Below, piece after piece: positions 1-64,000 of a DNA stretch of 64,000 nt. The notes under the pieces are model-generated. The model did no database searches and was not told the origin of the DNA. It was given only the letters and a program-made list of their open reading frames with translations. The stretch covers positions 16,219-80,218 of the forward strand of contig JAXLZU010000002.1 of NCBI GenBank assembly GCA_046350735.1, in the 5' to 3' direction. The stretch comes from Candidatus Saccharimonadota bacterium (GTDB lineage: Bacteria > Patescibacteriota > Saccharimonadia > CAILAD01 > BJGX01). How positions within the stretch are numbered: position 1 is the stretch's first letter; each line of letters starts with the position of its first letter. The position numbers and the translations under genes are program-made.

Positions 1-45
1 TTCTAGATCTGGATGCAATACTACAGCTACTTCGTAGTTCTTCAT
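1..45 (-). CDS. rpsF: 30S ribosomal protein S6, N-terminal 15 codons (gene continues beyond window start)
   Basis: Reverse complement of 1-45 reads MKNYEVAVVLHPDLE, resembling the S6 N-terminus (MRHYEIVFMVHPDQ...). An ATG lies at 45-43, and the sequence upstream on the minus strand is purine-rich. Confidence 0.4.
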   Translation of the reverse strand, partial: MKNYEVAVVLHPDLE

Positions 46-191
46 AACTTCCTTTCTATGGCACATTCTACTCTAACAAGTAGACTTTGCTGTACGTTCT
101 TATGATGTCGTAGAGCAAAAAGGCGTTAATTAATAAATCAGCCCTAATTTTAGCGTATTCTTATCTGATAGTCAAGATAAACAGCACTACT

Positions 192-779
192 TTGAGGTAT
201 ACTAGAAACATGCAAGTTTTACAGTCTGAGTTTAGTGGCAAACCAATAATGGGTGTACATACCGGTGAACAGTTATGTGTTGTAACCGGGTTTGTAGTAC
301 ATCCCGGCAATTTAAAGATAATTCTTTTCATTGCCAACGCCCCACTCCAAAAGCAGCCATATTATCTGTTGCCAAACAGCATTCGGTTTGCCGATAGCAA
401 ACGACTAATAATAGACTCGGCACAAAGCCTTTCAGAATTTGACGAACTAGTACGCTATCAACATGATATACTACACAACTTCAACCCAATAAAAAAGAAG
501 GTTATTACACAATCTGGTAAGAAGCTTGGTACAGTTGTCGACTTTAGTTTTGATAATCAACACAATTTTATACAAAAACTCTACGTTCGTGCCAGTTTCT
601 TTAAAAGGTTTCTACAGGCTCAATTTATTATTGACCGTAATTCTGTTATTGAAACAACCCCTAATAGTATTATAGTAAAAGATACCGTAGATGAGTTGCC
701 AGCTACTATTAAGTCACCTCTACCCAACAAACCACCAGCAAAAGGTCTCGCAAGGTCTATTAAGAAGTCTCCGAATTAA
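192..779 (+). CDS. hypothetical protein with two PRC-barrel-like repeats
   Basis: 195-aa ORF with two internally similar ~80-aa segments (KPIMGVHTGEQLCVVTGFVV...IIDS and KKLGTVVDFSFD...IVKD), typical of the PRC-barrel fold. Its 3' end overlaps the convergent recX by 20 nt. Confidence 0.35.
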   Translation: MRYTRNMQVLQSEFSGKPIMGVHTGEQLCVVTGFVVHPGNLKIILFIANAPLQKQPYYLLPNSIRFADSKRLIIDSAQSLSEFDELVRYQHDILHNFNPIKKKVITQSGKKLGTVVDFSFDNQHNFIQKLYVRASFFKRFLQAQFIIDRNSVIETTPNSIIVKDTVDELPATIKSPLPNKPPAKGLARSIKKSPN

Positions 780-1386
780 CTTCTGCTAATACTTCTTTAA
801 CTAAAGCATAAGGAAATCCTTGTCTTAGCATATACTCAGTCAATTTTTGCTCATCCTGAAAGCGTGAAATTTGCTTTTTTTTACGAACTATCTTTGCAGC
901 AGCATCTTTTTGACTTTTATTATCTAGTTTCTCTAGTGAGGAATGAATCAGCGTAGAACCAATTCCTTTCTTCATTAATTCTGCCTGAAGCTGTCGCTTT
1001 GAACGCGGTCGTGATAGTTGTCGAGAGTTGATATAGGCATCAATATACGCCTTATCATCGAGATAACCATCGCTTTGCAATCTCTGTAATACTGGCATAA
1101 TCTCTTCTGGATCAAAATTGGCTTTTCGAACAAGATATTCCTGCATTTGCCAGACCGTTCGAGGCCCAAAACGCAGATAGTAAATAGCACGTGAATACAT
1201 TTTAGATTGCTGTGAAAGCTTTTGTAGCTCTAACAATCGATCCTTATTTATCTGATCGCCTATGTGCAATTTAGCTACACTAAGATCTAACTCTGAGAGT
1301 GAGAAACTGTATTGGTCATCAACAAAGATACTATAATATCCCTCGCGTTTTTTTTGCGGTTGAATATCGGTTACTTTTTGCAACAT
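760..1386 (-). CDS. recX: RecX regulatory protein
   Basis: 208 aa located 21 nt downstream of recA on the same strand, the classic recA-recX arrangement. Helical-repeat composition is typical of RecX. Confidence 0.8.
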   Translation of the reverse strand: MLQKVTDIQPQKKREGYYSIFVDDQYSFSLSELDLSVAKLHIGDQINKDRLLELQKLSQQSKMYSRAIYYLRFGPRTVWQMQEYLVRKANFDPEEIMPVLQRLQSDGYLDDKAYIDAYINSRQLSRPRSKRQLQAELMKKGIGSTLIHSSLEKLDNKSQKDAAAKIVRKKKQISRFQDEQKLTEYMLRQGFPYALVKEVLAEVNSETS

Positions 1387-1407
1387 TTATTAAGGTACAA
1401 TTATTAC

Positions 1408-2502
1408 TTATGAGTTGGCATTAGCCCGAACGTCTTTTTCGATTTCTTCCATAATCTTGGGGTGATCGGTTAAGAACTGTTTTGCAGCTTCTCTGCCTTG
1501 ACCAATCTTTTCATCTTTATATGAGAACCAGGCGCCGGCCTTATTAACCAATCCTTCGGCAACCGCCAAGTCGATAATATCGCCTGCCCGAGAAATACCT
1601 TCGTTATACATAATGTCAAACTCTGCAATTTTAAATGGTGCAGCAATTTTGTTTTTGACAACTTTTACCTTTACGTGGTTACCAATAACGGTATCGGCAT
1701 CTTTTATTTGCTCACTACGACGAATATCAAGACGAACAGAAGCATAATATTTTAGTGCGTTACCACCGGCTGTTACTTCTGGATTACCAAACATTACCCC
1801 TATCTTCATACGTAATTGATTAATGAAAATTACGGTAGTTTGTGACTTAGCTATTACACCGGTGAGCTTTCTAAGCGCTTGACTCATTAAACGAGCTTGC
1901 AAGCCCATATGACTATCACCCATATCGCCCTCAATTTCGGCCCGTGGAGTAAGTGCCGCAACTGAGTCTACCACAATAAGATCTACCGCACTCGAGCGCA
2001 CTAGGGTTTCACAAATTTCTAAGGCTTGTTCGCCTGTGTCTGGCTGTGAGATTAATGCATCGTCGAGCTTCACACCTATTTTAGCTGCATATTCTGGGTC
2101 GAGAGCATGTTCGGCATCGATAAATGCTGCCAAGCCACCTTTCTTTTGTACTTCTGCTACTGCGTGCAGCGCGAGAGTCGTTTTACCACTTGATTCGGGA
2201 CCATATATTTCGATAATACGACCACGTGGGATTCCACCACCAAGGGCGAGATCGAGCGAGAGACTGCCTGATGGAAAAGTATCTACAGATACTTTTGAGC
2301 CTTCACCAAGTTTCATAATCGAGCCCTGCCCAAATTGTCGCTCAATTTGTTCGACAGCGAGATCTACTGCTTTTAGCCGAGCAGCCTTTTCGCTCGATGT
2401 CATCTTACTGTTCTCTTCACTTTTGCTATTGCGCTTAGTATTTTCTGCTGACACTCTGTTCTCCTCCTGATTGCGTTGTTTAGTTTTTGTAGCAGTTGCC
2501 AT
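1408..2502 (-). CDS. recA: recombinase RecA
   Basis: Walker A motif [13 protein letters not shown] plus the L1/L2 loop regions and the overall RecA signature. The first ~33 codons form an N-terminal extension; an alternative start at M34 (about 2403) is possible. Confidence 0.96.
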
Positions 2503-2520
2503 GATGTTTCCTCCTTGTTT

Positions 2521-2574
2521 CGAACGTGGGGGTTAATGTTCGGTTTTTATTCTTACCTACTCAATATACCGAAC
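2521..2574. promoter_or_regulatory. CGAAC/GTTCG half-site cluster in the recA 5' region (putative LexA-type operator)
   Basis: cgaac (2521-2525), gttcgg (2538-2543) and ccgaac (2569-2574) lie 19-72 nt upstream of the recA start. They resemble Gram-positive/actinobacterial SOS-box half sites but with non-canonical spacing (12 and 25 nt). Confidence 0.2.
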
Positions 2575-2693
2575 ACTATACAAACATGTCAACACTAACT
2601 TTGGATAAAATGTATTTTTCTATTGTACGCTGTTTTTAAAATTCCTTACAAGCATAAGAAAAGCCCCTAGGGTTAAGCTAAGGGCAATGGAGT

Positions 2694-3245
2694 TTATGGT
2701 AAACCAAGGTATTTTTCTGCTACCACTGGGTATATGCCTTGGAGTTGTAGCTCTTCTCGCATGTCGACTAGCTGACTAGGGTTAAAATCTACTACTAATC
2801 TTTCATATATGATGCGCCTAAAATATTCACTTGGGTTTTCACCAAGTAAATAAGCAACCAGTTGAATCGTGATTGTGACTTCTAGATTTGGCTTAAAATT
2901 GGGCCGTTCTGGTGTGATAGGGATTTTTAGAAAATCTAGTACACTTTTTGGTGCCTTTAATCGCAAATCAGTACTTTGAGTTGGTTTGTCATCACTCATG
3001 ACTGTTACTAATAGATCAAATTCGGTATTTTTACCACTCGGCTGTCGATAACCGCACTGCATACCGATAACTTTAGTTAGATACTGATTAAACAGCTGTT
3101 TGGTAGTTACTGCATCACTCGATATTGAGAGCTGAGATTTAATATGTTCTTCTACCTCGTCAGGAGAAAGTTTTGCCAAATTATTGAGAACATCGGCTAT
3201 TAACCGAACTAATTGTGACGGTGTCGTTTCGGCATATTTTCCCAT
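2694..3245 (-). CDS. hypothetical protein
   Basis: 183-aa ORF with no recognisable motif, in an intergenic-delimited position. Confidence 0.5.
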   Translation of the reverse strand: MGKYAETTPSQLVRLIADVLNNLAKLSPDEVEEHIKSQLSISSDAVTTKQLFNQYLTKVIGMQCGYRQPSGKNTEFDLLVTVMSDDKPTQSTDLRLKAPKSVLDFLKIPITPERPNFKPNLEVTITIQLVAYLLGENPSEYFRRIIYERLVVDFNPSQLVDMREELQLQGIYPVVAEKYLGLP

Positions 3246-3318
3246 ATCTTCTCCTTGGGCTTGTGTAGGTACAAACTTACAAGATTATATATGAGTTGGC
3301 GTGATCTTGTAAAGATTC

Positions 3319-3816
3319 TTAACGAAAATTATTAAAACTAATTGGAAAGTCTAAATTGGCACTTCGAAGTGTCGCAATAAGCGATTGCAGGTCGTCTCGC
3401 GAGCTTGATGTAGCACGTACAGCTTCACCTTGAATCTGAGTCTTCACTTTAGGAAATTTCTCACGAATAAGTGCGGTTATCTGCTTGGCCTTGGTTTGAT
3501 CTAGACCCTTTATAAGAGGTAGAGTTTTACGAGCAACCATATTATTTTCGCTTATCTCCTCAGATTTATCGAGAAACTTAAGACTGAGACCAGCCTTAAT
3601 AAACTTACTCTCTAATACTCCTATCATCGCCTCAATTTTAAGCTCGCTATTTGCTTCAAGTTCTATCTTGTTAGTATCGCGGTCAAAGACCAATTTTGCC
3701 CCAGTACCCTGAAAATCGTATCGCGTAGCAATTTCGCGAGCTGCCTGATCGCACGCGTTAATCATTGTACTAAGATCGTATTCGCTAACTATATCTAGAG
3801 ATGCATCTTTGGCCAT
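3319..3816 (-). CDS. yajQ: YajQ-family (UPF0234/DUF520) nucleotide-binding protein
   Basis: 165 aa with the characteristic two-domain YajQ pattern (MAKDASLDIVSEYDL...FNNFR). Confidence 0.8.
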   Translation of the reverse strand: MAKDASLDIVSEYDLSTMINACDQAAREIATRYDFQGTGAKLVFDRDTNKIELEANSELKIEAMIGVLESKFIKAGLSLKFLDKSEEISENNMVARKTLPLIKGLDQTKAKQITALIREKFPKVKTQIQGEAVRATSSSRDDLQSLIATLRSANLDFPISFNNFR

Positions 3817-3839
3817 AATCTATTTAGTATAGCAAAATT

Positions 3840-4862
3840 TTATTGAAACTGTGTATCTTTACTAAATTCAATATCGAGCCTGGCTTCACCGTCGCGACCA
3901 ATCTTGCCAAGGTCTTTGTTAGCAACGTTAGCATTGGTAATAAAAATCTGAGTATTACCCGCATTACCAGTGGTAATTTTGAGCTGATTCTTGGCCTTAA
4001 ATAACTGACTTGTATCTGGCAAAACTGTCCCACGAAACAAATCTTGGCCATCAGCCTGTACAATCAACCATGTAGCCTCATTAGAAATTTTTACTAGAGC
4101 CTCTACTCCGTCGATTGGTGTATTGGAAATTTGATTAGTATCGGTAACTTTCGCAAGTGAAGCGGTAACGGTTTTGGTCTCAGTAGTGGTTTTACCAAGC
4201 TTAGAACGAGCAGATATTTTAATTTGATTAGCACCATCAATTAGTGACACGCGCTCTGAAAAACTACCATCTGGATTAGTAAGAATTGGTGAACCATTAA
4301 TAAATACATCGGCACCACCATCAACTTGCCCAGAAATAATAATATAGCCAGAAGTGGTTTTTCCTTGTAGAGAATTAATATGCAAACTTGGTGGTGAAGC
4401 TAAGATAGCAATTTGCCAACCAAAATACGCCACAATCAATACAAAAACCAAACTGGCAAATAGAATAAGGAGGCTCTTCGAGGTAAAAGCAAAACCTTTC
4501 TTACCAATTGGCTTGAGACCCAGTCGGCTGGCTTTTTGTACCAGGAGACTTTGACCATGAGCTTGATTAAAGCTGGCCCGCTCTTTCTTATACATATTGA
4601 CCACTGGAGTGGTTTCGAAACCCAAATAGTCGGCGTAGCTTTTAATATAACCAAGTGTATACACATCGTCTGGCAGATGTTCATAATCTCCCACCTCTAT
4701 GCGTTCTAAGTATTTCGTACGTACATTAGTGGCAGCCTCGACATTCTTAAGATCTTTGCCCAATTCTTCACGACGCTTACGCAAAAGCTCGGCAACAGAA
4801 AGCTTTAAGCTTGCAGGAGAGTGTAAAAATGATTTGGTGTCTTTTTGGTTGTTTGGACTCAC
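3840..4862 (-). CDS. RodZ-like cytoskeletal protein (HTH_25 N-terminus, single TM, C-terminal DUF4115-like domain)
   Basis: N-terminal helix-turn-helix (LSVAELLRKRREELGKDLKNVEAATNVRTKYLERIE), a central TM segment and a C-terminal beta-rich domain. Its stop overlaps the ftsK start (ATGA). Confidence 0.65.
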   Translation of the reverse strand: MSPNNQKDTKSFLHSPASLKLSVAELLRKRREELGKDLKNVEAATNVRTKYLERIEVGDYEHLPDDVYTLGYIKSYADYLGFETTPVVNMYKKERASFNQAHGQSLLVQKASRLGLKPIGKKGFAFTSKSLLILFASLVFVLIVAYFGWQIAILASPPSLHINSLQGKTTSGYIIISGQVDGGADVFINGSPILTNPDGSFSERVSLIDGANQIKISARSKLGKTTTETKTVTASLAKVTDTNQISNTPIDGVEALVKISNEATWLIVQADGQDLFRGTVLPDTSQLFKAKNQLKITTGNAGNTQIFITNANVANKDLGKIGRDGEARLDIEFSKDTQFQ

Positions 4863-6979
4863 TCTGTCTCGGCCTCGCCACCAAGTTCTTCAATACTACC
4901 CACTAATATCTCGCGTGGCTTACTGCCATTTGCTGGCCCTACTACACCTTTTTGCTCTAGGATATCAATAAGTTTTGCAGCTCTTGCATACCCCACCCCC
5001 AGTCGTCGCTGCAATAAACTTGAGCTACCTTTGCCGGCTGCAATAACTACCTCGGCTGCCTGTTGCCAAAGATCGTCTTCCATGGCATCAAACCCACCGC
5101 CAGCAGAACCACCCTTCATATTTACAGCCTGTGAAAGAACTTCTTCGTTATATTCCGGCTGTCGTTGTTCTCGCAAGAACTTAGTAACAGCACTTACTTC
5201 TTCGTTACTCATAAACACACCCTGAATACGTTTGGGCTTAATAAATTCTGGGCTGGCAAAGAGCATATCACCCTTACCAAGCAACTTTTCTGCCCCACCC
5301 ATATCAATAATTGTTCGTGAGTCTACCTGGCTAGCGGTGGTAAGCGCAATTCGTGCTGGCACGTTGGCTTTAATAGTACCAGTAATAACGTTTACACTTG
5401 GCCGCTGAGTAGCGAGTACTAGATGAATACCTACTGCCCGAGCCATCTGCGAGATACGCTGAATGAGACTTTCGACATCCTTACCAGCCTGCATCATAAG
5501 ATCGAACAACTCATCGATAATGATAACTATGTAAGGCATTCTATCTACATCTTTTACTTGATTGTACTCACCAATGTCGCGCTTGTTATATTCTGAGAGT
5601 AATTTAAGACGTCGTTCCATCTCGGCTACTGCCCACTTGAGGGCAGAAACGGTTTTGTCTGACTCGGTAATAACCGGCGTAAGTAAGTGAGGAATATCAT
5701 TATATAGGCTTAGCTCAACACGTTTGGGATCTACCATAATCAGCTTGAGCTCGCTTGGGCTGTTACGATACAGCAAGCTCATCAGTAGAGCGTTAATCAT
5801 AACAGATTTACCAGTACCAGTTGCACCCGCTACTAGTAAATGTGGTGCCTTAGCAAGATCGTAGGTAACAATATCACCAGCCACATCACGACCCAACACA
5901 AAGGCCAGCTTAGACTTTTGTGATTCATATTCTTTATCTTGAAAAATATCTTTAATGCGTACCATAGCACCTTTCTTGTTTGGTACTTCAATCCCTACAA
6001 GACTTTTACCGGGGATAGGTGCTTCTATACGTATTTGCGTAGCCTCCAAAGCTAAAGCCAAGTTTCTATCAAGTGATGCTATCTTACTAAGGTTTACACC
6101 AGTTGGTGGCTTGAGGCTATATTGAGCAACAGTTGGGCCAACATCCACACCTTCCATCTTTACCTCATAGCCAAAGTCAGCAAAGGTGTTGGCAATAAGT
6201 TTGGCATTGGCTTTGGCATCACCTGGGTCTGGCTGGGTGCTAGTGGCCTGCAGAATATCAATACTCGGATACTTCCAATCTTTGTCGTCTGAGTACACAA
6301 TTGGTTCGTTTTTCTTCTCTTCTTTCTCTTCTTCGTCCTTTCCAATAGTGCCTTTTATAGGTAGTTTGGTATTAATTTGAAACTTATTATCTTGTATTTC
6401 TTCTTTTTCTTGCTCATCACCTTCACCCTTGTTCTTGCCTAGTAGTCGTCTAAATATTTCGCGCAAGCTGGCATTGGCAGCTATAACAATACTGACCAGC
6501 AATAGCATAGAGAGTATAAAGATAGAGACTGGTCGATTTAGTACTGGAGACATTACTGAATAGAGTGCGTAGCCCACAATACCACCATACTGACCTATCT
6601 GAGCTATTTCTGGGTTAGCAGGGTTAATTATTGCCTGAATAAGAGCGCTTAAGAATACAAAGAAGAGGATTGTTCCTATTAGATGATTTAACTTATATCC
6701 ACGATTTTCTTCTTCGTTGGTACGGAATAATAGATAGGCCGAGATAAGTAGTGCAAGTGGTAAAACATATACCGCCTGTCCAATAATGAATTTGGTAGCC
6801 AGTAGCGTCCATTGTCCAAGCGCGCCTGCAAAATTAAGCATGGCAAGCACCAAGAAGACCGAGATCATAATAAGCAATATTGCTGTAATCTCTCGACTTG
6901 CACTACGGGTTAGAACCTTAGCATCTTTCTTTTGCTGTTTCTTCTTTGCGTTGGTGTTTTTGCGTCGTTTTTTAGCCAT
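4859..6979 (-). CDS. ftsK: DNA translocase FtsK/SpoIIIE
   Basis: N-terminal TM segments, an acidic linker, a motor domain with Walker A (GATGTGKSV) and a C-terminal gamma domain (LLQRRLGVGYARAAKLID). Confidence 0.95.
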   Translation of the reverse strand: MAKKRRKNTNAKKKQQKKDAKVLTRSASREITAILLIMISVFLVLAMLNFAGALGQWTLLATKFIIGQAVYVLPLALLISAYLLFRTNEEENRGYKLNHLIGTILFFVFLSALIQAIINPANPEIAQIGQYGGIVGYALYSVMSPVLNRPVSIFILSMLLLVSIVIAANASLREIFRRLLGKNKGEGDEQEKEEIQDNKFQINTKLPIKGTIGKDEEEKEEKKNEPIVYSDDKDWKYPSIDILQATSTQPDPGDAKANAKLIANTFADFGYEVKMEGVDVGPTVAQYSLKPPTGVNLSKIASLDRNLALALEATQIRIEAPIPGKSLVGIEVPNKKGAMVRIKDIFQDKEYESQKSKLAFVLGRDVAGDIVTYDLAKAPHLLVAGATGTGKSVMINALLMSLLYRNSPSELKLIMVDPKRVELSLYNDIPHLLTPVITESDKTVSALKWAVAEMERRLKLLSEYNKRDIGEYNQVKDVDRMPYIVIIIDELFDLMMQAGKDVESLIQRISQMARAVGIHLVLATQRPSVNVITGTIKANVPARIALTTASQVDSRTIIDMGGAEKLLGKGDMLFASPEFIKPKRIQGVFMSNEEVSAVTKFLREQRQPEYNEEVLSQAVNMKGGSAGGGFDAMEDDLWQQAAEVVIAAGKGSSSLLQRRLGVGYARAAKLIDILEQKGVVGPANGSKPREILVGSIEELGGEAETE

Positions 6980-7171
6980 AAAAATCTATTATACCTCTTG
7001 GTTTATTACTCTGGCTAGAGAAGAAACAAAAATAGTTCTCGCTAAGTCTCGACAAATGTATATCGAGAGATAACGAGAACTATTTAATCTGTAAATGTTT
7101 ACCCTCATTACGCTAACCATTATAGCACAGTTACGACACAAAAACAAGTCTTGTCAAATTATTTACATAAT

Positions 7172-7200
7172 AAAAAAGGCCTATCGCTAGGCCTACAAAA
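7172..7200 (-). terminator. rho-independent terminator (minus strand)
   Basis: Hairpin aggcctatcgctaggcct (7178-7195) preceded on the plus strand by an A-run, which is a T-run on the minus strand. It lies downstream of the minus-strand ORF 7234-7509. Confidence 0.5.
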
Positions 7201-7233
7201 TGAAAAATTATTTCTTCATACTATTATTTAAAA

Positions 7234-7509
7234 TTAGGCGAGTTCGGGCTGTGGACACAGTTTGCGACGACGCTCATCAACTGTTTCAGCAAAAACATCC
7301 ATAAACTCATCAACGGTCATTCTATCTTCGAGATTGAATCGACCAAATTCCTCATCTGGTCGAAAGTTCTCTGAACAGATGTGCTCCCAGAGCGAGAAGA
7401 TTTCATCATCAGCCAGGGAAAGTAATAAGGCCTTAAGATTATAATGCACTCTATCGTGCATGCCCCTCAAAAACTTACTATATCCATCTGGGTCGTGAAC
7501 GTTTGCCAT
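7234..7509 (-). CDS. hypothetical small acidic protein
   Basis: 91-aa ORF with its own terminator; no motif recognised. Confidence 0.45.
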   Translation of the reverse strand: MANVHDPDGYSKFLRGMHDRVHYNLKALLLSLADDEIFSLWEHICSENFRPDEEFGRFNLEDRMTVDEFMDVFAETVDERRRKLCPQPELA

Positions 7510-7604
7510 TTGCCGCCCCTCCGCGTAGGTACAGACCGATGTTCCCCCACCAACAATGGTAGTATTTTCTACTTTACGCTTACGTTTTGCAATGTCAATT
7601 ACAA

Positions 7605-7898
7605 TTAGACTTCTGTAAGGAATACCTCAACTTCGCCAGTAAGACGCGTTGGTTTGCCCATGCAGTTTACCTTAAAATCTCGTTCGGTCATAAGCAAAAA
7701 ATAATATTCGCCATAGGTGACATCCCCAACAAATACTTCATCGCTATCCTCACTGGTATCACCAAGTCGCTTCAATTCTGCCTCAATGGCATCAATATCC
7801 ATAAGAAAGATATCTAAAACCAACTTGCTATATTCTGTACTGCGAACAGTTGGCACTTTTTCTGGCCTCCATTGTGTAGGTACAATAAAGCCCGACAA
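7605..7898 (-). CDS. hypothetical small acidic protein
   Basis: 97-aa ORF between rnj and the previous ORF; no motif recognised. Confidence 0.45.
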   Translation of the reverse strand: MSGFIVPTQWRPEKVPTVRSTEYSKLVLDIFLMDIDAIEAELKRLGDTSEDSDEVFVGDVTYGEYYFLLMTERDFKVNCMGKPTRLTGEVEVFLTEV

Positions 7899-7939
7899 CT
7901 ATATCATTTTGTCGGGCCCATTGTCAATCTTGGCTAAAG

Positions 7940-10093
7940 CTATACTTCGATAACAACAGGCAAGACGATTGGTGTACGCTTGGTAACTTTATAGAGTAAG
8001 TTACTAATTTCGTCACGAATGCGGTTTTTAACAATTGGTGAGTTGGCCGGTGTACGTGGATTGCGCTTGGCAAAAACGTTCTTTACTATTTGGCGAGATT
8101 TATTCATTAGCTCTTCATTATCTTTAACATAAATAAATCCGCGACTAATAATATCTGGGCTAGTAACTAGTTTGCCCGTCTTGCGATTTACTGTAGCAAT
8201 AATAGTAAATACCCCATCACTTGCCATGGCTAAGCGATCTTTTAAGACGATTTCTTGTACATCACCGATACCCGAACCATCAATTAAGACTGAGCCAGAC
8301 TGAACAATTGGACCCAACTTGATTGTTTCATCCTTGGTTGCCTCGAGTGTTTGACCATTCTCGATAACAAAGATATTTTCTGGCTTAATAATGCCCGTGC
8401 GCTTGGCAATTTCTGCATTATGCACCAGATGATGAACTTCGCCATGAATTGGCAAATAGTACTTAGGACGTACTAGCTCTATCATCTCTTTTACTTCGTC
8501 ATAGTAGGCATGCCCCGAGGTATGTAGAATACCGAGATCGTCAAAATCACGCATATCCTGCTGATATACGTATGGTCCCCAACGATACAAATTATCTACC
8601 ATACCCCAAACGTCTTTTTCGTTACCAGGGATAATGGAGCTACAAAGCACTACTACATCGCTAGCCTTTAGCTTAATATCGCGATGTTCACCACGACCCA
8701 TTCTATTTAGTACGGCCATTTCTTCACCTTGCGAGCCAGTGGCGAGTACTACTAGCTCGGCATCGGGTATATTTTTTATCTGATCGGCTTTTACTAAGAG
8801 TCCGGGTGGTATCTTGATATAACCCATCTTAACAGCCAGCTCGGTATTTGCTAGCAAGCTTCTACCTACAATAGCAAGCTTACGTTTGGCCTTGGCAACA
8901 CCATCGATAATTAACTGAATACGGTTTACCTGACTAGAGAATGATGCGACAATAACTCGTTTGTTGTAATTGCGTACAAAGATTTCATCAAGAGTATCGG
9001 TAATACCCTTCTCGCTCGGACTATATCCCATTTTTTCACAACTAGTACTATCACACATTAGTAAGAGCACTCCTGCATCACCCAGCTCTTTCAAGCGTTC
9101 TTTATTACTTGGCTTGCCGTCGATAGGATCGTTATCAAATCGCCAGTCGCCTGTATTGATAATTGTACCTACAGGAGTATGAATAGCTATTGAGCAAGCG
9201 TCTGGAATAGAGTGGGTAATACGAATAAATTCTACTGAGAAAGCTCCAAGTTGAATTTTTTGGCCAGAGTCTTGGTCGATAGTTCGCATTTCTGGCTTAA
9301 AAGGCAGTTTGTATTCTTCTAGCTTGCGCTCGATGTATTTAATAGTAAACTGGGCTGCATAAATTGGCGCAGGCAGTTTTGGCAGTAAGAACGGAATACC
9401 GCCCACATGGTCTTCGTGTGCATGGGTAATTAAGTGAGCACGAATCTTATGTTTACGCTCTTCTAAATAGGTGGTATCGGGGATAATATAGTCAATGCCA
9501 GGCATATCCGGACCCGGAAACATAAAGCCAAGATCCATTACAATAATGTCGTCTTCGTACTCGAGTGCCATCATATTTTTACCAATCTTATCTAAACCAC
9601 CAAGAGGAATAATCTTTAGCTTGCCGGCATCTGCCTTTGTTAGACCAACTGGACTTTTTGTAACAGAGGTAGCTGGTTTGTGTGGCTGAGCCTTAGAGTT
9701 GCCATCAGAGTTAAAACTACCTTCAGAAAACACGGCCGGACCTCTGTCGTAGCGACGGCGCATAGCATGAGGATTACTACCTCTGCCCTGCCCATTGCCA
9801 CGTTTTTGTCCCTGGCCATTACCATTATGGTTTTTGTTTTGACCGTTCTTATTTTGTGCAGCCTGGTTTTTGTTCCAAGTTCTTTTTGGGTTATTGGGCT
9901 TGTTTTGACTCGAAGCATCGTTCTGTCTAGCAGCAGCATTAAAGTTGGCTGGCTTACTACCACCAGTTACAGGGTCTGCATTTGGGCGCGTCCCTTGTGG
10001 TTTTTGGCGCGGTTTTTCTGATTTGCCAATACCCAAATCAGCCGCGGTGAGCGGTCGTGAGTTAAGTGGTTTTTTATTGTTTTTAGTATCCAT
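7940..10093 (-). CDS. rnj: ribonuclease J with ~160-aa low-complexity N-terminal extension
   Basis: Metallo-beta-lactamase motif HAHEDHVGG, a beta-CASP domain and a C-terminal domain. The N-terminal ~160 aa are N/Q/G/K/R-rich and disordered. Confidence 0.92.
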   Translation of the reverse strand: MDTKNNKKPLNSRPLTAADLGIGKSEKPRQKPQGTRPNADPVTGGSKPANFNAAARQNDASSQNKPNNPKRTWNKNQAAQNKNGQNKNHNGNGQGQKRGNGQGRGSNPHAMRRRYDRGPAVFSEGSFNSDGNSKAQPHKPATSVTKSPVGLTKADAGKLKIIPLGGLDKIGKNMMALEYEDDIIVMDLGFMFPGPDMPGIDYIIPDTTYLEERKHKIRAHLITHAHEDHVGGIPFLLPKLPAPIYAAQFTIKYIERKLEEYKLPFKPEMRTIDQDSGQKIQLGAFSVEFIRITHSIPDACSIAIHTPVGTIINTGDWRFDNDPIDGKPSNKERLKELGDAGVLLLMCDSTSCEKMGYSPSEKGITDTLDEIFVRNYNKRVIVASFSSQVNRIQLIIDGVAKAKRKLAIVGRSLLANTELAVKMGYIKIPPGLLVKADQIKNIPDAELVVLATGSQGEEMAVLNRMGRGEHRDIKLKASDVVVLCSSIIPGNEKDVWGMVDNLYRWGPYVYQQDMRDFDDLGILHTSGHAYYDEVKEMIELVRPKYYLPIHGEVHHLVHNAEIAKRTGIIKPENIFVIENGQTLEATKDETIKLGPIVQSGSVLIDGSGIGDVQEIVLKDRLAMASDGVFTIIATVNRKTGKLVTSPDIISRGFIYVKDNEELMNKSRQIVKNVFAKRNPRTPANSPIVKNRIRDEISNLLYKVTKRTPIVLPVVIEV

Positions 10094-10224
10094 TATTGTA
10101 CTGTTTTCTCCTTTATCTCATGAGAAATGAGATACTTGATTAAATTATTTACTATATGTCACTCTGAGCAGAACAAACAATTCTTTAGAAGAAAAAGATT
10201 ATTTACTTTGCTTAGAATGGCACG

Positions 10225-10809
10225 TTATTTGGCTAAGGTCTGTAAGATGGCAGGAATCTGCGAAAAATCTTCTAACAATATTTTACGCATACCGCCGTTA
10301 TATAGTGCAGCAGCAGGATGATAAAGTGGTAAAAAAACTTTGCCCTGACGACGAAACACTTTACCGTGAGCCTCAGAAATCTTCAGCTCTGGAAAAAATA
10401 CATTCATACTGTGTCGACCCAAAAATACAATTAGCTTAGGCTGAATAATCTTAATTTGCGCTAATAGGTACGGTAGACAAGCTTTTATTTCTTCTTCGTT
10501 AGGATCGCGATTATTTGGCGGGCGAAACTTTACAATGTTCGTAATAAAAACGTCATCGCGCCGCAAATTAATTGATTGCAGCATCTCTTCTAAGAATTTG
10601 CCGCTTGCACCAACGAAGGGCTCGCCCTTCTCATCTTCTTGTTTTCCAGGTGCTTCGCCAATAAAAAGTATTTCGGCGTCTGGGTTTCCTTCTCCTGGAA
10701 CAGGATTGAGACAACTTTTAGCGATTTCAAGACTCAGCTCTCGCCCTATTACGGCTGCTGCAATTTCGTCTAGCTTGGCTTGTTTTTCTTCAGTTGTCAC
10801 AATATTCAC
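10225..10809 (-). CDS. uracil-DNA glycosylase, family 4
   Basis: Motif GEAPGKQEDEKGEPFVGASGKFL and the C-terminal HPAAALY signature typical of family-4 UDG. Confidence 0.85.
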   Translation of the reverse strand: MNIVTTEEKQAKLDEIAAAVIGRELSLEIAKSCLNPVPGEGNPDAEILFIGEAPGKQEDEKGEPFVGASGKFLEEMLQSINLRRDDVFITNIVKFRPPNNRDPNEEEIKACLPYLLAQIKIIQPKLIVFLGRHSMNVFFPELKISEAHGKVFRRQGKVFLPLYHPAAALYNGGMRKILLEDFSQIPAILQTLAK

Positions 10810-10853
10810 CCCAGTGACACCGACCTAGTACCTGGTCGATGCGGCTCGAGTGA

Positions 10854-12998
10854 CTATTTAGGCTGGTCAATACCCTTCATAGTAAGATTAAGGCGACCAC
10901 GATCGTCTATCTCAGTAAGTTTTACGTTTACCGTCTCACCCTCACTTAGCTCATCACTAATCTTTTCGACTCGTTCGGTCTTAATCTGACTAATATGCAC
11001 CATACCTTCTTTACCAGGCATAATCTCCACAAATGCACCAAAATCCATCAGTTTTACTACCTTACCAGTGTAGGTCTTGCCTACTTCTGGTTCGGCAACA
11101 ATGGTTTCTACCCATTGCTTAGCCGCTTCGGCCTTAGCCTCATCATCAGAGTAGATCATTATAAGGCCGTTGTCTTCAATATCCATTTCTACACAAGTTT
11201 CGGCGGTAATTTTCTGAATAGTTTCGCCGCCCTTACCAATTACCTCGCGAATCTTTTCGGGATCGATTGTAAGCTTAGTAATACGTGGAGCGTACGGACT
11301 AACCTCGGCGCGGGGCTTCTCGATAGTCTTGGCCATCTCACCCATAATGTGCATTCTACCCTCTTTGGCTTGCGCCAAAGCTTCAGACATAATGCTAGCC
11401 GAGATGCCTTTTACTTTAATATCCATCTGCAGTGCAGTAATACCATCTTTAGAACCAGCTACTTTAAAATCCATATCGCCAGCAAAATCTTCGGCATCTT
11501 GTATATCAGAGAGAATAACATACTTCTTAGGGTTGGCATGGTCTATCATAAGACCCATTGCAATACCGGCTACAGGAGCCTTAATTGGCACACCTGCATC
11601 CATGAGACTAAGTGTAGAACCACATACACTTGCCATAGAGGTAGAACCTGCCGAAGAAAGGAGCTCGGATACAACACGAATAGTGTATGGAAACTCTTCT
11701 AACTCAGGCAGAACTGGTACCAATGCTTTTTCGGCTAAATAGCCATGCCCAATTTCGCGTCTACCTGTTGAGCGAACTGGACGTGCCTCACCAGTAGAAA
11801 ATGGCGGAAAATTATAATGGTGCATATAACGCTTTTCGGTATCTTCTTCCATGGTATCTACCAACTGAGCATCACTGGTTGGACCAAGTGTAGTAATAGT
11901 TAGGGCTTGGGTTGTACCACGGGTAAACACCGCACTACCATGTGTACGTGGTAACAGTCCTACTTGGGTGCTTATTGGACGAATTTCGGTAGTCTTGCGA
12001 TTATCTGGACGATGCCCTTCTTCTAAGATAGCGCGTCGTACTTCTTTATCTATTACCTTTTCGAAAGCATTGGCAACATCTGGATGGCTATAACGCACCC
12101 TATCGTCGGCTTCAACTTCGTCAGAAAGCAAGCCAAACTCGGCCATCACTTCGCTTTTAAGTTGCTCAATAGCTTCGTGTCGTTCTTGCTTGTTGGCTGA
12201 ACGAATATTTTCGCCGAGTTTAGGGCTAACAAACTCCGCTACTTTATCAACCACTTCTTCTGCAGGAGTAAAGAGCTCGAACTCTCGTGGCTTTACAGCC
12301 ATCTGTTTTACCAACTCTTCTTGTAGCTTAATAACTGGCTGCCAACTCTTTACAGCTAGCTCTAAGGCTTCGACAATAGTTTTCTCAGCCACCTCGGCAG
12401 CTGCAGCTTCTACCATCATAATTGCATCTTTTGTACCCGCCACAGTTAGATTCAGTTTGCTTTCTATCTGTTCACTTACTGTTGGGTTAACTACTAGTTT
12501 GCCTCCTATTTCACCTATTCGAGCAGCTGCAACCGGACCATCGAATGGTGCACCAGTTAGCATTAGTGCGGTAGAAGCAGCGATTACCGAAATAATATCT
12601 GGTTCTTGCTCTAAATCGGCACTGAGTACTGTTATCATTACCTGTACATCATCCCTATATCCTTTAGGAAATAACGGACGAATCGGTCTATCTATAAGAC
12701 GGCTCACCAATACTGCCTGATCAGATGGCTTACCTTCTCGTTTCATAAATCGAGAACCAGAAATCTTACCGCTAGCATACATACGTTCTTCGTAATCTAC
12801 TAGCAGTGGAAAGAAATCTGTATCTGGGCGAGCATCTTGCACTACTGCTGTTGCCAAGACTACTGTATCACCATAACGTACAGTAACAGCACCATCGGCT
12901 CTAAAAGCCAAGTTGCCTGTTTCGAATTCGAGTTTCTTACCTGCAAATTCTGTTTCTAATTTGATTTGTTTACCACCAAAAGGATGGATTATCTTCAT
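10854..12998 (-). CDS. pnp: polynucleotide phosphorylase
   Basis: 714 aa with two RNase PH domains, a KH domain and a C-terminal S1 domain. Sits in the conserved truB-rpsO-pnp gene order. Confidence 0.96.
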   Translation of the reverse strand: MKIIHPFGGKQIKLETEFAGKKLEFETGNLAFRADGAVTVRYGDTVVLATAVVQDARPDTDFFPLLVDYEERMYASGKISGSRFMKREGKPSDQAVLVSRLIDRPIRPLFPKGYRDDVQVMITVLSADLEQEPDIISVIAASTALMLTGAPFDGPVAAARIGEIGGKLVVNPTVSEQIESKLNLTVAGTKDAIMMVEAAAAEVAEKTIVEALELAVKSWQPVIKLQEELVKQMAVKPREFELFTPAEEVVDKVAEFVSPKLGENIRSANKQERHEAIEQLKSEVMAEFGLLSDEVEADDRVRYSHPDVANAFEKVIDKEVRRAILEEGHRPDNRKTTEIRPISTQVGLLPRTHGSAVFTRGTTQALTITTLGPTSDAQLVDTMEEDTEKRYMHHYNFPPFSTGEARPVRSTGRREIGHGYLAEKALVPVLPELEEFPYTIRVVSELLSSAGSTSMASVCGSTLSLMDAGVPIKAPVAGIAMGLMIDHANPKKYVILSDIQDAEDFAGDMDFKVAGSKDGITALQMDIKVKGISASIMSEALAQAKEGRMHIMGEMAKTIEKPRAEVSPYAPRITKLTIDPEKIREVIGKGGETIQKITAETCVEMDIEDNGLIMIYSDDEAKAEAAKQWVETIVAEPEVGKTYTGKVVKLMDFGAFVEIMPGKEGMVHISQIKTERVEKISDELSEGETVNVKLTEIDDRGRLNLTMKGIDQPK

Positions 12999-13004
12999 AG
13001 TATT

Positions 13005-13025
13005 GTACTAGTCCTTTCTTTTTGA
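13005..13025. promoter_or_regulatory. perfect palindrome/hairpin in rpsO-pnp intergenic leader
   Basis: tttctttttgaaaaagaaa lies between the rpsO stop and the pnp start with no adjacent T-run. The position is analogous to the RNase III-processed pnp leader hairpin of other bacteria. Confidence 0.3.
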
Positions 13026-13146
13026 AAAAGAAAGCTCAAATGATCGTTGTTAGTTAAGAGGGCCACGAGATCGAACACAAAATGTGATCGCGCAACTCTA
13101 TCACCAACTATCGAGCTAACTTTTTATTCAATTGTTAAAACATACA

Positions 13147-13413
13147 CTAGCGGCGAAGCTTGAGTTTCTTTACTAAAGCTTCATACCCTTTAGGGTCTTT
13201 TTTGGCTAAGTAATCGAGTAAACGACGACGTTTACTTACCATTGCCAAAAGACCACGACGAGAATGATTGTCTTTCTTGTGTTCTTTTAAATGAGCAGTA
13301 AGCTCATTTATTTTCGCTGTAAAAAGCGCTATTTGTACCTCGGTAGATCCTGTGTCTTTTTTATGAGTCGAAGACCCTGAGATAACTTTTTGCTTGGTTT
13401 CTTTGGTTAGCAT
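13147..13413 (-). CDS. rpsO: 30S ribosomal protein S15
   Basis: 88 aa with the S15 signature ([35 protein letters not shown]). Confidence 0.95.
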
Positions 13414-13445
13414 ATGTTGAGACCAGTATAGCAGATAGCGCCATA

Positions 13446-14141
13446 TTATTCAAGTGTTATGGCGTTACTCAAGCTGTATTTACCAATTTGAATGCGTTTT
13501 ATATCTGTACAGTAGGCCCCAGTACCCAATGTAGAACCAATATCTTCCGCGAGTGAACGGATATATGTACCAGAGCTAACATCTGCAACTAAGCTCAGAT
13601 TAGGATATTTATACGAAAGTATCTCAAGTCGGGAAATTGTCACTTTTCTTTGTTTAAGAGCAACTTCTTTTCCTTCCCTGGCTAGTTTATAGGCTCTCTG
13701 GCCATCTACTTTGATTGCACTATATTGTGGAGGGATCTGACTAATCTGTCCCGTAAAGCCCTTTAAACTAGTTTCTATGGCCGCTTTAGCAGGCTTTTTT
13801 GTTGAGATTTGGGTCTTCTCACCCTCTTCGTCACCTGTGCTAGAGGTTACGCCAAGTTTTACACTAAATTCATACGTTTTGGGAAGTTTTAAGAACGCAT
13901 CAGATTTTTTGGTATATTCTTTCCCTACTAGGACAATAAGTAAACCTTCTGCCTCGGGGTCGAGCGTACCGGCATGACCGACTTTTTTAATGCCACTGAG
14001 CCGACGCACTTGAGCTACGATACTAAAAGAGCTCCTCCCACGCGGTTTGTTGATTAAATATATACCTTCTTTGATTGGTTCCATAACAACTCTCAAACTC
14101 ATTATCGCATAATAAACTTGAGAGCTGGGCCGATCAATCAA
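13446..14141 (-). CDS. truB: tRNA pseudouridine(55) synthase TruB
   Basis: Catalytic motif GHAGTLDP and a C-terminal PUA-like region. Adjacent to rpsO. Confidence 0.92.
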
Positions 14142-14216
14142 AATCGGCCCTTTGTGCTCATTGCAATCTGAAAGCCTTACTGGGCTTCAGTTAAAATCGT
14201 CATCCGAAGTTGAGAC

Positions 14217-14840
14217 TCATGAGCTGGGAGGTGTGGTGCTTCCGGCAAAGCCAGTACCAGGATGAGGCTCTTGACGTGGAGAAGCATTAATTTGATCAAT
14301 CGTCAAACCCTGTCCGTAACGCGTTAACCTATCGGCACCTGCTTCGCCTGCCTGTTCACCGCGCGTACGCGCATCGGTTAGAACAGATTCTCCTTCGCGG
14401 TCGAGCAGCATAATCAAACGATTCAAGATGGTTCGCGCAAACAGAATGTCTTCATCTTCTTTAAAACCACTCACACCGACGATGATGCCATAGTGTGTGT
14501 CAATGACCGCACCACCCCAGGGAAAAGCACGATGGATTCGCGCTACCAGTCCTGGGTACAAACGAACAGCATCAAGACTATCCAAGCCAGTAGCGAGACA
14601 GATAAGATTCTTACCTTTGGCGTTCTCACGATACCACAGAGTGTCGCGGGGCATACCTGAAACAGATTCTCCAGCGTTAATAACCGTAGCTCCATTGAAA
14701 TCACTACCAGGTTTCTGGGCCACAAGAATCTCAACCCCATAACTGTTTTCTTTCACCAAACGTGTATTCTTCCAGGCGCTAGCCGTTACAGAGATAAATC
14801 GCTGAAGCTCCGAAGAATTTTCTATTGAGATTCGAGTCAT
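14217..14840 (-). CDS. GC-rich orphan gene; possible GlcG/HbpS-like (DUF336) heme-binding-fold protein
   Basis: Locally ~52-55% GC. A likely start is the ATG at 14840 with an aagga RBS; the longer ORF reaching 15011 is probably an artefact. The C-terminal segment GGAVIDTHYGIIVGVSGFKEDEDILFARTIL resembles the DUF336 GGxPI...GAIGVSG...D motif. Confidence 0.4.
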   Translation of the reverse strand: MTRISIENSSELQRFISVTASAWKNTRLVKENSYGVEILVAQKPGSDFNGATVINAGESVSGMPRDTLWYRENAKGKNLICLATGLDSLDAVRLYPGLVARIHRAFPWGGAVIDTHYGIIVGVSGFKEDEDILFARTILNRLIMLLDREGESVLTDARTRGEQAGEAGADRLTRYGQGLTIDQINASPRQEPHPGTGFAGSTTPPSS

Positions 14841-15007
14841 ATTGGTCGTCCTTTTTGTAGCAGATATCACGAGACCTTCGTGACCTGGGTATTGCAAAGA
14901 GCAGCTGATTGTATCAGCCCCCGAAACTCGAAGTTTTTTTCGAAACTCAGGGGCTGTCCCGATCCGCCGGTAACGGATCGGGAAATAGTACATGCAAGCC
15001 ATAGAAA

Positions 15008-15250
15008 TCACCCGCGAATACTACGAGACCTGTCGACAATTGAGCAACTAGACTGCATGTGAGCCTGTCGCAACATGTCGGGGCTGGTGTCATAACGAGA
15101 GTCGTAACGACTGCCATAACTAAAGTAATTGTTGAAACCGTCAGGGGTAGCAAACAATGTCTGCTCGCGCTGACCCCGACGGCGCATAAGCAAAATGGTA
15201 GAAACAGTGGCGAGAAGAAGCAGGACAAGAATGCGAGGCTTGCTCAGCAT
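15008..15250 (-). CDS. small membrane-anchored protein (hypothetical)
   Basis: 80 aa starting MLSKPRILVLLLLATVSTILL with an N-terminal TM/signal anchor. The ATG at 15250 has a GA-rich RBS. GC is moderately high. Confidence 0.35.
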   Translation of the reverse strand: MLSKPRILVLLLLATVSTILLMRRRGQREQTLFATPDGFNNYFSYGSRYDSRYDTSPDMLRQAHMQSSCSIVDRSRSIRG

Positions 15251-15400
15251 TACTTCCCTTTCTTTTTTTAGCCCAGATGAGCTAATCAATCGATTTGATT
15301 GATAGATGGTATTATAATTTAAATATTGAAAAAAGTCAATATTTTTACGTATTGCTTAGTAGTTGCCCACCGACAATTCGGCCTTTAAATAAACCAGTAC

Positions 15401-16432
15401 TTACTTCTGCTTCTGGCTGGGATTTTTGAACTTTTTTGGCTCTTTGGTTCCCTCACCTTCTTCACTCTCAACAACTTCTTCGTCTTTTATAACCTCGCCA
15501 GTTTTAGCGTCTTTAACGCCCTCTGCTGTAAGTTCTACACCTTGTTTGGCTAATTTATCAGCTATAGTTTCAGCTTTTTCTTTGGTTTTTGGTCTTGACT
15601 CAATCTTAGGCGGATTCATAATAGAAAAACTTGATTCGGCTTTAGGTGTTCGACGTTCAGCGTTTGAGCTGGCATTTTGTGTAAACAAGGTATTCACAAT
15701 ATCTTGTTGTTTCGCACCTGCACTCATCATTTGTGCAGAAATAGTTAAACTCTTGGCGGTAGTGTTAGTACCAGTAAAGCCTTTGGTGGCAGCCATGATA
15801 CCCGTAAGAATAGCAGTAGCCACATGATAATCAATCATACCCTGCGCAACAGACTCTATAACCCCTACTAACATCTCACTTACTGAGCTGGCTTGCGGCT
15901 CCACATAATTAACTGACCCATAATTTTCGTTACTACTATGGCAGTCGATATTTATAAGATGCAAACCATCAAAAATAGTAGGATTTTCTTCTAATATCTT
16001 ATCTATTCGACTAATTTGGCTTGCACCTAACACTATTACGAGATCGAATTTATATGCACCGTAGTCAAATGTGGCGTCTTTGGCAGTAAAATTACCAGCA
16101 AATGGTGAGATAACTACCTCAAGATTGTCTTCGTTGGTCTCGTAACGAAGCTTGTCCACTTCGACATTCTTGGTATCTAAGCGAATAATAAAATCACGAA
16201 TACCAGTAAGGTCTCGAGAAATACCCTTGGTATCGAGTATCTGTCGGGCCTTTGGCATGTCGCCTGTAATAATTGCGCTCACCTGCTTACCTGCACGTTG
16301 CAAGATAAGATCTAGTGCAACCATAGCCGAAAGCTGGTCGTTGTTAGGTTCGCGACCAGTAACGAGCAAGATATGGTTGGCTTGCTTAATTAGCTCTACA
16401 GCCTGTTGTTTGGGGGTTAATTCTTGTTGCAT
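15401..16432 (-). CDS. DHH-family phosphoesterase-like protein with degenerate catalytic motifs and K/E-rich C-terminal tail
   Basis: Overall NrnA-like DHH/DHHA1 architecture, but motif III reads DCH (INIDCHSS) and motif I lacks the His. The C-terminal ~80 aa are disordered and Lys/Glu-rich. Confidence 0.5.
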   Translation of the reverse strand: MQQELTPKQQAVELIKQANHILLVTGREPNNDQLSAMVALDLILQRAGKQVSAIITGDMPKARQILDTKGISRDLTGIRDFIIRLDTKNVEVDKLRYETNEDNLEVVISPFAGNFTAKDATFDYGAYKFDLVIVLGASQISRIDKILEENPTIFDGLHLINIDCHSSNENYGSVNYVEPQASSVSEMLVGVIESVAQGMIDYHVATAILTGIMAATKGFTGTNTTAKSLTISAQMMSAGAKQQDIVNTLFTQNASSNAERRTPKAESSFSIMNPPKIESRPKTKEKAETIADKLAKQGVELTAEGVKDAKTGEVIKDEEVVESEEGEGTKEPKKFKNPSQKQK

Positions 16433-16589
16433 AATTGATATATTTTATATTCAATTGGTAATTATAGCAAACATAAGCATATTTGTCAATACTTTTATAG
16501 ATAAGAAGCTGCTATTGTAAGCACAATAACTCACGGTTTTACTAATATAAAAGAAAAAGCTACCTTATTTACTAAGGTAGCCAAAAACA

Positions 16590-17066
16590 TTACCAACCAG
16601 GAACATATATCTGAGAAAAGCCTTCGTAAAGGCGCGGTGGATTAGCTTCGAGCTGACGATGCATGCGCTCTAATGCATGCTCTGGAATTTGTCTGTCTCG
16701 ATCAGTATTTCGCTTCTTACACACATTTAGAGGTGTCTTTAGCCAAATACCCTTAATAAAGCCATCATTACCCATGATGCTTCGAAGATGATCAAGCAGA
16801 CCCATTCTATCGAGTTGCTTAGCATTGGTTGCATCAAAAATTAGAACTTTGCCCGACCTAAGGGCTTCTTCTGCTCGCCTATAAGCAATCCGCCAAACTT
16901 CAGAATTACGGGTCTGGTCTGCAGCGTCACCCGTTAATTCGATACGAATATCATCTGGACACACAACTTGCTGATTAGGAACAATCTTTAGTACTTCTCG
17001 AATATATGTAGTTTTACCAGAACAAGGAGGGCCAATCATTACGTAAGCACGCATTATCTCGCCCAT
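16590..17066 (-). CDS. P-loop kinase of the polynucleotide-kinase (PNK/AAA_33-like) family
   Basis: Walker A GPPCSGKTT and a DxTN motif (IFDATN), which is characteristic of the T4-Pnk/PNKP-type kinase fold. 158 aa. Confidence 0.65.
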   Translation of the reverse strand: MGEIMRAYVMIGPPCSGKTTYIREVLKIVPNQQVVCPDDIRIELTGDAADQTRNSEVWRIAYRRAEEALRSGKVLIFDATNAKQLDRMGLLDHLRSIMGNDGFIKGIWLKTPLNVCKKRNTDRDRQIPEHALERMHRQLEANPPRLYEGFSQIYVPGW

Positions 17067-17124
17067 CTGCTACTCCCTACTGTAGAGGTGCGAACGGATT
17101 ACAATACTACCAGAAAATTACCAA

Positions 17125-17157
17125 AAAGAAAAACCCCCTCACCACAAAGGTGAGGGG
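17125..17157 (-). terminator. rho-independent terminator (minus strand)
   Basis: Hairpin ccccctcacc/ggtgagggg (17134-17157) followed on the minus strand by TTTTTCTTT. It sits directly after the stop of the 17164-17754 gene. Confidence 0.6.
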
Positions 17158-17163
17158 TAAAAA

Positions 17164-17754
17164 TTAATCCCAATACACAAATGGGTCGCGGTGCTGGGGA
17201 TAATGCTCATCGAGCCAGGCTACGGCTTCCTGTACAGCAGAGCGATGAGCACGGTACCGGACTTTCTTTGCAGACATGTCAGTTCCATGCCCTTCGGCTG
17301 GTATCTCGGCAGAACAAAGAAAGATAGCTTCACCGGTGGCCAGCAGTGCACTGCCGCCATCAGCCACTTCTCTCACAAATTCACGCAGACCATGATCCTC
17401 CAAAATCTCAGAAGGATCCCAATCTCGGACATTGTATCGACAGGTAAGGTACAGAGAAGCCTTGCGGTCGTATGCAGAGCCTTTGTAGAAGATCCTTGCA
17501 CGCTCACGATTGAGCTCATCCACAAGAGCGCTTACACGCGGCTCGAAACTCGGTACCACTTGCCAGCCTGGCGGCAAGATAACATTGAAAAACAGCTCAT
17601 CTTCGCAATCATTCAACACCACGCCACCCGCTACCAGTAACTCTTGGGCGCCAAAAGGCTCCATGGCACGCGGTAGTCTCTGGGTGACGGTCAGCTGAGT
17701 CTGTGCCACCCTCTCAGGATGTAGCACAAAGACATCTTCTGCATCAAAACCCAT
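17164..17754 (-). CDS. GC-rich orphan gene, hypothetical protein
   Basis: ~52% GC. The best start is the ATG at 17754 (MGFDAEDVF...) with a GGAGGAG RBS; the longer track ORF begins at a TTG. No recognisable motif. Flanked by its own terminator and a 228-nt leader containing a strong hairpin. Confidence 0.6.
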   Translation of the reverse strand: MGFDAEDVFVLHPERVAQTQLTVTQRLPRAMEPFGAQELLVAGGVVLNDCEDELFFNVILPPGWQVVPSFEPRVSALVDELNRERARIFYKGSAYDRKASLYLTCRYNVRDWDPSEILEDHGLREFVREVADGGSALLATGEAIFLCSAEIPAEGHGTDMSAKKVRYRAHRSAVQEAVAWLDEHYPQHRDPFVYWD

Positions 17755-18001
17755 TTTACTACCCTCCTCCAAAAGGTGCTTTTACGGGACTTTCCCGACC
17801 AGAACGCTCATAGGTGAAAGCTCTGGTCGATTCACCAGCCCAGGTTTACCCTGGGCTGGTGATGCAAGTAAGCTTCTACATGGGTTATTGAAGCTCTAAT
17901 TCCGCACGCGTACGGCGCAAACCCCTGCCTAGTTCGTCTTTTAAGGTGGTTATCGTTGTTTTTGGCTCATTGTTAGAACCTCAACCCATAGATAACCCGT
18001 G

Positions 18002-18076
18002 TGCACCGTGCGAGATTTGAACTCGCGTTACAAGGTTGAAAACCTCGCGTCCTAGACCAGGCTGAACGAACGGTGC
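18002..18076 (-). tRNA. tRNA-Glu (anticodon TTC)
   Basis: I folded it by hand: a 7-bp acceptor stem GCACCGT/ACGGTGC, D-arm, anticodon stem CGAGG/CCTTG with loop TTTTCAA, and T-arm GCGAG-TTCAAAT-CTCGC. CCA is not encoded. Confidence 0.88.
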
Positions 18077-18095
18077 GAGATAGCAAATCTCGTTG

Positions 18096-18167
18096 TACGC
18101 CCCGTGGGATTCGAACCCACAACCTGCGGATTAAAAGTCCGTTGCTCTGCCGTTGAGCTAGAGGCGC
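18096..18167 (-). tRNA. tRNA-Lys (anticodon TTT)
   Basis: I folded it by hand: D-arm TAGCTCAACGGCAGAGCA, anticodon loop CTTTTAA, and T-arm GTGGG-TTCGAAT-CCCAC. The acceptor stem has two G-U pairs. CCA is not encoded. Confidence 0.85.
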
Positions 18168-18303
18168 GTGCCTGATGACTCAGGCTACAAACCAAAACGA
18201 TACTGTTTTGGTTTGCGAAGGAGTGTTGCGGTATAGGCAGTTAGCCCACTCTGCAAATCAGCAGATAAGCAGAGTGGGCTTTAAGCCACAACCACAACAC
18301 GAG

Positions 18304-18679
18304 TGGAGCTGGGGGGAATCGAACCCCCGTCCATGAACCTTTCACTTTCATTCGCTACGACCATTCCCAAATTTCGGCTTTGTGGCCACCTTGGAGTTGG
18401 GTCTCCGCACCATCTAGTCTTTGCTAGAAGTCAGGCTGTCTTTGCAGCACGTCATCCGTCTTTCCGAATGTCAATCTCCACTTCTGTTGCCAGGCTGTGG
18501 TGATTTGGCCCCGTGCGGCATTGCTGCTCACGATGTCTCTCGACGTTACCCGATCAGGGATCAGGCGGCGGCGAGAGCGGGCGCCGGTGCGGCGTCTCTT
18601 TGGGTTCCCCGTTTAACGAGTCTGAGAAACTCGGGTCGCAAATGAAGCGTCAGTATCCATGTCGAAACCGATCAGCCCC
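18304..18679 (-). ncRNA. ssrA: tmRNA (SsrA)
   Basis: 5' end GGGGCTGATCGGTTTCGAC... and 3' tRNA-like end ...GGGGGTTCGATTCCCCCCAGCTCCA. An internal reading frame gives GCC GCA CCG GCG CCC GCT CTC GCC GCC GCC TGA, i.e. tag ...AAPAPALAAA*. Length 376 nt. Confidence 0.9.
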
Positions 18680-19986
18680 ATTAGTCGTCTTAGGCGGAAA
18701 AACGTAAGACGGCCAAGGAGACTGACTGGTTAAGGCTTATGGTTACTTTATTTATAGAAAAAATCCAAACCCTGTAGTTTGGAATAATTATGTACTCAAT
18801 GTGCATATGGAATGATATTAAATTATTCATCCCAACCACAGGCCTCAAATATAAGAACTCTGGTCGGGATCCATCAGGGAACCCGAAGGTTTCCTGATGG
18901 AAAACGGATGTGCCGCATCCGGATGGTCGTTATTAGACTTGGCACTTGGCGTGAACTTTTCCTGGCGAGCTGCAGCTCGGTTCACAAAGGCTTCCGTTTA
19001 AGCCTTCACCTTATATCCTACCGGTAATGCGAGTCCACGCTGTGGAGTTCGCCAGGGCCGCCTCTTAATAGAGGCCCATACTAGGTATGGCGACCAGGAT
19101 ATGGCATGAACGTTTTCGATTTCGAGTGGGGGGGTAGGAACATCATGCCTTGCACCCGTGTCCCACTCTATCTCTGCCTTACGGCTTCGAACATCCCACC
19201 ACACAGGCGGCGCTCAATCTTAACATTACTGCTAAGAGAGCTGCCTGCCCATGTGGCGGCGAGCCAACAGATCTTGTTTGAAGCGCCATAGGCCATCACA
19301 GCCACAGGCGTCCGGAGACAAAATCTGTTATCTAAGCCACACAAGCGTTCTCCAGACCATCGGATTGGGCTTTCTTTACCCTCTCCACCTTTTTGCAATT
19401 CCCCCACTTTCGTGGTAGTCCAATTAGGGCTAGGGTCGTCTTCGACGTCCCGGGCGTGGTCTTCTCTACACTCCTGATACAAACGTTTTTGTCCGCCTGT
19501 ATCGGGCACCATGTCGCAGGATGCCTCCCGCATTCTGGCGTGTTTGGCTGGCGATTTAGCTACAGCAAGCCGGCATGCATCGCTCCGATCGTGTCGGTCT
19601 GTCGCGCATGGCCTACAGTCCCCCTGCAGCAAGGTTTCTCATTTCGGTCGTACCTACTTTTGAAGAAACCTAACTTCGTACTTAAGGTGCTAGGCTTGCG
19701 CCCAAATGCCCTGCTTGCTAGCTAGCCACCAATGTGCTCTTTTTTATTTAAATATTTAGCACTGGTAATTTGCCAGAAGCAAAGCAAGGCAATTGGACAC
19801 AAGTTGTTAAGCTGTTTCGCTCTTTTAGAGCTCATCAGGATAAGTACTCACTTATCGACAGCTCCCCTGGCAATATAGCCAGGGGTTCTTGGGGGCTTGT
19901 TACAGCCCTAACGGCTCCAAGTGCCGTGAGAAATTCTGTTACCAGGCTTTCTCGTGAGCTTTCGCTCGCCCTGTAGCTGAAGCCGG

Positions 19987-20184
19987 CTACCCGGCCGCCA
20001 TCATCAGCTCCAGCTCGTCCTGGGTCATCTCGCTGTGTGCGAGCTGATCCACCCGGAACGGGTGGATGAAGGTGCTCTGGCGAGCCACCATGGTGCTGGT
20101 GGTGCTGGCGGTGGCGACGGGCTGGCGCAGCTTGCGCCGCCCAGCGCGATGGCGCGCTGACTTCTGCTTGGAAAGCTTTGACAT
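19987..20184 (-). CDS. very GC-rich (~65%) small basic protein, hypothetical
   Basis: 65 aa, MSKLSKQKSARHRAGRRKLRQPVATASTTSTMVARQSTFIHPFRVDQLAHSEMTQDELELMMAAG. The ATG at 20184 has a GGAGGA RBS 7 nt upstream. The long upstream extension in the ORF track is implausible because it is AT-rich and out of character. Confidence 0.45.
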   Translation of the reverse strand: MSKLSKQKSARHRAGRRKLRQPVATASTTSTMVARQSTFIHPFRVDQLAHSEMTQDELELMMAAG

Positions 20185-20336
20185 GTACAGGTCCTCCCTC
20201 GGGTACAACACCAGGTCTACGGTGTACTGTTTGGTAGTATAGCAAATATAATAATTAATGTCAATAGTTATTAACATTTTATTTATAAAATATCTATTTA
20301 TATCTGATATTTTTTATTATTTTATGTTTATTAGCA

Positions 20337-20367
20337 ATAAAAAAACCGTTTTCAGTACAGAAAACGG
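20337..20367 (-). terminator. rho-independent terminator (minus strand)
   Basis: Hairpin ccgttttc-agtacag-gaaaacgg overlaps the stop of the 20352-20699 gene. It is preceded on the plus strand by A9, which is a T-run on the minus strand. Confidence 0.5.
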
Positions 20368-20699
20368 GTAAAGTATGCTTCGGGCAAGAATGGCCGGATC
20401 ACCGCCAGTGTGGCACGCAAAGCTGCAACCACTGTTGCCACTTCATCAATCGACACATTCCCAGCCTTATGGAGACTCCACACATTCTCCACAATACTGC
20501 ACATACCTAATACATATGCGTAGCACTCGTGCTCGTCTAATAGGTTGATACCCTGCTCTTGCATGGTATCGAGAATAAGCTGATGATGGTCCTCAACCGG
20601 GCCAATGGATGCATTGATATGATTTGCCTGGAGAGTTTCGAGAAGGTCTACAACCAATTCCCAACGAGTAGAAAACTCGGTTACACCCGGCTTTGTCAT
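20352..20699 (-). CDS. hypothetical protein
   Basis: 115-aa ORF with a terminator directly at its stop; no motif recognised. Confidence 0.5.
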   Translation of the reverse strand: MTKPGVTEFSTRWELVVDLLETLQANHINASIGPVEDHHQLILDTMQEQGINLLDEHECYAYVLGMCSIVENVWSLHKAGNVSIDEVATVVAALRATLAVIRPFLPEAYFTRFLY

Positions 20700-20831
20700 T
20701 GGTCTGCACTCTTTTCTTTAGGTACGGGTAAATCCGGGTAATTATATCTGTAAAAACATATTTAGTCAAGCATTAACACTTTTACATATAATAAATGCGC
20801 CCCGCCATAGGTTGGCAGGGCGAAACAATTG

Positions 20832-21131
20832 TTACTGAATTCGAACTTTGTGGGGGCACGATGGTGCCGTTTGGTTTTGCGGAACGATTGTCGATCTTCG
20901 ACCAAATAGCGATCGGCAAAACCATATGAGAACCTTTATGACTGTCTTGGCTCCAAGCTCAGTTACTCGGATACCGAGACGCTCTACATCTGTTAGGTAG
21001 TCATTGAAGTCCTTACGAACTTCGTGGTGCAGTTCTGGCACGTAGTTCTCCTCTTCGGAGATGGTTGCTGCTTACTCGAGCAGCCCTACAGGATTCAGCC
21101 TGGGAGGCCTTCTCCACCATATTTACTCATG
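20832..21131 (-). pseudogene. possible decayed gene (strong RBS + 11-codon ORF MSKYGGEGLPG*, then out-of-frame 69-codon ORF)
   Basis: AAGGAGA sits 6 nt before the ATG at 21131, followed by a stop after 11 codons. The downstream ORF 20832-21041 (…VPELHHEVRKDFNDYLTDVERLGIRVTELGAK…) is in a different frame and has no proper start. Confidence 0.25.
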
Positions 21132-21281
21132 GTGGTCTCCTTCTACTACATTACCTTCGCCATTACCCCAGTGGCCACCCGCAAGCGGGTACAAACGGGC
21201 GTTTTGGCTGTGGCAGATTGCTCTACCTAAGCCAAAAAATGACTCTCTTATAATACTTTATAATAGTTAATTTGTCAATAC

Positions 21282-22076
21282 TTATTGACGTTTCTTATTC
21301 TCTGCTAGCTCAAATAACTGCCGGAGAGTCTCGACAATTTTTGGACTTTCTATTAATATACCAACACTTTTTTCGCCTGCGTAAGTAATAAATGAGGCCC
21401 TATTGGGATAAAGATTAATTTCTGCCTGAAATTCTTTATCTACACGAGTAAGTTTTTTTATGAGACTTTTCTTCTGAGCAGACAACTCTGTCTCTTTAGA
21501 ATAGTAAATTGTCTCAGCAACAATACCCTTTTTAATTCGGCGACTAACGCCCGAGGTAGTTGGGTCGGCTTTAATAGCTTGGTCGTAATTAACAACACTG
21601 TAGATAATATCGTCTTTCTTTGCTTTGCGAATAAGCTCTTGGCTGAGCTGATTAGACCCCTCAAGCCCTTTATAAAATCGCACCTGAGGAGCATCATCTC
21701 CATCGGTAGCTCGCGAAGTTTCTCGTAGCTTGGGCATAAGACTCTTTAGCTCATCACTTCGAGAAGCAATTTCGTTTTTTTGCTTATCTAAATATCTAGC
21801 GATAGCTTCTGGCTGCTCGGCTACGTATACAGTTTTTTTGCCTTCTTGGCTTTCTGATACTAAGCCCATTTTGGCAAGCTCGTCTAAAATAACGTATGCG
21901 GTAGCACGATTTACCTCAGCTTGTGAGGCAATTTTTTGTACGGCGCTTGGGCCCAAAAATAATGCCGCCACGTATACACGGGCTTGCTTGTCGGTAAAAC
22001 CAACAGATTGTAATTGGGCGGCTAGTTCTGATATTTGCATAAGCTCTATACTAGCATACGTAGCCAATGTTGTCAA
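21282..22076 (-). CDS. TrmB-family transcriptional regulator
   Basis: N-terminal winged-HTH (FTDKQARVYVAALFLGPSAVQKIASQAEVNRATAYVILDEL) plus a C-terminal TrmB-like effector domain. Confidence 0.75.
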   Translation of the reverse strand: MTTLATYASIELMQISELAAQLQSVGFTDKQARVYVAALFLGPSAVQKIASQAEVNRATAYVILDELAKMGLVSESQEGKKTVYVAEQPEAIARYLDKQKNEIASRSDELKSLMPKLRETSRATDGDDAPQVRFYKGLEGSNQLSQELIRKAKKDDIIYSVVNYDQAIKADPTTSGVSRRIKKGIVAETIYYSKETELSAQKKSLIKKLTRVDKEFQAEINLYPNRASFITYAGEKSVGILIESPKIVETLRQLFELAENKKRQ

Positions 22077-22125
22077 TATATGTCAACATAAAATGAATAC
22101 TCCACCTATCAAGTGATAGGTGGAG

Positions 22126-22335
22126 TTAATTTGTTTGAGTTGCTCGAAAGTGCTCAACTTTCAGCTGACAGAAAGTACAGGTTGCCAGGTGGGCTAATTG
22201 AAAATCACGAGAATCTTTAGATACAAACAGATTGTCAATTATTTCTTTTGGCTGAACGAATCCACAGCCAGCTGTAGGCTGTGAAACAAATTCAAAAGGT
22301 CCGAAAAGTTCTTTATCTTCCGCCTGTTCTTGCAT
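22126..22335 (-). CDS. small hypothetical protein
   Basis: 69-aa ORF; no motif. Confidence 0.3.
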   Translation of the reverse strand: MQEQAEDKELFGPFEFVSQPTAGCGFVQPKEIIDNLFVSKDSRDFQLAHLATCTFCQLKVEHFRATQTN

Positions 22336-22422
22336 TTCTCACCCCCTTGTGTGGTGATAGTGGAACATAGGCATTTCCGGAAATACAATATACTATTTAA
22401 TTAGATAATTGTCAATATTAAA

Positions 22423-23282
22423 TTATTCTATTGCAGCTCGAATTCTTTGCTCGAGTTCTCTCTTTTGATCTTCACGCACGTCAAATCCTTCAATTTGATT
22501 CTGATTAATTGCAACTTCTTTTTGCCGTGAACCAAGATCGTCAATATTACCGCCAGTTTTAATATCTATGGCAACCTCTCGCCCATCACGTGTAGTAATA
22601 ACCATATCGGTACCCTTAGCATCTTCGGACTGAGTACTTAGTCTTACTCTATCACTTCCATATAGTTGCCGAGCCAAACGAGCAACGGCAACCTCTGATC
22701 CCATTCCGCCACTACCTTACGTGCAGTACCACCAGCACCTTGCATGGCCCTTTCTATCCAGTTTTCCACATCTTTTCTTGGTACTACATCTGCCACTGTA
22801 TCAATCAGTTCTCTTAGTTTGTGATTCCAGGGTAAAATCTTTGCTGCTTCGAGTTTGCGCTGACTACGCAAACTACTTCGCTCAGTTGCTAGCTCTGGAG
22901 GAAGTTGATGGTTTGGTTGATCTTTGGCTATTTTCTTTAGCTGACTTAAACGGTCATTAATTTTATTCAGACCTTCTTGAACCCTGGCAGCCTCGGGGGC
23001 AGATAGAATAACATCGGCTAAATTAGCTAGCTCGGCATATTCGGCATTATTGACATATTTTTCTCTAGTACGGGCTAAGGCAATTGCCAGCGCAGAAGGA
23101 AGGCGCATCTCTGTGGGAGTTTTATTACCAGGATTATCGATAACATCTTTTTGCTCGTTTTTGATTGATAGAAAGATATCATTAACCTCCCACTCAAATG
23201 TCTCTTTATCTATCACATCTAAATGCGGCAAGGCATCTGGCCCAGACCCAGTAGGCGGTAATTTTGCTTCCATTATGCTCAT
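22423..23282 (-). pseudogene. frameshifted gene: N-terminal 212-codon ORF + C-terminal 93-codon ORF carrying a PD-(D/E)xK-like motif
   Basis: ORFs 22644-23282 and 22423-22704 overlap by 61 nt in different frames. The downstream part contains GTDMVITTRDGREVAIDIKTGG (D...ExK/DIK), a restriction-endonuclease-like pattern. Confidence 0.35.
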
Positions 23283-23404
23283 ACGTATTATTGTATCTTA
23301 ACGTGTTACTCAAACAACCCTTTACAGAAAGGGAAATATTTGCTATGATAGCTGCTGTTACATTCTTATCTAAAGAATAAAGAAAAAGGAATTTAGAGAA
23401 ACCT

Positions 23405-23794
23405 ATGCCAATTATTAAATCAGCTCAAAAACGTATGCGCCAAGAAAAAAAGCGCCGAGCTTATAATACTGCCACCAAAACAGGTGTAAAAAAACAATTT
23501 AGAGCTGTAAGAGACGAGCTTGCTGCAGGCAAACCAAAAGATAATACCGCACTTATTGCAGCTATTGCCGAGATAGACAAAGCAGTAAAACGTGGTGTTA
23601 TTCACAAGCGCACTGCTGCCCGTAAAAAATCTCGTCTTACCAAGGCGTATAATACTGCAGCCGCCAAACCATTTGGTACCGAAAACCCTGGCAAACCAGG
23701 TAGTAAAGCCAAAAAACCTGCAACAAAGAAACCTGCTGCTAAGAAGGCTCCAGCCAAAAAGGCTGCTGCTAAAAAACCAACAGCAAAGAAATAA
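23405..23794 (+). CDS. rpsT: 30S ribosomal protein S20 with Lys/Ala-rich C-terminal tail
   Basis: N-terminus MPIIKSAQKRMRQEKKRRAYN... matches S20. The C-terminal ~45 aa form a histone-H1-like AKKPAAKK repeat. Confidence 0.9.
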   Translation: MPIIKSAQKRMRQEKKRRAYNTATKTGVKKQFRAVRDELAAGKPKDNTALIAAIAEIDKAVKRGVIHKRTAARKKSRLTKAYNTAAAKPFGTENPGKPGSKAKKPATKKPAAKKAPAKKAAAKKPTAKK

Positions 23795-23796
23795 TA

Positions 23797-23827
23797 TAAA
23801 AAATCGCCCATTTGTAGGGCGATTTTT
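23797..23827. terminator. bidirectional rho-independent terminator
   Basis: Hairpin atcgccc-atttgta-gggcgat (23803-23822) flanked by an A-run (5') and a T-run (3'). It serves both rpsT (+) and holA (-). Confidence 0.7.
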
Positions 23828-23835
23828 ATTACATG

Positions 23836-24759
23836 CTACATTTTACCAAGTGTTATTAACAGTTCTTCTAGAGCTGCATTCGAGCTGCTCTGCCCAGTCT
23901 TTATTGTCATATCTGCATCTATAATAGCTTTGTAGGCAGCCTTTATCTTATCTAGTGTAAGTGTTCGGGCAATACTTTGGCTTTTCGAAACAGCATAAGG
24001 TGCAAGACCAAACTGTTTTGCCCAGCCCGAAGTATCGCCCTCATGAATTTTACAGAGTGTCAAAACTCGGTATTGATACATAATGGCACCAAGAATCTTC
24101 TGGTCGGGCTCATTTTGTGCAACCAAGCTACGATACGTATCTACGGCCTTGCCAACCTGTTGTTTGGCAAGTGCATCAGTCATAACAAAGACAGAATACT
24201 CTACATTTGGCACTACCAACTTATCGATAGAATCAATGGTAAGTGTTGGATTATAATTAACCAATTTTTGAATTTCGTTTTGCAATTGCCATTGGTCGAA
24301 ACCTACTTTTTCTATGAGTACAGAAATTGTTCTATTGTCGATAGTTGCACCCTCGTTTGCTACTAACTTTCGTATCCAGCCAACCAGTTGTGGCTGGCTA
24401 AGGTTATCAAATTTTTTGGCGTTTTTTAGGCTAGAAAGCACTTTATATACTGCACTACGCTTATCTGGGTTGCTATCAATTAATACCAGAATGGTCGACT
24501 CTGATACCATCCCTAACATTTGCTCTAACTTAGCCTTTTCCAATTTTAACAAGCCAAAGTCTCGCACAATAAGTAGCCTACTACTGGCAAACATAGGTAT
24601 TACTCCAAGAGAATTTAACAGCTTAGAGAGCGGATCGCTCGACATATCAAACCGTTCTATCTCGAGCGAACCACCCGTCTTCTTCTGATATTGCTCGCTT
24701 AGGGCACTTAATTGCTGCTGAATAGCAAAACTATTCTCACCATAAAAATAAAAAATCAT
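23836..24759 (-). CDS. holA: DNA polymerase III delta subunit
   Basis: 307 aa with the overall HolA architecture (MIFYFYGENSF...) and C-terminal helical domains. Confidence 0.8.
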   Translation of the reverse strand: MIFYFYGENSFAIQQQLSALSEQYQKKTGGSLEIERFDMSSDPLSKLLNSLGVIPMFASSRLLIVRDFGLLKLEKAKLEQMLGMVSESTILVLIDSNPDKRSAVYKVLSSLKNAKKFDNLSQPQLVGWIRKLVANEGATIDNRTISVLIEKVGFDQWQLQNEIQKLVNYNPTLTIDSIDKLVVPNVEYSVFVMTDALAKQQVGKAVDTYRSLVAQNEPDQKILGAIMYQYRVLTLCKIHEGDTSGWAKQFGLAPYAVSKSQSIARTLTLDKIKAAYKAIIDADMTIKTGQSSSNAALEELLITLGKM

Positions 24760-24944
24760 ACCTTATAGAATAAAGGATAAAGTGCAATCTATAAAGCTAA
24801 AGAGTTCTTACTTTCGCCATCTATGGCTCATCAGTACAGCTTACATCTGTAGAGTAAGAAGAAGAGAGGAAATAGTGCAGGCTAAGGGTTGGGAGTATAA
24901 CAGATCGAATATTCGATACGTTAGGGACTCCCAATACCCAGCCC

Positions 24945-25166
24945 TTATGGCCATCTACGTGCTCGGTCCAAGTCTCGCTGCAAATCGCGTATGCGCGTAC
25001 GATCGTTTCTGCGAGCTCGCACGAGCAAGCCAACGGCAACCACAAGACCAGCAATGAAAGCAACCAACAGAATGTAGCCAAAGTAACTTGAGACAATTGC
25101 CAGCAAGAAAACAAGCCCGATAACAGCAAAAATGAGCTTCAGAAGATTATCATAAAACTTCTGCAT
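24945..25166 (-). CDS. small membrane protein
   Basis: 73 aa with two hydrophobic helices and an R-rich tail. Confidence 0.35.
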   Translation of the reverse strand: MQKFYDNLLKLIFAVIGLVFLLAIVSSYFGYILLVAFIAGLVVAVGLLVRARRNDRTRIRDLQRDLDRARRWP

Positions 25167-25246
25167 CTCAACCTCTTCCTCTCTTCAGGTACATCAACCC
25201 TTTTGGGCGATAAAGTATCATATCAATCTTAAGAGTATATGTCAAA

Positions 25247-26137
25247 CTATTTTGACACTTTTTTTGAGAGTCGCTGGCACTTTGGACAAAAATGTGTACC
25301 ACGCCCGGCCACTCGGGTTTTTTGAATAATACCTCCGCATACCGGGCACTCTTTGCCCTCGCGGCGAAAAACCTTGGCAAACTTGAGATAACTCCCTTTA
25401 TTACCTTTAGCGTCCACATAGTTTTTGTCGGACGAGCCACCCAGACGAATACTTAACAGCATCACCTCTCTTAGAGAATTAAATAGCCTGTGCAGCTTAA
25501 CCGTGCTTACATCTGCTACCTTGGTAGCTGGGTGTATTCTCGCTGCAAACAGGCCCTCATCGGCGTAGATATTTCCTACCCCTGCTACTACTGTCTGGTC
25601 GAGTATGGCGGCTTTTATAGAAGTATTCTGACGTTTTTGTACAGCTGTCTTAAATTGTGCAAACGTATAATTATCTTCTAAAGGCTCTGGCCCCAGCTTA
25701 CGTAAGAAGGCATTACGCTCGTACAATCCTTCTGTCTCTTCGAGCTTTACCCAACCAAATTTGCGCTGATCGTTGAAAAACAGTGTACCTTTAGCAAACT
25801 CAATAATTACTCGAGTAGAATTGTCGGGTAATCGGCTAATAAGACTGTCACTAGGATGTCCACCACCAAAACCCTTACCGTGGGTTGGCCGATACACTAA
25901 TTGGCCGGTCATCTTAAGGTGAATAAGCAAGCTATACCCACTACTGAGTGGAATAATTATTGCTTTGCCGCGCCTGTCTACCGACAAGACGCTGGCACCA
26001 AGCATTTTTTTGCTAACTAGGGTTGCATCGTTAGGAAAGCTTTTGGTCCAATTACTCTCTACATGAGAAATTTTTTGGCCAACCAAAAACTGTGCCAATC
26101 CGGCACGGACAGTCTCTACTTCGGGTAATTCTGGCAT
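25247..26137 (-). CDS. mutM: formamidopyrimidine-DNA glycosylase (Fpg/MutM)
   Basis: The true start is MPELPEVE (catalytic Pro2), so the start is moved to 26137. It has an H2TH domain and a C-terminal zinc finger CPVCGG...CPKC. Confidence 0.9.
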   Translation of the reverse strand: MPELPEVETVRAGLAQFLVGQKISHVESNWTKSFPNDATLVSKKMLGASVLSVDRRGKAIIIPLSSGYSLLIHLKMTGQLVYRPTHGKGFGGGHPSDSLISRLPDNSTRVIIEFAKGTLFFNDQRKFGWVKLEETEGLYERNAFLRKLGPEPLEDNYTFAQFKTAVQKRQNTSIKAAILDQTVVAGVGNIYADEGLFAARIHPATKVADVSTVKLHRLFNSLREVMLLSIRLGGSSDKNYVDAKGNKGSYLKFAKVFRREGKECPVCGGIIQKTRVAGRGTHFCPKCQRLSKKVSK

Positions 26138-26186
26138 ATCTGTATTATACCAAGCCAACCGAATAATTGACTAATAATTAATTTTA

Positions 26187-26483
26187 ATGTATTATTGCAA
26201 ACGATTTCGTACCCCTTCTGCAGAGGAGAAGCAGATGTTCTCGCTATTCGCCGAGGCATTGCCTCAACCCGTATCTGAGCCGGTTCATTACAGTGCTTGG
26301 TCGTATGCTCTTGCCTATTTCTCAATAGCTGCCATTGTGATCTGCATAGTGCTGGTGCTGCGTAAAACCAACCCTGCTCTGGCAAAACCGCAAGTTCTAA
26401 TAATTGCACTGCTTCTTAGCATGTTGTGTCTGCCGATGGCAATTATCTACCTAGTAGTGGTTGCCAAAGACGCTGCGAGCTAA
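26187..26483 (+). CDS. small membrane protein (hypothetical)
   Basis: 98 aa with two TM helices. Confidence 0.35.
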   Translation: MYYCKRFRTPSAEEKQMFSLFAEALPQPVSEPVHYSAWSYALAYFSIAAIVICIVLVLRKTNPALAKPQVLIIALLLSMLCLPMAIIYLVVVAKDAAS

Positions 26484-26778
26484 TATGTATGTAGCACTTA
26501 CAGGCGAGGTAGCTCCAACAATACAAAGAGGCGAAATAGTAATTGTAACAAATATTTTGGCTTCATCTGGTCTGCGTGACGAACCTAGACAGAGCTATAC
26601 CAGATATTTGGCAGATGTATTTACTGCCAAAGCTATTCTTTCTGGCGATATTAGTAAAGAATGGCATGTTACTAGCAGTACCGATACCAAAATTTTGTTA
26701 CTCTTCAATGGTAGTAGCAAAGAATTTCTGGGTAATCCTGATGACATTTTCGAATTAAAAAGCATTCTTCTTCAATAA
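26461..26778 (+). CDS. hypothetical protein
   Basis: 105-aa ORF; no motif. Confidence 0.35.
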   Translation: MPKTLRANMYVALTGEVAPTIQRGEIVIVTNILASSGLRDEPRQSYTRYLADVFTAKAILSGDISKEWHVTSSTDTKILLLFNGSSKEFLGNPDDIFELKSILLQ

Positions 26779-26892
26779 GGGCTCTGTGACACCAGCAGGG
26801 CCCTTTTACTATATAATTGACATATTATAATTAATATGATAGTATAATTGGGTCCGAAGCATAACCCCGACTGAATATCAGGAGGAAGTACC

Positions 26893-27483
26893 TTGCCAGT
26901 AGCACCCGTGATGTTGCAGTACTGGTTTCGACAAGAAAAGCAGATCCCAACCTACCTTCGTGGCCTCGAGTCGCGCGAAGATCATCTTGGATTCGATCTC
27001 TCAGCTGCGCCGGGCGATGAGTTAATCGCGAAGACGCATGGTGAAGCAATTGACACCTCTAGCCTGCACGAAGAACTGCTGGCTGGTGGTCTCTTGCTGA
27101 CTCATGCGAGTCGAGTTGATCGCATCTTCAGCGCAGATGAGTCTCTCGACGAGCGCTTCTATTACGTATTTCGCTTTCACTATTTCCCCGAACAGACTGC
27201 TGTCCCTCGCGAAGGCGTCGACACCGAGCAGCTCGTGCTGAGTCTCGAGGAGATCAACAAGATGGCATTCTGGGGCGTACGTGCCGATCTCAACAACGGC
27301 AGGTATGGCCCCTGGATCTCGGTGAGCTGCAAGGGGCGCGTTCAGCGCTACACTGCAGAAGACCTGTCGCGTCCAGAGATGCGCAACATCTATGATGCAC
27401 GTGGTGACAAGATCGGTTCGGCTCCGGTAGCCGCCGATCGCGTGCTGCATTATCTGGGTGACAATCGACTCAGTCTTAGTTGA
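26893..27483 (+). CDS. GC-rich orphan gene, hypothetical protein
   Basis: ~55% GC. TTG start at 26893, 8 nt after an AGGAGG RBS. 196 aa with no recognisable motif. Followed by the hairpin ggctgcaac...gttgcagcc. Confidence 0.55.
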   Translation: MPVAPVMLQYWFRQEKQIPTYLRGLESREDHLGFDLSAAPGDELIAKTHGEAIDTSSLHEELLAGGLLLTHASRVDRIFSADESLDERFYYVFRFHYFPEQTAVPREGVDTEQLVLSLEEINKMAFWGVRADLNNGRYGPWISVSCKGRVQRYTAEDLSRPEMRNIYDARGDKIGSAPVAADRVLHYLGDNRLSLS

Positions 27484-27517
27484 TCAAAAAGAACTAAGTA
27501 AGACAATTACACTTATA

Positions 27518-27541
27518 GGCTGCAACAGCAATGTTGCAGCC
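27518..27541 (+). terminator. possible terminator hairpin
   Basis: A 9-bp stem ggctgcaac/gttgcagcc followed by a weak U-tract (atcttta). Confidence 0.3.
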
Positions 27542-27552
27542 ATCTTTATATG

Positions 27553-27792
27553 CTATCGTTTGCAAGCCAAAATATCATAACTAGGATTGCGTCCAAGAGT
27601 TTCTTCGAGACTTGTCTTAGGAAATACAGTCTGCTCGGGAAGATTCTTTCTTACACACAATGTATGGTGCGTAATAGAAAAAACAATACCTACCCCAAAA
27701 ATAATAATAAAAACAAATAAAAACATTAATACGTTGCCAGTAAATTCTATTCCTGACTCTTCTTGATGTGGCATTAGTCTAAATCTCCCCAA
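27553..27792 (-). CDS. small membrane protein (hypothetical)
   Basis: 79-aa ORF overlapping the polA start by 19 nt, with one TM helix. Confidence 0.3.
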   Translation of the reverse strand: MGRFRLMPHQEESGIEFTGNVLMFLFVFIIIFGVGIVFSITHHTLCVRKNLPEQTVFPKTSLEETLGRNPSYDILACKR

Positions 27793-30527
27793 CTTTTACC
27801 TGTTTTAATACCAACTTCTATCGGTACTGCAAATCTATGTACATTTGTCATTTCTACCTCCATTATGTTAGCTACCTTTTTCGCGTCTGACTCTCTGCAT
27901 TCTACAATAAGTTCGTCATGAATTTGCAAAATTAAGTTAGCCTCGGGTGGAAGTTTTTTGTGAATACGAATCATCGCTAGCTTCATCATATCGGCAGCTG
28001 TACCCTGGAGTGGCATATTTACTGCAGCTCTTTCGGCGGCCGAGCGAATAATAAAGTTACTCGATCTAACATCTGGGCACGGACGTCGACGACCAAATAA
28101 TGTTTCTGTATAGCCAACATCGTGAGCCATTTTTTTAATTTTAGCAATGTAGTCGGCTACAGCTTTGCGGGTCTGAAAGTAGCGCTCGATAAATTCTTTG
28201 GCCTGAGCATAGTCAAAACCAGTTGCTACTGATAGACCATGGGTATTCATACCATATAAAACGCCAAAATTAATAGCTTTGGCTGCGTAGCGCTGCTCGG
28301 GCTTTACCTCGCTTGGTTTAATACCAAACATTTCGGCAGCAGTCTGAGTATGAATATCTGCACCATCTACAAAAGCCTTTATCATTGGTTTGTCACCTGC
28401 CAAATCTGCTGCTAAGCGTAATTCTATCTGGCTATAATCGGCACTAACAAACACCCTGCCCTCACCTGCCACAAAGGCTTTACGAATCTGTCTACCCACC
28501 TCAGTACGAACGGGGATGTTTTGTAGATTTGGATTCGTACTACTCAGTCTACCAGTCTGCGCAATTGTTTGATTATAACTAGTGTGTATCTTGCCATCGG
28601 CGCCTACAAGCTGTGGCAGAGCATCTACATAGGTGCTTACTAGCTTGGTAAGCTCGCGGTATTCAAAAAGCTCATCAATTATAGGGTGGCGGCCACGCAT
28701 TTTTTCGAGCTCAGAGGCTGCCGTACTAATACCTGTCTTTGTCTTTTTTAGCCCTGTAGAATCAATCTTGAGTTGCTCAAAGAGAATAGTTTGTAATTGG
28801 GCTGGCGAGCTAACATTAAATTCTTTACCTGCATGTTTCCAAATTGATTTACGTAGATTCTCTATTTTTGTAGCAAATTCTTTAGATAACTTTGCCAAAA
28901 ACTGCTTATCTAGTGTAACGCCAGTCAGCTCCATATCGCCTAACACCTCTATGAGTGGCCACTCGAGCATGGCTGCCATTTCGGTGAGCTTTTTATTGCC
29001 AGTTGGCTCTGTTTTTAACTCAACCACTTGTTTTTGATACAGTCGCCAAGCAATATCAGCGTCCTCAGCCGCGTATTTTGTAGCCTCATCTATAGGTACA
29101 ACATTAAAGGTTTGTTGTTTCTTACCTTTTTTGCCTATTAGTTCTTCTATATCTATCATTGAGATGCCAAGCTCACTATAGGCCAGCTCAGAAAGAGTTT
29201 GTGCCCTACCAATTGGGCTGATTAAGAAGGCAGCCACCATAGTATCGAAAACGATTGGCTCAAGCTTAATGCCATTTTTATTAAACATCTCGTAATCATA
29301 CTTAATGTTATGGCCCAACTTACCTATCTTACTGTTCTCTAAAATTGGCTTGAGTGCAGCAAGCACAACTTGCAGAGGCAATTGTTTACCAACGTCGTGT
29401 CCTACAGGAATGTAATATGCCTCTCCTTCTTTAAACGAAAGTGATATTCCAACTAGCTTGGCCTGCATAATATCTACGCTTGTTGTTTCGGTATCAACCG
29501 ATATGACTGTTTGTTTTTCTAATACAGTAATCAGCTTTTGCAGATCTGCATCAGTATTTACACAGTAATACTTTGCCTTTTTGAGATGTTCACGATTAAA
29601 CTGCTCAGCCACTGTAGCAGACTCTTCTTCGAATAAGTTGGCTTGCGAGGCATCAGCTACCGTTTTCCCAGGTAATTTAGAGAGTAGGCTCTTAAACTCG
29701 AGTTGATGAAATAGATCGTACACTTTTTTTCTATCATATTCATGCAATGCAGCGTCGCGCAGATCGAAAGTAAATTCTACATCTCGTTTGATACGCGAAA
29801 GTTCTAATGAAAGATAAGCGCTGTCTTTGCCAGCTTCGAGTTTTTTGGCAAGAGCCGGTTTTATCTCACCGAGATGCTGATACATATTATCAAGCGTTTT
29901 GTATTCTGCCACCAGTTGTGTTGCCCCTTTATCTCCAATGCCAGCAACACCAGGAATATTATCACTGGTATCACCCTTTAGGGCCTTATACACCACAAAT
30001 TCTTCTGGTGTAACACCATATTTTTCTTCTACTTCTCTAGGTGTATAAAGAAACGTATCGGTAAAACCTTTGCGCATAGTATAGATACCAACATGTTCAG
30101 TAACAAGTTGCAGCTCATCCATATCACCAGTTACTACTACCACTACATGGTTTTTCTCATATTGGGTAGTCAGGGTACCAATAATATCATCAGCTTCATA
30201 ACCTGGTGCTTCTATTAATGGAATATTAAATGCATCTACTACCTCTTTAGTAAGCGGTAATTGTGCATACAGCTCGTCTGGTGCTTTTTTACGGGTAGCT
30301 TTGTAGTCTTTGTAGTGATCATGTCGAAATGTCTTACCAGGCGCATCCCATGCCACTACGGCATAGTCTGGCTTTAGCTCACGCAGTGCTAAAAGCATCA
30401 TCATAGTAAAACCATACACAGCATTAGTAGGAGTTCCATCTTTGGTAGTTAAATACGGAATAGCATGAAACCCACGATGCACCAGTGCATGACCATCGAA
30501 GATTACTATTTTTTTGCGCGCACTCAT
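27774..30527 (-). CDS. polA: DNA polymerase I
   Basis: 917 aa with 5'-3' exonuclease, 3'-5' exonuclease and polymerase domains (DYSQIELR and KAINFGVLYG motifs). Confidence 0.97.
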   Translation of the reverse strand: MSARKKIVIFDGHALVHRGFHAIPYLTTKDGTPTNAVYGFTMMMLLALRELKPDYAVVAWDAPGKTFRHDHYKDYKATRKKAPDELYAQLPLTKEVVDAFNIPLIEAPGYEADDIIGTLTTQYEKNHVVVVVTGDMDELQLVTEHVGIYTMRKGFTDTFLYTPREVEEKYGVTPEEFVVYKALKGDTSDNIPGVAGIGDKGATQLVAEYKTLDNMYQHLGEIKPALAKKLEAGKDSAYLSLELSRIKRDVEFTFDLRDAALHEYDRKKVYDLFHQLEFKSLLSKLPGKTVADASQANLFEEESATVAEQFNREHLKKAKYYCVNTDADLQKLITVLEKQTVISVDTETTSVDIMQAKLVGISLSFKEGEAYYIPVGHDVGKQLPLQVVLAALKPILENSKIGKLGHNIKYDYEMFNKNGIKLEPIVFDTMVAAFLISPIGRAQTLSELAYSELGISMIDIEELIGKKGKKQQTFNVVPIDEATKYAAEDADIAWRLYQKQVVELKTEPTGNKKLTEMAAMLEWPLIEVLGDMELTGVTLDKQFLAKLSKEFATKIENLRKSIWKHAGKEFNVSSPAQLQTILFEQLKIDSTGLKKTKTGISTAASELEKMRGRHPIIDELFEYRELTKLVSTYVDALPQLVGADGKIHTSYNQTIAQTGRLSSTNPNLQNIPVRTEVGRQIRKAFVAGEGRVFVSADYSQIELRLAADLAGDKPMIKAFVDGADIHTQTAAEMFGIKPSEVKPEQRYAAKAINFGVLYGMNTHGLSVATGFDYAQAKEFIERYFQTRKAVADYIAKIKKMAHDVGYTETLFGRRRPCPDVRSSNFIIRSAAERAAVNMPLQGTAADMMKLAMIRIHKKLPPEANLILQIHDELIVECRESDAKKVANIMEVEMTNVHRFAVPIEVGIKTGKSWGDLD

Positions 30528-30585
30528 ATACGTATTATAGCTGATACCGTGAGAATTCCGACAGCATATGCTTTATAATTAGTAT

Positions 30586-30858
30586 ATGAGCGAAATTCGT
30601 CACGATTTAGGCTACCACAATGAGTTGCCATCAGAAGATAGCCAGCGCGCTATGCGACGGATATTGGCCGGTGAACCACTAAACGATCCAAAGCCTGATT
30701 GGAAATTAGATGAAGAAACTAAAGAGATTGGTCGCAGAGGTGTAGCTGATACCCGGGCTATTTTAGAAGCCAAGCGCAAACAAAGCACAGGCGAGGCACT
30801 CACACCAGAAGAAGAACGAATTTTAGCTAATTTGTATCAACAAGAAACTGAAGAATAA
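30586..30858 (+). CDS. hypothetical protein
   Basis: 90-aa acidic ORF bounded by a strong terminator. Confidence 0.45.
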   Translation: MSEIRHDLGYHNELPSEDSQRAMRRILAGEPLNDPKPDWKLDEETKEIGRRGVADTRAILEAKRKQSTGEALTPEEERILANLYQQETEE

Positions 30859-30887
30859 AAAAACCCGCTAGATCAGCGGGTTTTTTT
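30856..30887. terminator. bidirectional rho-independent terminator
   Basis: A8 (5'), hairpin cccgct-agatc-agcggg, then T7 (3'). It lies between a plus-strand ORF and the minus-strand rpoD. Confidence 0.75.
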
Positions 30888-30901
30888 ATATCAACAACGA
30901 A

Positions 30902-32020
30902 TTATTGAATATAGTCTTTAAGTTTCTTACTATCTTTGTGTTTACGTAGTTTGGTAAGTGCCTTAGCCTCAATTTGTCTAATACGCTCTCGGGTAACGCC
31001 AAATTCTTGACCAACTTCTTCGAGAGTATGACTACGTCCGTCCTCTAGGCCAAAGCGCATACGCAAAATCTTTTGTTCACGTGGTGTAAGTAAATCGAGT
31101 GTTTCATCAATATGTTCTTTTAAAAGCTCAAATGTAGCAGCTTCTTCTGGGCTCACCCCTTCTTGATCTTCAATAAAATCTCGCAAACTCGAGTCGTCAT
31201 CTTCGCCCACAGTAGCATCAAGACTAGTGGTGTCTTGGCTAATCTTCATAATATGATTCACCTTCTCGACATCAATTTCCATCTCTTTGGCAACTTCTTC
31301 TGGTAATGGTTCGCGGCCAAGCTCAGTCGTTAGACGGCGTTGGGTACGAATAAGTTTGTTGATTGTTTCTACCATGTGTACCGGAATACGAATAACACGG
31401 GCCTGGTCAGCAATGGCGCGGGTAATAGCTTGGCGAATCCACCAGGTGGCATATGTAGAAAACTTAAATCCCTTGGTGTAGTCAAACTTCTCTACCGCAC
31501 GTAAAAGGCCAGTATTACCTTCTTGAATTAAATCGAGTAGGTCTAGACCACGCCCAATATATTTCTTGGCAATACTTACTACCAAACGCATATTTGCTTC
31601 GGCAAGAGCATCTTTAGCCGCTTTGTCGCCTTTTTCGATACGCTTGGCAAGAGCTACTTCTTCTTCGCCAGAAATAAGTGGAATCTTACCTATTTCACGA
31701 AGATAGAGACGTACAGAGTCGTCTGCAATATCTTTTATATATTCATCACTGGTAGCTTTTTCGACATCTTCTTCAGTCTCAGTTTGCCAGATCATTTTTT
31801 CTTTTTGATCAACTACTTCGATTCCCTGATCTATAAGAGTCGAATAAAGATCATCAAGGCCATCAACATTGTTTTCGGCATCAGGAATTGTCGACATAAT
31901 TTCTTGCTGGGTAACAAATCCTTTAGTACGGCCTTTTTTTACAAGCTTATCTATAGCTTCTTCGTTTTGAATTTCTTCGTCAGTAAGTTCACTTGGAATA
32001 GGGGCAGATTTTTTTGGCAT
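30902..32020 (-). CDS. rpoD: RNA polymerase sigma-70 factor RpoD
   Basis: Regions 1.2 to 4 are present ([14 protein letters not shown], and [24 protein letters not shown]). Confidence 0.95.
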
Positions 32021-32043
32021 AAATCTCCAGTTATAATTAATTG

Positions 32044-33822
32044 CTAATCGTTCTCGTCGTTTAAAAGACGTTGATATTTTTGTAGTAATCTGTGAGCCGT
32101 CTCTTGGTTGCCTTCGGCTTCTGCCAAAGCAATCTGACGACTAAGTACTCGCTTCTGTTTTTCTCGATATATTCGAACTAATCTATTTACTTGGGTAAAG
32201 GCTTCGAGCCGTGCGTCGTGCTCCGATAAATCAGAGTTCACTTCTTCTCCCCGTAGTGTCAAAATCTTAACATAGTTAGAAGATTCAGGCAAGAGTTTTG
32301 CCAACTTCTCACTTGTTAGACCTGTCTGCTTTAGTAACGCCGAGAAAATTGCTTTGTGACGCTCACTAATGTAATCGGTCTTTAAATCACCCAATGCACT
32401 CCGAGTCTCTAGGCGAGTAAGCAGTATTTCTAAGAGTGTTTGTTCTATCTGTTCTTGGCGAGTAAGTTTGGGCTCTTTGGTGCCTTCTAGCTCAGCAGGC
32501 TTTACTTCTTGCAATGGCGCAGGCTCACCACTTAATTTACGCGTAATAGCATCTTCGCTAACGTCGAGTATCTGAGCAACCTTGGCTACATAATGCGATT
32601 GCTCTATACTGTCATGCATGCCGGCAATTATTGGTAACACAAATTGTGCAAACTGCTTTTTACCATAAGCAGTATTGGTATCATACTTTTCCATACCAAA
32701 ACGAATTAAATAATCGGGTGCATATTCTGCACTACTTAGCGCTACATCCCAAGCTTTTTTATCTTTTTTAATTAATTCATCGGGGTCTTTTGCGCCTTTG
32801 TAACTAACCACAGAAAGTCGTACATCTAGACCATCACCAAGTTTGATTGCTCGTGCTGTGGCTTCTACCCCAGCCTCGTCCTGATCAAAACAAAGCAAAA
32901 TATTCTTGCTTAACCTACCAAGGTTTTTTAGCTGAAACTCGCTAAAGGCAGTGCCGCTGACAGCCACAACATTGTAATATCCATGGTTGCTCAGCCCCAC
33001 AACATCCATATTGCCCTCAACCACAATTACTGCATCTTGTTTGAGAATTGCCTCTTTGGCCTGTGCCAGTCCATAAATTACCTGATTTTTCTGATAAATT
33101 GGTGTTTCTGGAGTGTTAATATACTTAGCAGCAACAGCTTCTTTGTCTAAGATACGTGCCGAAAACCCAACTACACGTTTTTGGGCATCAAATATTGGAA
33201 ACATCAGCCGTCCACGAAACAAATCGTAGACCGAGTCTCGTCCGTCCTTCTGGGCAACGAGTCCAGCTTGTTTTAAGTCTATGTTAGAATACCCTTTTTG
33301 GGCTAAAAATTTGCTCAAACCATCCCAGCTATCTGGGCTGTAGCCAAGTTTGTATTGTTTAATTACTTCACCACTCAATCCGCGCTCTGTTTTGCAATAT
33401 TTAAGAGCAGTGGTGTGTTTTGACAGCGCAAGATGGAAAAACCTCATTGCTTCTTCGTTAGCATCATATAGACGCTGCTTATTTTGGCGCTTTTCGCCAG
33501 ACTGTTTAGAGCGTGGCTTAAGTGTAACGCCAGCTCTTTTGGCTAACATCTCAAGGGCATCATAAAATTCTAGGCCCTCTTGCAGCATTACAAATGTAAA
33601 TACGTCTCCACCCTTACCAGTACTAAAATCGTGCCAAATATTTTTTTCGGGGCTAACAATAAAACTTGGTGTTTTTTCGGTCTTAAACGGACTAAGCCCT
33701 TTAAAATTTGCCCCTGTCTGCTTTAGCGGCACATAAGAACCTATTACCTCGACTATATCGAGACGTTGTTTTATTTCGTCAACCTCATTCATATTATAAA
33801 TTATAGGCTTTAAAGCGTACAA
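32044..33822 (-). CDS. dnaG: DNA primase
   Basis: Zinc-binding N-terminus, a Toprim domain (EGNMDVV) and a C-terminal helicase-interaction region. It lies upstream of rpoD, the conserved dnaG-rpoD order. Confidence 0.94.
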
Positions 33823-33864
33823 AAAGCAAAAAGCAACTCTCTTTATGCGAGAGTTGCTAATAAA

Positions 33865-34254
33865 TTACCAAGTGAGTGGTAATGTTTCGAAATCTTTAAT
33901 TTTGGTGGTACTAACCGGCTCTTGTTTGTCTTCTTGAAGTTGTTTTAGCAGAGCAAGAGATTCTGGCTTATCTCGAAACCGACGCAGACATTGGCGAGCT
34001 TCTCGCTCTGCCAGAGCGGTAAGTTCTGCCATATAGCGTGCCTGGGCTGCCTCATCTTCTTTAAGGCTATCACCTGTTCGGGCAATTCCCCGCTCGTTAC
34101 GACCCTCAACTGCTCGGGCAATATAGCTACCAATTTCGTTCTGAAATGGCTTTAGCTCTGGATGCTCAGCAAGCAAATGTCTTTTAGCAGACGCGATAAT
34201 CGCCAGTGATTCACTCTTAGTAAGGCAATATCTACCTGGCAAAAAATTACCCAT
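33865..34254 (-). CDS. hypothetical protein (third gene of conserved-unknown operon)
   Basis: Probable start MGNFLPGRY (M14 of the track ORF), overlapping the upstream gene by 8 nt. No motif. Confidence 0.45.
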   Translation of the reverse strand: MGNFLPGRYCLTKSESLAIIASAKRHLLAEHPELKPFQNEIGSYIARAVEGRNERGIARTGDSLKEDEAAQARYMAELTALAEREARQCLRRFRDKPESLALLKQLQEDKQEPVSTTKIKDFETLPLTW

Positions 34255-34570
34255 TGTCGCTTTTCCTTTCTGCAATTTGCGCAGACAAGCCATCTAACGC
34301 CTCAACAAACTGTGGATTCTCACGCAAACGGCGCAAAGACCTCTCTACAGCCGTATACTCACTATATTCTTTCTCTAAGAAGTAGAGGATATCGCGCCAT
34401 AAGAACGTCTCTAGAGTCGACCTTATGGAAGAATCAAGTCCCAGAGAATCTTCGGGCTTAACAATAACACCCCTACTCTTCAACTGCTGACGCAGTTCGT
34501 CATCGAGCTTACGGTGCGGACTAAGTCTTACAACCAGTGGCTTGGGCTTAGATTGATCAAGCGCATTCAT
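34247..34570 (-). CDS. hypothetical protein (second gene of operon)
   Basis: 107 aa; start overlaps the upstream stop (ATGA). Confidence 0.45.
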   Translation of the reverse strand: MNALDQSKPKPLVVRLSPHRKLDDELRQQLKSRGVIVKPEDSLGLDSSIRSTLETFLWRDILYFLEKEYSEYTAVERSLRRLRENPQFVEALDGLSAQIAERKSDNG

Positions 34571-35106
34571 ACTGTTACTACCTCTTTTTCGGCAAGAATC
34601 CTTACATACGGCGGGGCTGTCTTTAGCCGCCTATTCACATTACGAATAATCTGATCAAGACTACGATTCTTGGCAATTGAGGCCTGAATAACACGTTGTG
34701 CATAGCTAGCCAGAGCACTGCGCTGGCCATAACTAATCGGCATGCCGTTCAAGAAATCATCAACCAGACGCTCTGGACTAAGTCGCCCTTCTTTGACAGC
34801 AAGTTGTACCTCGAAACGCCGCCAATGATTCAGTACAGTAGAGCGAGAAGCAAAATAGCGCTTTACACGACGCTGATACTCACGCGTAAGGTTGTTATTT
34901 TTATTGGGTGTTGCATCAATAGCAATAATTGCTGACTTCACCATGTGCTCTACAAATGCTTTGCGTTGTTTGGTAGCTAGGAGAGGAATATCGCCATCTT
35001 CAACACATGTCAGGTACCGTGCAGTGGCTACAAGCTGAATGTAGTCACTTATCTTTGGTGTTAGGTGCACTTCTTTACCTCCGGGGGGGGTGAAGTATTT
35101 GCTCAC
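34567..35106 (-). CDS. hypothetical protein (first gene of operon) with poly-C tract in codons 6-9
   Basis: 179 aa, MSKYFTPPGGKEV.... Codons ACC CCC CCC GGA contain a C8 run on the coding strand (G8 on the plus strand at 35083-35090). Confidence 0.5.
   Translation of the reverse strand: MSKYFTPPGGKEVHLTPKISDYIQLVATARYLTCVEDGDIPLLATKQRKAFVEHMVKSAIIAIDATPNKNNNLTREYQRRVKRYFASRSTVLNHWRRFEVQLAVKEGRLSPERLVDDFLNGMPISYGQRSALASYAQRVIQASIAKNRSLDQIIRNVNRRLKTAPPYVRILAEKEVVTV
35083..35090. repeat. homopolymeric G8/C8 tract inside 5' end of CDS
   Basis: gggggggg at 35083-35090 is the longest homopolymer G/C run I noticed in the window. Confidence 0.9.
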
Positions 35107-35129
35107 TATACGACTTTTTGGCTAAATTA

Positions 35130-35699
35130 TCAATAGTTTTGAATAATATCTAAGATAAGTGGAAAGTCGGTACCTTTATGTGTAATAAAGTGTCCTTGGT
35201 TTTTAATTTCGAAAGTCTGGCCACCAAGCTGTTTGGCTAATTTTTTACTTCTAGCTGGTTTTACCATTACATCATTATCAGAAAATATGTGATATACCTG
35301 CTTAACATGTGTTTTTACTTGGTCAGTGTTTGGTTCTGGAGAGAAATATCTACTCAGACTCCTGCCACCATTTGTTAAAAACCCAGCTACCAAAATCAGC
35401 TTGGCGGCCTGTTCGCTACCATTGTAATGTTCTAACACTCTCAGCAGAGTAAAGGTACCGAGCGAGTGGCCAACCAGGGCAGTATGTTGGTCTAGCTTTC
35501 CAACTGCTTTGGCAGCAGTTGCCTCCCACGTTTTTAGATTGGGTAGTTTTGGGTTAGGCATTGCAGGCGCAATTACCTCTACCCCGATTTTGCTTAGCTC
35601 TTTGTCTAACCAACCAAGCCAGCCATGATGTGGTTTGTCTGCCCAGCCATGAATAATAATTACTCTTTTTATCTTCATCAGGTTATTGTAGCACGCCAA
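35130..35699 (-). CDS. alpha/beta-hydrolase, RBBP9/YdeN-like serine hydrolase
   Basis: IIIHGW...GHSLG nucleophile elbow. 170-189 aa depending on start (M1 or M8). Confidence 0.7.
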   Translation of the reverse strand: MACYNNLMKIKRVIIIHGWADKPHHGWLGWLDKELSKIGVEVIAPAMPNPKLPNLKTWEATAAKAVGKLDQHTALVGHSLGTFTLLRVLEHYNGSEQAAKLILVAGFLTNGGRSLSRYFSPEPNTDQVKTHVKQVYHIFSDNDVMVKPARSKKLAKQLGGQTFEIKNQGHFITHKGTDFPLILDIIQNY

Positions 35700-35745
35700 A
35701 AATGTTATGGTTTGGCTAATATCTTAACTTAGGTATAGTTGAGGT

Positions 35746-37650
35746 ATGTTTATTTACTCTCGCTTGCAAGGGCAAATTAATAGTATTCAGCCAAAGACTA
35801 TTACTATAGATATCTTTGACACGCTCTTGCTGCGCAGAAATCGCGCAGAACAGTGGCACTTTTGGCAATTTTCTAAAGTGGCTGCCAAAACTCTGCAAAA
35901 TAATAGTATTAGCTGCTCTGCACTCTTATATTTCTCACTCAGAAATTATTACAACCAAGTTTTGCGCAGGGCCAATCTAGACCTTGGGCATGACTACGAA
36001 GCTAGTTTAGATTCTATAAATGAGGCAATTATTCAAGAGGTTTCTCGCCGTAAAGGTAAGAAACTTAGCTTAGCAAATCGTAAAGTCCTGTGTAAAAAAC
36101 TTGCCCAGGCTGAGATAAAATTCGAGAAAGAACACCTCTTTGTTAATAAGAAGCTCGTCTCAGTATTAGAAAATAACAAAGTACCGGTATTTTTTGTAAC
36201 CGATATGTATTTCGATTCACAACAAATTCGCCAGTTGCTTAAAGGGTTTGGCATTCAGTACAGAGGCATAAGCTCGACCGATCACCTACACGGCAAAAGT
36301 AGTGGAAGGAGCTTTGCTAGACTCGGCGAAAAGTTTTCGTCTGTTCGTTTAACTACCAATCTACATATTGGCGACCATCGTCATGCCGATATTGCTGTGC
36401 CAGAACGTTTGGGAATGCACGTTTTTTGGTTAAACCTACCCCTACATCGATTGCGTTTATTAATAACAAAATATTTCTTTGGTCTGCTGGTAAAAGGTAT
36501 TTATGCAAATGCTACAAGAAAGGAATATAACAAAATAACCAAGCCATTATTTGCTCAAAAAAAGACCGCCAGCACAATAGGCAGTATGTTTGCACCGGCA
36601 ATCATTTATTACACTCATTACTTGGGCAGTATAAGCACTACAAAAAAAGCTAAAGTCGCTTTTGTATCGAGTGAATCTTATACGCTGAGCAATTTCTATA
36701 CTCAACTTGGGTTTCGTAACTATGTTGGTCTACCTAAGTTTAGCCGTAGCAGACTAATTCGCAGTTACTGTTACCTGCAGCATCGTAACGGTAGCCGCTA
36801 CATGTCGCTTTTGCCGATGATAAAAAAAGTACAGCGTCGTAAAACTAATTTTGATGCACTGACTACGCTGGGGGCAGTTTCTCAAAATTACCAGTATCAA
36901 TTAACTGGCAAGAAGGCTTTTGCTGAGTATTTAGATAAAAATGATCAGACCATTACACGAGAGTTAAAGAAAGTCTATACGCAAACAGTGCACGAGTTTG
37001 CTAGAGCCGCCAAATCAAAAGATCTTAGCAAAATTATTCTTGCCGATGTTGGCTGGAACTCAACCATTCAAATTCTGCTAAATGATATTTTGCTAGATAA
37101 CAATTACCGCAATGTTCTTTCTGGTATATACCTTGGGCAAACCGGCGGTAATGTATTTAACCCAACCATTCGTACCAATAGCCAGGGTTTGCTCTTTAAC
37201 AACCTTACAGGAACAAATAAATATCTCTATCAGCCAGAGGTGTGGGAAAGTTTTCTGAATACCGATAATGCTGGCCATAACACTCGTGAGCAAATCTTGG
37301 CAAGCATCACAGCATCAATTGCCTATTATCAGAGCTCTAGCCTCTCTCCTCAAGATTATTATCTGGCAAGTAAGAAAAATTTAATAAAGATACTTGCATC
37401 ACCGAACCGGTGGATTATTCAGATCTTTGCACGACTACAATTTGATTATGGTACAGGCAACGAAACACCTGTACCGTTAGTTGACACTTCTCATTCTCCC
37501 CTCTTTGCGTATCGCTTATTACTACGAGACAGAGCTCGATTCAAACAGTTTTACCACGATAATGGTTGGAAATGGGGCGCTGCTAGTTGGTATCATTTTA
37601 GATTGTTATACAGACTTTGGCGCCGAAAAACCAAAAAACCGAGTTTTTAG
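35746..37650 (+). CDS. large hypothetical protein with HAD-like N-terminal domain
   Basis: 634 aa. N-terminus ITIDIFDTLLL (HAD motif-I-like) and a downstream GDHRHAD (motif-IV-like). The remaining ~400 aa are unassigned. Its stop overlaps the convergent sulfotransferase by 4 nt. Confidence 0.55.
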   Translation: MFIYSRLQGQINSIQPKTITIDIFDTLLLRRNRAEQWHFWQFSKVAAKTLQNNSISCSALLYFSLRNYYNQVLRRANLDLGHDYEASLDSINEAIIQEVSRRKGKKLSLANRKVLCKKLAQAEIKFEKEHLFVNKKLVSVLENNKVPVFFVTDMYFDSQQIRQLLKGFGIQYRGISSTDHLHGKSSGRSFARLGEKFSSVRLTTNLHIGDHRHADIAVPERLGMHVFWLNLPLHRLRLLITKYFFGLLVKGIYANATRKEYNKITKPLFAQKKTASTIGSMFAPAIIYYTHYLGSISTTKKAKVAFVSSESYTLSNFYTQLGFRNYVGLPKFSRSRLIRSYCYLQHRNGSRYMSLLPMIKKVQRRKTNFDALTTLGAVSQNYQYQLTGKKAFAEYLDKNDQTITRELKKVYTQTVHEFARAAKSKDLSKIILADVGWNSTIQILLNDILLDNNYRNVLSGIYLGQTGGNVFNPTIRTNSQGLLFNNLTGTNKYLYQPEVWESFLNTDNAGHNTREQILASITASIAYYQSSSLSPQDYYLASKKNLIKILASPNRWIIQIFARLQFDYGTGNETPVPLVDTSHSPLFAYRLLLRDRARFKQFYHDNGWKWGAASWYHFRLLYRLWRRKTKKPSF

Positions 37651-38489
37651 ACAATGTCGCCGACAGTATAACCAAGCAGATTTGCCATGTCGCTCAATCC
37701 TGGAGTATCAAATAAAACTTGGGTATCGAAAGTTATTTTTTGTCTTGAGTTAGAATGTGTTTTTTGATGATTAAAATCAAACACTTGTCTGCTCAGTCGC
37801 TTTGCGCTCTGCAAAATTTTCTGCCTCCCAAACTCTTCTACTCGAGCAGCAGGATTGCCACCAATGGCATGTATGGGTTTGGTTTGTGATTCTAGCTTGT
37901 AATGTAGCCCTAGAAAATTCTCAATATTACGAATTACTTGCAGTTTGTTAAGTAAAAAGTCCTCATTTCTGACCACATAGTAGGCTATGCCTAACCGATT
38001 GAGTGTACGGAGTGTATCATAGTATGTATCTCTCCAGGCATTTGCTGCCAACCAGGCTGAATCTATGTCTCTATCTAGGCAACTCTGTACATAGTATTTT
38101 GGATTCTTAACTGTAATAATTACTCTAATTTGGTCTATTGGTGTTGCTTGCGCCAACAATCGCAACCAAGCCGGATGCTTGCTCGCGTCTACAATGGTTT
38201 TAGTTTTGAGATGCCTAATGAGATACTTGTGTACTTCGGCGGGGTTTTTTTGTTGAAGCTTTTTAAAAAGCTGGTCGGTATAAATCTTGCAGTCTTCTTG
38301 ATTAATCAGACAGGCTGAGCAAGTCCCCACTTCTCGATCGAGTTGATACTTTTCAAACATACCCGGGATACGTGAAAGCTCTCCCACATAGGTGATCTTG
38401 TTCTTAGAACTATGCAGCGCCATACCTAAAGCAGTAGACCCACTATACGCCGTGCCAAGCAAAACAATACTCTCTAGACTGTTACTCAT
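37647..38489 (-). CDS. sulfotransferase-family protein (Stf0-like)
   Basis: N-terminal PAPS-binding P-loop-like motif LLGTAYSGSTAL and the overall cytosolic sulfotransferase layout. Confidence 0.7.
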   Translation of the reverse strand: MSNSLESIVLLGTAYSGSTALGMALHSSKNKITYVGELSRIPGMFEKYQLDREVGTCSACLINQEDCKIYTDQLFKKLQQKNPAEVHKYLIRHLKTKTIVDASKHPAWLRLLAQATPIDQIRVIITVKNPKYYVQSCLDRDIDSAWLAANAWRDTYYDTLRTLNRLGIAYYVVRNEDFLLNKLQVIRNIENFLGLHYKLESQTKPIHAIGGNPAARVEEFGRQKILQSAKRLSRQVFDFNHQKTHSNSRQKITFDTQVLFDTPGLSDMANLLGYTVGDIV

Positions 38490-38526
38490 GTAATTTAGTC
38501 TAGGCGAAACCTACCTTGCTATGCAA

Positions 38527-39801
38527 CTACTTCCACGCCCAAGTCTTTACAATATTATCACTCACCGTTTTAGAAGCATCATCGTTATAACTAGTCGTTA
38601 TAGTAAAAGCAGTTACAGGTGCGCCATTAAAGGTGTAATTTTTACCAGTGGGAATAACAGCAATTACTTGTTGTGTAGTACCATTAACCGATTGGACTAT
38701 CTTTACTGCATCGATATTATTTAGCTGAATCTTGTCATTAGAAATTGGTGTACCTGCCTTTAGCGTATTAGAAAAGGTTGTTAAATCGCCAACTGCAGCT
38801 GTAGAGGGAGTAACAGTAATACTATATTGTGAGTTAGCACCAAACTTGGCACCAATATTACAGGCAGTCTTAGCAAAATCGATAGTAGTCTGGCTAACAA
38901 TACCAAAGCTATAACAATCGCGCACCACTTGCTTATAACCATCTGGCAGTGCAGCTGGCTGAGTGGCGGTGGTTTGAGTCTGAACAGTTTGATCGTTTAG
39001 CTCTATCGCTGGTTTACGTTGATTACGAGCTGAGAATACCAGAACAAGGGAGAGGATAATCATTAATGCTAGCGCAGCAACTACAATAATAATAAATTTC
39101 AGTGGTCCTTTCTTGCGTGTGGTGTCGGTCATTGCCATGTCGGTAATATCAGAATTATAACTGGTACCTAAATCGGTAGGTAACCCACCAGACATTGGTT
39201 GCTCGACTTGTGCAGGGGGTGGAGTATTAAAGGATTGGTCGGCAACCACGGGTGTTGGGGCTGGTGCTGGACTAACATCCACCCCTGGCTGCATGGTACC
39301 CGGCTGAACTGGTTGTGGCGTTAATGCTGGTTGGTTACTAAGATCGAGTGTATTGGCATCTGGTATGACTGCAGGAGCTGGTGCTGGCTGTGGTGGTGTT
39401 GCAGGTACTGGTTGTTGTGCAGCTGCAGGAGAACTTGAAAATGGTGAAATTACATAATTATCTGTCTGTGCGGGTGAAGGACCGGCTGGTAATGGTGTAT
39501 TTGGAGCGGTAAGCGATGGGTTGTCTGGGCCTGCAGGCAAACCTGCAGCATCAGTCTGTGCCTGTGTTTGCCATTCTGGCTGAGGCAGTGGTGCCTGGGC
39601 TGGGGCTGGCTGTGGTGGTGTAACAGCATTTGGATCTGCCATAGGCATAGGTACGCCAGTTAGTGGGTCTGGTACCTGGGAGGGAGTTTGGGCAGCAAAA
39701 GGATTAGCCGGCTGAGCTGCAGCAGGCTGTTGGGCTGGTGGTATGGATCCCCCGGCATTCTCCGCGGGGGGTATCGGAAATGTATTGTCTTGTGGATCCA
39801 T
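38527..39801 (-). CDS. Pro/Ala/Gln-rich single-pass membrane protein
   Basis: A ~215-aa disordered P/A/Q-rich N-terminus, one TM helix (FIIIVVAALALMIILSLVLVF) and a ~180-aa T/S-rich C-terminal domain. Confidence 0.55.
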   Translation of the reverse strand: MDPQDNTFPIPPAENAGGSIPPAQQPAAAQPANPFAAQTPSQVPDPLTGVPMPMADPNAVTPPQPAPAQAPLPQPEWQTQAQTDAAGLPAGPDNPSLTAPNTPLPAGPSPAQTDNYVISPFSSSPAAAQQPVPATPPQPAPAPAVIPDANTLDLSNQPALTPQPVQPGTMQPGVDVSPAPAPTPVVADQSFNTPPPAQVEQPMSGGLPTDLGTSYNSDITDMAMTDTTRKKGPLKFIIIVVAALALMIILSLVLVFSARNQRKPAIELNDQTVQTQTTATQPAALPDGYKQVVRDCYSFGIVSQTTIDFAKTACNIGAKFGANSQYSITVTPSTAAVGDLTTFSNTLKAGTPISNDKIQLNNIDAVKIVQSVNGTTQQVIAVIPTGKNYTFNGAPVTAFTITTSYNDDASKTVSDNIVKTWAWK

Positions 39802-39857
39802 ATATAACTCGTTCTAATTATAACAATATCAGCTTAAAATGGCTATGTTTACTTTGG

Positions 39858-40754
39858 CTAATTTGTGTCTTTTTCTAAATATTGTGTGTAAGGCGACCAA
39901 TCTCCACCCAGTAAGCTTACACAGAGATCGCCTGACAAGAGTACTGTTTTGTTATTAATATCGCGTTCTGGATTAACCTCTACACAGTCGAGTGCAATTA
40001 TATCTTCTTTAGACAATTCTCTACACAGATACGAAACTTCTCGATAACTCAGACCACCCCTATTAACAATACCTGTACCAGGTGCCTCAGATGAGTCTAT
40101 AGAGTCAATGTCGAGACTAATATGTAGCGGTCGGCTAGCCACTTTTTGCCGAATTTCATCTACTATCTTGGCAATGCCATGGCGAATAATATCATCAATT
40201 GTGTAACAGGTGATGTTATGAGCCTGCATGTAACGATACTCTGCTTCATCAATATCTTTTGCACCTATAATAAAAACCTCATTATACTGATATTTGGGTA
40301 ATTCAAAATCTACCCATAGTGCATCACCCAGTACAGTAGAAAGCGGCATACCATGAATATTACCAGTAGGAGAATCGATTGGATTACTACAATCTGGGTG
40401 AGCATCAATGTAGACTATACAGGTTTGGGGGTTTCTAGCCTTAGAAGCAAAGAGCGTGCCAATAGAAATTGAATGATCACCACCAAGCGTCAAAACAATG
40501 TCTTTGTTATCTGCCGAAGACGTAATTTGTTCAAATAGTGTCTTATTAAAGGATATAAGCGAGTCTAAATTGCGTAGTTTTTTATTAGAATTATTGGTTT
40601 CTTCAATTGCTGTGACAGGTTCTAATTCACTAAATTCAAACATGTTTTTCTTAAGACCCGACCGCAATGTGGTGTCGAGAATTGTAGCTGGTGCCTTCTC
40701 GCTACCCTTGTTGAACGACCCCAAACTTGTTGCTGCCTGAACAATTTTTATCAT
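39858..40754 (-). CDS. arginase/agmatinase-family ureohydrolase
   Basis: Mn-binding motifs GGDHS, DAHPD and SLDIDSID. Confidence 0.88.
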   Translation of the reverse strand: MIKIVQAATSLGSFNKGSEKAPATILDTTLRSGLKKNMFEFSELEPVTAIEETNNSNKKLRNLDSLISFNKTLFEQITSSADNKDIVLTLGGDHSISIGTLFASKARNPQTCIVYIDAHPDCSNPIDSPTGNIHGMPLSTVLGDALWVDFELPKYQYNEVFIIGAKDIDEAEYRYMQAHNITCYTIDDIIRHGIAKIVDEIRQKVASRPLHISLDIDSIDSSEAPGTGIVNRGGLSYREVSYLCRELSKEDIIALDCVEVNPERDINNKTVLLSGDLCVSLLGGDWSPYTQYLEKDTN

Positions 40755-40805
40755 TACCTTATTATACTAGCTTTTCTGATAGTAGCTAGATGATACAATA
40801 GGGCT

Positions 40806-42116
40806 ATGAGCAAACTAAAGTCTAGTCTAAAAAAGCTAATACCCCGGCGCAGTATCGATGCACTGCATTATCCAGAGTCATTACTTTACGCTCGCAAGTA
40901 CAGATTTCCGAGCAAGCATATGATAATAATTGGTATTGTCGGCAGTAAGGGAAAAACAACCACTGCCAATATGGTTTGGGCAGTATTATCTGCATCTGGT
41001 GCAAAAGTTGGCCAGATAGGTACAGCTAATATTCGTATTGGCGAACAGGAAGAACTCAACAAATACCACATGACAATGCCAGGTGCCTCGGCGATGCAAA
41101 AAATCTTGGCCGATATGCAAAAAGCGGGCTGCAAATATGTGGTTATGGAGGTGCCAAGCGAGGGTCAAACACAATGGCGCCATATTGGTATTAACTTTGA
41201 TGTGTTGGTTTTTACCAACGTAGAACGCGAAATTATGGCCTCACATAGAGGTAGTATGGAGGTCTTACACCAACACAACAAGCGTGTCTTTAAGTCTACC
41301 GCCAAAGCTACACGCAAAGAAATGAGTGGCAAAAAAGTACCAAAAATTATCATTGCCAACGCCGATAGTAAATATGCTCCAAACTATATGGATTTTGCAG
41401 TTGATAAAAAAGCCACCTATAGCACTCACTCTAGTAGTGATTATCAAGCAAAAAATATTCACTCTAATGGAAAAGGTGTAGATTTTGAGCTAAATCTCGA
41501 TACCTACCATATAAATATCCTTGGTGAAATTAACGCCGAAAATGCCACTGCAGCAGTTGCTGTAGGTAAAGAGCTAGGAATGGATAGAAAAACCATTCAA
41601 CGAGGCCTAGAGTCGCTTAAAACGATACCAGGCCGTATGGAGCCAATAGATGCTAAGCAAAACTTTACTGTCTTGGTAGATTACGCCCATTCGCCTGCCA
41701 GCATGGAGGCGTTAATGAAGAGCGCCAAAGCCATGGCTAGGGGCAAGATTATTACTCTTCTCGGTGCCGAAGGTGGCGGGCGCGATATAGAGAAACGCCC
41801 CATTCTGGGACGGTTAGCTGCTGAATGCTCTGACTATATAGTAATTACGAATGTAGATCCATACGAAGATGATCCTACAAGGATTATCGAAGATGTTGCC
41901 GCCGGTGCCCGAAAAGCCGGTAAGACAGATGAGAAAAATCTATTTTGTATAGAAGATAGACGTGCGGGAATTCGCAAAGCCCTAAAGTTGGCAAATAAAA
42001 ATGATTTAGTACTTATTACCGGCAAAGGTGCCGAACAATCTATTGTTATTAATGGTAAATCCACTCCTTGGGATGACAGAAAAGTTGTGCGTGAAGAGCT
42101 AGAAAAGCTAGTCTAA
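40806..42116 (+). CDS. murE: Mur ligase family protein, MurE-like (UDP-MurNAc-tripeptide synthetase) lacking the usual N-terminal domain
   Basis: P-loop GSKGKTTT plus the MurE-like motifs VDYAHSP and GRMEP. At 436 aa it is shorter than canonical MurE. Confidence 0.7.
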   Translation: MSKLKSSLKKLIPRRSIDALHYPESLLYARKYRFPSKHMIIIGIVGSKGKTTTANMVWAVLSASGAKVGQIGTANIRIGEQEELNKYHMTMPGASAMQKILADMQKAGCKYVVMEVPSEGQTQWRHIGINFDVLVFTNVEREIMASHRGSMEVLHQHNKRVFKSTAKATRKEMSGKKVPKIIIANADSKYAPNYMDFAVDKKATYSTHSSSDYQAKNIHSNGKGVDFELNLDTYHINILGEINAENATAAVAVGKELGMDRKTIQRGLESLKTIPGRMEPIDAKQNFTVLVDYAHSPASMEALMKSAKAMARGKIITLLGAEGGGRDIEKRPILGRLAAECSDYIVITNVDPYEDDPTRIIEDVAAGARKAGKTDEKNLFCIEDRRAGIRKALKLANKNDLVLITGKGAEQSIVINGKSTPWDDRKVVREELEKLV

Positions 42117-42389
42117 CAAAGATATGATCTGGTATCCATATTTCTGAATTTGTTCATCAGACCAGAACGAATATCCCTTCGTCTTACCAACATACCCTAC
42201 CTTTTTTGTTAACTCTCTACCGGTAAATATTTTTGTTTTTGGATCCCACTCTTTAAGAATAAGGGTGTCGCCGGTATTAATTTCCCAATCAGCCAATCTC
42301 AGTTCGTACGTTTTTTCACCTGACAAGATCTTATTGAAGTATTCGGGCCAAATCTTTTTCTTTATCTTTGCCATATTATTTCTTAGCAA
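42108..42389 (-). CDS. ASCH-domain protein
   Basis: 93 aa with an ILSGEKTYELR motif typical of ASCH/DUF3850-like PUA-fold proteins. Confidence 0.55.
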   Translation of the reverse strand: MLRNNMAKIKKKIWPEYFNKILSGEKTYELRLADWEINTGDTLILKEWDPKTKIFTGRELTKKVGYVGKTKGYSFWSDEQIQKYGYQIISLLD

Positions 42390-43245
42390 GCTCTTTTACT
42401 GCAACTGGGCACAAACCATTATGTTGCTTCTCACATTCTATACAGCAGATAAAAAGCTGGTGACAGTCGGGCTTGGCACAGTCTATATACCTATCACTCG
42501 CCTGTTTGCAATGGGCACATTTACCCAAAACTTTTTCGCCAGACTTAGTGTCTGTATTGGTAACCATCCTATCATCAAAAACAAAGTTTTTACCTATAAA
42601 ATGTCCGTCGGGATATTTTTCGAGGTACTTAACAATGCCACCTTCTAGCTGGTAAACATTGTCAAAACCTTCTTCTGCCAAGAGTGCAGTGGCTTTTTCG
42701 CATCTAATACCACCCGTACAGTAAGTAAGAACTTTATTCTTGGGGTCTATCTTGAGGTTCTTTACCTTTTTGGGTAACTCATAAAACTTGGTGGTATCTG
42801 GCTGAATTGCACCCTCAAAACGCCCTACCTCATATTCATAATTGTTGCGCATATCTACCACAGTAATATCTTTTTCAGTCTCTAGCATAGTATGAAACTC
42901 TTCTGGGCTAAGATATTTACCAGTTTTTTTAAGATCTACTGGCTTACCAAGTGTTACTATTTCTGGACGACGCTTAACAATTAGTTTGGGGAACGGCATT
43001 TTGCCAGCAGCAGATCTTTTGAAGACAATATCTTTAAAGAGCGGATGAGCATCCATGTAATCGGTATATTGTTTTAACTGCGCTCGGGTACCAGCTACTG
43101 TACCATTAATTCCTTCTTCGGCAATAAGAATACGGCCCTTTAGGCCAATACCAGCGCAAACCAACTTGTGCTGCATGACTTCGAAGGCAGGGTCTGTAAC
43201 ACCGACAAATTTGTAATATAGCAAGACTGAAATTGTAGAACTCAT
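42376..43245 (-). CDS. trhO: rhodanese-domain tRNA U34 hydroxylase TrhO (UPF0176/YceA family)
   Basis: N-terminal ACT-like region, a rhodanese domain with catalytic Cys (YCTGGIRCEKA) and a C-terminal Cys cluster. Confidence 0.85.
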   Translation of the reverse strand: MSSTISVLLYYKFVGVTDPAFEVMQHKLVCAGIGLKGRILIAEEGINGTVAGTRAQLKQYTDYMDAHPLFKDIVFKRSAAGKMPFPKLIVKRRPEIVTLGKPVDLKKTGKYLSPEEFHTMLETEKDITVVDMRNNYEYEVGRFEGAIQPDTTKFYELPKKVKNLKIDPKNKVLTYCTGGIRCEKATALLAEEGFDNVYQLEGGIVKYLEKYPDGHFIGKNFVFDDRMVTNTDTKSGEKVLGKCAHCKQASDRYIDCAKPDCHQLFICCIECEKQHNGLCPVAVKELAKK

Positions 43246-43373
43246 AATTGGTGATTATAGCCTATAATAAACAATTTTTCTAGATACAGTCTGCTTGTAA
43301 TAGGTGATCAATATATGGTAACGTATGTGACAGTGTCCGAACCAACCACGCTAGACCCCCAAGGAGCGAGTTC

Positions 43374-44135
43374 GTGGCAAGTACTTCAGCAGTTTCACGT
43401 TACAGGCGAGTACTACTTAAGCTCTCTGGCGAAGCCCAGGGTAAAGTATATAAGCTCGAAGATGGTTCTACCCTTGTTGCTGGATTCGATACCAAGAGAA
43501 TGCGCTCTGAAGCCGAAGAAATCAAAGCAGTTATCGACGAACTAGGTGTTGAGATCGCTGTAGTAATTGGTGGTGGCAACATTTTTCGCGGCAAAGATGC
43601 CGAAGATATTGACCCCAATACTGCCGACTACGTAGGCATGCTGGCCACTGTTTCAAACGCAATGATGTTCGAAGACATTCTAAAGCAAGAGGGTGTCGAC
43701 TGTTGTATGAATTCATCATTGCGAATCGAAGAAGTTGCTGAACCCTACAGGTACAAGAAGGCTAAGAGTCGAATGCGGGATGGTCAAGTGGTTATCTGCG
43801 CCGGCGGACTTGGTGAGCCAGGTTTTACCACCGACACTGCCGCTGCTCAGCGCGCCATGAACCTCGGCTGCGAGGCTATCTTGATGGCCAAGCAAGGTAC
43901 CGACGGCATCTACGACTCCGACCCGCGCACCAACCCCGAAGCCAGCAAGCTCGGCAACCTCACCCACCTGGACGTGATCGAACGTGGCCTGAAGGTGATG
44001 GATGCCACTGCTGCCACCCATGCGCGCGAGCACGGCATCGACATTGTTGTTTACGATGGCTCTCAGCCAGGTATGCTCGCGAAGGTGCTTTGTCACCCAG
44101 AACAATATGGCTCGGTCGTTCGCACCGCGGCCTAA
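43374..44135 (+). CDS. pyrH: UMP kinase
   Basis: VLLKLSGEA plus a GGGNIFRG amino-acid-kinase-family signature. Confidence 0.93.
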   Translation: MASTSAVSRYRRVLLKLSGEAQGKVYKLEDGSTLVAGFDTKRMRSEAEEIKAVIDELGVEIAVVIGGGNIFRGKDAEDIDPNTADYVGMLATVSNAMMFEDILKQEGVDCCMNSSLRIEEVAEPYRYKKAKSRMRDGQVVICAGGLGEPGFTTDTAAAQRAMNLGCEAILMAKQGTDGIYDSDPRTNPEASKLGNLTHLDVIERGLKVMDATAATHAREHGIDIVVYDGSQPGMLAKVLCHPEQYGSVVRTAA

Positions 44136-44162
44136 TTACTTACCCATGGCAACATGGGTTTT

Positions 44163-44600
44163 TTATTTTACCAAATGAGAACTGGTGTTGATAAAACCAA
44201 TAATACACGCACCAAGCCAGGCTAGTTGCGAAAGTGTAATTGATACAATAGACCAAACAATAAGTTTTTTAGGTAACTGCCAGAAATTCTCCAACTTTTC
44301 AGACTTCATTGCTTTTTGTACAAAATGTAAATTAATACCATTACAGATAATAATTAAAACCAGTAGCATCTTTAGTTGGGTAAGTGGTTTAGTAAAGTTG
44401 GGATGCAAAAATTTACCACTCAGTATTAATCCAACTAAACCAGACCAGATAAGAATCTGTGCGGCTTTGCTTACTTCTAGCATTTGAGTTTTGGTCTTTT
44501 TACCTAATACCCAAAATAACCCATAAAAATCTACAAATAGTACACTGCCATAGGCAACAATTAGACTAAATACATGCACAAATAGAACAAATTTATACAT
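44163..44600 (-). CDS. membrane protein (hypothetical, 4 TM)
   Basis: 145-aa hydrophobic ORF. Confidence 0.45.
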   Translation of the reverse strand: MYKFVLFVHVFSLIVAYGSVLFVDFYGLFWVLGKKTKTQMLEVSKAAQILIWSGLVGLILSGKFLHPNFTKPLTQLKMLLVLIIICNGINLHFVQKAMKSEKLENFWQLPKKLIVWSIVSITLSQLAWLGACIIGFINTSSHLVK

Positions 44601-44988
44601 TTTTTTGCTCCAGATACTTTTGCATTAAGCTCCAGTAATAATCTTGCCACCCTTGCTCTATATCTTTGGTAAATTCTTCTGGCACTCCAGTCTGCGTAAA
44701 ATGTAGCATACAACCATCACCTTTTGCAGTTAGTGTAATAGTTACTTTACTCTCCGCTCCGTCTGGCCAATCTGATGCACGCCACGACTGAATAATTTCT
44801 TTACCCGCTATAAGTTTGTTAAATTTTCCGGTTGCATAATCATTCCACACCGAAAAATTACCACCCACTCTAGCATCAATTTTGGCACTGGCATCAGTTA
44901 TTTCTGCAAACTTCTTCTCATTGGTTAGTAAGTCATAGATGTCTTGCGGAGATGCCTTAAATGTAATTTTTTGTGATATGTTTGCCAT
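44593..44988 (-). CDS. SRPBCC/AHSA1-domain protein
   Basis: 131 aa with an Aha1-like/activator-of-Hsp90 ATPase fold signature (…VWNDYATGKF…WRASDW…). Confidence 0.65.
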   Translation of the reverse strand: MANISQKITFKASPQDIYDLLTNEKKFAEITDASAKIDARVGGNFSVWNDYATGKFNKLIAGKEIIQSWRASDWPDGAESKVTITLTAKGDGCMLHFTQTGVPEEFTKDIEQGWQDYYWSLMQKYLEQKNV

Positions 44989-44996
44989 CTAGTTCC

Positions 44997-45473
44997 TTAT
45001 TTTGCCAAAGCAACTACTTCTGCCAAATCTTCTGAGCCGCTCCATTTATTAATCATTGCGCCACCAGCATCTACCTGTACAAAAGTATCCTCAAATGGCA
45101 CTTGATACTGCTTCTTAAGTGCAGTGCTTTTGTCATAGTCGACATATAAAATAGTAAAGTTGTTAGGAAACTTGGCTACATTTGCCTTAAAGTCGTTATC
45201 GAGCATCTTGCACGTTTTTGACCACTTAGCACAGAAGAACAAAATAACTTTACCATCACTAGCTTCAGCTAACTTTGCCACATCGTACGGTGCATATTCA
45301 CCTGGTCGCTTGGCAACTTCTTGCTTTTGTTCTGGAGCAACAGTTTGTGTGGTATTTGCAGTAGCAACATTAGTCAACTTTTTGACATAGAGTTTTTTCC
45401 AGCCAATAAATGCTCCGACGCCTATGAGTATTGCTAGCATAATAATACCAACCCCTATTAATGTTTTTTTCAT
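44997..45473 (-). CDS. membrane-anchored thioredoxin-like protein
   Basis: Start MKKTLIG with a TM anchor, and a thioredoxin-like fold (KVILFFCAKWSKTC). The start overlaps the upstream stop (ATGA). Confidence 0.5.
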   Translation of the reverse strand: MKKTLIGVGIIMLAILIGVGAFIGWKKLYVKKLTNVATANTTQTVAPEQKQEVAKRPGEYAPYDVAKLAEASDGKVILFFCAKWSKTCKMLDNDFKANVAKFPNNFTILYVDYDKSTALKKQYQVPFEDTFVQVDAGGAMINKWSGSEDLAEVVALAK

Positions 45474-45919
45474 TTTCCTTGGTACCGACTCGTTAACAGC
45501 ATTTTTAGTAGAATAATAAGTACCAAAATAACTATTAGCCAAGAGTCGAGACTGTGCATAAATACCTGCACAATTATTGCAATACTTAGCAAGCTAATAG
45601 CAGCCAAGAACACCATTCTTTCTACTGCTGGTAGCTGTGCATTGTGTTTGGGACGTGCGCGCCAATGAGTAACCGCAAATACGAGCACCACCAACATAAA
45701 TGCAGCTAGCAATACAAATTGGCCATTTACGGTTAATGCGCTATAGGCAGGCACCATAAAGAACAGACCAAGTCCAAATATCACCAGTGCAATTAGAATT
45801 TCGGAAGTAAATTTGTGCTCAGTAAACAAGTCTTCTTCTACAATAGGTTCTGCCTGGGAATTTTTATGCTTTGGCTTTTTGTGCTTAGCCTCGTGTCGGG
45901 CATGTGATGTACGACTCAT
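45470..45919 (-). CDS. membrane protein (hypothetical)
   Basis: 149 aa with a basic N-terminus and 3-4 TM helices. Confidence 0.45.
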   Translation of the reverse strand: MSRTSHARHEAKHKKPKHKNSQAEPIVEEDLFTEHKFTSEILIALVIFGLGLFFMVPAYSALTVNGQFVLLAAFMLVVLVFAVTHWRARPKHNAQLPAVERMVFLAAISLLSIAIIVQVFMHSLDSWLIVILVLIILLKMLLTSRYQGK

Positions 45920-46031
45920 ATTTAAATTGTATCATACCTAAATATTTTAATGATTATTATAATGCTCGAGCTTGCTAAAAAGTAATAAATACTATTAAAT
46001 ACTGGTGTCCTCATATCAGGAAAGGCTCACC

Positions 46032-46580
46032 ATGCAAGGACTACTGATTGTCATCTCTGGCCCTAGTGGTGCTGGCAAAGCCAGTGTTACCAAAGGTTGT
46101 GGTCTCGAGATTGCCCAAAGTTGGACCACTAGACTACCAAAATCTCGTGATATGCCAGGTGAATATAAATATGTTACTAAGAAAGAGTTTATGGAAGGTG
46201 TCGGCAATGGTTTGCTACTTGAGCATGATGAACATTTTGGTAACTTGTATGGTCTAGCTAAGCCGCCTGCTGGCAAAGTTGTTATTACCGATGTTGATGT
46301 AAATGGTGCAAGAAATTTACGACACAGGCCAGATGTTTTGCTTGTGGGTATTTTACCGCCCGACCCTATCGTAGAGACATGCCTTAGACGTCTTCGTGAG
46401 CGTGGAGATGAATCTGAAGAAGAAATACTAGAAAGAAGAGATAGAATTAGCTACGAAGCCGAATTAATTTTGTCAGAATGGCCCAAAATTATTCGTAATG
46501 ATAATCTTTCTGACGCCAGAAAACAGTTGAGAATAATTATTGCAAACTGTTGCAAAGCACGAAATATTGCATATCAATAA
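46032..46580 (+). CDS. gmk: guanylate kinase
   Basis: Start MQGLLIVISGPSGAGK with a GGAAAGG RBS; I moved it from the track start of 46005. Confidence 0.9.
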   Translation: MQGLLIVISGPSGAGKASVTKGCGLEIAQSWTTRLPKSRDMPGEYKYVTKKEFMEGVGNGLLLEHDEHFGNLYGLAKPPAGKVVITDVDVNGARNLRHRPDVLLVGILPPDPIVETCLRRLRERGDESEEEILERRDRISYEAELILSEWPKIIRNDNLSDARKQLRIIIANCCKARNIAYQ

Positions 46581-46583
46581 AAA

Positions 46584-46610
46584 CACCCCTCATTTTTGTG
46601 AGGGGTTTTT
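46584..46610. terminator. bidirectional rho-independent terminator
   Basis: A-run, hairpin cccctca-ttttt-tgagggg, then T5. It lies between gmk (+) and the minus-strand alpha-CTD-like gene. Confidence 0.75.
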
Positions 46611-47013
46611 ATTCACCTTCAAGACTAAGGCCAACGCTAGCCAATGCCTGACGAATGTCTGCTATGGCAGATTTACCAATATTATAGTACTTCTTCAGCT
46701 CGAGCTCGGTCTTGCGCGAAAGCTCGCCGATGGTTTGTATGTCTTTATCTTCTCGCCGCACATAGATACCTTGGGCATTGTGCCAATATGCCTCAAGTAG
46801 AGCGTTGCGAGTACGAGACTTTAGTGGGAGCAGATAGATAGACATATTGGCAGAGTCAGATCGAGAAATACGAATTGGCTCGCCTGTATCATCAACATGA
46901 CAAACAGAGAAATCGAGCAAAGGTTTGTCTTTTAGTACATATTTCTGTAAAAGCTTTATTAAGGCATCTGTGTCTTGTTCTCCCTGAAAAACAATCTCTA
47001 CTTTGGTTGGCAT
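46609..47013 (-). CDS. small protein with RNA polymerase alpha-subunit C-terminal-domain (alpha-CTD)-like HhH domain
   Basis: The C-terminal 70 aa SRTRNALLEA...IGELSRKTELELKKYYNIGKSAIADIRQALASVGLSL closely parallel RpoA alpha-CTD (RSANCLKAE...[37 protein letters not shown]). The N-terminal ~60 aa are unique. Confidence 0.6.
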   Translation of the reverse strand: MPTKVEIVFQGEQDTDALIKLLQKYVLKDKPLLDFSVCHVDDTGEPIRISRSDSANMSIYLLPLKSRTRNALLEAYWHNAQGIYVRREDKDIQTIGELSRKTELELKKYYNIGKSAIADIRQALASVGLSLEGE

Positions 47014-47426
47014 TAGCCTTCCCCTTGTTCGTAAACTTCTTCAAGCATAAGATGCAGACCATGTTTTGCAAGACCCATACGTATGTTGTGCAATCCTACA
47101 TAGCCAAGTTGTGGCATAGCTAACAAATCATCTGCACTAAAACCAAGTAGATCGCCTATTGTTACAATCTCTGACTTAGCGAAACCTCTCCTATAAGCCC
47201 AGCTCAGTGCCCCAATCGTTCTTGAATGCAGACCAAGATTACGAATATGACTATTTAATATTGCATCGTCTTCATCGCTAAATGAAACAATAAGGGGGTC
47301 TACAGTAACTGGTCTGTGTTCTTCCAGTAGCATATATTCACGCACCTTAAAGATGGCAGCATCAATTTCTTCAAAAAACTCGTACGGCACCTTATCGTCT
47401 ACTACTAAGCGAATCTGTATAGGCAT
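47013..47426 (-). CDS. second alpha-CTD-like domain protein (paralog of previous)
   Basis: C-terminus LHSRTIGALSWA...IGDLLGFSADDLLAMPQLGYVGLHNIRMGLAKHGLHL has the same HhH pattern. The N-terminus MPIQIRLVV... parallels the neighbour's MPTKVEIVF.... Confidence 0.55.
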   Translation of the reverse strand: MPIQIRLVVDDKVPYEFFEEIDAAIFKVREYMLLEEHRPVTVDPLIVSFSDEDDAILNSHIRNLGLHSRTIGALSWAYRRGFAKSEIVTIGDLLGFSADDLLAMPQLGYVGLHNIRMGLAKHGLHLMLEEVYEQGEG

Positions 47427-47453
47427 AGATCTGCCTTTCTGTGGGGTGCAAGA

Positions 47454-48431
47454 TCAGGAATATTCTAAATTTAATAGGCTAGCTTTGTCAATAATAGCGA
47501 GTAACTCGTCGTGGCTTTTGGTCTGCATCATCTCGGCTCGCAACTCAGATGCGCCAGCAAAGCCATTAATATACATTTTTACAAATTTCTTGAGTGGTTC
47601 AAACTTTTCTCCATCCCATGTTTTTTTATGCAGAGCAGTATGCTCGCGCAAGATAGGCAACATTATTGCTAAATCTCGATTGGTTTTAGTTTCATCAAAC
47701 ACAAAAAAATTATGAAATATGCCACGGCCTATCATAATTCCATCTACATCACTTTCTTTTGCCAGCTCTCTACCCTGTTCAAGATTCATAACATCGCCAT
47801 TACCAATAATAACCGTGCTTGGGCTAATACTATCACGTAGTTTTACTGCCTTGGCAATTTCATCCCAATGAGCAGGCACCTTGCTCATTTCTTTCTTTGT
47901 ACGACCATGTACAATAATTGCATCCAAATTTTGCTCAAGCAAGAATCCTATCCAGTTTTCTGTATCTATAGTGTTAAAACCAAGTCGAGTCTTTACACTA
48001 ACCGGTATCTTACCCGCTGCACCCTTTTGAGTAGCTATTATTACCTCTTTGGCCAGCTGAGGGTTTTGTATCATTGCGCTACATGCACCTTTTTTTATCA
48101 TATCTTTTACAGGGCAGCCCATATTAATATCAATTCCATCAAAGCCCATATCTACAATATCCCGTGCCATTTCTTCATAATGCTGGGGAGTGATGCCCCA
48201 TATCTGAGCTATAAGGGGGTTTTCTGATTTTTCGTGTTGCAATCTAGTACCAATAGCTTGGCGCCCGGGGCTACACCAGCCATCAGCATTGGCAAATTCG
48301 GTCATCATTACATCAGCCGGCGCATGCTTTTGCACAATACGACGAAAAACCGTATCGGTTACATCGTCCATTGGTGCCATCACAAAAAACGGCTGCTTAT
48401 TTTTCTTTAATTGTTGCCAAATATTTTTCAT
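47454..48431 (-). CDS. dus: tRNA-dihydrouridine synthase
   Basis: FMN-binding TIM-barrel motifs (MAPMDDVTD, and a catalytic Cys region NMGCP). Confidence 0.9.
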   Translation of the reverse strand: MKNIWQQLKKNKQPFFVMAPMDDVTDTVFRRIVQKHAPADVMMTEFANADGWCSPGRQAIGTRLQHEKSENPLIAQIWGITPQHYEEMARDIVDMGFDGIDINMGCPVKDMIKKGACSAMIQNPQLAKEVIIATQKGAAGKIPVSVKTRLGFNTIDTENWIGFLLEQNLDAIIVHGRTKKEMSKVPAHWDEIAKAVKLRDSISPSTVIIGNGDVMNLEQGRELAKESDVDGIMIGRGIFHNFFVFDETKTNRDLAIMLPILREHTALHKKTWDGEKFEPLKKFVKMYINGFAGASELRAEMMQTKSHDELLAIIDKASLLNLEYS

Positions 48432-48520
48432 TACTAGTGCGCTAGTATAACCGAAATAAGCATAAATTTCTAGGGCAATGTGTCACATCGTGCTTACAAA
48501 AACAGTTATAATAACATTAC

Positions 48521-50074
48521 ATGAAAAATTCGAAGAAACCAGATTTCGTGTACGATCCGGTCGAAGACAAAGGAAAAGAAGTGCCCCTAAAGAGCGTAGA
48601 GCCAGCACATACTTCTCCCAATAACGACCCGGATTTTATTTTTGACCCCAAAGCGAACCCCAAAGAGAACATCCGGGCGCAAGAAAGAGCCCAATTACAA
48701 GACGGTGGAGAAGTTAGCAAGAACACTCACCAAGCAGACCAACCCCACCCACACTCTAAAGATATGGCAGACGAATTTGATTTACCAAAAAAGAAAAAAC
48801 GACGCTGGCCGAAGATAGTGCTGGTATTAGTTATATTACTTGGTGCAGCACTTGGTTATCTGGGCTGGTATCTACTACATCACGCCGGCAAAGTTAGTAG
48901 CAATCTATTTGATTTTAGCTCTCAGTTAAAAGGTGAGTCTCGTGGTCGTGTAAACATACTCTTGCTGGGTATTGGTGACCCTGGCCATGATGGTGGTGCT
49001 CTCTCCGATACTAATATGGTAGTAAGTCTCGATACAACCCAAAAGCCAGCTAAGGTAGCCATCATAAGTTTGCCTCGCGATTTACAAGTTAGTATTCCTG
49101 GTCATGGAGAGGCCAAGATAAATCAAGCCAACTCAGATGGTGGTGTAGACCTTGCTAAAGAGACGGTATCGAATACTCTTGGCATACCAATAGATTATTA
49201 TGTGGTAGCCAATTTTACTGGGTTAAAACAGGCTGTTGATGCTGTTGGTGGAATAGATATTAAAAACGACACCTTGCTAAGCGACCCAGAGTATCCATGT
49301 GACAACAATCAGTATCGCAGCTGTGGCTATAAGTTAGCACCAGGTAATTATCACCTAGACGGTACAGCAGCACTTAAGTTTGCTCGTTGTAGAAAAGGTA
49401 CTTGTGGTGACGACTTTGGCCGCGCACAGCGACAACAACAGGTGCTAACAGCTATTCGCGAAAAAGCCTTAAGCGCCAATACACTAGCCAATCCATTAAA
49501 AGTAAATGATCTATTAAACGCAGCAAGCAATAACGTTAAGACCGATCTTAGCCTCAAAAATATTCAACGCTTGGCTGACCTAACCAAAGGACTACAAAAA
49601 GACCAGATTATGAGCATTGTCTTCTCTCTTAAGCCAAATGGCTTCTTAGTTACCGATAGAACAAGTAGTAATCTCTTACCAGCCGGCGGAAGCTTTGCCG
49701 ATATTCGTAAGTTTGTACAAAATATCTTTACTGTAGGGCCTATCTGGGTAGAAGAACCCAAAATTACTATCGAAAACGGCACAACCACAAGTGGTCTAGG
49801 GGGTAAGTTTAAGCTAAAACTCGAAAATGATGGTATGGCAATAACTATTACTAGTGTGGGCAACGCCAAAACAAAAGACTATACCACCAGCCAAATTATC
49901 GATTACACTGGGGGTAAGAAGCCAAATACTGCAGCATACTTATCGAAACTCTTAGGGGTTCCTGTTACCCAGCCAACAACACCTGTCAAAAATCCGGTAG
50001 TAGACTTTGAGGTTATACTTGGTAGTGACTATGCTGCAAGTGTTGCTCCACAAAATTCGTCTTCTACTAATTAA
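48521..50074 (+). CDS. LytR-CpsA-Psr (LCP) family protein
   Basis: A cytoplasmic N-terminus, one TM helix and an LCP domain (LLLGIGDPGHDGGALSDTNMVVSL...PRD). Confidence 0.82.
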   Translation: MKNSKKPDFVYDPVEDKGKEVPLKSVEPAHTSPNNDPDFIFDPKANPKENIRAQERAQLQDGGEVSKNTHQADQPHPHSKDMADEFDLPKKKKRRWPKIVLVLVILLGAALGYLGWYLLHHAGKVSSNLFDFSSQLKGESRGRVNILLLGIGDPGHDGGALSDTNMVVSLDTTQKPAKVAIISLPRDLQVSIPGHGEAKINQANSDGGVDLAKETVSNTLGIPIDYYVVANFTGLKQAVDAVGGIDIKNDTLLSDPEYPCDNNQYRSCGYKLAPGNYHLDGTAALKFARCRKGTCGDDFGRAQRQQQVLTAIREKALSANTLANPLKVNDLLNAASNNVKTDLSLKNIQRLADLTKGLQKDQIMSIVFSLKPNGFLVTDRTSSNLLPAGGSFADIRKFVQNIFTVGPIWVEEPKITIENGTTTSGLGGKFKLKLENDGMAITITSVGNAKTKDYTTSQIIDYTGGKKPNTAAYLSKLLGVPVTQPTTPVKNPVVDFEVILGSDYAASVAPQNSSSTN

Positions 50075-50101
50075 AATCCCCCTAGCTAATACTAGGAGGA
50101 A

Positions 50102-50434
50102 CTATTTTCTCGTTAGTGCCGAGTAGGGTGATTTTCTCTGATGCGAATTATAAAAAAGTGCATCAATAATCTTATCTAGATCTCGCATAGGTATGGTTAT
50201 TGAATTCGCATGCATCACTTGCCTACAATCATCATCCTTACAACGATGCTCTTCACAGGTTTTATGCGATACTGCATTAAGTACAAAGATAGTCTCACCA
50301 TCTTCTTCTATTACGGTCAGAACCAACTCGCCAAACTCACCTGCCCTCAACTGATCAAGATACATCGGAAACAACCTGGCCAGCGCAAGAGCTTTTTGGT
50401 CGAAATCTTCACTTATATCAGAAACACTGCTCAT
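50102..50434 (-). CDS. hypothetical protein with Cys cluster
   Basis: 110 aa containing a C-x4-C-x5-C motif (CEEHRCKDDDC). Confidence 0.4.
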   Translation of the reverse strand: MSSVSDISEDFDQKALALARLFPMYLDQLRAGEFGELVLTVIEEDGETIFVLNAVSHKTCEEHRCKDDDCRQVMHANSITIPMRDLDKIIDALFYNSHQRKSPYSALTRK

Positions 50435-50673
50435 TTATCCTCCAAGGTGCGATCATTCGGATAATTATAATACCATTTTTACAAAAAATATTCAATAAAA
50501 AAGCCCTAGAATTAACTAGAGCCAAGGGTCGTCATCGCCAACATTCCAGCTACTCCAGCCAAAATGTTTCGTAGTATTTTTCTTTGGTGTAGTCTGGCTC
50601 TTCTTCTTTTTTATCATCCAAGTGCCAAAGATTACAAAGGCTGTTCCTAACCCAAAATAGAGCTTTTTGCTCT

Positions 50674-50793
50674 TCATCTTTGCTTATTCTGTCTTTGAAT
50701 GGCTCGCGTATCTGCCTGTGGCGCTCGAGCAACAACAAAAACAACAGCAGCAACAAAAGAAACAAGCATAGCTACAAAGATTCTCTTCTTCAT
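50674..50793 (-). CDS. possible 39-aa membrane/signal peptide-like small protein
   Basis: The ATG at 50793 has an AAGGG RBS: MKKRIFVAMLVSFVAAVVFVVARAPQ.... It overlaps a TTG-start 71-codon track ORF in another frame. The locus contains CAA/CAG-rich repeats. Confidence 0.25.
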   Translation of the reverse strand: MKKRIFVAMLVSFVAAVVFVVARAPQADTRAIQRQNKQR

Positions 50794-50865
50794 ATTTCAC
50801 CCTTTCGCCATGGCTTGTAGGTACTCGCAATAGAATACCAAAAAAACAGATTGTTTACAATAAAG

Positions 50866-51195
50866 TTACTCGTTTGTGTCTATTAAGAAAATTCGATGGA
50901 AGAACCCACCACGCTCCTGAAGCTTCTTCTCCTTAACTTCTTCTACCTGATCCATATCGCCATCTTCAAACAGAGCTAATGCAGCGAGTACTTCACGAAT
51001 ATCTGCTCGTTCTTCACACCGGGCCTCGGGTGTCTCAGCTTCTAAATATTCAGCAACTTCTTCTTGTAGCTTCTTGCGTAATTCCTGATAGTATTCATCA
51101 TCATCCAGTTTGCGAGTCTGGCTAGCAATTCCCCTTGCTGCCAAATAGTCCGGAATCTTATCTCTTACTAATTTATTCCAAGACTTACGAGCCAT
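50866..51195 (-). CDS. MazG-like nucleoside triphosphate pyrophosphohydrolase
   Basis: N-terminal KLVRDKIPD motif typical of the YpjD/MazG-like all-alpha NTP-PPase family. Confidence 0.55.
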   Translation of the reverse strand: MARKSWNKLVRDKIPDYLAARGIASQTRKLDDDEYYQELRKKLQEEVAEYLEAETPEARCEERADIREVLAALALFEDGDMDQVEEVKEKKLQERGGFFHRIFLIDTNE

Positions 51196-51252
51196 AACAA
51201 ACTCCTTCGTTTTGAGGTGCCTATTTCAGTCTGAACCCAAATTTATCTGCTT

Positions 51253-51993
51253 TCAAGCATTGCCTTTTAAATACGCCTGTCGCTTGGCTTCTGGAAACTT
51301 TTCTATAGCATAACGCAACATGGTACGAGGCATAGTTTTGTAGTGCTTTTTTAAAAACAATTCTTCAACTTCTATACCTACACTATTACCTACCTCTCGT
51401 AACATCCAACCAACAGCTTTTTGTATTAAATCGTGCTCATCGTGTAAAAGCAGCTCTGCGATAGAAAAGGTTTCGTTAATATCCCCCATCTTTATAAAAT
51501 AAAATGTCGACATTATAGCAATGCGACGCTCCCAAATAGATTTTGATTTTGCTAACTTGGTGAGTATATGTATTGTTTGTTTGGATGGCGATTGCTTCTG
51601 TGCAAAGTTATTCCACAAATACACACTGACTATATATGGTGCCGAGCTATCTACAATATCCCAATTATTTATATAGATTGTATTAGCCAAGTAGAAATCA
51701 TAAATTTGCTTCTGTTTCTTTGTATCGGCAGTTTTAAATTGTTCTACCAATATTATTACTGCTGTTAGGCGATGCTCATGCACCTTGCTCTTAAGTAGAT
51801 TCTTTATTTCTCTTAAGGGCAGGTCTTTATATAGCTTGGCAACTTTTCGCTGTTGGGGTACTGTTACGCCTATAAAAATATCGCCTTCGCCATACTGGCC
51901 TTTTCCTGTTTTAAAAAACCAAGCAGAGTTATTAGCGCGCTCTACATCTGCAAGTTTGTCTAGATCGTTTATTACCGACTTTGCGGTACTCAT
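51253..51993 (-). CDS. DNA alkylation repair protein (AlkC/AlkD-like HEAT-repeat glycosylase family)
   Basis: 246-aa helical-repeat protein with AlkD-family N-terminal conservation. Confidence 0.6.
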   Translation of the reverse strand: MSTAKSVINDLDKLADVERANNSAWFFKTGKGQYGEGDIFIGVTVPQQRKVAKLYKDLPLREIKNLLKSKVHEHRLTAVIILVEQFKTADTKKQKQIYDFYLANTIYINNWDIVDSSAPYIVSVYLWNNFAQKQSPSKQTIHILTKLAKSKSIWERRIAIMSTFYFIKMGDINETFSIAELLLHDEHDLIQKAVGWMLREVGNSVGIEVEELFLKKHYKTMPRTMLRYAIEKFPEAKRQAYLKGNA

Positions 51994-52082
51994 AAATACT
52001 TTGTATACCTTTCTTTAGTTATTAGGCCGGATTAACTCTACAGACACTAACTTACTATCTGTTATTAGTAACTTACCTATAG

Positions 52083-52316
52083 TTATTTTGTACCCCACTC
52101 AATCCTACTCCATATTCTCTCATGCACATAGTAAATAATTGTTCCGCTTATAGCTGTTATTCCAGTAATAGTTGTGGCATCGGCCAAACGACGAGTTGTT
52201 AAGAAACTAATTGTAAAGATAGAGATAATAATAACAATACGATACGTAATTGCTTTGGTAATCGATCGGGTATACGTTTCTTGTGCACTACGCCTTAATA
52301 ACTGTGATGTTTTCAT
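52083..52316 (-). CDS. small membrane protein
   Basis: 77 aa with two TM helices; its start overlaps the upstream stop. Confidence 0.35.
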   Translation of the reverse strand: MKTSQLLRRSAQETYTRSITKAITYRIVIIISIFTISFLTTRRLADATTITGITAISGTIIYYVHERIWSRIEWGTK

Positions 52317-52954
52317 TTAATAATAAACTGAATCGCTTTTATTAACTCAAAAATCCCGATAATGCCGAAAATAGCTGCAATAATGTAACGGCTGTTTTTG
52401 TTAACCGAATTTTTTATAGCGTTAATTCTTTTTGGTGAATGGATAAGTGCTAATAAAATTGGTGGCACAATAGCAGGAATAAGAGAGAAAAGTACCATTA
52501 CAATAAGTAGTTCTATTTTTACAAAAGTAGAATAATAACTGGCAACATGAGCTGCTGGAACATACATAATAATTGTTGAGGTATTTAGTATCATAAAACC
52601 AAAACCTACACTAAATGCACCGCCCTCGCTAATTACTCGTTTTGTATGATGTTTTTTGGGTTTGGCAACAAAAAACTGATACAGTGCAAAACCGATGAGA
52701 AAAACCCCAAGTAGTAAATCGATACGTGCATCTGTAAGTGTATATGTGCTGCCAGGCGAAACTCTTGATAACAAGAAAAAGATAATAAAACCGATAATAG
52801 TAATGGCTGTTGCGGCACCAAGTGTAAATAGCGCCGACTTCACATTAGCAGCTTTTTTTTGGCTTGCCACTAGAGTGGCTATGGTAAAAATTAACGGGCT
52901 TACTGCCGAAGCAAGTGCAAAAGGTAAAATATCTATAATGAGACCAACATGCAT
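52313..52954 (-). CDS. polytopic membrane protein (hypothetical)
   Basis: 213 aa with ~6 TM helices. Confidence 0.5.
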   Translation of the reverse strand: MHVGLIIDILPFALASAVSPLIFTIATLVASQKKAANVKSALFTLGAATAITIIGFIIFFLLSRVSPGSTYTLTDARIDLLLGVFLIGFALYQFFVAKPKKHHTKRVISEGGAFSVGFGFMILNTSTIIMYVPAAHVASYYSTFVKIELLIVMVLFSLIPAIVPPILLALIHSPKRINAIKNSVNKNSRYIIAAIFGIIGIFELIKAIQFIIK

Positions 52955-52966
52955 ATGGTTATTGTA

Positions 52967-53413
52967 CTATTTTTTGTTACCAAGTGCTTGTGCTAGGACA
53001 TTTTTAAGTGTTTGTCTATCTTTTGGCCACCAAATCTTATCTATAAATTTATCTAGTTGTAGCCATAAATAATCAGTACTCTCTTCATTCAACCGAATAG
53101 CCTGGTTATAAGTAGTAACCAAAAGAAATGCTTGTTCTTGAATTTCTGTATGAGTATCTTTGTTTGAAATATACGAATGTATTATTGGTAACTTAATAAG
53201 GGTGATGTGCGAATTGATACCTGTCTCTTCTTGCACCTCTCTAATTGCTGCTGTTTCGAGTGGCTCACCAGACTCTACGTTGCCTGTCACTACATACCAC
53301 CTATCTCCTCCATGTCCTAAATGCGGGGCATTTCGTCGTGTCAGCCAATCATAATGGCTTCCGTGTGGTCGAGCAATAAAGACCATTACTTTTTGCTTAG
53401 TATTCATACACAT
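52967..53413 (-). CDS. NUDIX hydrolase
   Basis: Nudix box GNVESGEPLETAAIREVQEETGI. Confidence 0.8.
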   Translation of the reverse strand: MCMNTKQKVMVFIARPHGSHYDWLTRRNAPHLGHGGDRWYVVTGNVESGEPLETAAIREVQEETGINSHITLIKLPIIHSYISNKDTHTEIQEQAFLLVTTYNQAIRLNEESTDYLWLQLDKFIDKIWWPKDRQTLKNVLAQALGNKK

Positions 53414-53464
53414 ATTATACGCTTAAGAAAAACGACCATCCATTATCGGATGGTCGTAATAAAT

Positions 53465-53707
53465 TTACTGCTTCTTGTTGTAAATTTCAGCAATTCGACT
53501 ATCAATCTCACGTATTTCCTTTGCCAGTTCGATCTTTCGTCGCTCGAGAAAGTGAAGGCGCAACGTGCCATCAAAATCAGGATCGACGTCGTTCTTTTCT
53601 GGCTGATCTATATTGGTTATCGTCACTGCATTCACCTCCTTGGCGAGTAGTAAGGTGTGACGAGAAGGTACGCCCCTCTTGCTCTGTACGACAGGCATAC
53701 TGTGCAA
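53465..53707 (-). CDS. hypothetical protein
   Basis: 80-aa ORF with a coiled-coil-like C-terminus. Confidence 0.4.
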   Translation of the reverse strand: MHSMPVVQSKRGVPSRHTLLLAKEVNAVTITNIDQPEKNDVDPDFDGTLRLHFLERRKIELAKEIREIDSRIAEIYNKKQ

Positions 53708-53767
53708 AGTGGCTGCTACTGCGAGATGAAGAGATTGTACGCTAATCTGTAGAATAATGCAAGTACC

Positions 53768-54064
53768 TTATCGCAGGGGTGGTAGAGTTGCAGTAGCTGT
53801 AAGATACTTTTGGCGAAACTCGACAAACTTTTTCTGTTCTTTATGTGCTATGGCTTGCAAAGAAAGAGCTCTTGGACTATTTTTACCCGACTTCTTTATC
53901 TCTTCGTGATAAGCCTCAAAAGCTTCCCAAAATGATACAAACGCAGCTTGCATCTGGGCACCTACATACAAAACATCTATTGGTCGCAGAGATTCAGGCA
54001 TGTTTACTCCTTCGTTCTGAGGTACTAGCATTAGTATACTAACTAACCTGCTACTTGCAAGCAA
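53768..54064 (-). CDS. hypothetical protein
   Basis: 98-aa ORF; the start may be the internal MPESLRPID. Confidence 0.4.
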   Translation of the reverse strand: MLASSRLVSILMLVPQNEGVNMPESLRPIDVLYVGAQMQAAFVSFWEAFEAYHEEIKKSGKNSPRALSLQAIAHKEQKKFVEFRQKYLTATATLPPLR

Positions 54065-54102
54065 TTGTTCGGCTAATGTTTGTAAGATGATATACTAAAG
54101 GT

Positions 54103-55281
54103 ATGCGTACTCAACCACTAGCAGACAGACTGCGGCCACAAAAACTAGGTGATGTAATTGGGCAAAAACATCTTATTGGCCAAAACCAATTTTTGCGAAC
54201 AGTTATAGAGAAGGGTCAGCCTGTGAGTATGGTATTGTGGGGCCCACCCGGAAGTGGCAAAACCACATTGGCTCGTATAATTGGAAGTAGTGCAAATTTT
54301 GAATTCAAAGAAATTTCGGCAGTTACTTCTGGACTTGCTGACGTAAAAAAAGTTATAGAAGAAGCTAAGAATAATCTCAAAGCTGGTCGACAAACCATAC
54401 TGTTTGTCGATGAAATTCATCGCTTTAATAAGGCCCAACAAGACGCATTTTTGCCCCATGTAGAAGCTGGTACTATTATTCTTATAGGCGCGACTACCGA
54501 GAATCCAAGCTTCGAAGTTATTGGTCCGCTTCTTTCTCGCTCGCGTGTGGTAGTACTCGAACCACTTAGTGCTGCAGACATTACAGAGATAATTTTGCGA
54601 GCACAAAAAGAACTCAAACTTTCTAAATTAGAGCCCGCTGCAGTTGAGCTATTAGCTGAGCTGTCTGGCGGCGATGCCAGAGTAGCACTTGGCGGGCTAG
54701 AAGCTGCAGCAGCAATTTCTCATAAAACTATTACTACCAACGATATTAAACAGGCAATGCAAAAGGTCGGGGCTAAGTATGATAAAGGTGGTGAGTATCA
54801 TTACAATCTTATTTCTGCCTACATAAAATCGATGCGTGGCAGTGATGTTAACGCTACACTGTATTATCTGGCACGTATGATTAATGGTGGTGAAGACCCT
54901 AAATTTATTGCTCGCCGCAATATTATTTTTGCATCTGAAGATATTGGGCTAGCTGCACCGGCTGCACTCAACCTGGCAGTGTCGACTTTTTTAGCAGTAG
55001 AGCGCATTGGTTTGCCCGAGTGTAGTTACAACTTATTTGCATGCGCGACTGTATTGGCAAAAAGTAAAAAATCTCGATCAGTCGCAGATGCAATGAATAA
55101 CGCATTCTCTATTGCTAAAAAATATCCAGATGCAGCTGTACCTCTACATCTACGTAATGCTCCAACCAAGCTTATGAAAGATCTTGGTTATGGCAAAGAT
55201 ACAAAATGGCAATCTGGCTTTAAACATCCCAAAGGCTTTTTGCCCGATGAGTTGCAAAATATCAAAATCTTTGAGGACTAA
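54103..55281 (+). CDS. rarA: replication-associated recombination protein A (AAA+ ATPase RarA/MgsA)
   Basis: Walker [15 protein letters not shown], Walker [10 protein letters not shown] and a C-terminal MgsA domain. Confidence 0.93.
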
Positions 55282-56300
55282 ATAAACTTCTTCTTTATTC
55301 CGTAACGAAATGCTAAATAGCCTGGTAGCGTAGGAATCCAAAAAGTAATGGTACGAAATATCATTACACCTGCTGTGGCCGAGGCCGAATCTACACCTAC
55401 TAGCATTAAGCCGCCAATGAGTGCTGCTTCTACGGTACCGATTCCTCCTGGTGCCGGTCCGCATGCACCAATTGAATTAAATATTAGATATACAAATACT
55501 GACTGCCAAAACGGAATATGCACACCTACTGCTACTAAGCAAAGGTAGAAAACTACGTTAGTGCAGGTGTAACTCAGCAACATTAGCCCGAGTGATGCAG
55601 CACTTTTTGCTGGAGTCTTGAGAATTATCCTAAATGAATGGAGTATTTCTGCAACTTTTTCTTTTATTTTTTGCAGCCAGCCAAATGCTCTCACAATTAC
55701 ATAAACTGCCAAGATAAGTATTGCTATTAAGAAGAAAAGCTTCCAGCCAGGTGTAAAGCTTGGTTGAATACCAACCGATTCGAGACCACCCCCAAAGATT
55801 ACTACCGGAATAAAATACAATAACCAAGCCGTAAAATAGACTAGTTCTACAGCACCCACATACCCCAGTCCAGCTTCTAAGCTATAACCAGCCACAACTG
55901 CGTATCTGTACATCAACCCAGGGCCACCCAGACCTGCAGGAAATATTTTGTAAGTGAAGGCCATAGCAAGCTGAATAAGACCAGTTTGCTTAAACGGCAT
56001 AGGCTTGGTTGCAAGTACTGTCATGGCAACACCAGTAAAAACAAAGGTAAAACAAAAAATACACGCGGCTAATAAAAGAATTGCATCGTTAGCACTCTGA
56101 ACAATAGTTACAATTTGCTGCCAGTTTTCTACCAGTGGCCACAGCAATACCAGTAAGAAGCCAAACAATAACGTCATTCCGGCCCTATATAACCAGGGAT
56201 GCTTGTGTCCTTTTTGCTTTTGTTCTTGCTTTTTCTTATCGAAGTAAGAAAGCTCTTGGCTAGTGTCGACAGTTTCTTGGTTGGAGACCATTAAAGACAT
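55278..56300 (-). CDS. flippase-like membrane protein (UPF0104/LPG-synthase-TM family)
   Basis: 340 aa with ~8 TM helices and the Gly-rich pattern typical of TIGR00374-like proteins. Confidence 0.65.
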   Translation of the reverse strand: MSLMVSNQETVDTSQELSYFDKKKQEQKQKGHKHPWLYRAGMTLLFGFLLVLLWPLVENWQQIVTIVQSANDAILLLAACIFCFTFVFTGVAMTVLATKPMPFKQTGLIQLAMAFTYKIFPAGLGGPGLMYRYAVVAGYSLEAGLGYVGAVELVYFTAWLLYFIPVVIFGGGLESVGIQPSFTPGWKLFFLIAILILAVYVIVRAFGWLQKIKEKVAEILHSFRIILKTPAKSAASLGLMLLSYTCTNVVFYLCLVAVGVHIPFWQSVFVYLIFNSIGACGPAPGGIGTVEAALIGGLMLVGVDSASATAGVMIFRTITFWIPTLPGYLAFRYGIKKKFI

Positions 56301-56357
56301 GCTAATATTGTAACACTTTTACTGAAGTGCTAGTCTTCGAACGAGGGTTAATTAGAT

Positions 56358-56894
56358 CTAAAACCCAAAGTTGTTAAACTGACTAACGTAGCTACTGACG
56401 CTAGAAATAAAGTTCTTGGCATTTGTAAGAAAGTCGGCCGATACAACAGTGGTCGTGCTAGTACCGTCTGAAAAATTGACCGTCATTTTACGAGTTGGGC
56501 CACCAATTAGGGTTTTGTTTTGAGCATTATTGTTGTAAGTCATTTTTGTACCAACGTTTGATGAGTAGTAAAGATTAACCAACTTATAAAAATCAGCAGA
56601 AGTTAGCGAACAATTACTGTTAATAGTTGTACTGGAAGTAACTACCGAATAAGTACAGCTATCGGCTGTTAAAGTAAGCGTCTTGGTACTTTGATAAGGC
56701 GGTGCAACTGGTCCAGTATAGCTAGTAAAAACAAATGATTTTATCGAAGTATAATAATTTTGCTTTTGCCAATACTTGTAAATTAAAAAGCCACCAACAA
56801 GCAATATTATAAAAACTAAGAAAAGAAATAGTGGCCACCAAGAACGATCTTTGGCCTTTTGATAGCTAGTGTTTGAGGATTTATTCGTTGCCAT
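56358..56894 (-). CDS. secreted/membrane-anchored hypothetical protein, paralog A
   Basis: 178 aa with an N-terminal signal anchor and an S/T-rich body. Similar to the downstream paralog and shares an identical 5' leader. Confidence 0.5.
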   Translation of the reverse strand: MATNKSSNTSYQKAKDRSWWPLFLFLVFIILLVGGFLIYKYWQKQNYYTSIKSFVFTSYTGPVAPPYQSTKTLTLTADSCTYSVVTSSTTINSNCSLTSADFYKLVNLYYSSNVGTKMTYNNNAQNKTLIGGPTRKMTVNFSDGTSTTTVVSADFLTNAKNFISSVSSYVSQFNNFGF

Positions 56895-56914
56895 TATTCT
56901 TATGCTAACACATC
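56892..56914. repeat. 23-nt direct repeat (copy 1) spanning start codon and leader of paralog A
   Basis: cattattcttatgctaacacatc is identical to 57441-57463. Confidence 0.85.
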
Positions 56915-56927
56915 TCAGTAAGCTTTT

Positions 56928-57443
56928 CTACAGACCGCTATTAGCGGGTGCGTAGCTTTTTAACACCTGTACGAATGACTCGACATTTGCCTCGGCGGGT
57001 TCGCTAAAATAGATAGTATTTGAGGTGCCATCTTTATAATACACCCCTAGTAATAATAGTTGGCCTGTAGCAGGTGTGCCTATCTGAGAGGCAGTATTGG
57101 TTGGTAGCGAATTGGTAAAATATGCATTGGTGATAGTGTTCCATATCTGAGAGTTTATAGGACAGTCAATAGTTGTAGCATAATTGTCTTGCGAGGGAGT
57201 TTGAATAACAAGATTGCAACTATTTGGTGTAATAGTAAGGGTTTGACTCACTTGAGAGTCTTCGGCCTGACTGCCGTTATACTTGCTTAATACAAACGAC
57301 TTAATATCATTTGGCGAGTGGTGAGCTCGAATGTAACGAATAGAAAACCCAATGGCAGCCAATGCAATAACGGCTACAATAATTACCACCGTCACAAATA
57401 CCGGATCTTTATACTTTTTTCTCTGATTTTTCTGCTTTGTCAT
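56928..57443 (-). CDS. secreted/membrane-anchored hypothetical protein, paralog B
   Basis: 171 aa with the same architecture (signal anchor, then IKSFV..SKY.GS..., and ...DSC/NSC... motifs). Confidence 0.5.
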   Translation of the reverse strand: MTKQKNQRKKYKDPVFVTVVIIVAVIALAAIGFSIRYIRAHHSPNDIKSFVLSKYNGSQAEDSQVSQTLTITPNSCNLVIQTPSQDNYATTIDCPINSQIWNTITNAYFTNSLPTNTASQIGTPATGQLLLLGVYYKDGTSNTIYFSEPAEANVESFVQVLKSYAPANSGL

Positions 57444-57463
57444 TATTCTTATGCTAACACATC
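57441..57463. repeat. 23-nt direct repeat (copy 2) spanning start codon and leader of paralog B
   Basis: Identical to 56892-56914. Confidence 0.85.
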
Positions 57464-57574
57464 AGATATTTTTTACAATTTGTCTACCACTAAGTCAGCC
57501 CAAGATAGAATTCCTAAATTCTAGTAATAATTTTCTAGCTGTGTTGGTTAGTCTGTAGTACATACTAAATGCTT

Positions 57575-57602
57575 AATAAAAGCCACTCGAAACCGAGTGG
57601 CT
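57575..57602 (-). terminator. rho-independent terminator (minus strand)
   Basis: Hairpin agccactcg-aaac-cgagtggct (57581-57602) followed on the minus strand by TTTTATT. It sits after the stop of the 57618-58253 gene. Confidence 0.5.
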
Positions 57603-57617
57603 GTATTGCCAAATACT

Positions 57618-58253
57618 TTAATTATTTGCTTCTGCAAGTAGCTTTTGGCGGGCTATCCGCTTTTCCCTGGTAGTAAGCCGTGGCAAGTTATACCTAACTC
57701 CTGTACCGTGCAAAACAAATTGTTGTCTATCTGTCTTTTCTGGCTTGCGCCAAAACGCGATTCGGTCTGGTGGGTATGTGGAAACAAGCTCATCGCATGG
57801 CATTGGATTATGGTCGAACCAACTATCCAGCCAGAAACACCCTCTCTGGACTGTCTGATCACCTACCTTCACCCAAACTTCAGCTTTGTAAATGTTGCCA
57901 AAAGCGTCGTTTTGCATAGCGGTAATGCGGACTCGCACTTCTACCGCGTCTGCACCGGCGCGCAGCGATCCCTCTGCGAGATAAACATCAATTTTGTATG
58001 GGTAGTGACAATCTGCCCACCACAGCGACTGATCGTCTGGATTGGCTTCTTTGCGTGCCTCAAATTCCTCAGATGTACCATGCGTATGACACTCGCCTTT
58101 CTGCAAACATTCTTCCCAGCTCGCTACTTTTACGAAGGTCCACTGCTCGTGTACCGTAACTCTGAGCCCAAAGTCCTCTCTAAGGATTTGGCTCAAATTG
58201 GTCACAAACATTGCAGTAGTACGAGGAATTCGAATCTCACTCGTCTTTGTCAT
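57618..58253 (-). CDS. GC-rich orphan gene, hypothetical protein
   Basis: ~50% GC against ~38% neighbours. The ATG at 58253 has an AGGAAGG RBS. 211 aa with no motif recognised. The antisense +ORF 57645-58307 is Cys/Trp-rich junk. Confidence 0.6.
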   Translation of the reverse strand: MTKTSEIRIPRTTAMFVTNLSQILREDFGLRVTVHEQWTFVKVASWEECLQKGECHTHGTSEEFEARKEANPDDQSLWWADCHYPYKIDVYLAEGSLRAGADAVEVRVRITAMQNDAFGNIYKAEVWVKVGDQTVQRGCFWLDSWFDHNPMPCDELVSTYPPDRIAFWRKPEKTDRQQFVLHGTGVRYNLPRLTTREKRIARQKLLAEANN

Positions 58254-58356
58254 TGCACCTTCCTAACCTATGGGCTTGGTTCGTACTACTCGCCTGTGGG
58301 TGAGTAGATTGCTTACATATAATATCATAATTAATACATTTTGTAAATACTCTTAT

Positions 58357-59184
58357 TTACATCCCTGTAGGGTCCCAGCAGGTGCGGAAGTTTTCGTTGA
58401 GGTTCTCAATTTGCTCCATATCTTCTTTGTCTAGCTCGAAATCAAAGATATTTATGTTTTCTACTATACGAACTTCATTGGTACTTTTGGGAATAATTAC
58501 GTTGCCTAACTGTAAGCTCCAACGTAGCATTACCTGAGCTTCAGTCTTGGCATGCTTGGCAGCAATAGAAAGCAAAGTGCCATCCTGCATTCGTCGGCCA
58601 TGCGCTAGCGGACTATATGCCGTAAGTACAATATTATTTTCGCGACAATAATCGAGCAATAACTTCTGATTGAGGTAAGGATGAAATTCTACCTGGTTAA
58701 CTGCTGGTATAACATCGGTATGCTCGAGCAACTCAGCCAATTGTTCTTCGGTAAAGTTACTTACACCTATTGCTTTAGCACGGCCAGATTTCTGAATCTC
58801 AATAAGTGCCTTCCAGCTCTCAAGTCGTTTTTCTGGCACTGGCCAATGCAGCAGATACATATCTACATAGTCCATACCAAGCCGCTTTAACGATTTATCA
58901 AAAGCCTTTATGGCAGAGTCGTAACCCTGGTCATGATTCCATAATTTGGTTGTTACAAAAAGATCTTTACGTGCAACACCACTCTCTTTGAGGGCCTTGC
59001 CAACACTCTTTTCATTTAGGTAGATACGGGCAGTATCAAAATGTCTATAACCTGCTGCTAGGGCGTGGCCTATAGATTTATGAACGCTAGGGCCAGGAGC
59101 AATCTTCCAGGTACCAAATCCTACCACAGGCATTTTGGTACCAGTATTGAGTGTTATGGTTGAGCTGGGGGTTAATTTACTCAT
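58357..59184 (-). CDS. aldo/keto reductase
   Basis: N-terminus MPVVGFGTWK plus the AKR catalytic tetrad regions (D, Y, K, H), resembling 2,5-diketo-D-gluconate reductase. Confidence 0.9.
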   Translation of the reverse strand: MSKLTPSSTITLNTGTKMPVVGFGTWKIAPGPSVHKSIGHALAAGYRHFDTARIYLNEKSVGKALKESGVARKDLFVTTKLWNHDQGYDSAIKAFDKSLKRLGMDYVDMYLLHWPVPEKRLESWKALIEIQKSGRAKAIGVSNFTEEQLAELLEHTDVIPAVNQVEFHPYLNQKLLLDYCRENNIVLTAYSPLAHGRRMQDGTLLSIAAKHAKTEAQVMLRWSLQLGNVIIPKSTNEVRIVENINIFDFELDKEDMEQIENLNENFRTCWDPTGM

Positions 59185-59407
59185 ACTTCTTATTGTAACA
59201 GAAACTTTTTTTGAGCCGGGATAATGCCGTTACTCTTGCAATTTTATACAATCTGTGCTATACTTATTTGACTGTTTGAATAGAACGCCTATCTAGCTTG
59301 ATAGGTATGAGCTCTCATAATTTATATAAGTTATTTGAATCTCTTGTCTCTGTTCTGACAAAGAGAACAATAACTAAGACTTACCATTTTTGGTATATAA
59401 GGAAAAA

Positions 59408-60607
59408 ATGAAATATTCATCTAAAGGCGCCAAACAACGTCGTTATGGACGTGGTGCAAAACAATTTAATACAAATAGAACTCGTAATAACAAGCAAAAA
59501 TTTACTATTGATATCAATAAATATGTAAAAAAGGCAGAAACCGTTCAAGAACAAGTAACATATATTCCACAGCATAGTTTTAGCGAGTTTAAAATAGATG
59601 AGAGAATTAAGAAGAACATTCGCGATCGACACTTTGAGACACCATCGGCCATTCAGGACCAATCTATCGAGCCAATCTTAGAAGGTCGCGATCTCGTTGG
59701 CACTGCTCAGACGGGTACCGGCAAAACAGGAGCCTTCTTAATACCGCTTATTGATCAGACTTTGCGCAACCCAAAGCAACACAATCTTATTATTGTGCCA
59801 ACCCGCGAGCTTGCTAATCAAATTAATGACGAGTTACGTTTGTTTGCAAAAGACCTCAAAATATTCTCTACAATCTGTATTGGTGGAGCCAATATTAGTC
59901 GCCAAATAGAAGGCTTACGTCGCAAACCACAATTTGTCATAGCTACACCAGGTAGACTAAAAGATTTACACGAGCGTCGAGCTATTAGTCTAGATACCTT
60001 CTCCGTGATTGTCTTAGACGAAGTAGATAGAATGCTCGATATGGGATTTGTGCATGACATACGATTTATTATTTCTCACTTACCAAAGAAGCGACAATCA
60101 CTCTTCTTCTCTGCAACACTACAAAACGAAGTGAGAAACATTATGGCAACTTTCTTAAACGACCCAGTAATTGTGCATGTTGACAGTAATAACTCTGCCA
60201 AGAATGTCGACCAAGACATTGTGCAGCTAGAAGCTAGTGACAATAAAACCGAAAAACTCCACGAGTTACTGAGCCAAGAAGACTTTTCTAAAGTATTGGT
60301 TTTTTCTCGCACCAAACATGGTGCCGACAAGATCTCGCGGGCACTTAATCAGAAGGGCTATAGAGTAGATGCTATTCATGGCGACAAATCTCAGTCGCGA
60401 CGTGAGCAGGTACTGCGCAAATTTAAATCTGACAGCATTAATATTTTGGTAGCTACCGATGTAGCTGCTCGTGGTATTGATATCAAAGATGTTTCGCACG
60501 TTATTAACTACGACGAACCTGAAACCTACCAAGATTACATTCATCGTATTGGTCGAACCGGACGTGCTGGCAAGACTGGTAAAGCTCTTACCTTTATTCA
60601 GCGCTAA
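59408..60607 (+). CDS. DEAD-box ATP-dependent RNA helicase
   Basis: Q-motif; motif I AQTGTGKTGAF; DEVD; SAT; and motif VI HRIGRTGRAG. Start moved to the ATG at 59408 (taaggaaaaa RBS); the track start is a TTG. Confidence 0.92.
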   Translation: MKYSSKGAKQRRYGRGAKQFNTNRTRNNKQKFTIDINKYVKKAETVQEQVTYIPQHSFSEFKIDERIKKNIRDRHFETPSAIQDQSIEPILEGRDLVGTAQTGTGKTGAFLIPLIDQTLRNPKQHNLIIVPTRELANQINDELRLFAKDLKIFSTICIGGANISRQIEGLRRKPQFVIATPGRLKDLHERRAISLDTFSVIVLDEVDRMLDMGFVHDIRFIISHLPKKRQSLFFSATLQNEVRNIMATFLNDPVIVHVDSNNSAKNVDQDIVQLEASDNKTEKLHELLSQEDFSKVLVFSRTKHGADKISRALNQKGYRVDAIHGDKSQSRREQVLRKFKSDSINILVATDVAARGIDIKDVSHVINYDEPETYQDYIHRIGRTGRAGKTGKALTFIQR

Positions 60608-60632
60608 AAACTACTTTCTATAAACCATTAAA

Positions 60633-60656
60633 ACACCCTATTAATAGGGTGTTTTA
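60633..60656 (+). terminator. rho-independent terminator
   Basis: Hairpin acacccta-ttaa-tagggtgt followed by TTTT, located after the helicase stop. Confidence 0.7.
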
Positions 60657-60713
60657 ATGTATAATAAACATAAGTGTAATTGTGCTTACAAATAATTACA
60701 TCTTTTTATCTTT

Positions 60714-62498
60714 ATGGATCAAACCTCCCCTACCCAACAAGCAAAAGAAGCCCAGGTGCAAAAACAAGCAGCTGGTGCTCCTAATGCTGCTCCTGCAACC
60801 AAAGATACCAATCAGACCAATAGTACTGACTCGGTTAGCTTAGAGCCAACAGACAAGAAAAATCTCGAAGCAATTCTCAAAGAAGATCTTGTAAAAAAAG
60901 GTCTTATTAAGCCAGAGTCTATAAAAGACATTGAACATGCCATAACAACTTACAATATTAACTTAATTGACTATCTTATTAGTCAAAACATTGTTAGTAA
61001 AGAAAATATTGGCCAAACTGTTGCCGAGCATTATGGCTGTAACTATATCGACCTCGAAGTAAACCAGCCAAGCAAAGAGCTAATAAGGGTATTACCAGAA
61101 GAAATTAGCATTGGAAATCGTATAGTCGTGGTTGATGCCGATGAGCAAAGTGTATTACTTACTACCGATAACCCAACTACACCTGGCCTGCTTGCCAAGG
61201 TGCAGGCGCTTTTTGGTGGTAAGCATATTAGTCTTGCTTACTCATTACCAGAAGATCTCGATTCTGTTTTGGTATACTACCGCAAACCACTTGAGACACG
61301 GTTTAATAAAATCATTCAAGAACAAGCCCATATTGCTCCAGAAATTATTGATGAAATTATTAAGGATGCAATTATTCTTGATGTAAGTGATATTCATTTT
61401 GAGCCACAAGAGAACGTGGTGGTAATTCGGTTTCGTATAGATGGTGTTTTGCACGAAGCAGGACAGATACCCAAACAGTATTACGAGAAAATCTTAAATC
61501 GCCTAAAGGTTCAGTCGAATATGCGTATTGATGAGCATGGCTCGAGCCAAGATGGAGCTATTCGTTATATTGCCGATGAAGAACCAATTGATATACGTAT
61601 CTCAATTGTCCCCACTCTAGATGGTGAGAAGGTTGCACTGCGTCTTTTGGCTGGTTATTCTCGCAATCTCAACTTTAAAAATCTAGGCTTTAATGTAGTA
61701 AATTTAAAAACCATCAACGACCAAATACATCGACCCTTCGGTATGATTGTTACTACCGGACCAACCGGCTCGGGTAAAACTACTACGCTATATGCTCTAC
61801 TCAAACAATTAAATAACCCCGATATTAACGTAACAACTATTGAAGACCCTGTAGAGTATAAAATTTACGGTGTAAATCAAATTCAGGTCAATACCAGTAC
61901 CAATCTTACATTTACCGAAGGTTTGCGCACTATTGTTCGACAAGATCCAGACATTATTCTTGTGGGTGAAATTCGCGACAAAGCTACGGCGAAGTTGGCC
62001 GTAAACGCTGCTCTTACTGGACATTTACTCTTCTCAACGTTTCATGCTAATGATGCATCTACAGCAATACCGCGTTTTGTCGACATGGGTGTCGAGCCAT
62101 TCCTGCTAGCATCGACTCTCAATGCCATTATTGCTCAGCGTTTGGTACGCCTTATTCATCCTCAATGTCGTATGAAGTATACTGTTTCGTTAGAAGAACT
62201 AAAAGCTCACTTGCCAACTGCAGGTAATTATTTTACAGAACCAAAAGTAACCCTCTACTATGGTAAGGGCTGTGAAGCCTGCAATTATACCGGTTTTAAA
62301 GGTCGCTCGGCCATTTACGAGATAATTACCGTTACTCCAAACATGAAAAAGCTTATTATGCAGAACCCATCGGGCGAAGAAATCTGGCAACTTGCTCGTT
62401 CTGAAGGTGTAAAGAGCTTGTTTGAAGATGGTCTCGATAAGGTTAAGGCCGGCAGAACAACCTTAGAGGAGTTGATGCGTGTCGCCGAATCAAAATAA
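60714..62498 (+). CDS. pilB: type IV pilus assembly ATPase PilB (GspE family)
   Basis: N-terminal GSPII_E_N domain, Walker A GPTGSGKTTTLYA, Asp/His boxes and a tetracysteine-like CxxC...CxxC motif. Confidence 0.92.
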   Translation: MDQTSPTQQAKEAQVQKQAAGAPNAAPATKDTNQTNSTDSVSLEPTDKKNLEAILKEDLVKKGLIKPESIKDIEHAITTYNINLIDYLISQNIVSKENIGQTVAEHYGCNYIDLEVNQPSKELIRVLPEEISIGNRIVVVDADEQSVLLTTDNPTTPGLLAKVQALFGGKHISLAYSLPEDLDSVLVYYRKPLETRFNKIIQEQAHIAPEIIDEIIKDAIILDVSDIHFEPQENVVVIRFRIDGVLHEAGQIPKQYYEKILNRLKVQSNMRIDEHGSSQDGAIRYIADEEPIDIRISIVPTLDGEKVALRLLAGYSRNLNFKNLGFNVVNLKTINDQIHRPFGMIVTTGPTGSGKTTTLYALLKQLNNPDINVTTIEDPVEYKIYGVNQIQVNTSTNLTFTEGLRTIVRQDPDIILVGEIRDKATAKLAVNAALTGHLLFSTFHANDASTAIPRFVDMGVEPFLLASTLNAIIAQRLVRLIHPQCRMKYTVSLEELKAHLPTAGNYFTEPKVTLYYGKGCEACNYTGFKGRSAIYEIITVTPNMKKLIMQNPSGEEIWQLARSEGVKSLFEDGLDKVKAGRTTLEELMRVAESK

Positions 62499-63684
62499 CC
62501 CCGTTACAGATATTAAGCCAGTTGCAGCTATGCAGACGCAGAGCAAAGACCAAGTCTTTAAAGACGCCAAGAATGTTCGTCCAGCAGCCAGGGGCGTGGA
62601 ACAGTCTAAAGTAAAGAAGTTATCACCTCACGCCGTTAGTAGAGATAGTAAGGAATATCTAGTAGATAACCTAAGTATGCTGATTGCCTCAGGTGTCTCG
62701 GTTGGTGAAGCACTCGATACTATCGGTAAAGAAATGCCCAATAAAAAAGTTCGTGAAGTTATTACAGAAATGCGTAATAAGGTAGATGAGGGTAGTGCTT
62801 TCTGGTTGGCCTTGCGTGATAGCGGTATACTCAATACCTCTTCAGTAGCTATTATTCATGCAGGTGAAGAATCTGGACGACTGTCAGAAAATCTACACGT
62901 TGTCGCCGAACAGATTCATAAAAGCAACATGATGACTGCCAAGGTGCGTTCGGCACTTCTCTATCCAGCATTTTTGATTGTATTGCTAATTGTTGTAGGT
63001 AGTGGCATTGGCCTGTTCTTACTACCAAAACTAGCAGATATATTTAAGGGACTCAATATGAAGCTGCCCTGGTATACTACTGCACTTATATCTTTTGGAA
63101 CATTTTGGGGAAAATGGGGATTGCTTATAACTATCTTGTTCTTTGTAGTATTAGTTATTATTGTTTTGCTCTCTCTCTACACCAAAACTGGCAAGAAACT
63201 CTCTGAGATACTCCTTTTTCAATTACCGGGAGTTAATCAACTGCTCTATCAATCTGAGATTTCACGGTTTGGATTCATTCTAGGTTCTCTCTTAGAGGCA
63301 GGTTTGCCGGTAGTAGAGGCTCTCGATTCTTTAGCTGACTCAATGGCAACTACCCGATATCGCAGTATTATCGCTAAAATGAAAGTTAGTATAGAAGAAG
63401 GCAATACATTTGCTACAACCTTTGAACGTATTACTGATAAAAAGGCTTTTCCAGGCCCAATACGGCAACTTATTGTCAGTGCAGAAAAATCGGGTAACCT
63501 GCCTGAGGTTCTTTTAAAACTGAGTAAGTTATATGAAGATAAGGCAGAAATTACTGCAAAAAATTTAGAGACAATGATAGAACCAATCATTTTAGTATTA
63601 ATTGCTATTGGTGTGTTATTTGTTGCATTGGCTGTAATAGTACCTATCTATAGTCTTATTGGTGGCCTGGAGCCCAAGAATTAA
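62479..63684 (+). CDS. pilC: type IV pilus inner-membrane platform protein PilC (GspF family)
   Basis: Two T2SSF repeats with 3 TM helices. It overlaps the pilB stop. Confidence 0.9.
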   Translation: MSPNQNNPVTDIKPVAAMQTQSKDQVFKDAKNVRPAARGVEQSKVKKLSPHAVSRDSKEYLVDNLSMLIASGVSVGEALDTIGKEMPNKKVREVITEMRNKVDEGSAFWLALRDSGILNTSSVAIIHAGEESGRLSENLHVVAEQIHKSNMMTAKVRSALLYPAFLIVLLIVVGSGIGLFLLPKLADIFKGLNMKLPWYTTALISFGTFWGKWGLLITILFFVVLVIIVLLSLYTKTGKKLSEILLFQLPGVNQLLYQSEISRFGFILGSLLEAGLPVVEALDSLADSMATTRYRSIIAKMKVSIEEGNTFATTFERITDKKAFPGPIRQLIVSAEKSGNLPEVLLKLSKLYEDKAEITAKNLETMIEPIILVLIAIGVLFVALAVIVPIYSLIGGLEPKN

Positions 63685-63685
63685 T

Positions 63686-64000
63686 GGCTAAACAACGCTT
63701 TGGTCTAACTGTTATTGAGCTTATTCTCAGTCTTGGTATTATACTTATCTTATTTGCGGTGAGTGTTCCGTTGCTACGTTCTTTTCTTCTACGGAATGAC
63801 TTAGATGTAGTACAAAACACCGTGGTACAAGATACGTATCGAGCTATCAATCTTGCTACTTCAGGCGAACGCGATAGTAATTGGGGTGTTAAAATAACAA
63901 CTGGACAGATTACTGTCTTTAGCGGTAACAGCTATGCCACTCGCAATGTTAATTACGACGAAACATATAGCTTGGCATCTGGGGTAACTATTTCTGGCCA
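63686..64000 (+). CDS. type IV pilin/pseudopilin (partial, continues past window end)
   Basis: MAKQRFG|LTVIELILSLGIILILF: a class III signal with Gly at -1, Glu at +5 and a hydrophobic helix. It lies immediately after pilC. Confidence 0.75.

Follow-up and report, generated by a model that had tools for sequence, protein, structure and literature searches.

GC-rich patches in a Candidatus Saccharibacteria genome window are a mix of structural RNA genes and small, fast-evolving clade-specific genes

Results

The GC-rich patches of the window, that is, the whole 64-kb stretch of DNA analysed here, comprise structural RNA genes on the one hand and small, rapidly evolving genes specific to the clade on the other, and are not fresh imports from an actinobacterial host. 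A preliminary description had placed the DNA in a CPR lineage, which was right (NCBI names the proteins as those of a Candidatus Saccharibacteria MAG), and had read five isolated GC-rich orphan loci as possible piecemeal acquisitions from a high-GC donor, with the actinobacterial host as an obvious candidate. The observation of scattered GC-rich orphans was partly confirmed and its interpretation is partly supported: exchange within the clade or with a mobile-element gene pool finds support for some loci, host-derived piecemeal transfer does not. Host Actinobacteria are not the indicated donor. These statements refer to one 64-kb window and to flanks of up to 10 kb.

The window has a GC content of 0.419. 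The 52 neighbouring genes used as reference have a GC of 0.409 ± 0.027 and a GC3 of 0.339 ± 0.035 (maximum 0.411), and GC3 z-scores were computed against them. All five loci described before are GC-rich, with z-scores of +2 to +16; the 52–55% given for 14217–15250 was slightly too high, as A and A2 reach 0.49 and 0.51. The loci are of different kinds and do not make up a complete list, since an equally high GC is found in pyrH, in G and in several small ORFs. Nor is GC-richness restricted to orphans, pyrH being a housekeeping gene, and the loci are not all isolated: 17.1–20.3 kb is one unbroken GC-rich block (0.49–0.53) consisting largely of RNA genes. For the listed loci, the statement that no housekeeping family could be recognized held, as their proteins had no match in Pfam, NCBIfam, PHROGs or PADLOC. 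Most loci have a Shine-Dalgarno sequence, a sigma70-like promoter and a terminator hairpin, but B has no promoter of its own. The pyrH product scored 240.3 against TIGR02075, below the cutoff of 243.9. In the GC-normalized dinucleotide signature, D (0 of 400 random chunks reach its value) and C (0.04) are atypical, whereas E, pyrH and A2 resemble the rest of the genome. Across the GC-rich set, the amino-acid composition is shifted from Lys to Arg and from Ile to Val. All features are listed in Table 1.

Table 1. Positions and properties of the GC-rich loci and their elements in the window.
Feature	Position	Strand	Remarks
Gene A	14217..14840	-	~207-aa orphan; ORF open up to 15011; GC 0.49, GC3 0.41 (z 2.1)
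Gene A2	15008..15250	-	80-aa ORF, hydrophobic N-terminus; GC 0.51, GC3 0.54 (z 5.9)
Promoter of A2	15339-15311	-	–
Gene B	17164..17754	-	196-aa orphan; GC 0.526, GC3 0.49 (z 4.4)
Terminator of B	17157-17135	-	–
Structured leader before B	17793..17862	-	13-bp perfect hairpin 17862-17832, then 37-nt hairpin CGACCAGAG..UUCUGGUCGGGA 17829-17793
tRNA-Glu(UUC)	18001-18076	-	part of the 17.8–20.3 kb RNA block
tRNA-Lys(UUU)	18095-18167	-	part of the 17.8–20.3 kb RNA block
tmRNA (ssrA)	18301..18679	-	Rfam RF00023, 103 bits (gathering score 47); also ARAGORN
Structured RNA, unannotated	18764..19806	-	downstream of hammerhead; RNA1, variable segment, RNA2
RNA1	19806-19540	-	part of structured RNA
Variable segment	19540-19290	-	between RNA1 and RNA2; part of structured RNA
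RNA2	19290-18830	-	last part is a copy of the 37-nt hairpin (18866-18830)
Intrinsic terminator of structured RNA	18783-18764	-	–
Type III hammerhead ribozyme motif	19809..19864	-	RF00008; predicted cut between 19857 and 19856
sORF C unit	19865..20264	-	promoter, 5'UTR, sORF C, structured 3' region; MFE z -4.3
Promoter of sORF C unit	20264-20236	-	TTGACA-17-TATACT
sORF C	20184-19987	-	65 aa; GC 0.657, GC3 0.88 (z 15.6)
Conserved structured 3' region of sORF C unit	19975-19865	-	part of sORF C unit
Gene G	20352..20699	-	115-aa orphan; GC3 0.50; not in the preliminary description
Promoter of G	20769-20741	-	own promoter; terminator of G at 20367-20346
Gene D	26893..27483	+	196-aa conserved protein; GC 0.553, GC3 0.59 (z 7.4)
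Promoter of D	26817-26845	+	terminator of D at 27518-27541
pyrH (UMP kinase)	43374..44135	+	GC 0.53, GC3 0.54; Pfam AA_kinase E 8e-25
Gene E	57618..58253	-	211-aa orphan; GC 0.48, GC3 0.46 (z 3.6)

The block at 17.8–20.3 kb is mostly RNA: two tRNAs, the tmRNA, a hammerhead and a structured RNA of ~1.1 kb. The high GC content of the block reflects the GC-richness that folded RNAs have in a genome rich in AT. The '65% GC gene' at 19987–20184, described as an isolated gene, is the 5' cistron (sORF C) of a ribozyme-containing RNA unit. Homologues of 65–69 aa with a GC3 of 0.79–0.89 occur in L003, L004 and L006; L019 carries an unrelated 77-aa sORF in this place. The hammerhead reached 43.9 bits (E 2e-7) against RF00008, just below the gathering score of 48.5, and L004 (45.0 bits), L003 (33.5) and L019 (39.7) carry it in the syntenic position. 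The core is intact (CUGAUGA/GAAAC/GUC). Changes from A-U to G-C are seen in stem I, and in L003 stems I and II are wholly different. GC-rich DNA also gave long ORFs in several frames (e.g. 19168–19632, 19835–20245 and 57645–58307), and in L014 a public annotation places one gene on the wrong strand.

The structured RNA downstream of the hammerhead contains no conserved ORF. It is 89–91% identical in nucleotide sequence to its counterparts in L004 and L006, compared with 67–84% for the flanking genes, its MFE z-scores are -4.8, -4.0 and -6.8, and there are compensatory pairs. In RNA2, 26 pairs are changed on both sides, compared with 8.6 ± 2.3 in shuffles and 1–10 in slid controls. No Rfam family matched this RNA and searches of phage, plasmid and viral-contig sequences gave no match.

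The small protein loci fall into variable and stable ones. The core genes of the window are nearer to those of the sister L004 than to those of L003. The opposite holds for A, B, C, G and x20832, for which L004 has nothing, something unrelated or only 34–47% identity. L003 has a homologue of A (70% amino-acid identity) in the same DHH/TruB slot, which in L004 is empty (77-nt intergenic gap), and G is 82% identical in L003 but only 47% in L004. The closest relative lacks A, B and C or has a replacement or another type in their stead, yet a more distant one shares them; together with G they have been replaced, lost or swapped between close relatives. For A2 no homologue was found in any of the loci compared. 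More distant relatives carry other GC-rich orphans in the same slots, such as three ORFs of GC3 0.77–0.83 in L017.

Gene B lies directly 3' of the tmRNA–tRNA cluster in a slot that varies among sister genomes. A search of 5.8 billion proteins returned only five close homologues. Remote homologues with shared motifs are encoded by Gordonia phage VanLee (gp100), Brevundimonas jumbo phages, a Rhizobium replicon and C. botulinum pNPD1_1. The match to gp100 of VanLee, an actinophage, is weak (tblastn E 4e-3); better ones come from mobile elements of several phyla, namely phages and plasmids of Alphaproteobacteria, Clostridium, Paenibacillus, Bacillus and Microcystis, with E-values for B for the mobile-element matches (1e-7 to 4e-3) that are modest at database level. 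A cassette ORF in L006 likewise has remote phage and plasmid homologues; none were found for A, D, E, G and C. Both B and this sister-genome cassette stand behind the repeated 37-nt hairpin leader, which in L002, L003 and L004 also stands ahead of GC-rich ORFs that are not homologous and in L006 brackets an insertion of one extra ORF between two copies. The B-type cassettes belong to families also present in phages and plasmids and lie behind a repeated hairpin leader beside the tRNA/tmRNA cluster. Neither an integrase nor any other gene for mobility was found near the cassettes: the called genes of the syntenic loci that bear Pfam domains all have core functions, and those with no match are uncharacterized.

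Gene D is an old resident that was inherited in place with its GC excess. An exhaustive HMMER search gave a family of 19 representative clusters, all of ~200 aa. Homologues of 27–35% identity are also convergent to polA; the distant contexts examined (P0042 and P0047) adjoin polA, as do the sister-genome orthologues. The GC3 of D is 0.47–0.59 in four genomes, and an excess of +0.25 is present in both the window and L012. Synonymous divergence is high (dS ~1.1 to L004; pS 0.72–0.77, i.e. saturated, to L003 and L012). According to our own two-rate amelioration model with an equilibrium GC3 of 0.34, a dS of at least 2.5 would leave less than about 6% of an initial GC3 excess. As the synonymous sites are saturated, the GC excess of D cannot be an unameliorated footprint, and at least for D it is a long-lived, maintained trait of the locus. 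D evolves 4–6 times faster than PolA, with a dN/dS of 0.15, and a 300-nt block of the gene, read as a recombination tract, is 95% identical between the window and L004, with ~83% around it. The AF2 model is confident (pLDDT 92) and had no fold match in PDB or BFVD.

Gene E is, on synteny, an old resident as well. Its five homologues (54–100% identity, among the same 5.8 billion proteins) follow an aldo-keto reductase in every context seen. The GC excess in relatives was measured for L010, a near-identical strain, where GC3 is 0.49. E has a dN/dS of 0.36 and shows divergence in its 3' half within this 96%-identical strain. The window and L010 form a mosaic whose other recombined blocks lie in normal-GC genes, so recombination alone does not raise GC. 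The dN/dS values of 0.11–0.36 (~0.11 for B) indicate real proteins under purifying selection.

Discussion

A fairly recent, piecemeal uptake of each GC-rich gene from a high-GC donor, likeliest the host, with the composition still unameliorated, would fit the atypical loci, the presence or absence of A and B among relatives, the actinobacterial-like GC3 of C (0.88, with GC3 > GC1 > GC2) and the VanLee match of B. We regard this as very unlikely. Beyond that one match, no signal of an actinobacterial donor was found: B is better matched in Alphaproteobacteria phages, the Rhizobium replicon and the Clostridium plasmid, and PyrH is not specifically actinobacterial-like, the M. tuberculosis enzyme not being its closest relative. 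A recent import also accords poorly with the handful of close homologues of B and E and with a D family that contains only ~200-aa proteins and that adjoins polA in the contexts examined. The preliminary description had named homologues at the same loci with similar GC as evidence against acquisition. Whereas A and B vary among relatives, D and E are kept in place. D has such homologues down to 27% identity with the same excess, which should be gone from saturated sites if it were a relic; E has them down to 54% identity, the GC part having been measured in the close strain only. For D the import model is largely refuted, and the same goes for E as far as synteny is concerned.

Alternatively, all loci might be vertically inherited, with GC kept by gene-specific selection (rare G/C-ending codons, mRNA stability or amino-acid needs) and no horizontal input. 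The persistence of GC across saturated divergence, the same trait in the essential pyrH and the amino-acid shifts agree with this, and the native-like dinucleotide signature that E, pyrH and A2 have is easier to reconcile with native than with imported genes. However, discordant similarity, replaced slots, unrelated cassettes at the same site and the phage and plasmid homologues of B and the L006 cassette speak against it. Furthermore, the mRNAs of A, B, D, E, G and pyrH have folding z-scores (+0.7 to -2.8) that do not go beyond those of ordinary genes (+0.8 to -3.8), and the ribosomal-protein genes have a low GC3 (0.25–0.33), so high GC3 is not a mark of high expression. Purely native inheritance is possible, but we consider it unlikely. 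Chimeric joins, contaminant reads or spurious ORFs over non-coding DNA, for which the long ORFs in several frames and the L014 call could be quoted, are hardly credible. At least three independent assemblies (L007–L009), which come from different samples, have the same gene order, as do sister MAGs, and the same PolA protein is found on eight contigs in all. ORF lengths are conserved, dN/dS lies far below 1 and the structure model of D is confident; the truly spurious ORFs overlie the RNA locus and are not the genes described before.

The loci resemble genomic islets at tRNA/tmRNA genes and phage 'morons' (autonomous promoter–gene–terminator units) in their atypical composition, own promoters and terminators, variable content, the position of B and the B-type proteins in phages and plasmids. 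They differ in that there is no integrase, no att duplication of a tRNA/tmRNA 3' end and no surrounding prophage. Moreover, each unit is one gene, the units are dispersed among core genes, their composition departs from that of the host towards GC and not towards AT, and some of them (D and E) are stable residents over deep divergence. Integron gene-cassette arrays share the repeated imperfect hairpin at junctions of short unrelated ORFs, the lack of an own promoter (B being the sole upstream region examined) and the extra L006 ORF between two hairpin copies. Here, however, no IntI-type integrase is nearby, there are 1–3 cassettes per genome, and the hairpin stands in front of each ORF as a 5' leader would, with a second mini-hairpin and the Shine-Dalgarno sequence after it. 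The 37-nt hairpin might just as well serve in RNA processing or regulation.

Like bacterial and phage intergenic type III hammerheads of RF00008, the motif has a conserved catalytic core and three stems with compensatory changes and lies between two functional transcript parts. It differs in its sub-threshold score and its location in a Saccharibacteria chromosome directly upstream of ssrA; full-text literature searches returned no report of hammerheads in CPR/Patescibacteria. As a lead, the structured RNA may be compared with ROOL and GOLLD, which are also strongly structured, ORF-free RNAs of several hundred nucleotides beside tRNA/tmRNA genes. Here, the middle segment is variable and an sORF and ribozyme precede the RNA, which had no match to the ROOL and GOLLD Rfam models even at E up to 10. 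Upstream of the tRNAs and tmRNA, a strong promoter, the 65-aa sORF, the hammerhead, the ~1.1 kb RNA and the terminator probably form one transcription unit, in which ribozyme cutting would separate the sORF mRNA from the downstream RNA.

We give an about even chance to the reading that the patches are of two kinds, the RNA locus and small protein loci, with exchange involving accessory genes of higher GC. The protein loci (A/A2, B, G, D and E) would be small, mostly autonomous transcription units in fixed slots between core genes, probably encoding rapidly evolving proteins limited to this Saccharibacteria clade. Their GC would be kept high by selection on synonymous sites or by alleles being replaced again and again, perhaps together with GC-biased gene conversion; as a rough split, we attribute 40% to recombination or import, 35% to selection and 25% to other causes. 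These slots may be hot spots of recombination or cassette exchange, which would draw on a GC-richer accessory gene pool common to Saccharibacteria and their mobile elements.

Base composition of the orphan genes

GC content and third-position GC (GC3) of the orphan loci were compared with those of 52 clearly coding neighbour genes, which have a GC of 0.409 ± 0.027 and a GC3 of 0.339 ± 0.035 with a maximum of 0.411; the GC of the whole window is 0.419. All loci that the preliminary description had listed as GC-rich are GC3 outliers against this reference, with z-scores of 2.1–15.6. The log-likelihoods of their synonymous codons agree with the GC3 values (z = -2.3 to -11), so that codon usage deviates from that of the genome as well. 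The GC-normalised dinucleotide signature was deviant only in D and C. Equally GC-rich sequences had not been listed, namely pyrH, gene G and several small ORFs, and the region from 17.1 to 20.3 kb forms a single unbroken GC-rich block. The loci are therefore not all isolated genes: this block is continuous, and the small ORF (sORF) C forms the 5' cistron of an RNA unit with a predicted ribozyme. Most loci have a Shine-Dalgarno sequence and a terminator, as had been described, and also a promoter, which B lacks.

Features of the window and of homologous loci in related genomes (L numbers)
Feature	Locus	Position	Strand	GC3 (z)	Remarks
A	window	14217-14840	-	0.41 (2.1)	
A2	window	15008-15250	-	0.54 (5.9)	
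B	window	17164-17754	-	0.49 (4.4)	
tRNA-Glu, tRNA-Lys, tmRNA	window	18001-18679	-		Rfam and ARAGORN
Transcription unit	window	18764-20264	-		unannotated; directly upstream of tmRNA
Near-consensus promoter	window	20264-20236	-		head of unit
C	window	20184-19987	-	0.88 (15.6)	65 aa; after a Shine-Dalgarno sequence
Type III hammerhead	window	19809-19864	-		permissive RF00008 scan, E 2e-7
RNA1	window	19806-19540	-		
Variable segment	window	19540-19290	-		
RNA2	window	19290-18830	-		
Intrinsic terminator	window	18783-18764	-		end of unit; tmRNA promoter next
G	window	20352-20699	-	0.50	
D	window	26893-27483	+	0.59 (7.4)	
pyrH	window	43374-44135	+	0.54	GC 0.53
E	window	57618-58253	-	0.46 (3.6)	
37-nt hairpin	window	17793-17829			before B
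37-nt hairpin	window	18830-18866			3' end of large RNA
37-nt hairpin	L002	356			before B or between B and following ORF
37-nt hairpin	L002	1075			before B or between B and following ORF
37-nt hairpin	L003	14141			before B
37-nt hairpin	L004	13992			before unrelated gene
37-nt hairpin	L006	2581, 3033			flank a 450-nt insertion
Low-identity blocks (62-86%) vs L010	window	54226-55025, 55426-55625, 56026-56825, 57626-58025			

The orphans indeed belong to no recognisable family: no known domain was detected in Pfam, NCBIfam, PHROGs or PADLOC, and BLASTP revealed no paralogy among A, B, D and E. B, D and E carry the public annotation "hypothetical protein". The assignment to an epibiotic CPR lineage was correct, the proteins belonging to a MAG with the NCBI name Candidatus Saccharibacteria bacterium (locus tags U0516_).

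Several simple explanations for the GC-rich loci could be dismissed. A defence system or prophage is not indicated, as there were no PADLOC or PHROG matches and no integrase, and the D protein, although modelled with confidence, had no fold match in the PDB and viral (BFVD) structure libraries searched. An identical PolA protein with the D gene alongside occurs on contigs from several independent samples, so that the arrangement is not an artefact of assembly. Structure of the mRNA does not account for the composition, since the protein genes have unremarkable folding z-scores, nor does high expression, since ribosomal-protein genes are low in GC3.

The housekeeping gene pyrH is publicly annotated as uridine monophosphate kinase. 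Its score for TIGR02075 is marginally below the cutoff (240.3 versus 243.9), the match to Pfam AA_kinase passes its cutoff by a wide margin and uridylate kinases in the PDB match at E 1e-55. Usually pyrH is found in the context rpsB-tsf-pyrH-frr; in the window it lies outside such a context, as a solitary plus-strand gene with a rhodanese/TrhO-like gene on one side and small genes on the other. An actinobacterial import was rejected, since the closest relatives in the PDB do not point specifically to Actinobacteria.

Gene turnover at the A, B, C and G slots

For core genes, the window is consistently nearer to the sister genome L004 than to the sister genome L003. This order is reversed for A, B, C, G and a further locus, x20832.

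Protein identity of window genes to their counterparts in two sister genomes
Gene	L004	L003
DHH	92%	79%
Fpg	88%	81%
PolA	94%	90%
D	92%	65%
A	none	70%
B	none	64%
C	34%	69%
G	47%	82%
x20832	38%	74%

The A slot is empty in L004, and the B slot is occupied there by a gene without relation to B (about 275 aa, GC3 0.68; the ORF as listed has 320 aa). In L002, B is accompanied by two more GC-rich ORFs. More distant relatives, with TrmB 59–60% identical, contain other GC-rich orphans in the same slots between core genes; L017, for example, has three ORFs with a GC3 of 0.77–0.83 between DHH and TruB. No ORF in the slots of sister loci matched Pfam, and the subset searched against PHROGs gave no match either. 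These data support horizontal replacement of A, B, C and G within the clade or from a pool of mobile elements.

A 246-aa gene of normal GC and without Pfam match lies between AAA_33 and DHH in L003 (15421-16161) and L004 (15530-16270) and is missing from the window (16432-16590), showing that gene turnover is not confined to GC-rich genes. In L001/L003 (GCA_023261595.1), both DHH (approximately 16250-17306) and the B homologue (14216-14790) are split by frameshifts, which could reflect pseudogenisation or assembly errors.

A 37-nt hairpin and phage-related cassettes

When all orphans were concatenated and searched by tblastn against phage- and plasmid-type targets, only B gave matches. These were hypothetical proteins encoded by a Rhizobium leguminosarum replicon (E 1e-7), the Clostridium botulinum plasmid pNPD1_1 (E 2e-6), Brevundimonas jumbo phages (E 3e-4) and Gordonia phage VanLee (gp100, E 4e-3). 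The remote matches, which are collinear, have three motifs in common: D[ED]LF..LP.GW, FYKG..YDR.A and a C-terminal AWL..YP.H.D..AYWD. The predicted structure of B was unusable (pLDDT 42).

A repeated hairpin of 37 nt (CCCGACCAGAG-loop-YUCUGGUCGGG), with a CGGG/CCCG mini-hairpin behind it, precedes non-homologous GC-rich ORFs; a further copy is located at the 3' end of the large RNA. The L006 insertion enclosed by two of its copies encodes a 110-aa ORF (GC3 0.59) that shares 43% identity with a Paenibacillus phage protein and is similar to proteins of Bacillus and Microcystis phages, too. The hairpin may serve as a junction between cassettes or as a leader for RNA processing.

The arrangement was compared with an integron, in which an imperfect hairpin recombination site marks each cassette boundary; here, the 37-nt hairpin occurs at the junctions and flanks the L006 insertion, and may be either a DNA recombination site or an RNA leader. 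In an integron, the tyrosine recombinase IntI adjoins the array, whereas no integrase was seen around the array in the syntenic loci. The Pfam-bearing genes there are all core genes (TrmB-like, AAA_33 kinase, DHH, TruB, S15 and PNPase), and several called genes have no Pfam match. Taken together, the region next to the tmRNA and tRNA genes behaves like a small cassette site fed by a gene pool of the phage and plasmid type.

A predicted hammerhead ribozyme and a large structured RNA upstream of the tmRNA

The tmRNA matches RF00023 with 103 bits (threshold 47), and its tag peptide is AAPAPALAAA according to ARAGORN. In the transcription unit upstream of it, sORF C is followed by a conserved structured 3' region of about 110 nt, the hammerhead and about 1.04 kb without a conserved ORF. 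A 154-aa ORF at 19168-19632 is spurious, as it is not conserved in L004.

sORF C is a genuine coding sequence: its length is kept at 65–69 aa down to 34% identity, its GC3 is 0.79–0.89 in four genomes and GC3 exceeds GC1, which in turn exceeds GC2. In L019, an unrelated 77-aa sORF (GC3 0.82) takes its place, with this promoter before it and this ribozyme after it.

Syntenic hammerheads are present in L004, L019 and L003. With 45.0, 39.7 and 33.5 bits, respectively, and 43.9 bits in the window, all scored copies are below the Rfam gathering threshold of 48.5. The three helices and the catalytic core (CUGANGA, GAAA and the cleavage triplet NUH) are present, the core being intact in five genomes. 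Compensatory changes lend support to the helices: stem I shows A-U to G-C and G-U exchanges among the window, L004, L006 and L019, and in L003 the two closed stems, I and II, have entirely different sequences. The minimum free energy (MFE) structure of the L003 hammerhead has the canonical shape, and that of the isolated 60-mer in the other four genomes is an alternative fold. In relatives with TrmB 59–60% identical, tmRNA and hammerhead are not found at the corresponding place. Full-text literature searches turned up no description of a hammerhead from Saccharibacteria, CPR or Patescibacteria.

In the more distant relative L014, positions 11153-12180 comprise a promoter, a 72-aa sORF and a hammerhead-like core (CUGAAGAG..GAAAC) that is not reported by Rfam, followed by a short hairpin with an AU loop and an ORF of 150 aa (GC3 0.79); the public gene call (288 aa) is on the opposite strand. 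A related Saccharibacteria contig, L017, contains a sub-threshold match to a T-box leader at 866-1049 on the minus strand (43 bits, E 3e-6).

The segment 19540-19970 is 89–91% identical to L004 and L006, compared with only 67–84% for the flanking genes. MFE z-scores were -4.8 for RNA1, -4.0 for the variable part, -6.8 for RNA2 and -4.3 for sORF C with its UTRs; ordinary genes ranged from +0.8 to -3.8. RNAalifold structures contain compensatory pairs. In RNA2, 26 pairs were changed on both sides, compared with 8.6 ± 2.3 in shuffles and 1–10 in slid controls, a count obtained from four sequences with a structure derived from the same alignment. Within this RNA region, the hammerhead was the only Rfam match up to E 10, and the region bears no resemblance to RNase P, SRP, 6S, group I/II introns, ROOL or GOLLD. 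IMG/VR viral contigs lacked two conserved motifs of RNA1, and neither INPHARED phages nor PLSDB plasmids contained a match to the region as a whole.

As a tentative reading, which we consider rather doubtful as a whole, promoter, sORF, hammerhead and the RNA of about 1.1 kb would constitute an undescribed ribozyme-processed non-coding RNA of a Saccharibacteria subclade, and the hairpin-led ORFs would form a small cassette-exchange system with the hairpin as junction.

D and E are long-term residents

The sister genomes divide the GC-rich loci. A and B are absent or replaced and C is of a different type in L004, as acquisition would predict, whereas D and E remain syntenic down to 27% and 54% identity, respectively. 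An exhaustive HMMER search of 1.84 billion representatives retrieved only 19 clusters of D relatives, all of about 200 aa. Members with 35% and 27% identity are also convergent to polA within dnaG-rpoD-polA synteny. For E, five homologues (54–100% identity) were found, downstream of an aldo-keto reductase gene in every context seen. With dN/dS values of 0.15 (D) and 0.36 (E), both genes are under purifying selection. D evolves 4–6 times faster than PolA, the dN values being 0.26 versus 0.07 between the window and L003 and 0.94 versus 0.16 between the window and L012.

Despite this divergence, the composition of D has been kept. Its homologue in L012 has a GC of 0.53 and a GC3 of 0.59, compared with 0.42 and 0.33–0.36 for the neighbours, and GC3 is 0.47 in L003 and 0.52 in L004. 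The GC3 of E in L010 is 0.49, with neighbours mostly at 0.26–0.38. The dS between the window and L004 is approximately 1.1, and synonymous sites are saturated with respect to L003 and L012; across this saturated divergence, the GC3 of D stays 0.15–0.25 above the genome equilibrium. Amelioration was described by a two-rate model with an equilibrium GC3 of 0.34, in which decay of the excess follows exp(-(u+v)t) and dS = 2 × 0.449 × (u+v)t. By this model, a dS of at least 2.5 leaves less than about 6% of the initial GC3 excess, that is at most about 0.04, even when starting from a GC3 of 0.9. D keeps an excess of +0.25 in both the window and the L012 lineages, from which we infer, by our own calculation from the GC3 and dS figures, that this is not the relic of an import and that the GC of D is actively maintained or repeatedly renewed. 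An import that has not yet ameliorated is at variance with a GC3 excess that is unchanged between genomes with saturated dS. D and E are inherited vertically, and for D the GC is demonstrably maintained.

Signs of recombination were seen, too. A 300-nt block inside D (27081-27380) is 95% identical to L004, compared with about 83% for the surrounding 5 kb, and reflects either recent gene conversion or constraint on the nucleotide sequence. Between the window (47626-60655) and L010, blocks of 99–100% identity alternate with blocks of 62–86% in a strain-level mosaic, and the 3' half of E falls to 62% inside flanks of 99–100%. The mosaic indicates frequent homologous recombination in the population.

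At 26868-26877, a palindrome (CTGATATCAG) abuts the Shine-Dalgarno sequence of D, its last G being shared with GGAGG. It is conserved at the same place in L003 and L004, the window copy having an extra A (CTGAATATCAG), and may be an operator or a translational hairpin. A motif shared by the 5' UTRs of D, E and pyrH, CGAASCAW, was attributed to chance, given its 14 occurrences in the window and its lack of conservation in D orthologues.

Origin and significance of the GC-rich loci

Repeated horizontal acquisition, as proposed in the preliminary description, thus has support for part of the loci: it is supported for A, B, C and G in the form of replacement within the clade or from a mobile pool, and fails for D and E, which are vertical. 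An actinobacterial host as donor has essentially no support. Close homologues of B, D and E were clade-internal only in the large protein databases searched, which carry no taxonomy labels, so that weaker chromosomal homologues from Actinobacteria may exist beneath the detection limit. The donors indicated span several phyla, the remote matches of B being to phages and plasmids with one actinophage among them. GC-richness is real but heterogeneous, marking structural RNAs as well as accessory genes of a class that evolves fast and resides in fixed slots. Selection may favour the lasting host-like, high-GC coding of the orphans because their products or transcripts would act in the interaction with the high-GC host.

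The most novel content, all of it beyond the preliminary interpretation, comprises the hammerhead with the large RNA, the hairpin-led cassettes and D, for whose fold the libraries searched had no match. RNA biologists may take an interest in the conserved hammerhead and in the large structured RNA, so far unannotated, that precedes ssrA. The loci also provide a testable set for what maintains gene-specific GC in an AT-biased genome, be it gene conversion, codon selection or continual import. Genes of outlying composition in CPR genomes should not simply be equated with recent host transfers. Saccharibacteria live as obligate epibionts and have tiny genomes, in which lineage-specific orphans are the chief candidates for a role in host interaction. 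Part of these orphans hold fixed slots, outpace core genes several-fold in evolutionary rate and are exchanged between close relatives.

Follow-up and report, generated by a model that had tools for sequence, protein, structure and literature searches.

The question raised by this locus is what occupies the 2.6 kb (18680-21280) between the tmRNA gene (ssrA) and a neighbour previously called trmB-like, which is a TrmB-family transcription regulator (PF01978). In a preliminary description, the interval was considered ORF-poor, GC-rich and dense in hairpins, and was taken to represent either structured RNA gene(s) or a decayed integrated element. Within the whole 64-kb stretch of DNA that was analysed (the window), ssrA is found at 18303-18679 on the minus strand, which places the interval on its 5' side as described. 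The GC content is indeed raised, being 0.50-0.55 over 18800-19700 and 0.63 at 19850-20149, compared to 0.419 for the whole window. The lack of ORFs applies to 18680-19986, and the truly gene-free stretch is 18758-19986 only; positions 19987-21280 carry three real small genes of 69, 115 and 65 aa on the minus strand, each with a near-consensus promoter. The proposal of structured RNA holds for ~1.2 kb (18758-19986, minus strand), and the 1.3 kb remainder consists of ordinary protein genes, being neither RNA nor decay. Our reading, to which we assign a probability of roughly 70%, is that one self-cutting transcript gives rise to the mRNA of a small protein and to a new large noncoding RNA (ncRNA), this estimate covering the anatomy and the processing model and not function. 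The features, in 5' to 3' order along the minus strand, are as follows.

20798-21278, minus strand: unit of the 69-aa GTG-start gene (promoter 21278-21250, gene 21041-20832, terminator 20822-20798)
20346-20769, minus strand: unit of the 115-aa gene (promoter 20769-20741, gene 20699-20352, terminator 20367-20346)
20236-20264, minus strand: promoter of the 65-aa gene unit, with TTGACA, 17 nt spacing, TATACT and a TG extension
19987-20184, minus strand: 65-aa orphan gene, basic N-terminus (MSKLSKQKSARHRAGRRKL...), GC 0.66, GC3 0.88
19865-19986, minus strand: 3' UTR of the 65-aa gene, conserved in the alignment, including a GAAA-capped hairpin
19809-19864, minus strand: type III hammerhead ribozyme, matching Rfam RF00008
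19559-19808, minus strand: 5' domain of the ncRNA, 80 pairs by RNAalifold on three lineages, folding z = -3.9
19803-19695, minus strand: P1, a long hairpin with a conserved AAAUAUUUAAAUA loop
19672-19631, minus strand: P2, 21-nt loop, invariant
19630-19559, minus strand: P3, part of the 5' domain
19269-19544, minus strand: expansion arm (variable domain), lineage-specific, ~280 nt, z = -3.3
18790-19268, minus strand: 3' domain of the ncRNA, ~14 helices, including a UUCG-capped hairpin at 18900-18871
18757-18783, minus strand: intrinsic terminator of the ncRNA, hairpin 18783-18764 and U run, 85 nt before ssrA
18303-18679, minus strand: tmRNA gene, ssrA (103 bits), followed by tRNA-Lys and tRNA-Glu

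The same layout was found in two divergent Saccharibacteria lineages, L011 and L018. In both, and partly in a further lineage, L021, the order is promoter, 65-aa ORF, hairpin, hammerhead, RNA, terminator and ssrA. The tmRNA, tRNA-Lys and tRNA-Glu genes are directly 3' of the long RNA on the same strand in the window, and the RNA adjoins ssrA in L011 and L018 as well. In all three lineages the locus lies in a housekeeping neighbourhood (S20, holA, TrmB ... AAA33, DHH, TruB, S15, PNPase). L011 was found by using a neighbouring 202-aa protein as an anchor; this protein also has homologues (31-37%) on phage-like contigs, which are without the RNA. A 20-mer from the invariant core of the RNA gave two chance matches only (L012 and L013) among metagenome contigs, in a scan that was not exhaustive, having missed the window's own JGI contig.

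Two of the small protein genes lie upstream of the unit of interest. The 115-aa gene (20352-20699), which had been listed as an ORF, is real; its product shares 82% identity with L011 and 47% with P0016 of L018, and has no family match in Pfam, PHROG and NCBIfam profile searches. What had been considered a decayed ORF in 20700-21280 is actually an intact 69-aa GTG-start gene (21041-20832) that is conserved in relatives, with a conserved leader of ~200 nt and a product showing 74% identity in L011 and 37.5% in L018 (E 1.6e-15). Other candidates for this part were rejected. Opposite-strand gene calls of 151/152 aa between TrmB and the 115-aa gene show similarity that hops frames, with stops in the call of L002, and the N-terminal half of a 268-aa protein of L011, considered as a source of 20700-21280, gave no tblastn match.

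The unit of interest begins with a promoter that matches the consensus at 11 of 12 positions, with the TG present, and that is shared as TTGACATTTATTA..TTTGCTATACT with L011, L018 and L021. The 65-aa ORF that follows, previously singled out as a convincing gene, can be accepted as real because its length is conserved (65-69 aa in the four lineages, each having a Shine-Dalgarno sequence) and because its differences from strain L004, which is 99% identical, comprise 5 synonymous and 0 non-synonymous changes. No relatives of the protein outside its own cluster were found among 5.8e9 or 1.84e9 proteins, nor any match in Pfam, PHROG, NCBIfam or PADLOC, and its AF2 model is poor (pLDDT 66, pTM 0.20). 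The 3' UTR ends in a hairpin (19885-19864) that abuts stem III of the hammerhead and covaries (CCCCUGGC/GCCAGGGG, CCCCGACU/AGUCGGGG, CCCCGGC/GCCGGGG); the 3' UTR and the hammerhead together (19986-19809) have a folding z of -7.0.

The hammerhead at 19864-19809, which was missed in the preliminary description, matches RF00008 (Hammerhead_3) with 43.9 bits (E 1.2e-7 for the region, E 2.7e-6 for all 64 kb). Orthologous hammerheads are present at the same position in L018 (45.0 bits) and L011 (33.5 bits), with E-values from 1e-7 to 8e-4 across the three. None of them reaches the Rfam gathering score of 48.5 bits; the score in the window is just under it, and the shortfall is due to loop and stem II lengths and not to the core. 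All elements of the catalytic core, i.e. C3-U4-G5-A6-N7-G8-A9, G12-A13-A14, the A15.1-U16.1 pair and an NUH triplet, were identified. The CUGAUGA, GAAA and GUC motifs are invariant in the window, L004, L018, L021 and L011, and neither the A15.1-U16.1 pair nor the G10.1-C11.1 pair varies in any of 8 sequences. Cleavage is predicted after C19857 (GUC/G), between 19857 and 19856.

Around this unvarying core, the three helices have the expected arrangement (loops close stems I and II, and stem III is open), and stems I and II covary. In an alignment pooled with the second hammerhead described below, both partners have changed in 14 of 17 stem pairs, and 96.3% of cells are paired, compared to 30-44% with the partners slid; the alignment was fitted to the covariance model, which favours structure, and stem sequences read directly agree. 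In strain L004, the 56-nt hammerhead has 4 substitutions, with A19855G and U19840C making up a compensatory pair, and the 198-nt ORF has 5; a single 2-nt deletion is the only change in the ~800 nt of the RNA that is covered. The second type III hammerhead has the same layout and is located at 24858-24807; in all three lineages it is found between a hairpin and holA, within the 3' UTR of a 73-aa gene that is conserved.

Downstream of the hammerhead, the ncRNA comprises a 5' core with hardly any variation, a 3' domain of many helices and a single arm that can expand. A block of ~140 nt in the 5' domain is nearly identical in all lineages. The central ~280 nt are not conserved in sequence; in this arm the window and L018 are unrelated save for a conserved 3' edge, and the arm of L011 is a 39-nt stretch with a CACAC-CCGG-GUGUG hairpin. 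The terminator hairpin and U run are kept in L011 and L018, with helix 15 invariant. The total length is ~1,100 nt in the window (~1.05 kb after the hammerhead) and ~0.75 kb in L011. Both hairpins quoted in the preliminary description are present, the first being not perfect, with one mismatch in its 14 nt arms (93% complementary). The excess of structure reported there was borne out by dinucleotide shuffles of the minus strand, in which each ~250-nt segment of 18764-19986 gave z = -3.3 to -7.0, compared to -4.2 for the tmRNA and -0.4 to -2.2 for neighbouring coding sequence.

The long RNA is probably a new large noncoding RNA that matches no known family. Other than the hammerhead, the edge of the tmRNA and chance miRNA/S15 matches, cmscan of 18600-21400 found no Rfam family at E<=10, and likewise none was found for the long RNA in L018 9400-13000 at E<=1 or in L011 at E<=0.01. 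Scans at the Rfam gathering thresholds were equally negative for the long RNA. The covariance models of ROOL, GOLLD, OLE, HEARO, raiA, RNase P (rnpB), SRP (ffs), 6S and group I/II introns, which include all the families suggested earlier for this search, gave no match. Two ideas on the use of the RNA were discarded. Long-range pairing with the mRNA part had duplex energies no better than shuffled controls, and the variable arm, considered as a guide, had complementarity to the window or the L018 locus that was not above chance.

As in the hammerhead stems, the helices of the 3' domain covary in three lineages. Among three full lineages, one partial lineage and some strain variants, with the structures predicted from the same sequences, 18 of the 105 predicted pairs of the 3' domain have changes in both partners, and the proportion of paired cells is 89.7%, compared to 31-43% with the partners slid; the observed values were reached in 0 of 500 shuffles. 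MAFFT had misplaced the L011 hammerhead and 3' domain, which were realigned by domain and with the covariance model. Between the window and L018, 59 of 477 columns of the 3' domain differ and very few in the 5' core. The 260 paired columns contain 8 substitutions, with no pair broken, and the 217 unpaired columns contain 51. In the same comparison, conservation is higher in the 5' and 3' domains than in the flanking 115-aa (47% identity) and 69-aa (37.5%) proteins. The most conserved core never varies and therefore says nothing about pairing. The general marks of a new ncRNA, i.e. conserved structure, compensatory changes, no coding potential and its own transcription signals, are all present here, in three lineages that afford low power.

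In the model that we propose, the strong and conserved minus-strand promoter at 20264-20236 would give a primary transcript of ~1.47 kb, consisting of the 65-codon ORF, a 120-nt 3' UTR, the type III hammerhead, ~1.05 kb of structured RNA and, 85 nt ahead of ssrA, an intrinsic terminator. Cleavage by the hammerhead between C19857 and G19856 would yield two products. The upstream product would be an mRNA of ~370 nt with a 3' end formed by the stable hairpin and then a 2',3'-cyclic phosphate, while the downstream product would be an ncRNA of ~1,100 nt with a 5'-OH and with base pairing of its first nucleotides within stem I of the hammerhead. Owing to the ribozyme, the mRNA and the RNA would have independent fates, their synthesis staying coupled. 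Co-transcription, cleavage in vivo and the stability of both products are what we infer from this arrangement. In work on glmS in Bacillus, cleavage products with a 5'-OH are reportedly degraded by RNase J1; if this is the case, the downstream RNA might not be stable.

Another potential explanation, which we consider unlikely, is that the ~1.1 kb is not an independent RNA and serves as a structured leader or spacer of an mRNA-hammerhead-tmRNA-tRNA-Lys-tRNA-Glu precursor. After removal of the mRNA by the hammerhead, the tmRNA and the tRNAs would be freed by RNase P and other enzymes, and the spacer would aid folding or processing and be discarded. The common strand of all the elements and the adjacency of the RNA to ssrA in all three lineages are consistent with this, as is the terminator stem, which has 3 G-C pairs only. 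The minus-strand interval 18783-18679, which separates the terminator from ssrA, yielded no sigma-70-like promoter in a scan that spans consensus sigma-70 sites only, so that the RNA could be the leader of an ssrA-tRNA precursor. Similar hairpins at 18869-18830 and 17832-17793 flank the tmRNA-tRNA cluster and could form a processing stem, but the flanking pair is absent upstream in L011. Moreover, a hairpin and U run conserved in all three lineages stand exactly at the end of the RNA, and constraint above that of the flanking proteins, over 1.1 kb in the window and L018 and ~0.75 kb in L011, exceeds what would be expected of a discarded spacer.

An origin from a mobile element has to be weighed as well. 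The GC-rich block could be the remnant of a horizontally acquired element or prophage at a tRNA/tmRNA hotspot, bearing a phage-type hammerhead and having little or no cell function, which we find very improbable. Islands in ssrA are known to insert at its 3' end, whereas the block is on the 5' side. The 25-nt 3' end of ssrA occurs once in 64 kb, even at 3 mismatches, and there is no integrase among the ORFs and no phage gene, so that the att direct repeat and the integrase that mark an ssrA island are both absent. Although the 65-aa ORF has a GC3 of 0.88 in a 42% GC genome, homologues of the 202-aa neighbour are found on phage-like contigs, and bacterial hammerheads are often near integrases or in prophages (PMC3088659), no DNA or protein match was obtained by blastn and tblastn against 50,697 phage records, three core patterns found nothing in IMG/VR viral contigs, and PHROG profiles had no match at the locus. 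The same housekeeping neighbourhood in three lineages and an RNA more constrained than its neighbours also argue against the decayed integrated element of the preliminary description. Decayed protein-coding sequence with incidental hairpins is scarcely credible, even though both strands contain long spurious ORFs (of 154 aa and 110 aa in the case of the window) and some were annotated by gene callers in relatives. These ORFs differ by lineage, and tblastx similarity extends over all six frames, switching frame and running through stops; the RNA can be considered noncoding because no frame is conserved across lineages. The RNA strand of L018 has no ORF >60 aa. Conserved blocks are more alike than the nearby real genes, substitutions preserve base pairs, and GNRA/UNCG tetraloops are strand-specific, with counts for the RNA strand and its opposite of 6 vs 0, 5 vs 0 and 3 vs 1. 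Simple decay was to be recognized by syntenic protein genes in relatives without Rfam or covariation support; the relatives have the same RNA at this position, and not genes.

Returning to the self-cutting transcript, the ncRNA may be a partner of the basic 65-aa protein. That it works as a stable particle, probably with this co-expressed protein, is a guess about twice as apt to fail as to hold. Tentatively, and at somewhat less than even odds, the RNA of ~0.75-1.1 kb could be taken to found a new class of large ornate bacterial RNA that is specific to a Saccharibacteria clade, in which the hammerhead makes and caps the 5' end, the RNA acts together with the 65-aa protein as a stable particle, whether a ribonucleoprotein, an RNA-only assembly or a ribozyme, and the ~280-nt arm is a tolerated or adaptive expansion. 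If so, it would be, to our knowledge, the first example of a large ncRNA in cells that is matured out of a protein-coding transcript by a self-cleaving ribozyme of its own. Bacterial RNAs this large and complex are few (rRNAs, RNase P, tmRNA, group I/II introns, OLE, GOLLD, ROOL, HEARO), and several of them proved to be catalysts, guides or self-assembling particles. Patescibacteria genomes are under strong shrinkage pressure; the retention, despite this pressure, of ~1.1 kb (~0.75 kb in L011) that is more tightly constrained than the proteins nearby suggests a function of importance to these epibionts. The arrangement also offers cellular hammerheads a concrete role, i.e. separating the mRNA of a small gene from what follows. 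Two conserved cases of a ribozyme after the 3'-UTR hairpin of a small gene occur in one 64-kb window, and in one of them the ribozyme is predicted to define the 5' end of a noncoding RNA. A literature search found no paper linking hammerheads to Saccharibacteria.

Several known systems bear on this arrangement. OLE RNA with Oap proteins, RNase P RNA with RnpA and tmRNA with SmpB are large RNAs that work with small basic or dedicated proteins. As in these, a large conserved RNA is encoded beside a small and putatively dedicated protein, and the 65-aa protein has a strongly basic N-terminus, a trait of many RNA-binding tails. No sequence or family relationship to these systems was found, and we know of no self-cleaving ribozyme between the RNA and the protein mRNA in any of them. 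Self-cleavage in a UTR sets mRNA ends, and so stability, in the case of the glmS ribozyme and the 3'-UTR hammerheads of mammalian CLEC2-type genes. The predicted self-cleaving ribozyme described here is also in an untranslated region; unlike in those cases, where the mRNA itself is regulated, the upstream mRNA would retain a protective hairpin, and it is the long downstream RNA that is conserved and constrained.

GOLLD and ROOL are RNAs of several hundred to ~800 nt with many helices and junctions, often beside tRNA genes and perhaps co-transcribed with them (PMC5737381), and are known to form RNA-only multimers (PMC12286853). The present RNA is likewise large, multi-helical and beside tmRNA/tRNA genes, the tRNA adjacency being a resemblance of context only. 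It differs in having no covariance match to them even at E<=10, in its housekeeping synteny with no phage genes or matches, in contrast to their frequent prophage context, in having a small ORF and a hammerhead ahead of it on the predicted transcript, and in being known so far from three related lineages only. Bacterial hammerheads, in turn, are often located near integrases and in prophages, where they cut long polycistronic transcripts (Perreault et al. 2011, PMC3088659). The hammerhead of this locus has the full catalytic core, the three helices with stem III open and the GUC triplet of type III and, as proposed for prophage operons, is positioned between two functional units of one transcript. 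Unlike the prophage hammerheads, it resides in a chromosomal housekeeping neighbourhood of a Saccharibacteria clade, its predicted downstream product is a noncoding RNA of ~1.1 kb and not another mRNA, and the body of the ribozyme would stay on to cap the 5' end of that RNA.

All relevant elements of 18680-21280 read on the minus strand, as does the tmRNA gene (ssrA), which is followed by tRNA-Lys and tRNA-Glu (ARAGORN, Rfam). The region therefore lies on the 5' side of ssrA, as the preliminary description had it, and its GC-richness also holds (0.50-0.55 over 18800-19700 and 0.63 at 19850-20149, against a window average of 0.419). Both hairpins quoted there exist, although the first carries one mismatch and is not perfectly paired. 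The region was also called ORF-poor, which applies to the long ORF-less stretch before the tmRNA but not to 19987-21280, where there are three real small genes.

Features of the locus (window positions)
21041-20832, minus: 69-aa ORF, GTG start, with a leader of ~200 nt and a terminator at 20822-20798
20699-20352, minus: 115-aa ORF
20184-19987, minus: 65-aa ORF with a Shine-Dalgarno sequence
19864-19809, minus: predicted type III hammerhead
19856 to about 18758, minus: predicted long RNA, roughly 1,100 nt
19803-19695, minus: P1 of its 5' domain, conserved A/U-rich loop
19672-19631, minus: P2 of the 5' domain, 21-nt loop
19630-19559, minus: P3 of the 5' domain
19544-19269, minus: arm between the domains, ~280 nt
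19268-18790, minus: 3' domain, 105 pairs predicted by RNAalifold
18303-18679, minus: tmRNA (ARAGORN and Rfam)
24858-24807, minus: second type III hammerhead, predicted cut 24852/24851, context 24759-25250

Relatives were fetched with the flanking proteins as anchors, which together with the window gives only three lineages and a partial contig, L021. L011, a MAG from New Zealand groundwater, is the closer one (TrmB 89%, 115-aa protein 82% and 202-aa protein 64% identical); L018 comes from GCA_029778565 (115-aa protein 47% identical). In L011 and L018, and in part in L021, the locus runs from the promoter through a 65-69-aa ORF, a conserved 3' UTR with a terminal hairpin, the hammerhead and a long ORF-less stretch to a hairpin with U run and then the tmRNA. 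The housekeeping block is alike in all lineages (S20, holA, TrmB, the locus, AAA33 kinase, DHH, TruB, S15, PNPase).

On the minus strand, a consensus scan found four sigma-70 promoters that are close to perfect (21278, 20769, 20264 and one further upstream), with matching terminators; taken with the ORF list, these resolve the region's upper half into three small transcription units. The ORF previously taken as decayed is the 69-aa gene, which has its own leader and terminator and homologues in L011 (74% identity) and L018 (37.5%, E 1.6e-15), and is therefore intact. Annotated gene calls on the opposite strand were rejected as spurious. One of these is a public 152-aa call at L002 1181-1639, over DNA that matches the window exactly; read with table 11 it has three in-frame stops, and it was evidently made with another genetic code. 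The leader of the 69-aa gene (21042-21243, minus) is conserved in L011, folds with z about -3 against dinucleotide shuffles, and holds an 11-codon uORF (21130-21095, minus; MSKYGGEGLPG, in L011 MNKFGGEGLPG) that has an AGGAG of its own and overlaps a CCACCAU/AUGGUGG hairpin, possibly as a leader-peptide or attenuator device. The L011 homologue of the 115-aa protein (7133-7939) has 268 aa, with ~460 nt extra on its 5' side that are without counterpart in the window. Elsewhere, a 93-aa ORF (22423-22704) gave weak matches to pPIWI_RE-associated REases, below any threshold (Pfam E 0.034, PADLOC E 0.012).

The 65-aa ORF spans 65-69 codons in four lineages, each time with a Shine-Dalgarno sequence, and all five of its differences from a 99%-identical strain are synonymous. 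Searches of protein databases and of family profiles detected no relatives or family. Its GC3 is 0.88 in the window and 0.83-0.89 across all four lineages, compared with 0.23-0.50 in neighbouring genes and ~42% GC in the genomes carrying it. Together with the fold of its mRNA (z = -4.4), this suggests that either RNA structure within the coding region is under selection or a high-GC origin persists.

Downstream of this gene, a permissive Rfam scan of the region gave only one meaningful match, Hammerhead_3 at 19864-19809 (43.9 bits, slightly short of the gathering score of 48.5; E 1.2e-7, or 2.7e-6 when all 64 kb are scanned). The sequence, GGGGAGCUGUC/GAUAAG-UGAGUA-CUUAUC-CUGAUGA-GCUC-UAAAA-GAGC-GAAAC-AGCUU, reads as a complete type III core with predicted cleavage (slash) between C19857 and G19856. 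The orthologues score 33.5 bits (L011) and 45.0 bits (L018), below Rfam's curated threshold. Across variants the catalytic nucleotides are invariant and the stems vary: stem I is GAUAAG/CUUAUC, GGUAAG/CUUACC or UCCUG/CAGGA; stem II is GCUC/GAGC, GCUU/AAGC or a 7-bp GC-rich helix; and the hairpin abutting stem III is CCCCUGGC/GCCAGGGG, CCCCGACU/AGUCGGGG or CCCCGGC/GCCGGGG. Even the 99%-identical strain carries a compensatory pair (A19855G with U19840C). When eight hammerheads were aligned with a covariance model made from these variants, 96.3% of cells were paired versus 30-44% with slid partners, and both sides had changed in 14 of 17 pairs, only two core pairs being invariant.

The long RNA that would follow the cleavage site is non-coding: tblastx finds similarity to L011 in each of the six frames, interrupted by stops and jumping between frames, and L018 has no ORF >60 aa on that strand. 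It is structured: segments of ~250 nt each fold with z of -3.3 to -4.9, and the UTR with the hammerhead reaches -7.0 (tmRNA -4.2; coding controls -0.4 to -2.2), and the RNA strand has 6, 5 and 3 GNRA/UNCG tetraloops on stems of at least 4 bp in the three lineages, the opposite strand 0, 0 and 1. It is also constrained, as seen in ~140 nt of the 5' domain that are almost identical across three lineages, in pair-keeping substitutions, and in the strain variant L004, where the ORF and hammerhead together have nine substitutions and the ~800 nt of the RNA that it covers have only a single 2-nt deletion. Like the other structures tested, that of the 3' domain was predicted from the very sequences it was tested on; both sides changed in 18 of 105 predicted pairs and 89.7% of cells were paired versus 31-43% with slid partners (0/500 shuffles reach the observed values). 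Between the window and L018, pairing was kept at all 8 substitutions in 260 paired columns, versus 51 substitutions in 217 unpaired columns. The intervening arm has unrelated sequences in the window and L018 and is shrunk in L011 to 39 nt with a simple hairpin. It behaves like an expansion segment and has no complementarity above chance to the window or the L018 locus. By eye, the P2 loop resembles a sarcin-ricin/loop-E module.

Besides the hammerhead, the Rfam scans matched no family at cut-offs of E<=10 (window), E<=1 (L018) and E<=0.01 (L011); the proposed cmscan candidates ROOL, GOLLD, OLE, HEARO, RNase P (rnpB), SRP (ffs) and 6S, and likewise group I/II introns, had no match. The alternative of a decayed integrated element was not borne out: there is no repeat of the ssrA 3' end anywhere in the window, no integrase or phage gene, and no match in phage and viral collections. 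A literature search returned no paper linking hammerheads with Saccharibacteria.

With one promoter upstream of the 65-aa ORF, one terminator after the long RNA, and between them an intact, covarying hammerhead with a hairpin flush against stem III, the primary transcript would self-cleave. The mRNA product would keep the hairpin and a cyclic-phosphate 3' end, and the ncRNA would start with a 5'-OH nucleotide whose pairing in stem I should shield it from 5'-end-dependent decay. For the role of the ncRNA, our preferred guess is a stable particle in which the co-expressed basic protein takes part. As the main rival, the long RNA would be a leader of an ssrA-tRNA precursor, in keeping with the consensus scan, which found no sigma-70-like promoter in the stretch from the ncRNA terminator to ssrA (18680-18783, minus). 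Transcription of ssrA may thus rely either on read-through out of the upstream unit or on a promoter that departs from the consensus.

Similar ~40-nt hairpins (UCCCGACCAGAG...CUGUGGUUGGGA), with arms complementary to each other, flank the tmRNA-tRNA cluster on both sides in the window (18830-18869, 17793-17832) and L018 (~11850-11889, ~12618-12660), and only downstream in L011 (9911-9950); their role could be that of a processing stem, terminator or protein site. One GC-rich motif of 14 nt (minus strand CUCGCCGCC...) recurs where the tmRNA tag reading frame ends (18562-18575), in the ncRNA (19250-19263) and in the 65-aa ORF (20105-20118), probably by chance in GC-rich sequence. Just downstream of the tRNAs, the 202-aa protein (17164-17772, GC 0.52) has 31-37% identical homologues (L015, L017) on contigs that look like phage genomes (many short overlapping genes, Lar and NUDIX genes).

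The hammerhead model also matches window 24859-24805 (minus; Rfam 29.3 bits, E 4.6e-4) and the syntenic sites L018 5300-5376 and L011 3021-3098. This second hammerhead, CUUACUC/UACAG..CUGUA-CUGAUGA-GCCA-UAGA-UGGC-GAAA-GUAAG, is a canonical type III. Kept in three lineages, it follows a conserved hairpin in the 3' UTR of a gene for a conserved 73-aa two-TM protein (25166-24945; 72/73 identical to L018, with 20 third-position differences), about 50 nt ahead of holA. A single model built from both hammerhead sets finds exactly two per locus; this clade thus uses the same plan twice, in which a small gene is followed by a 3'-UTR hairpin, a hammerhead and the next RNA.
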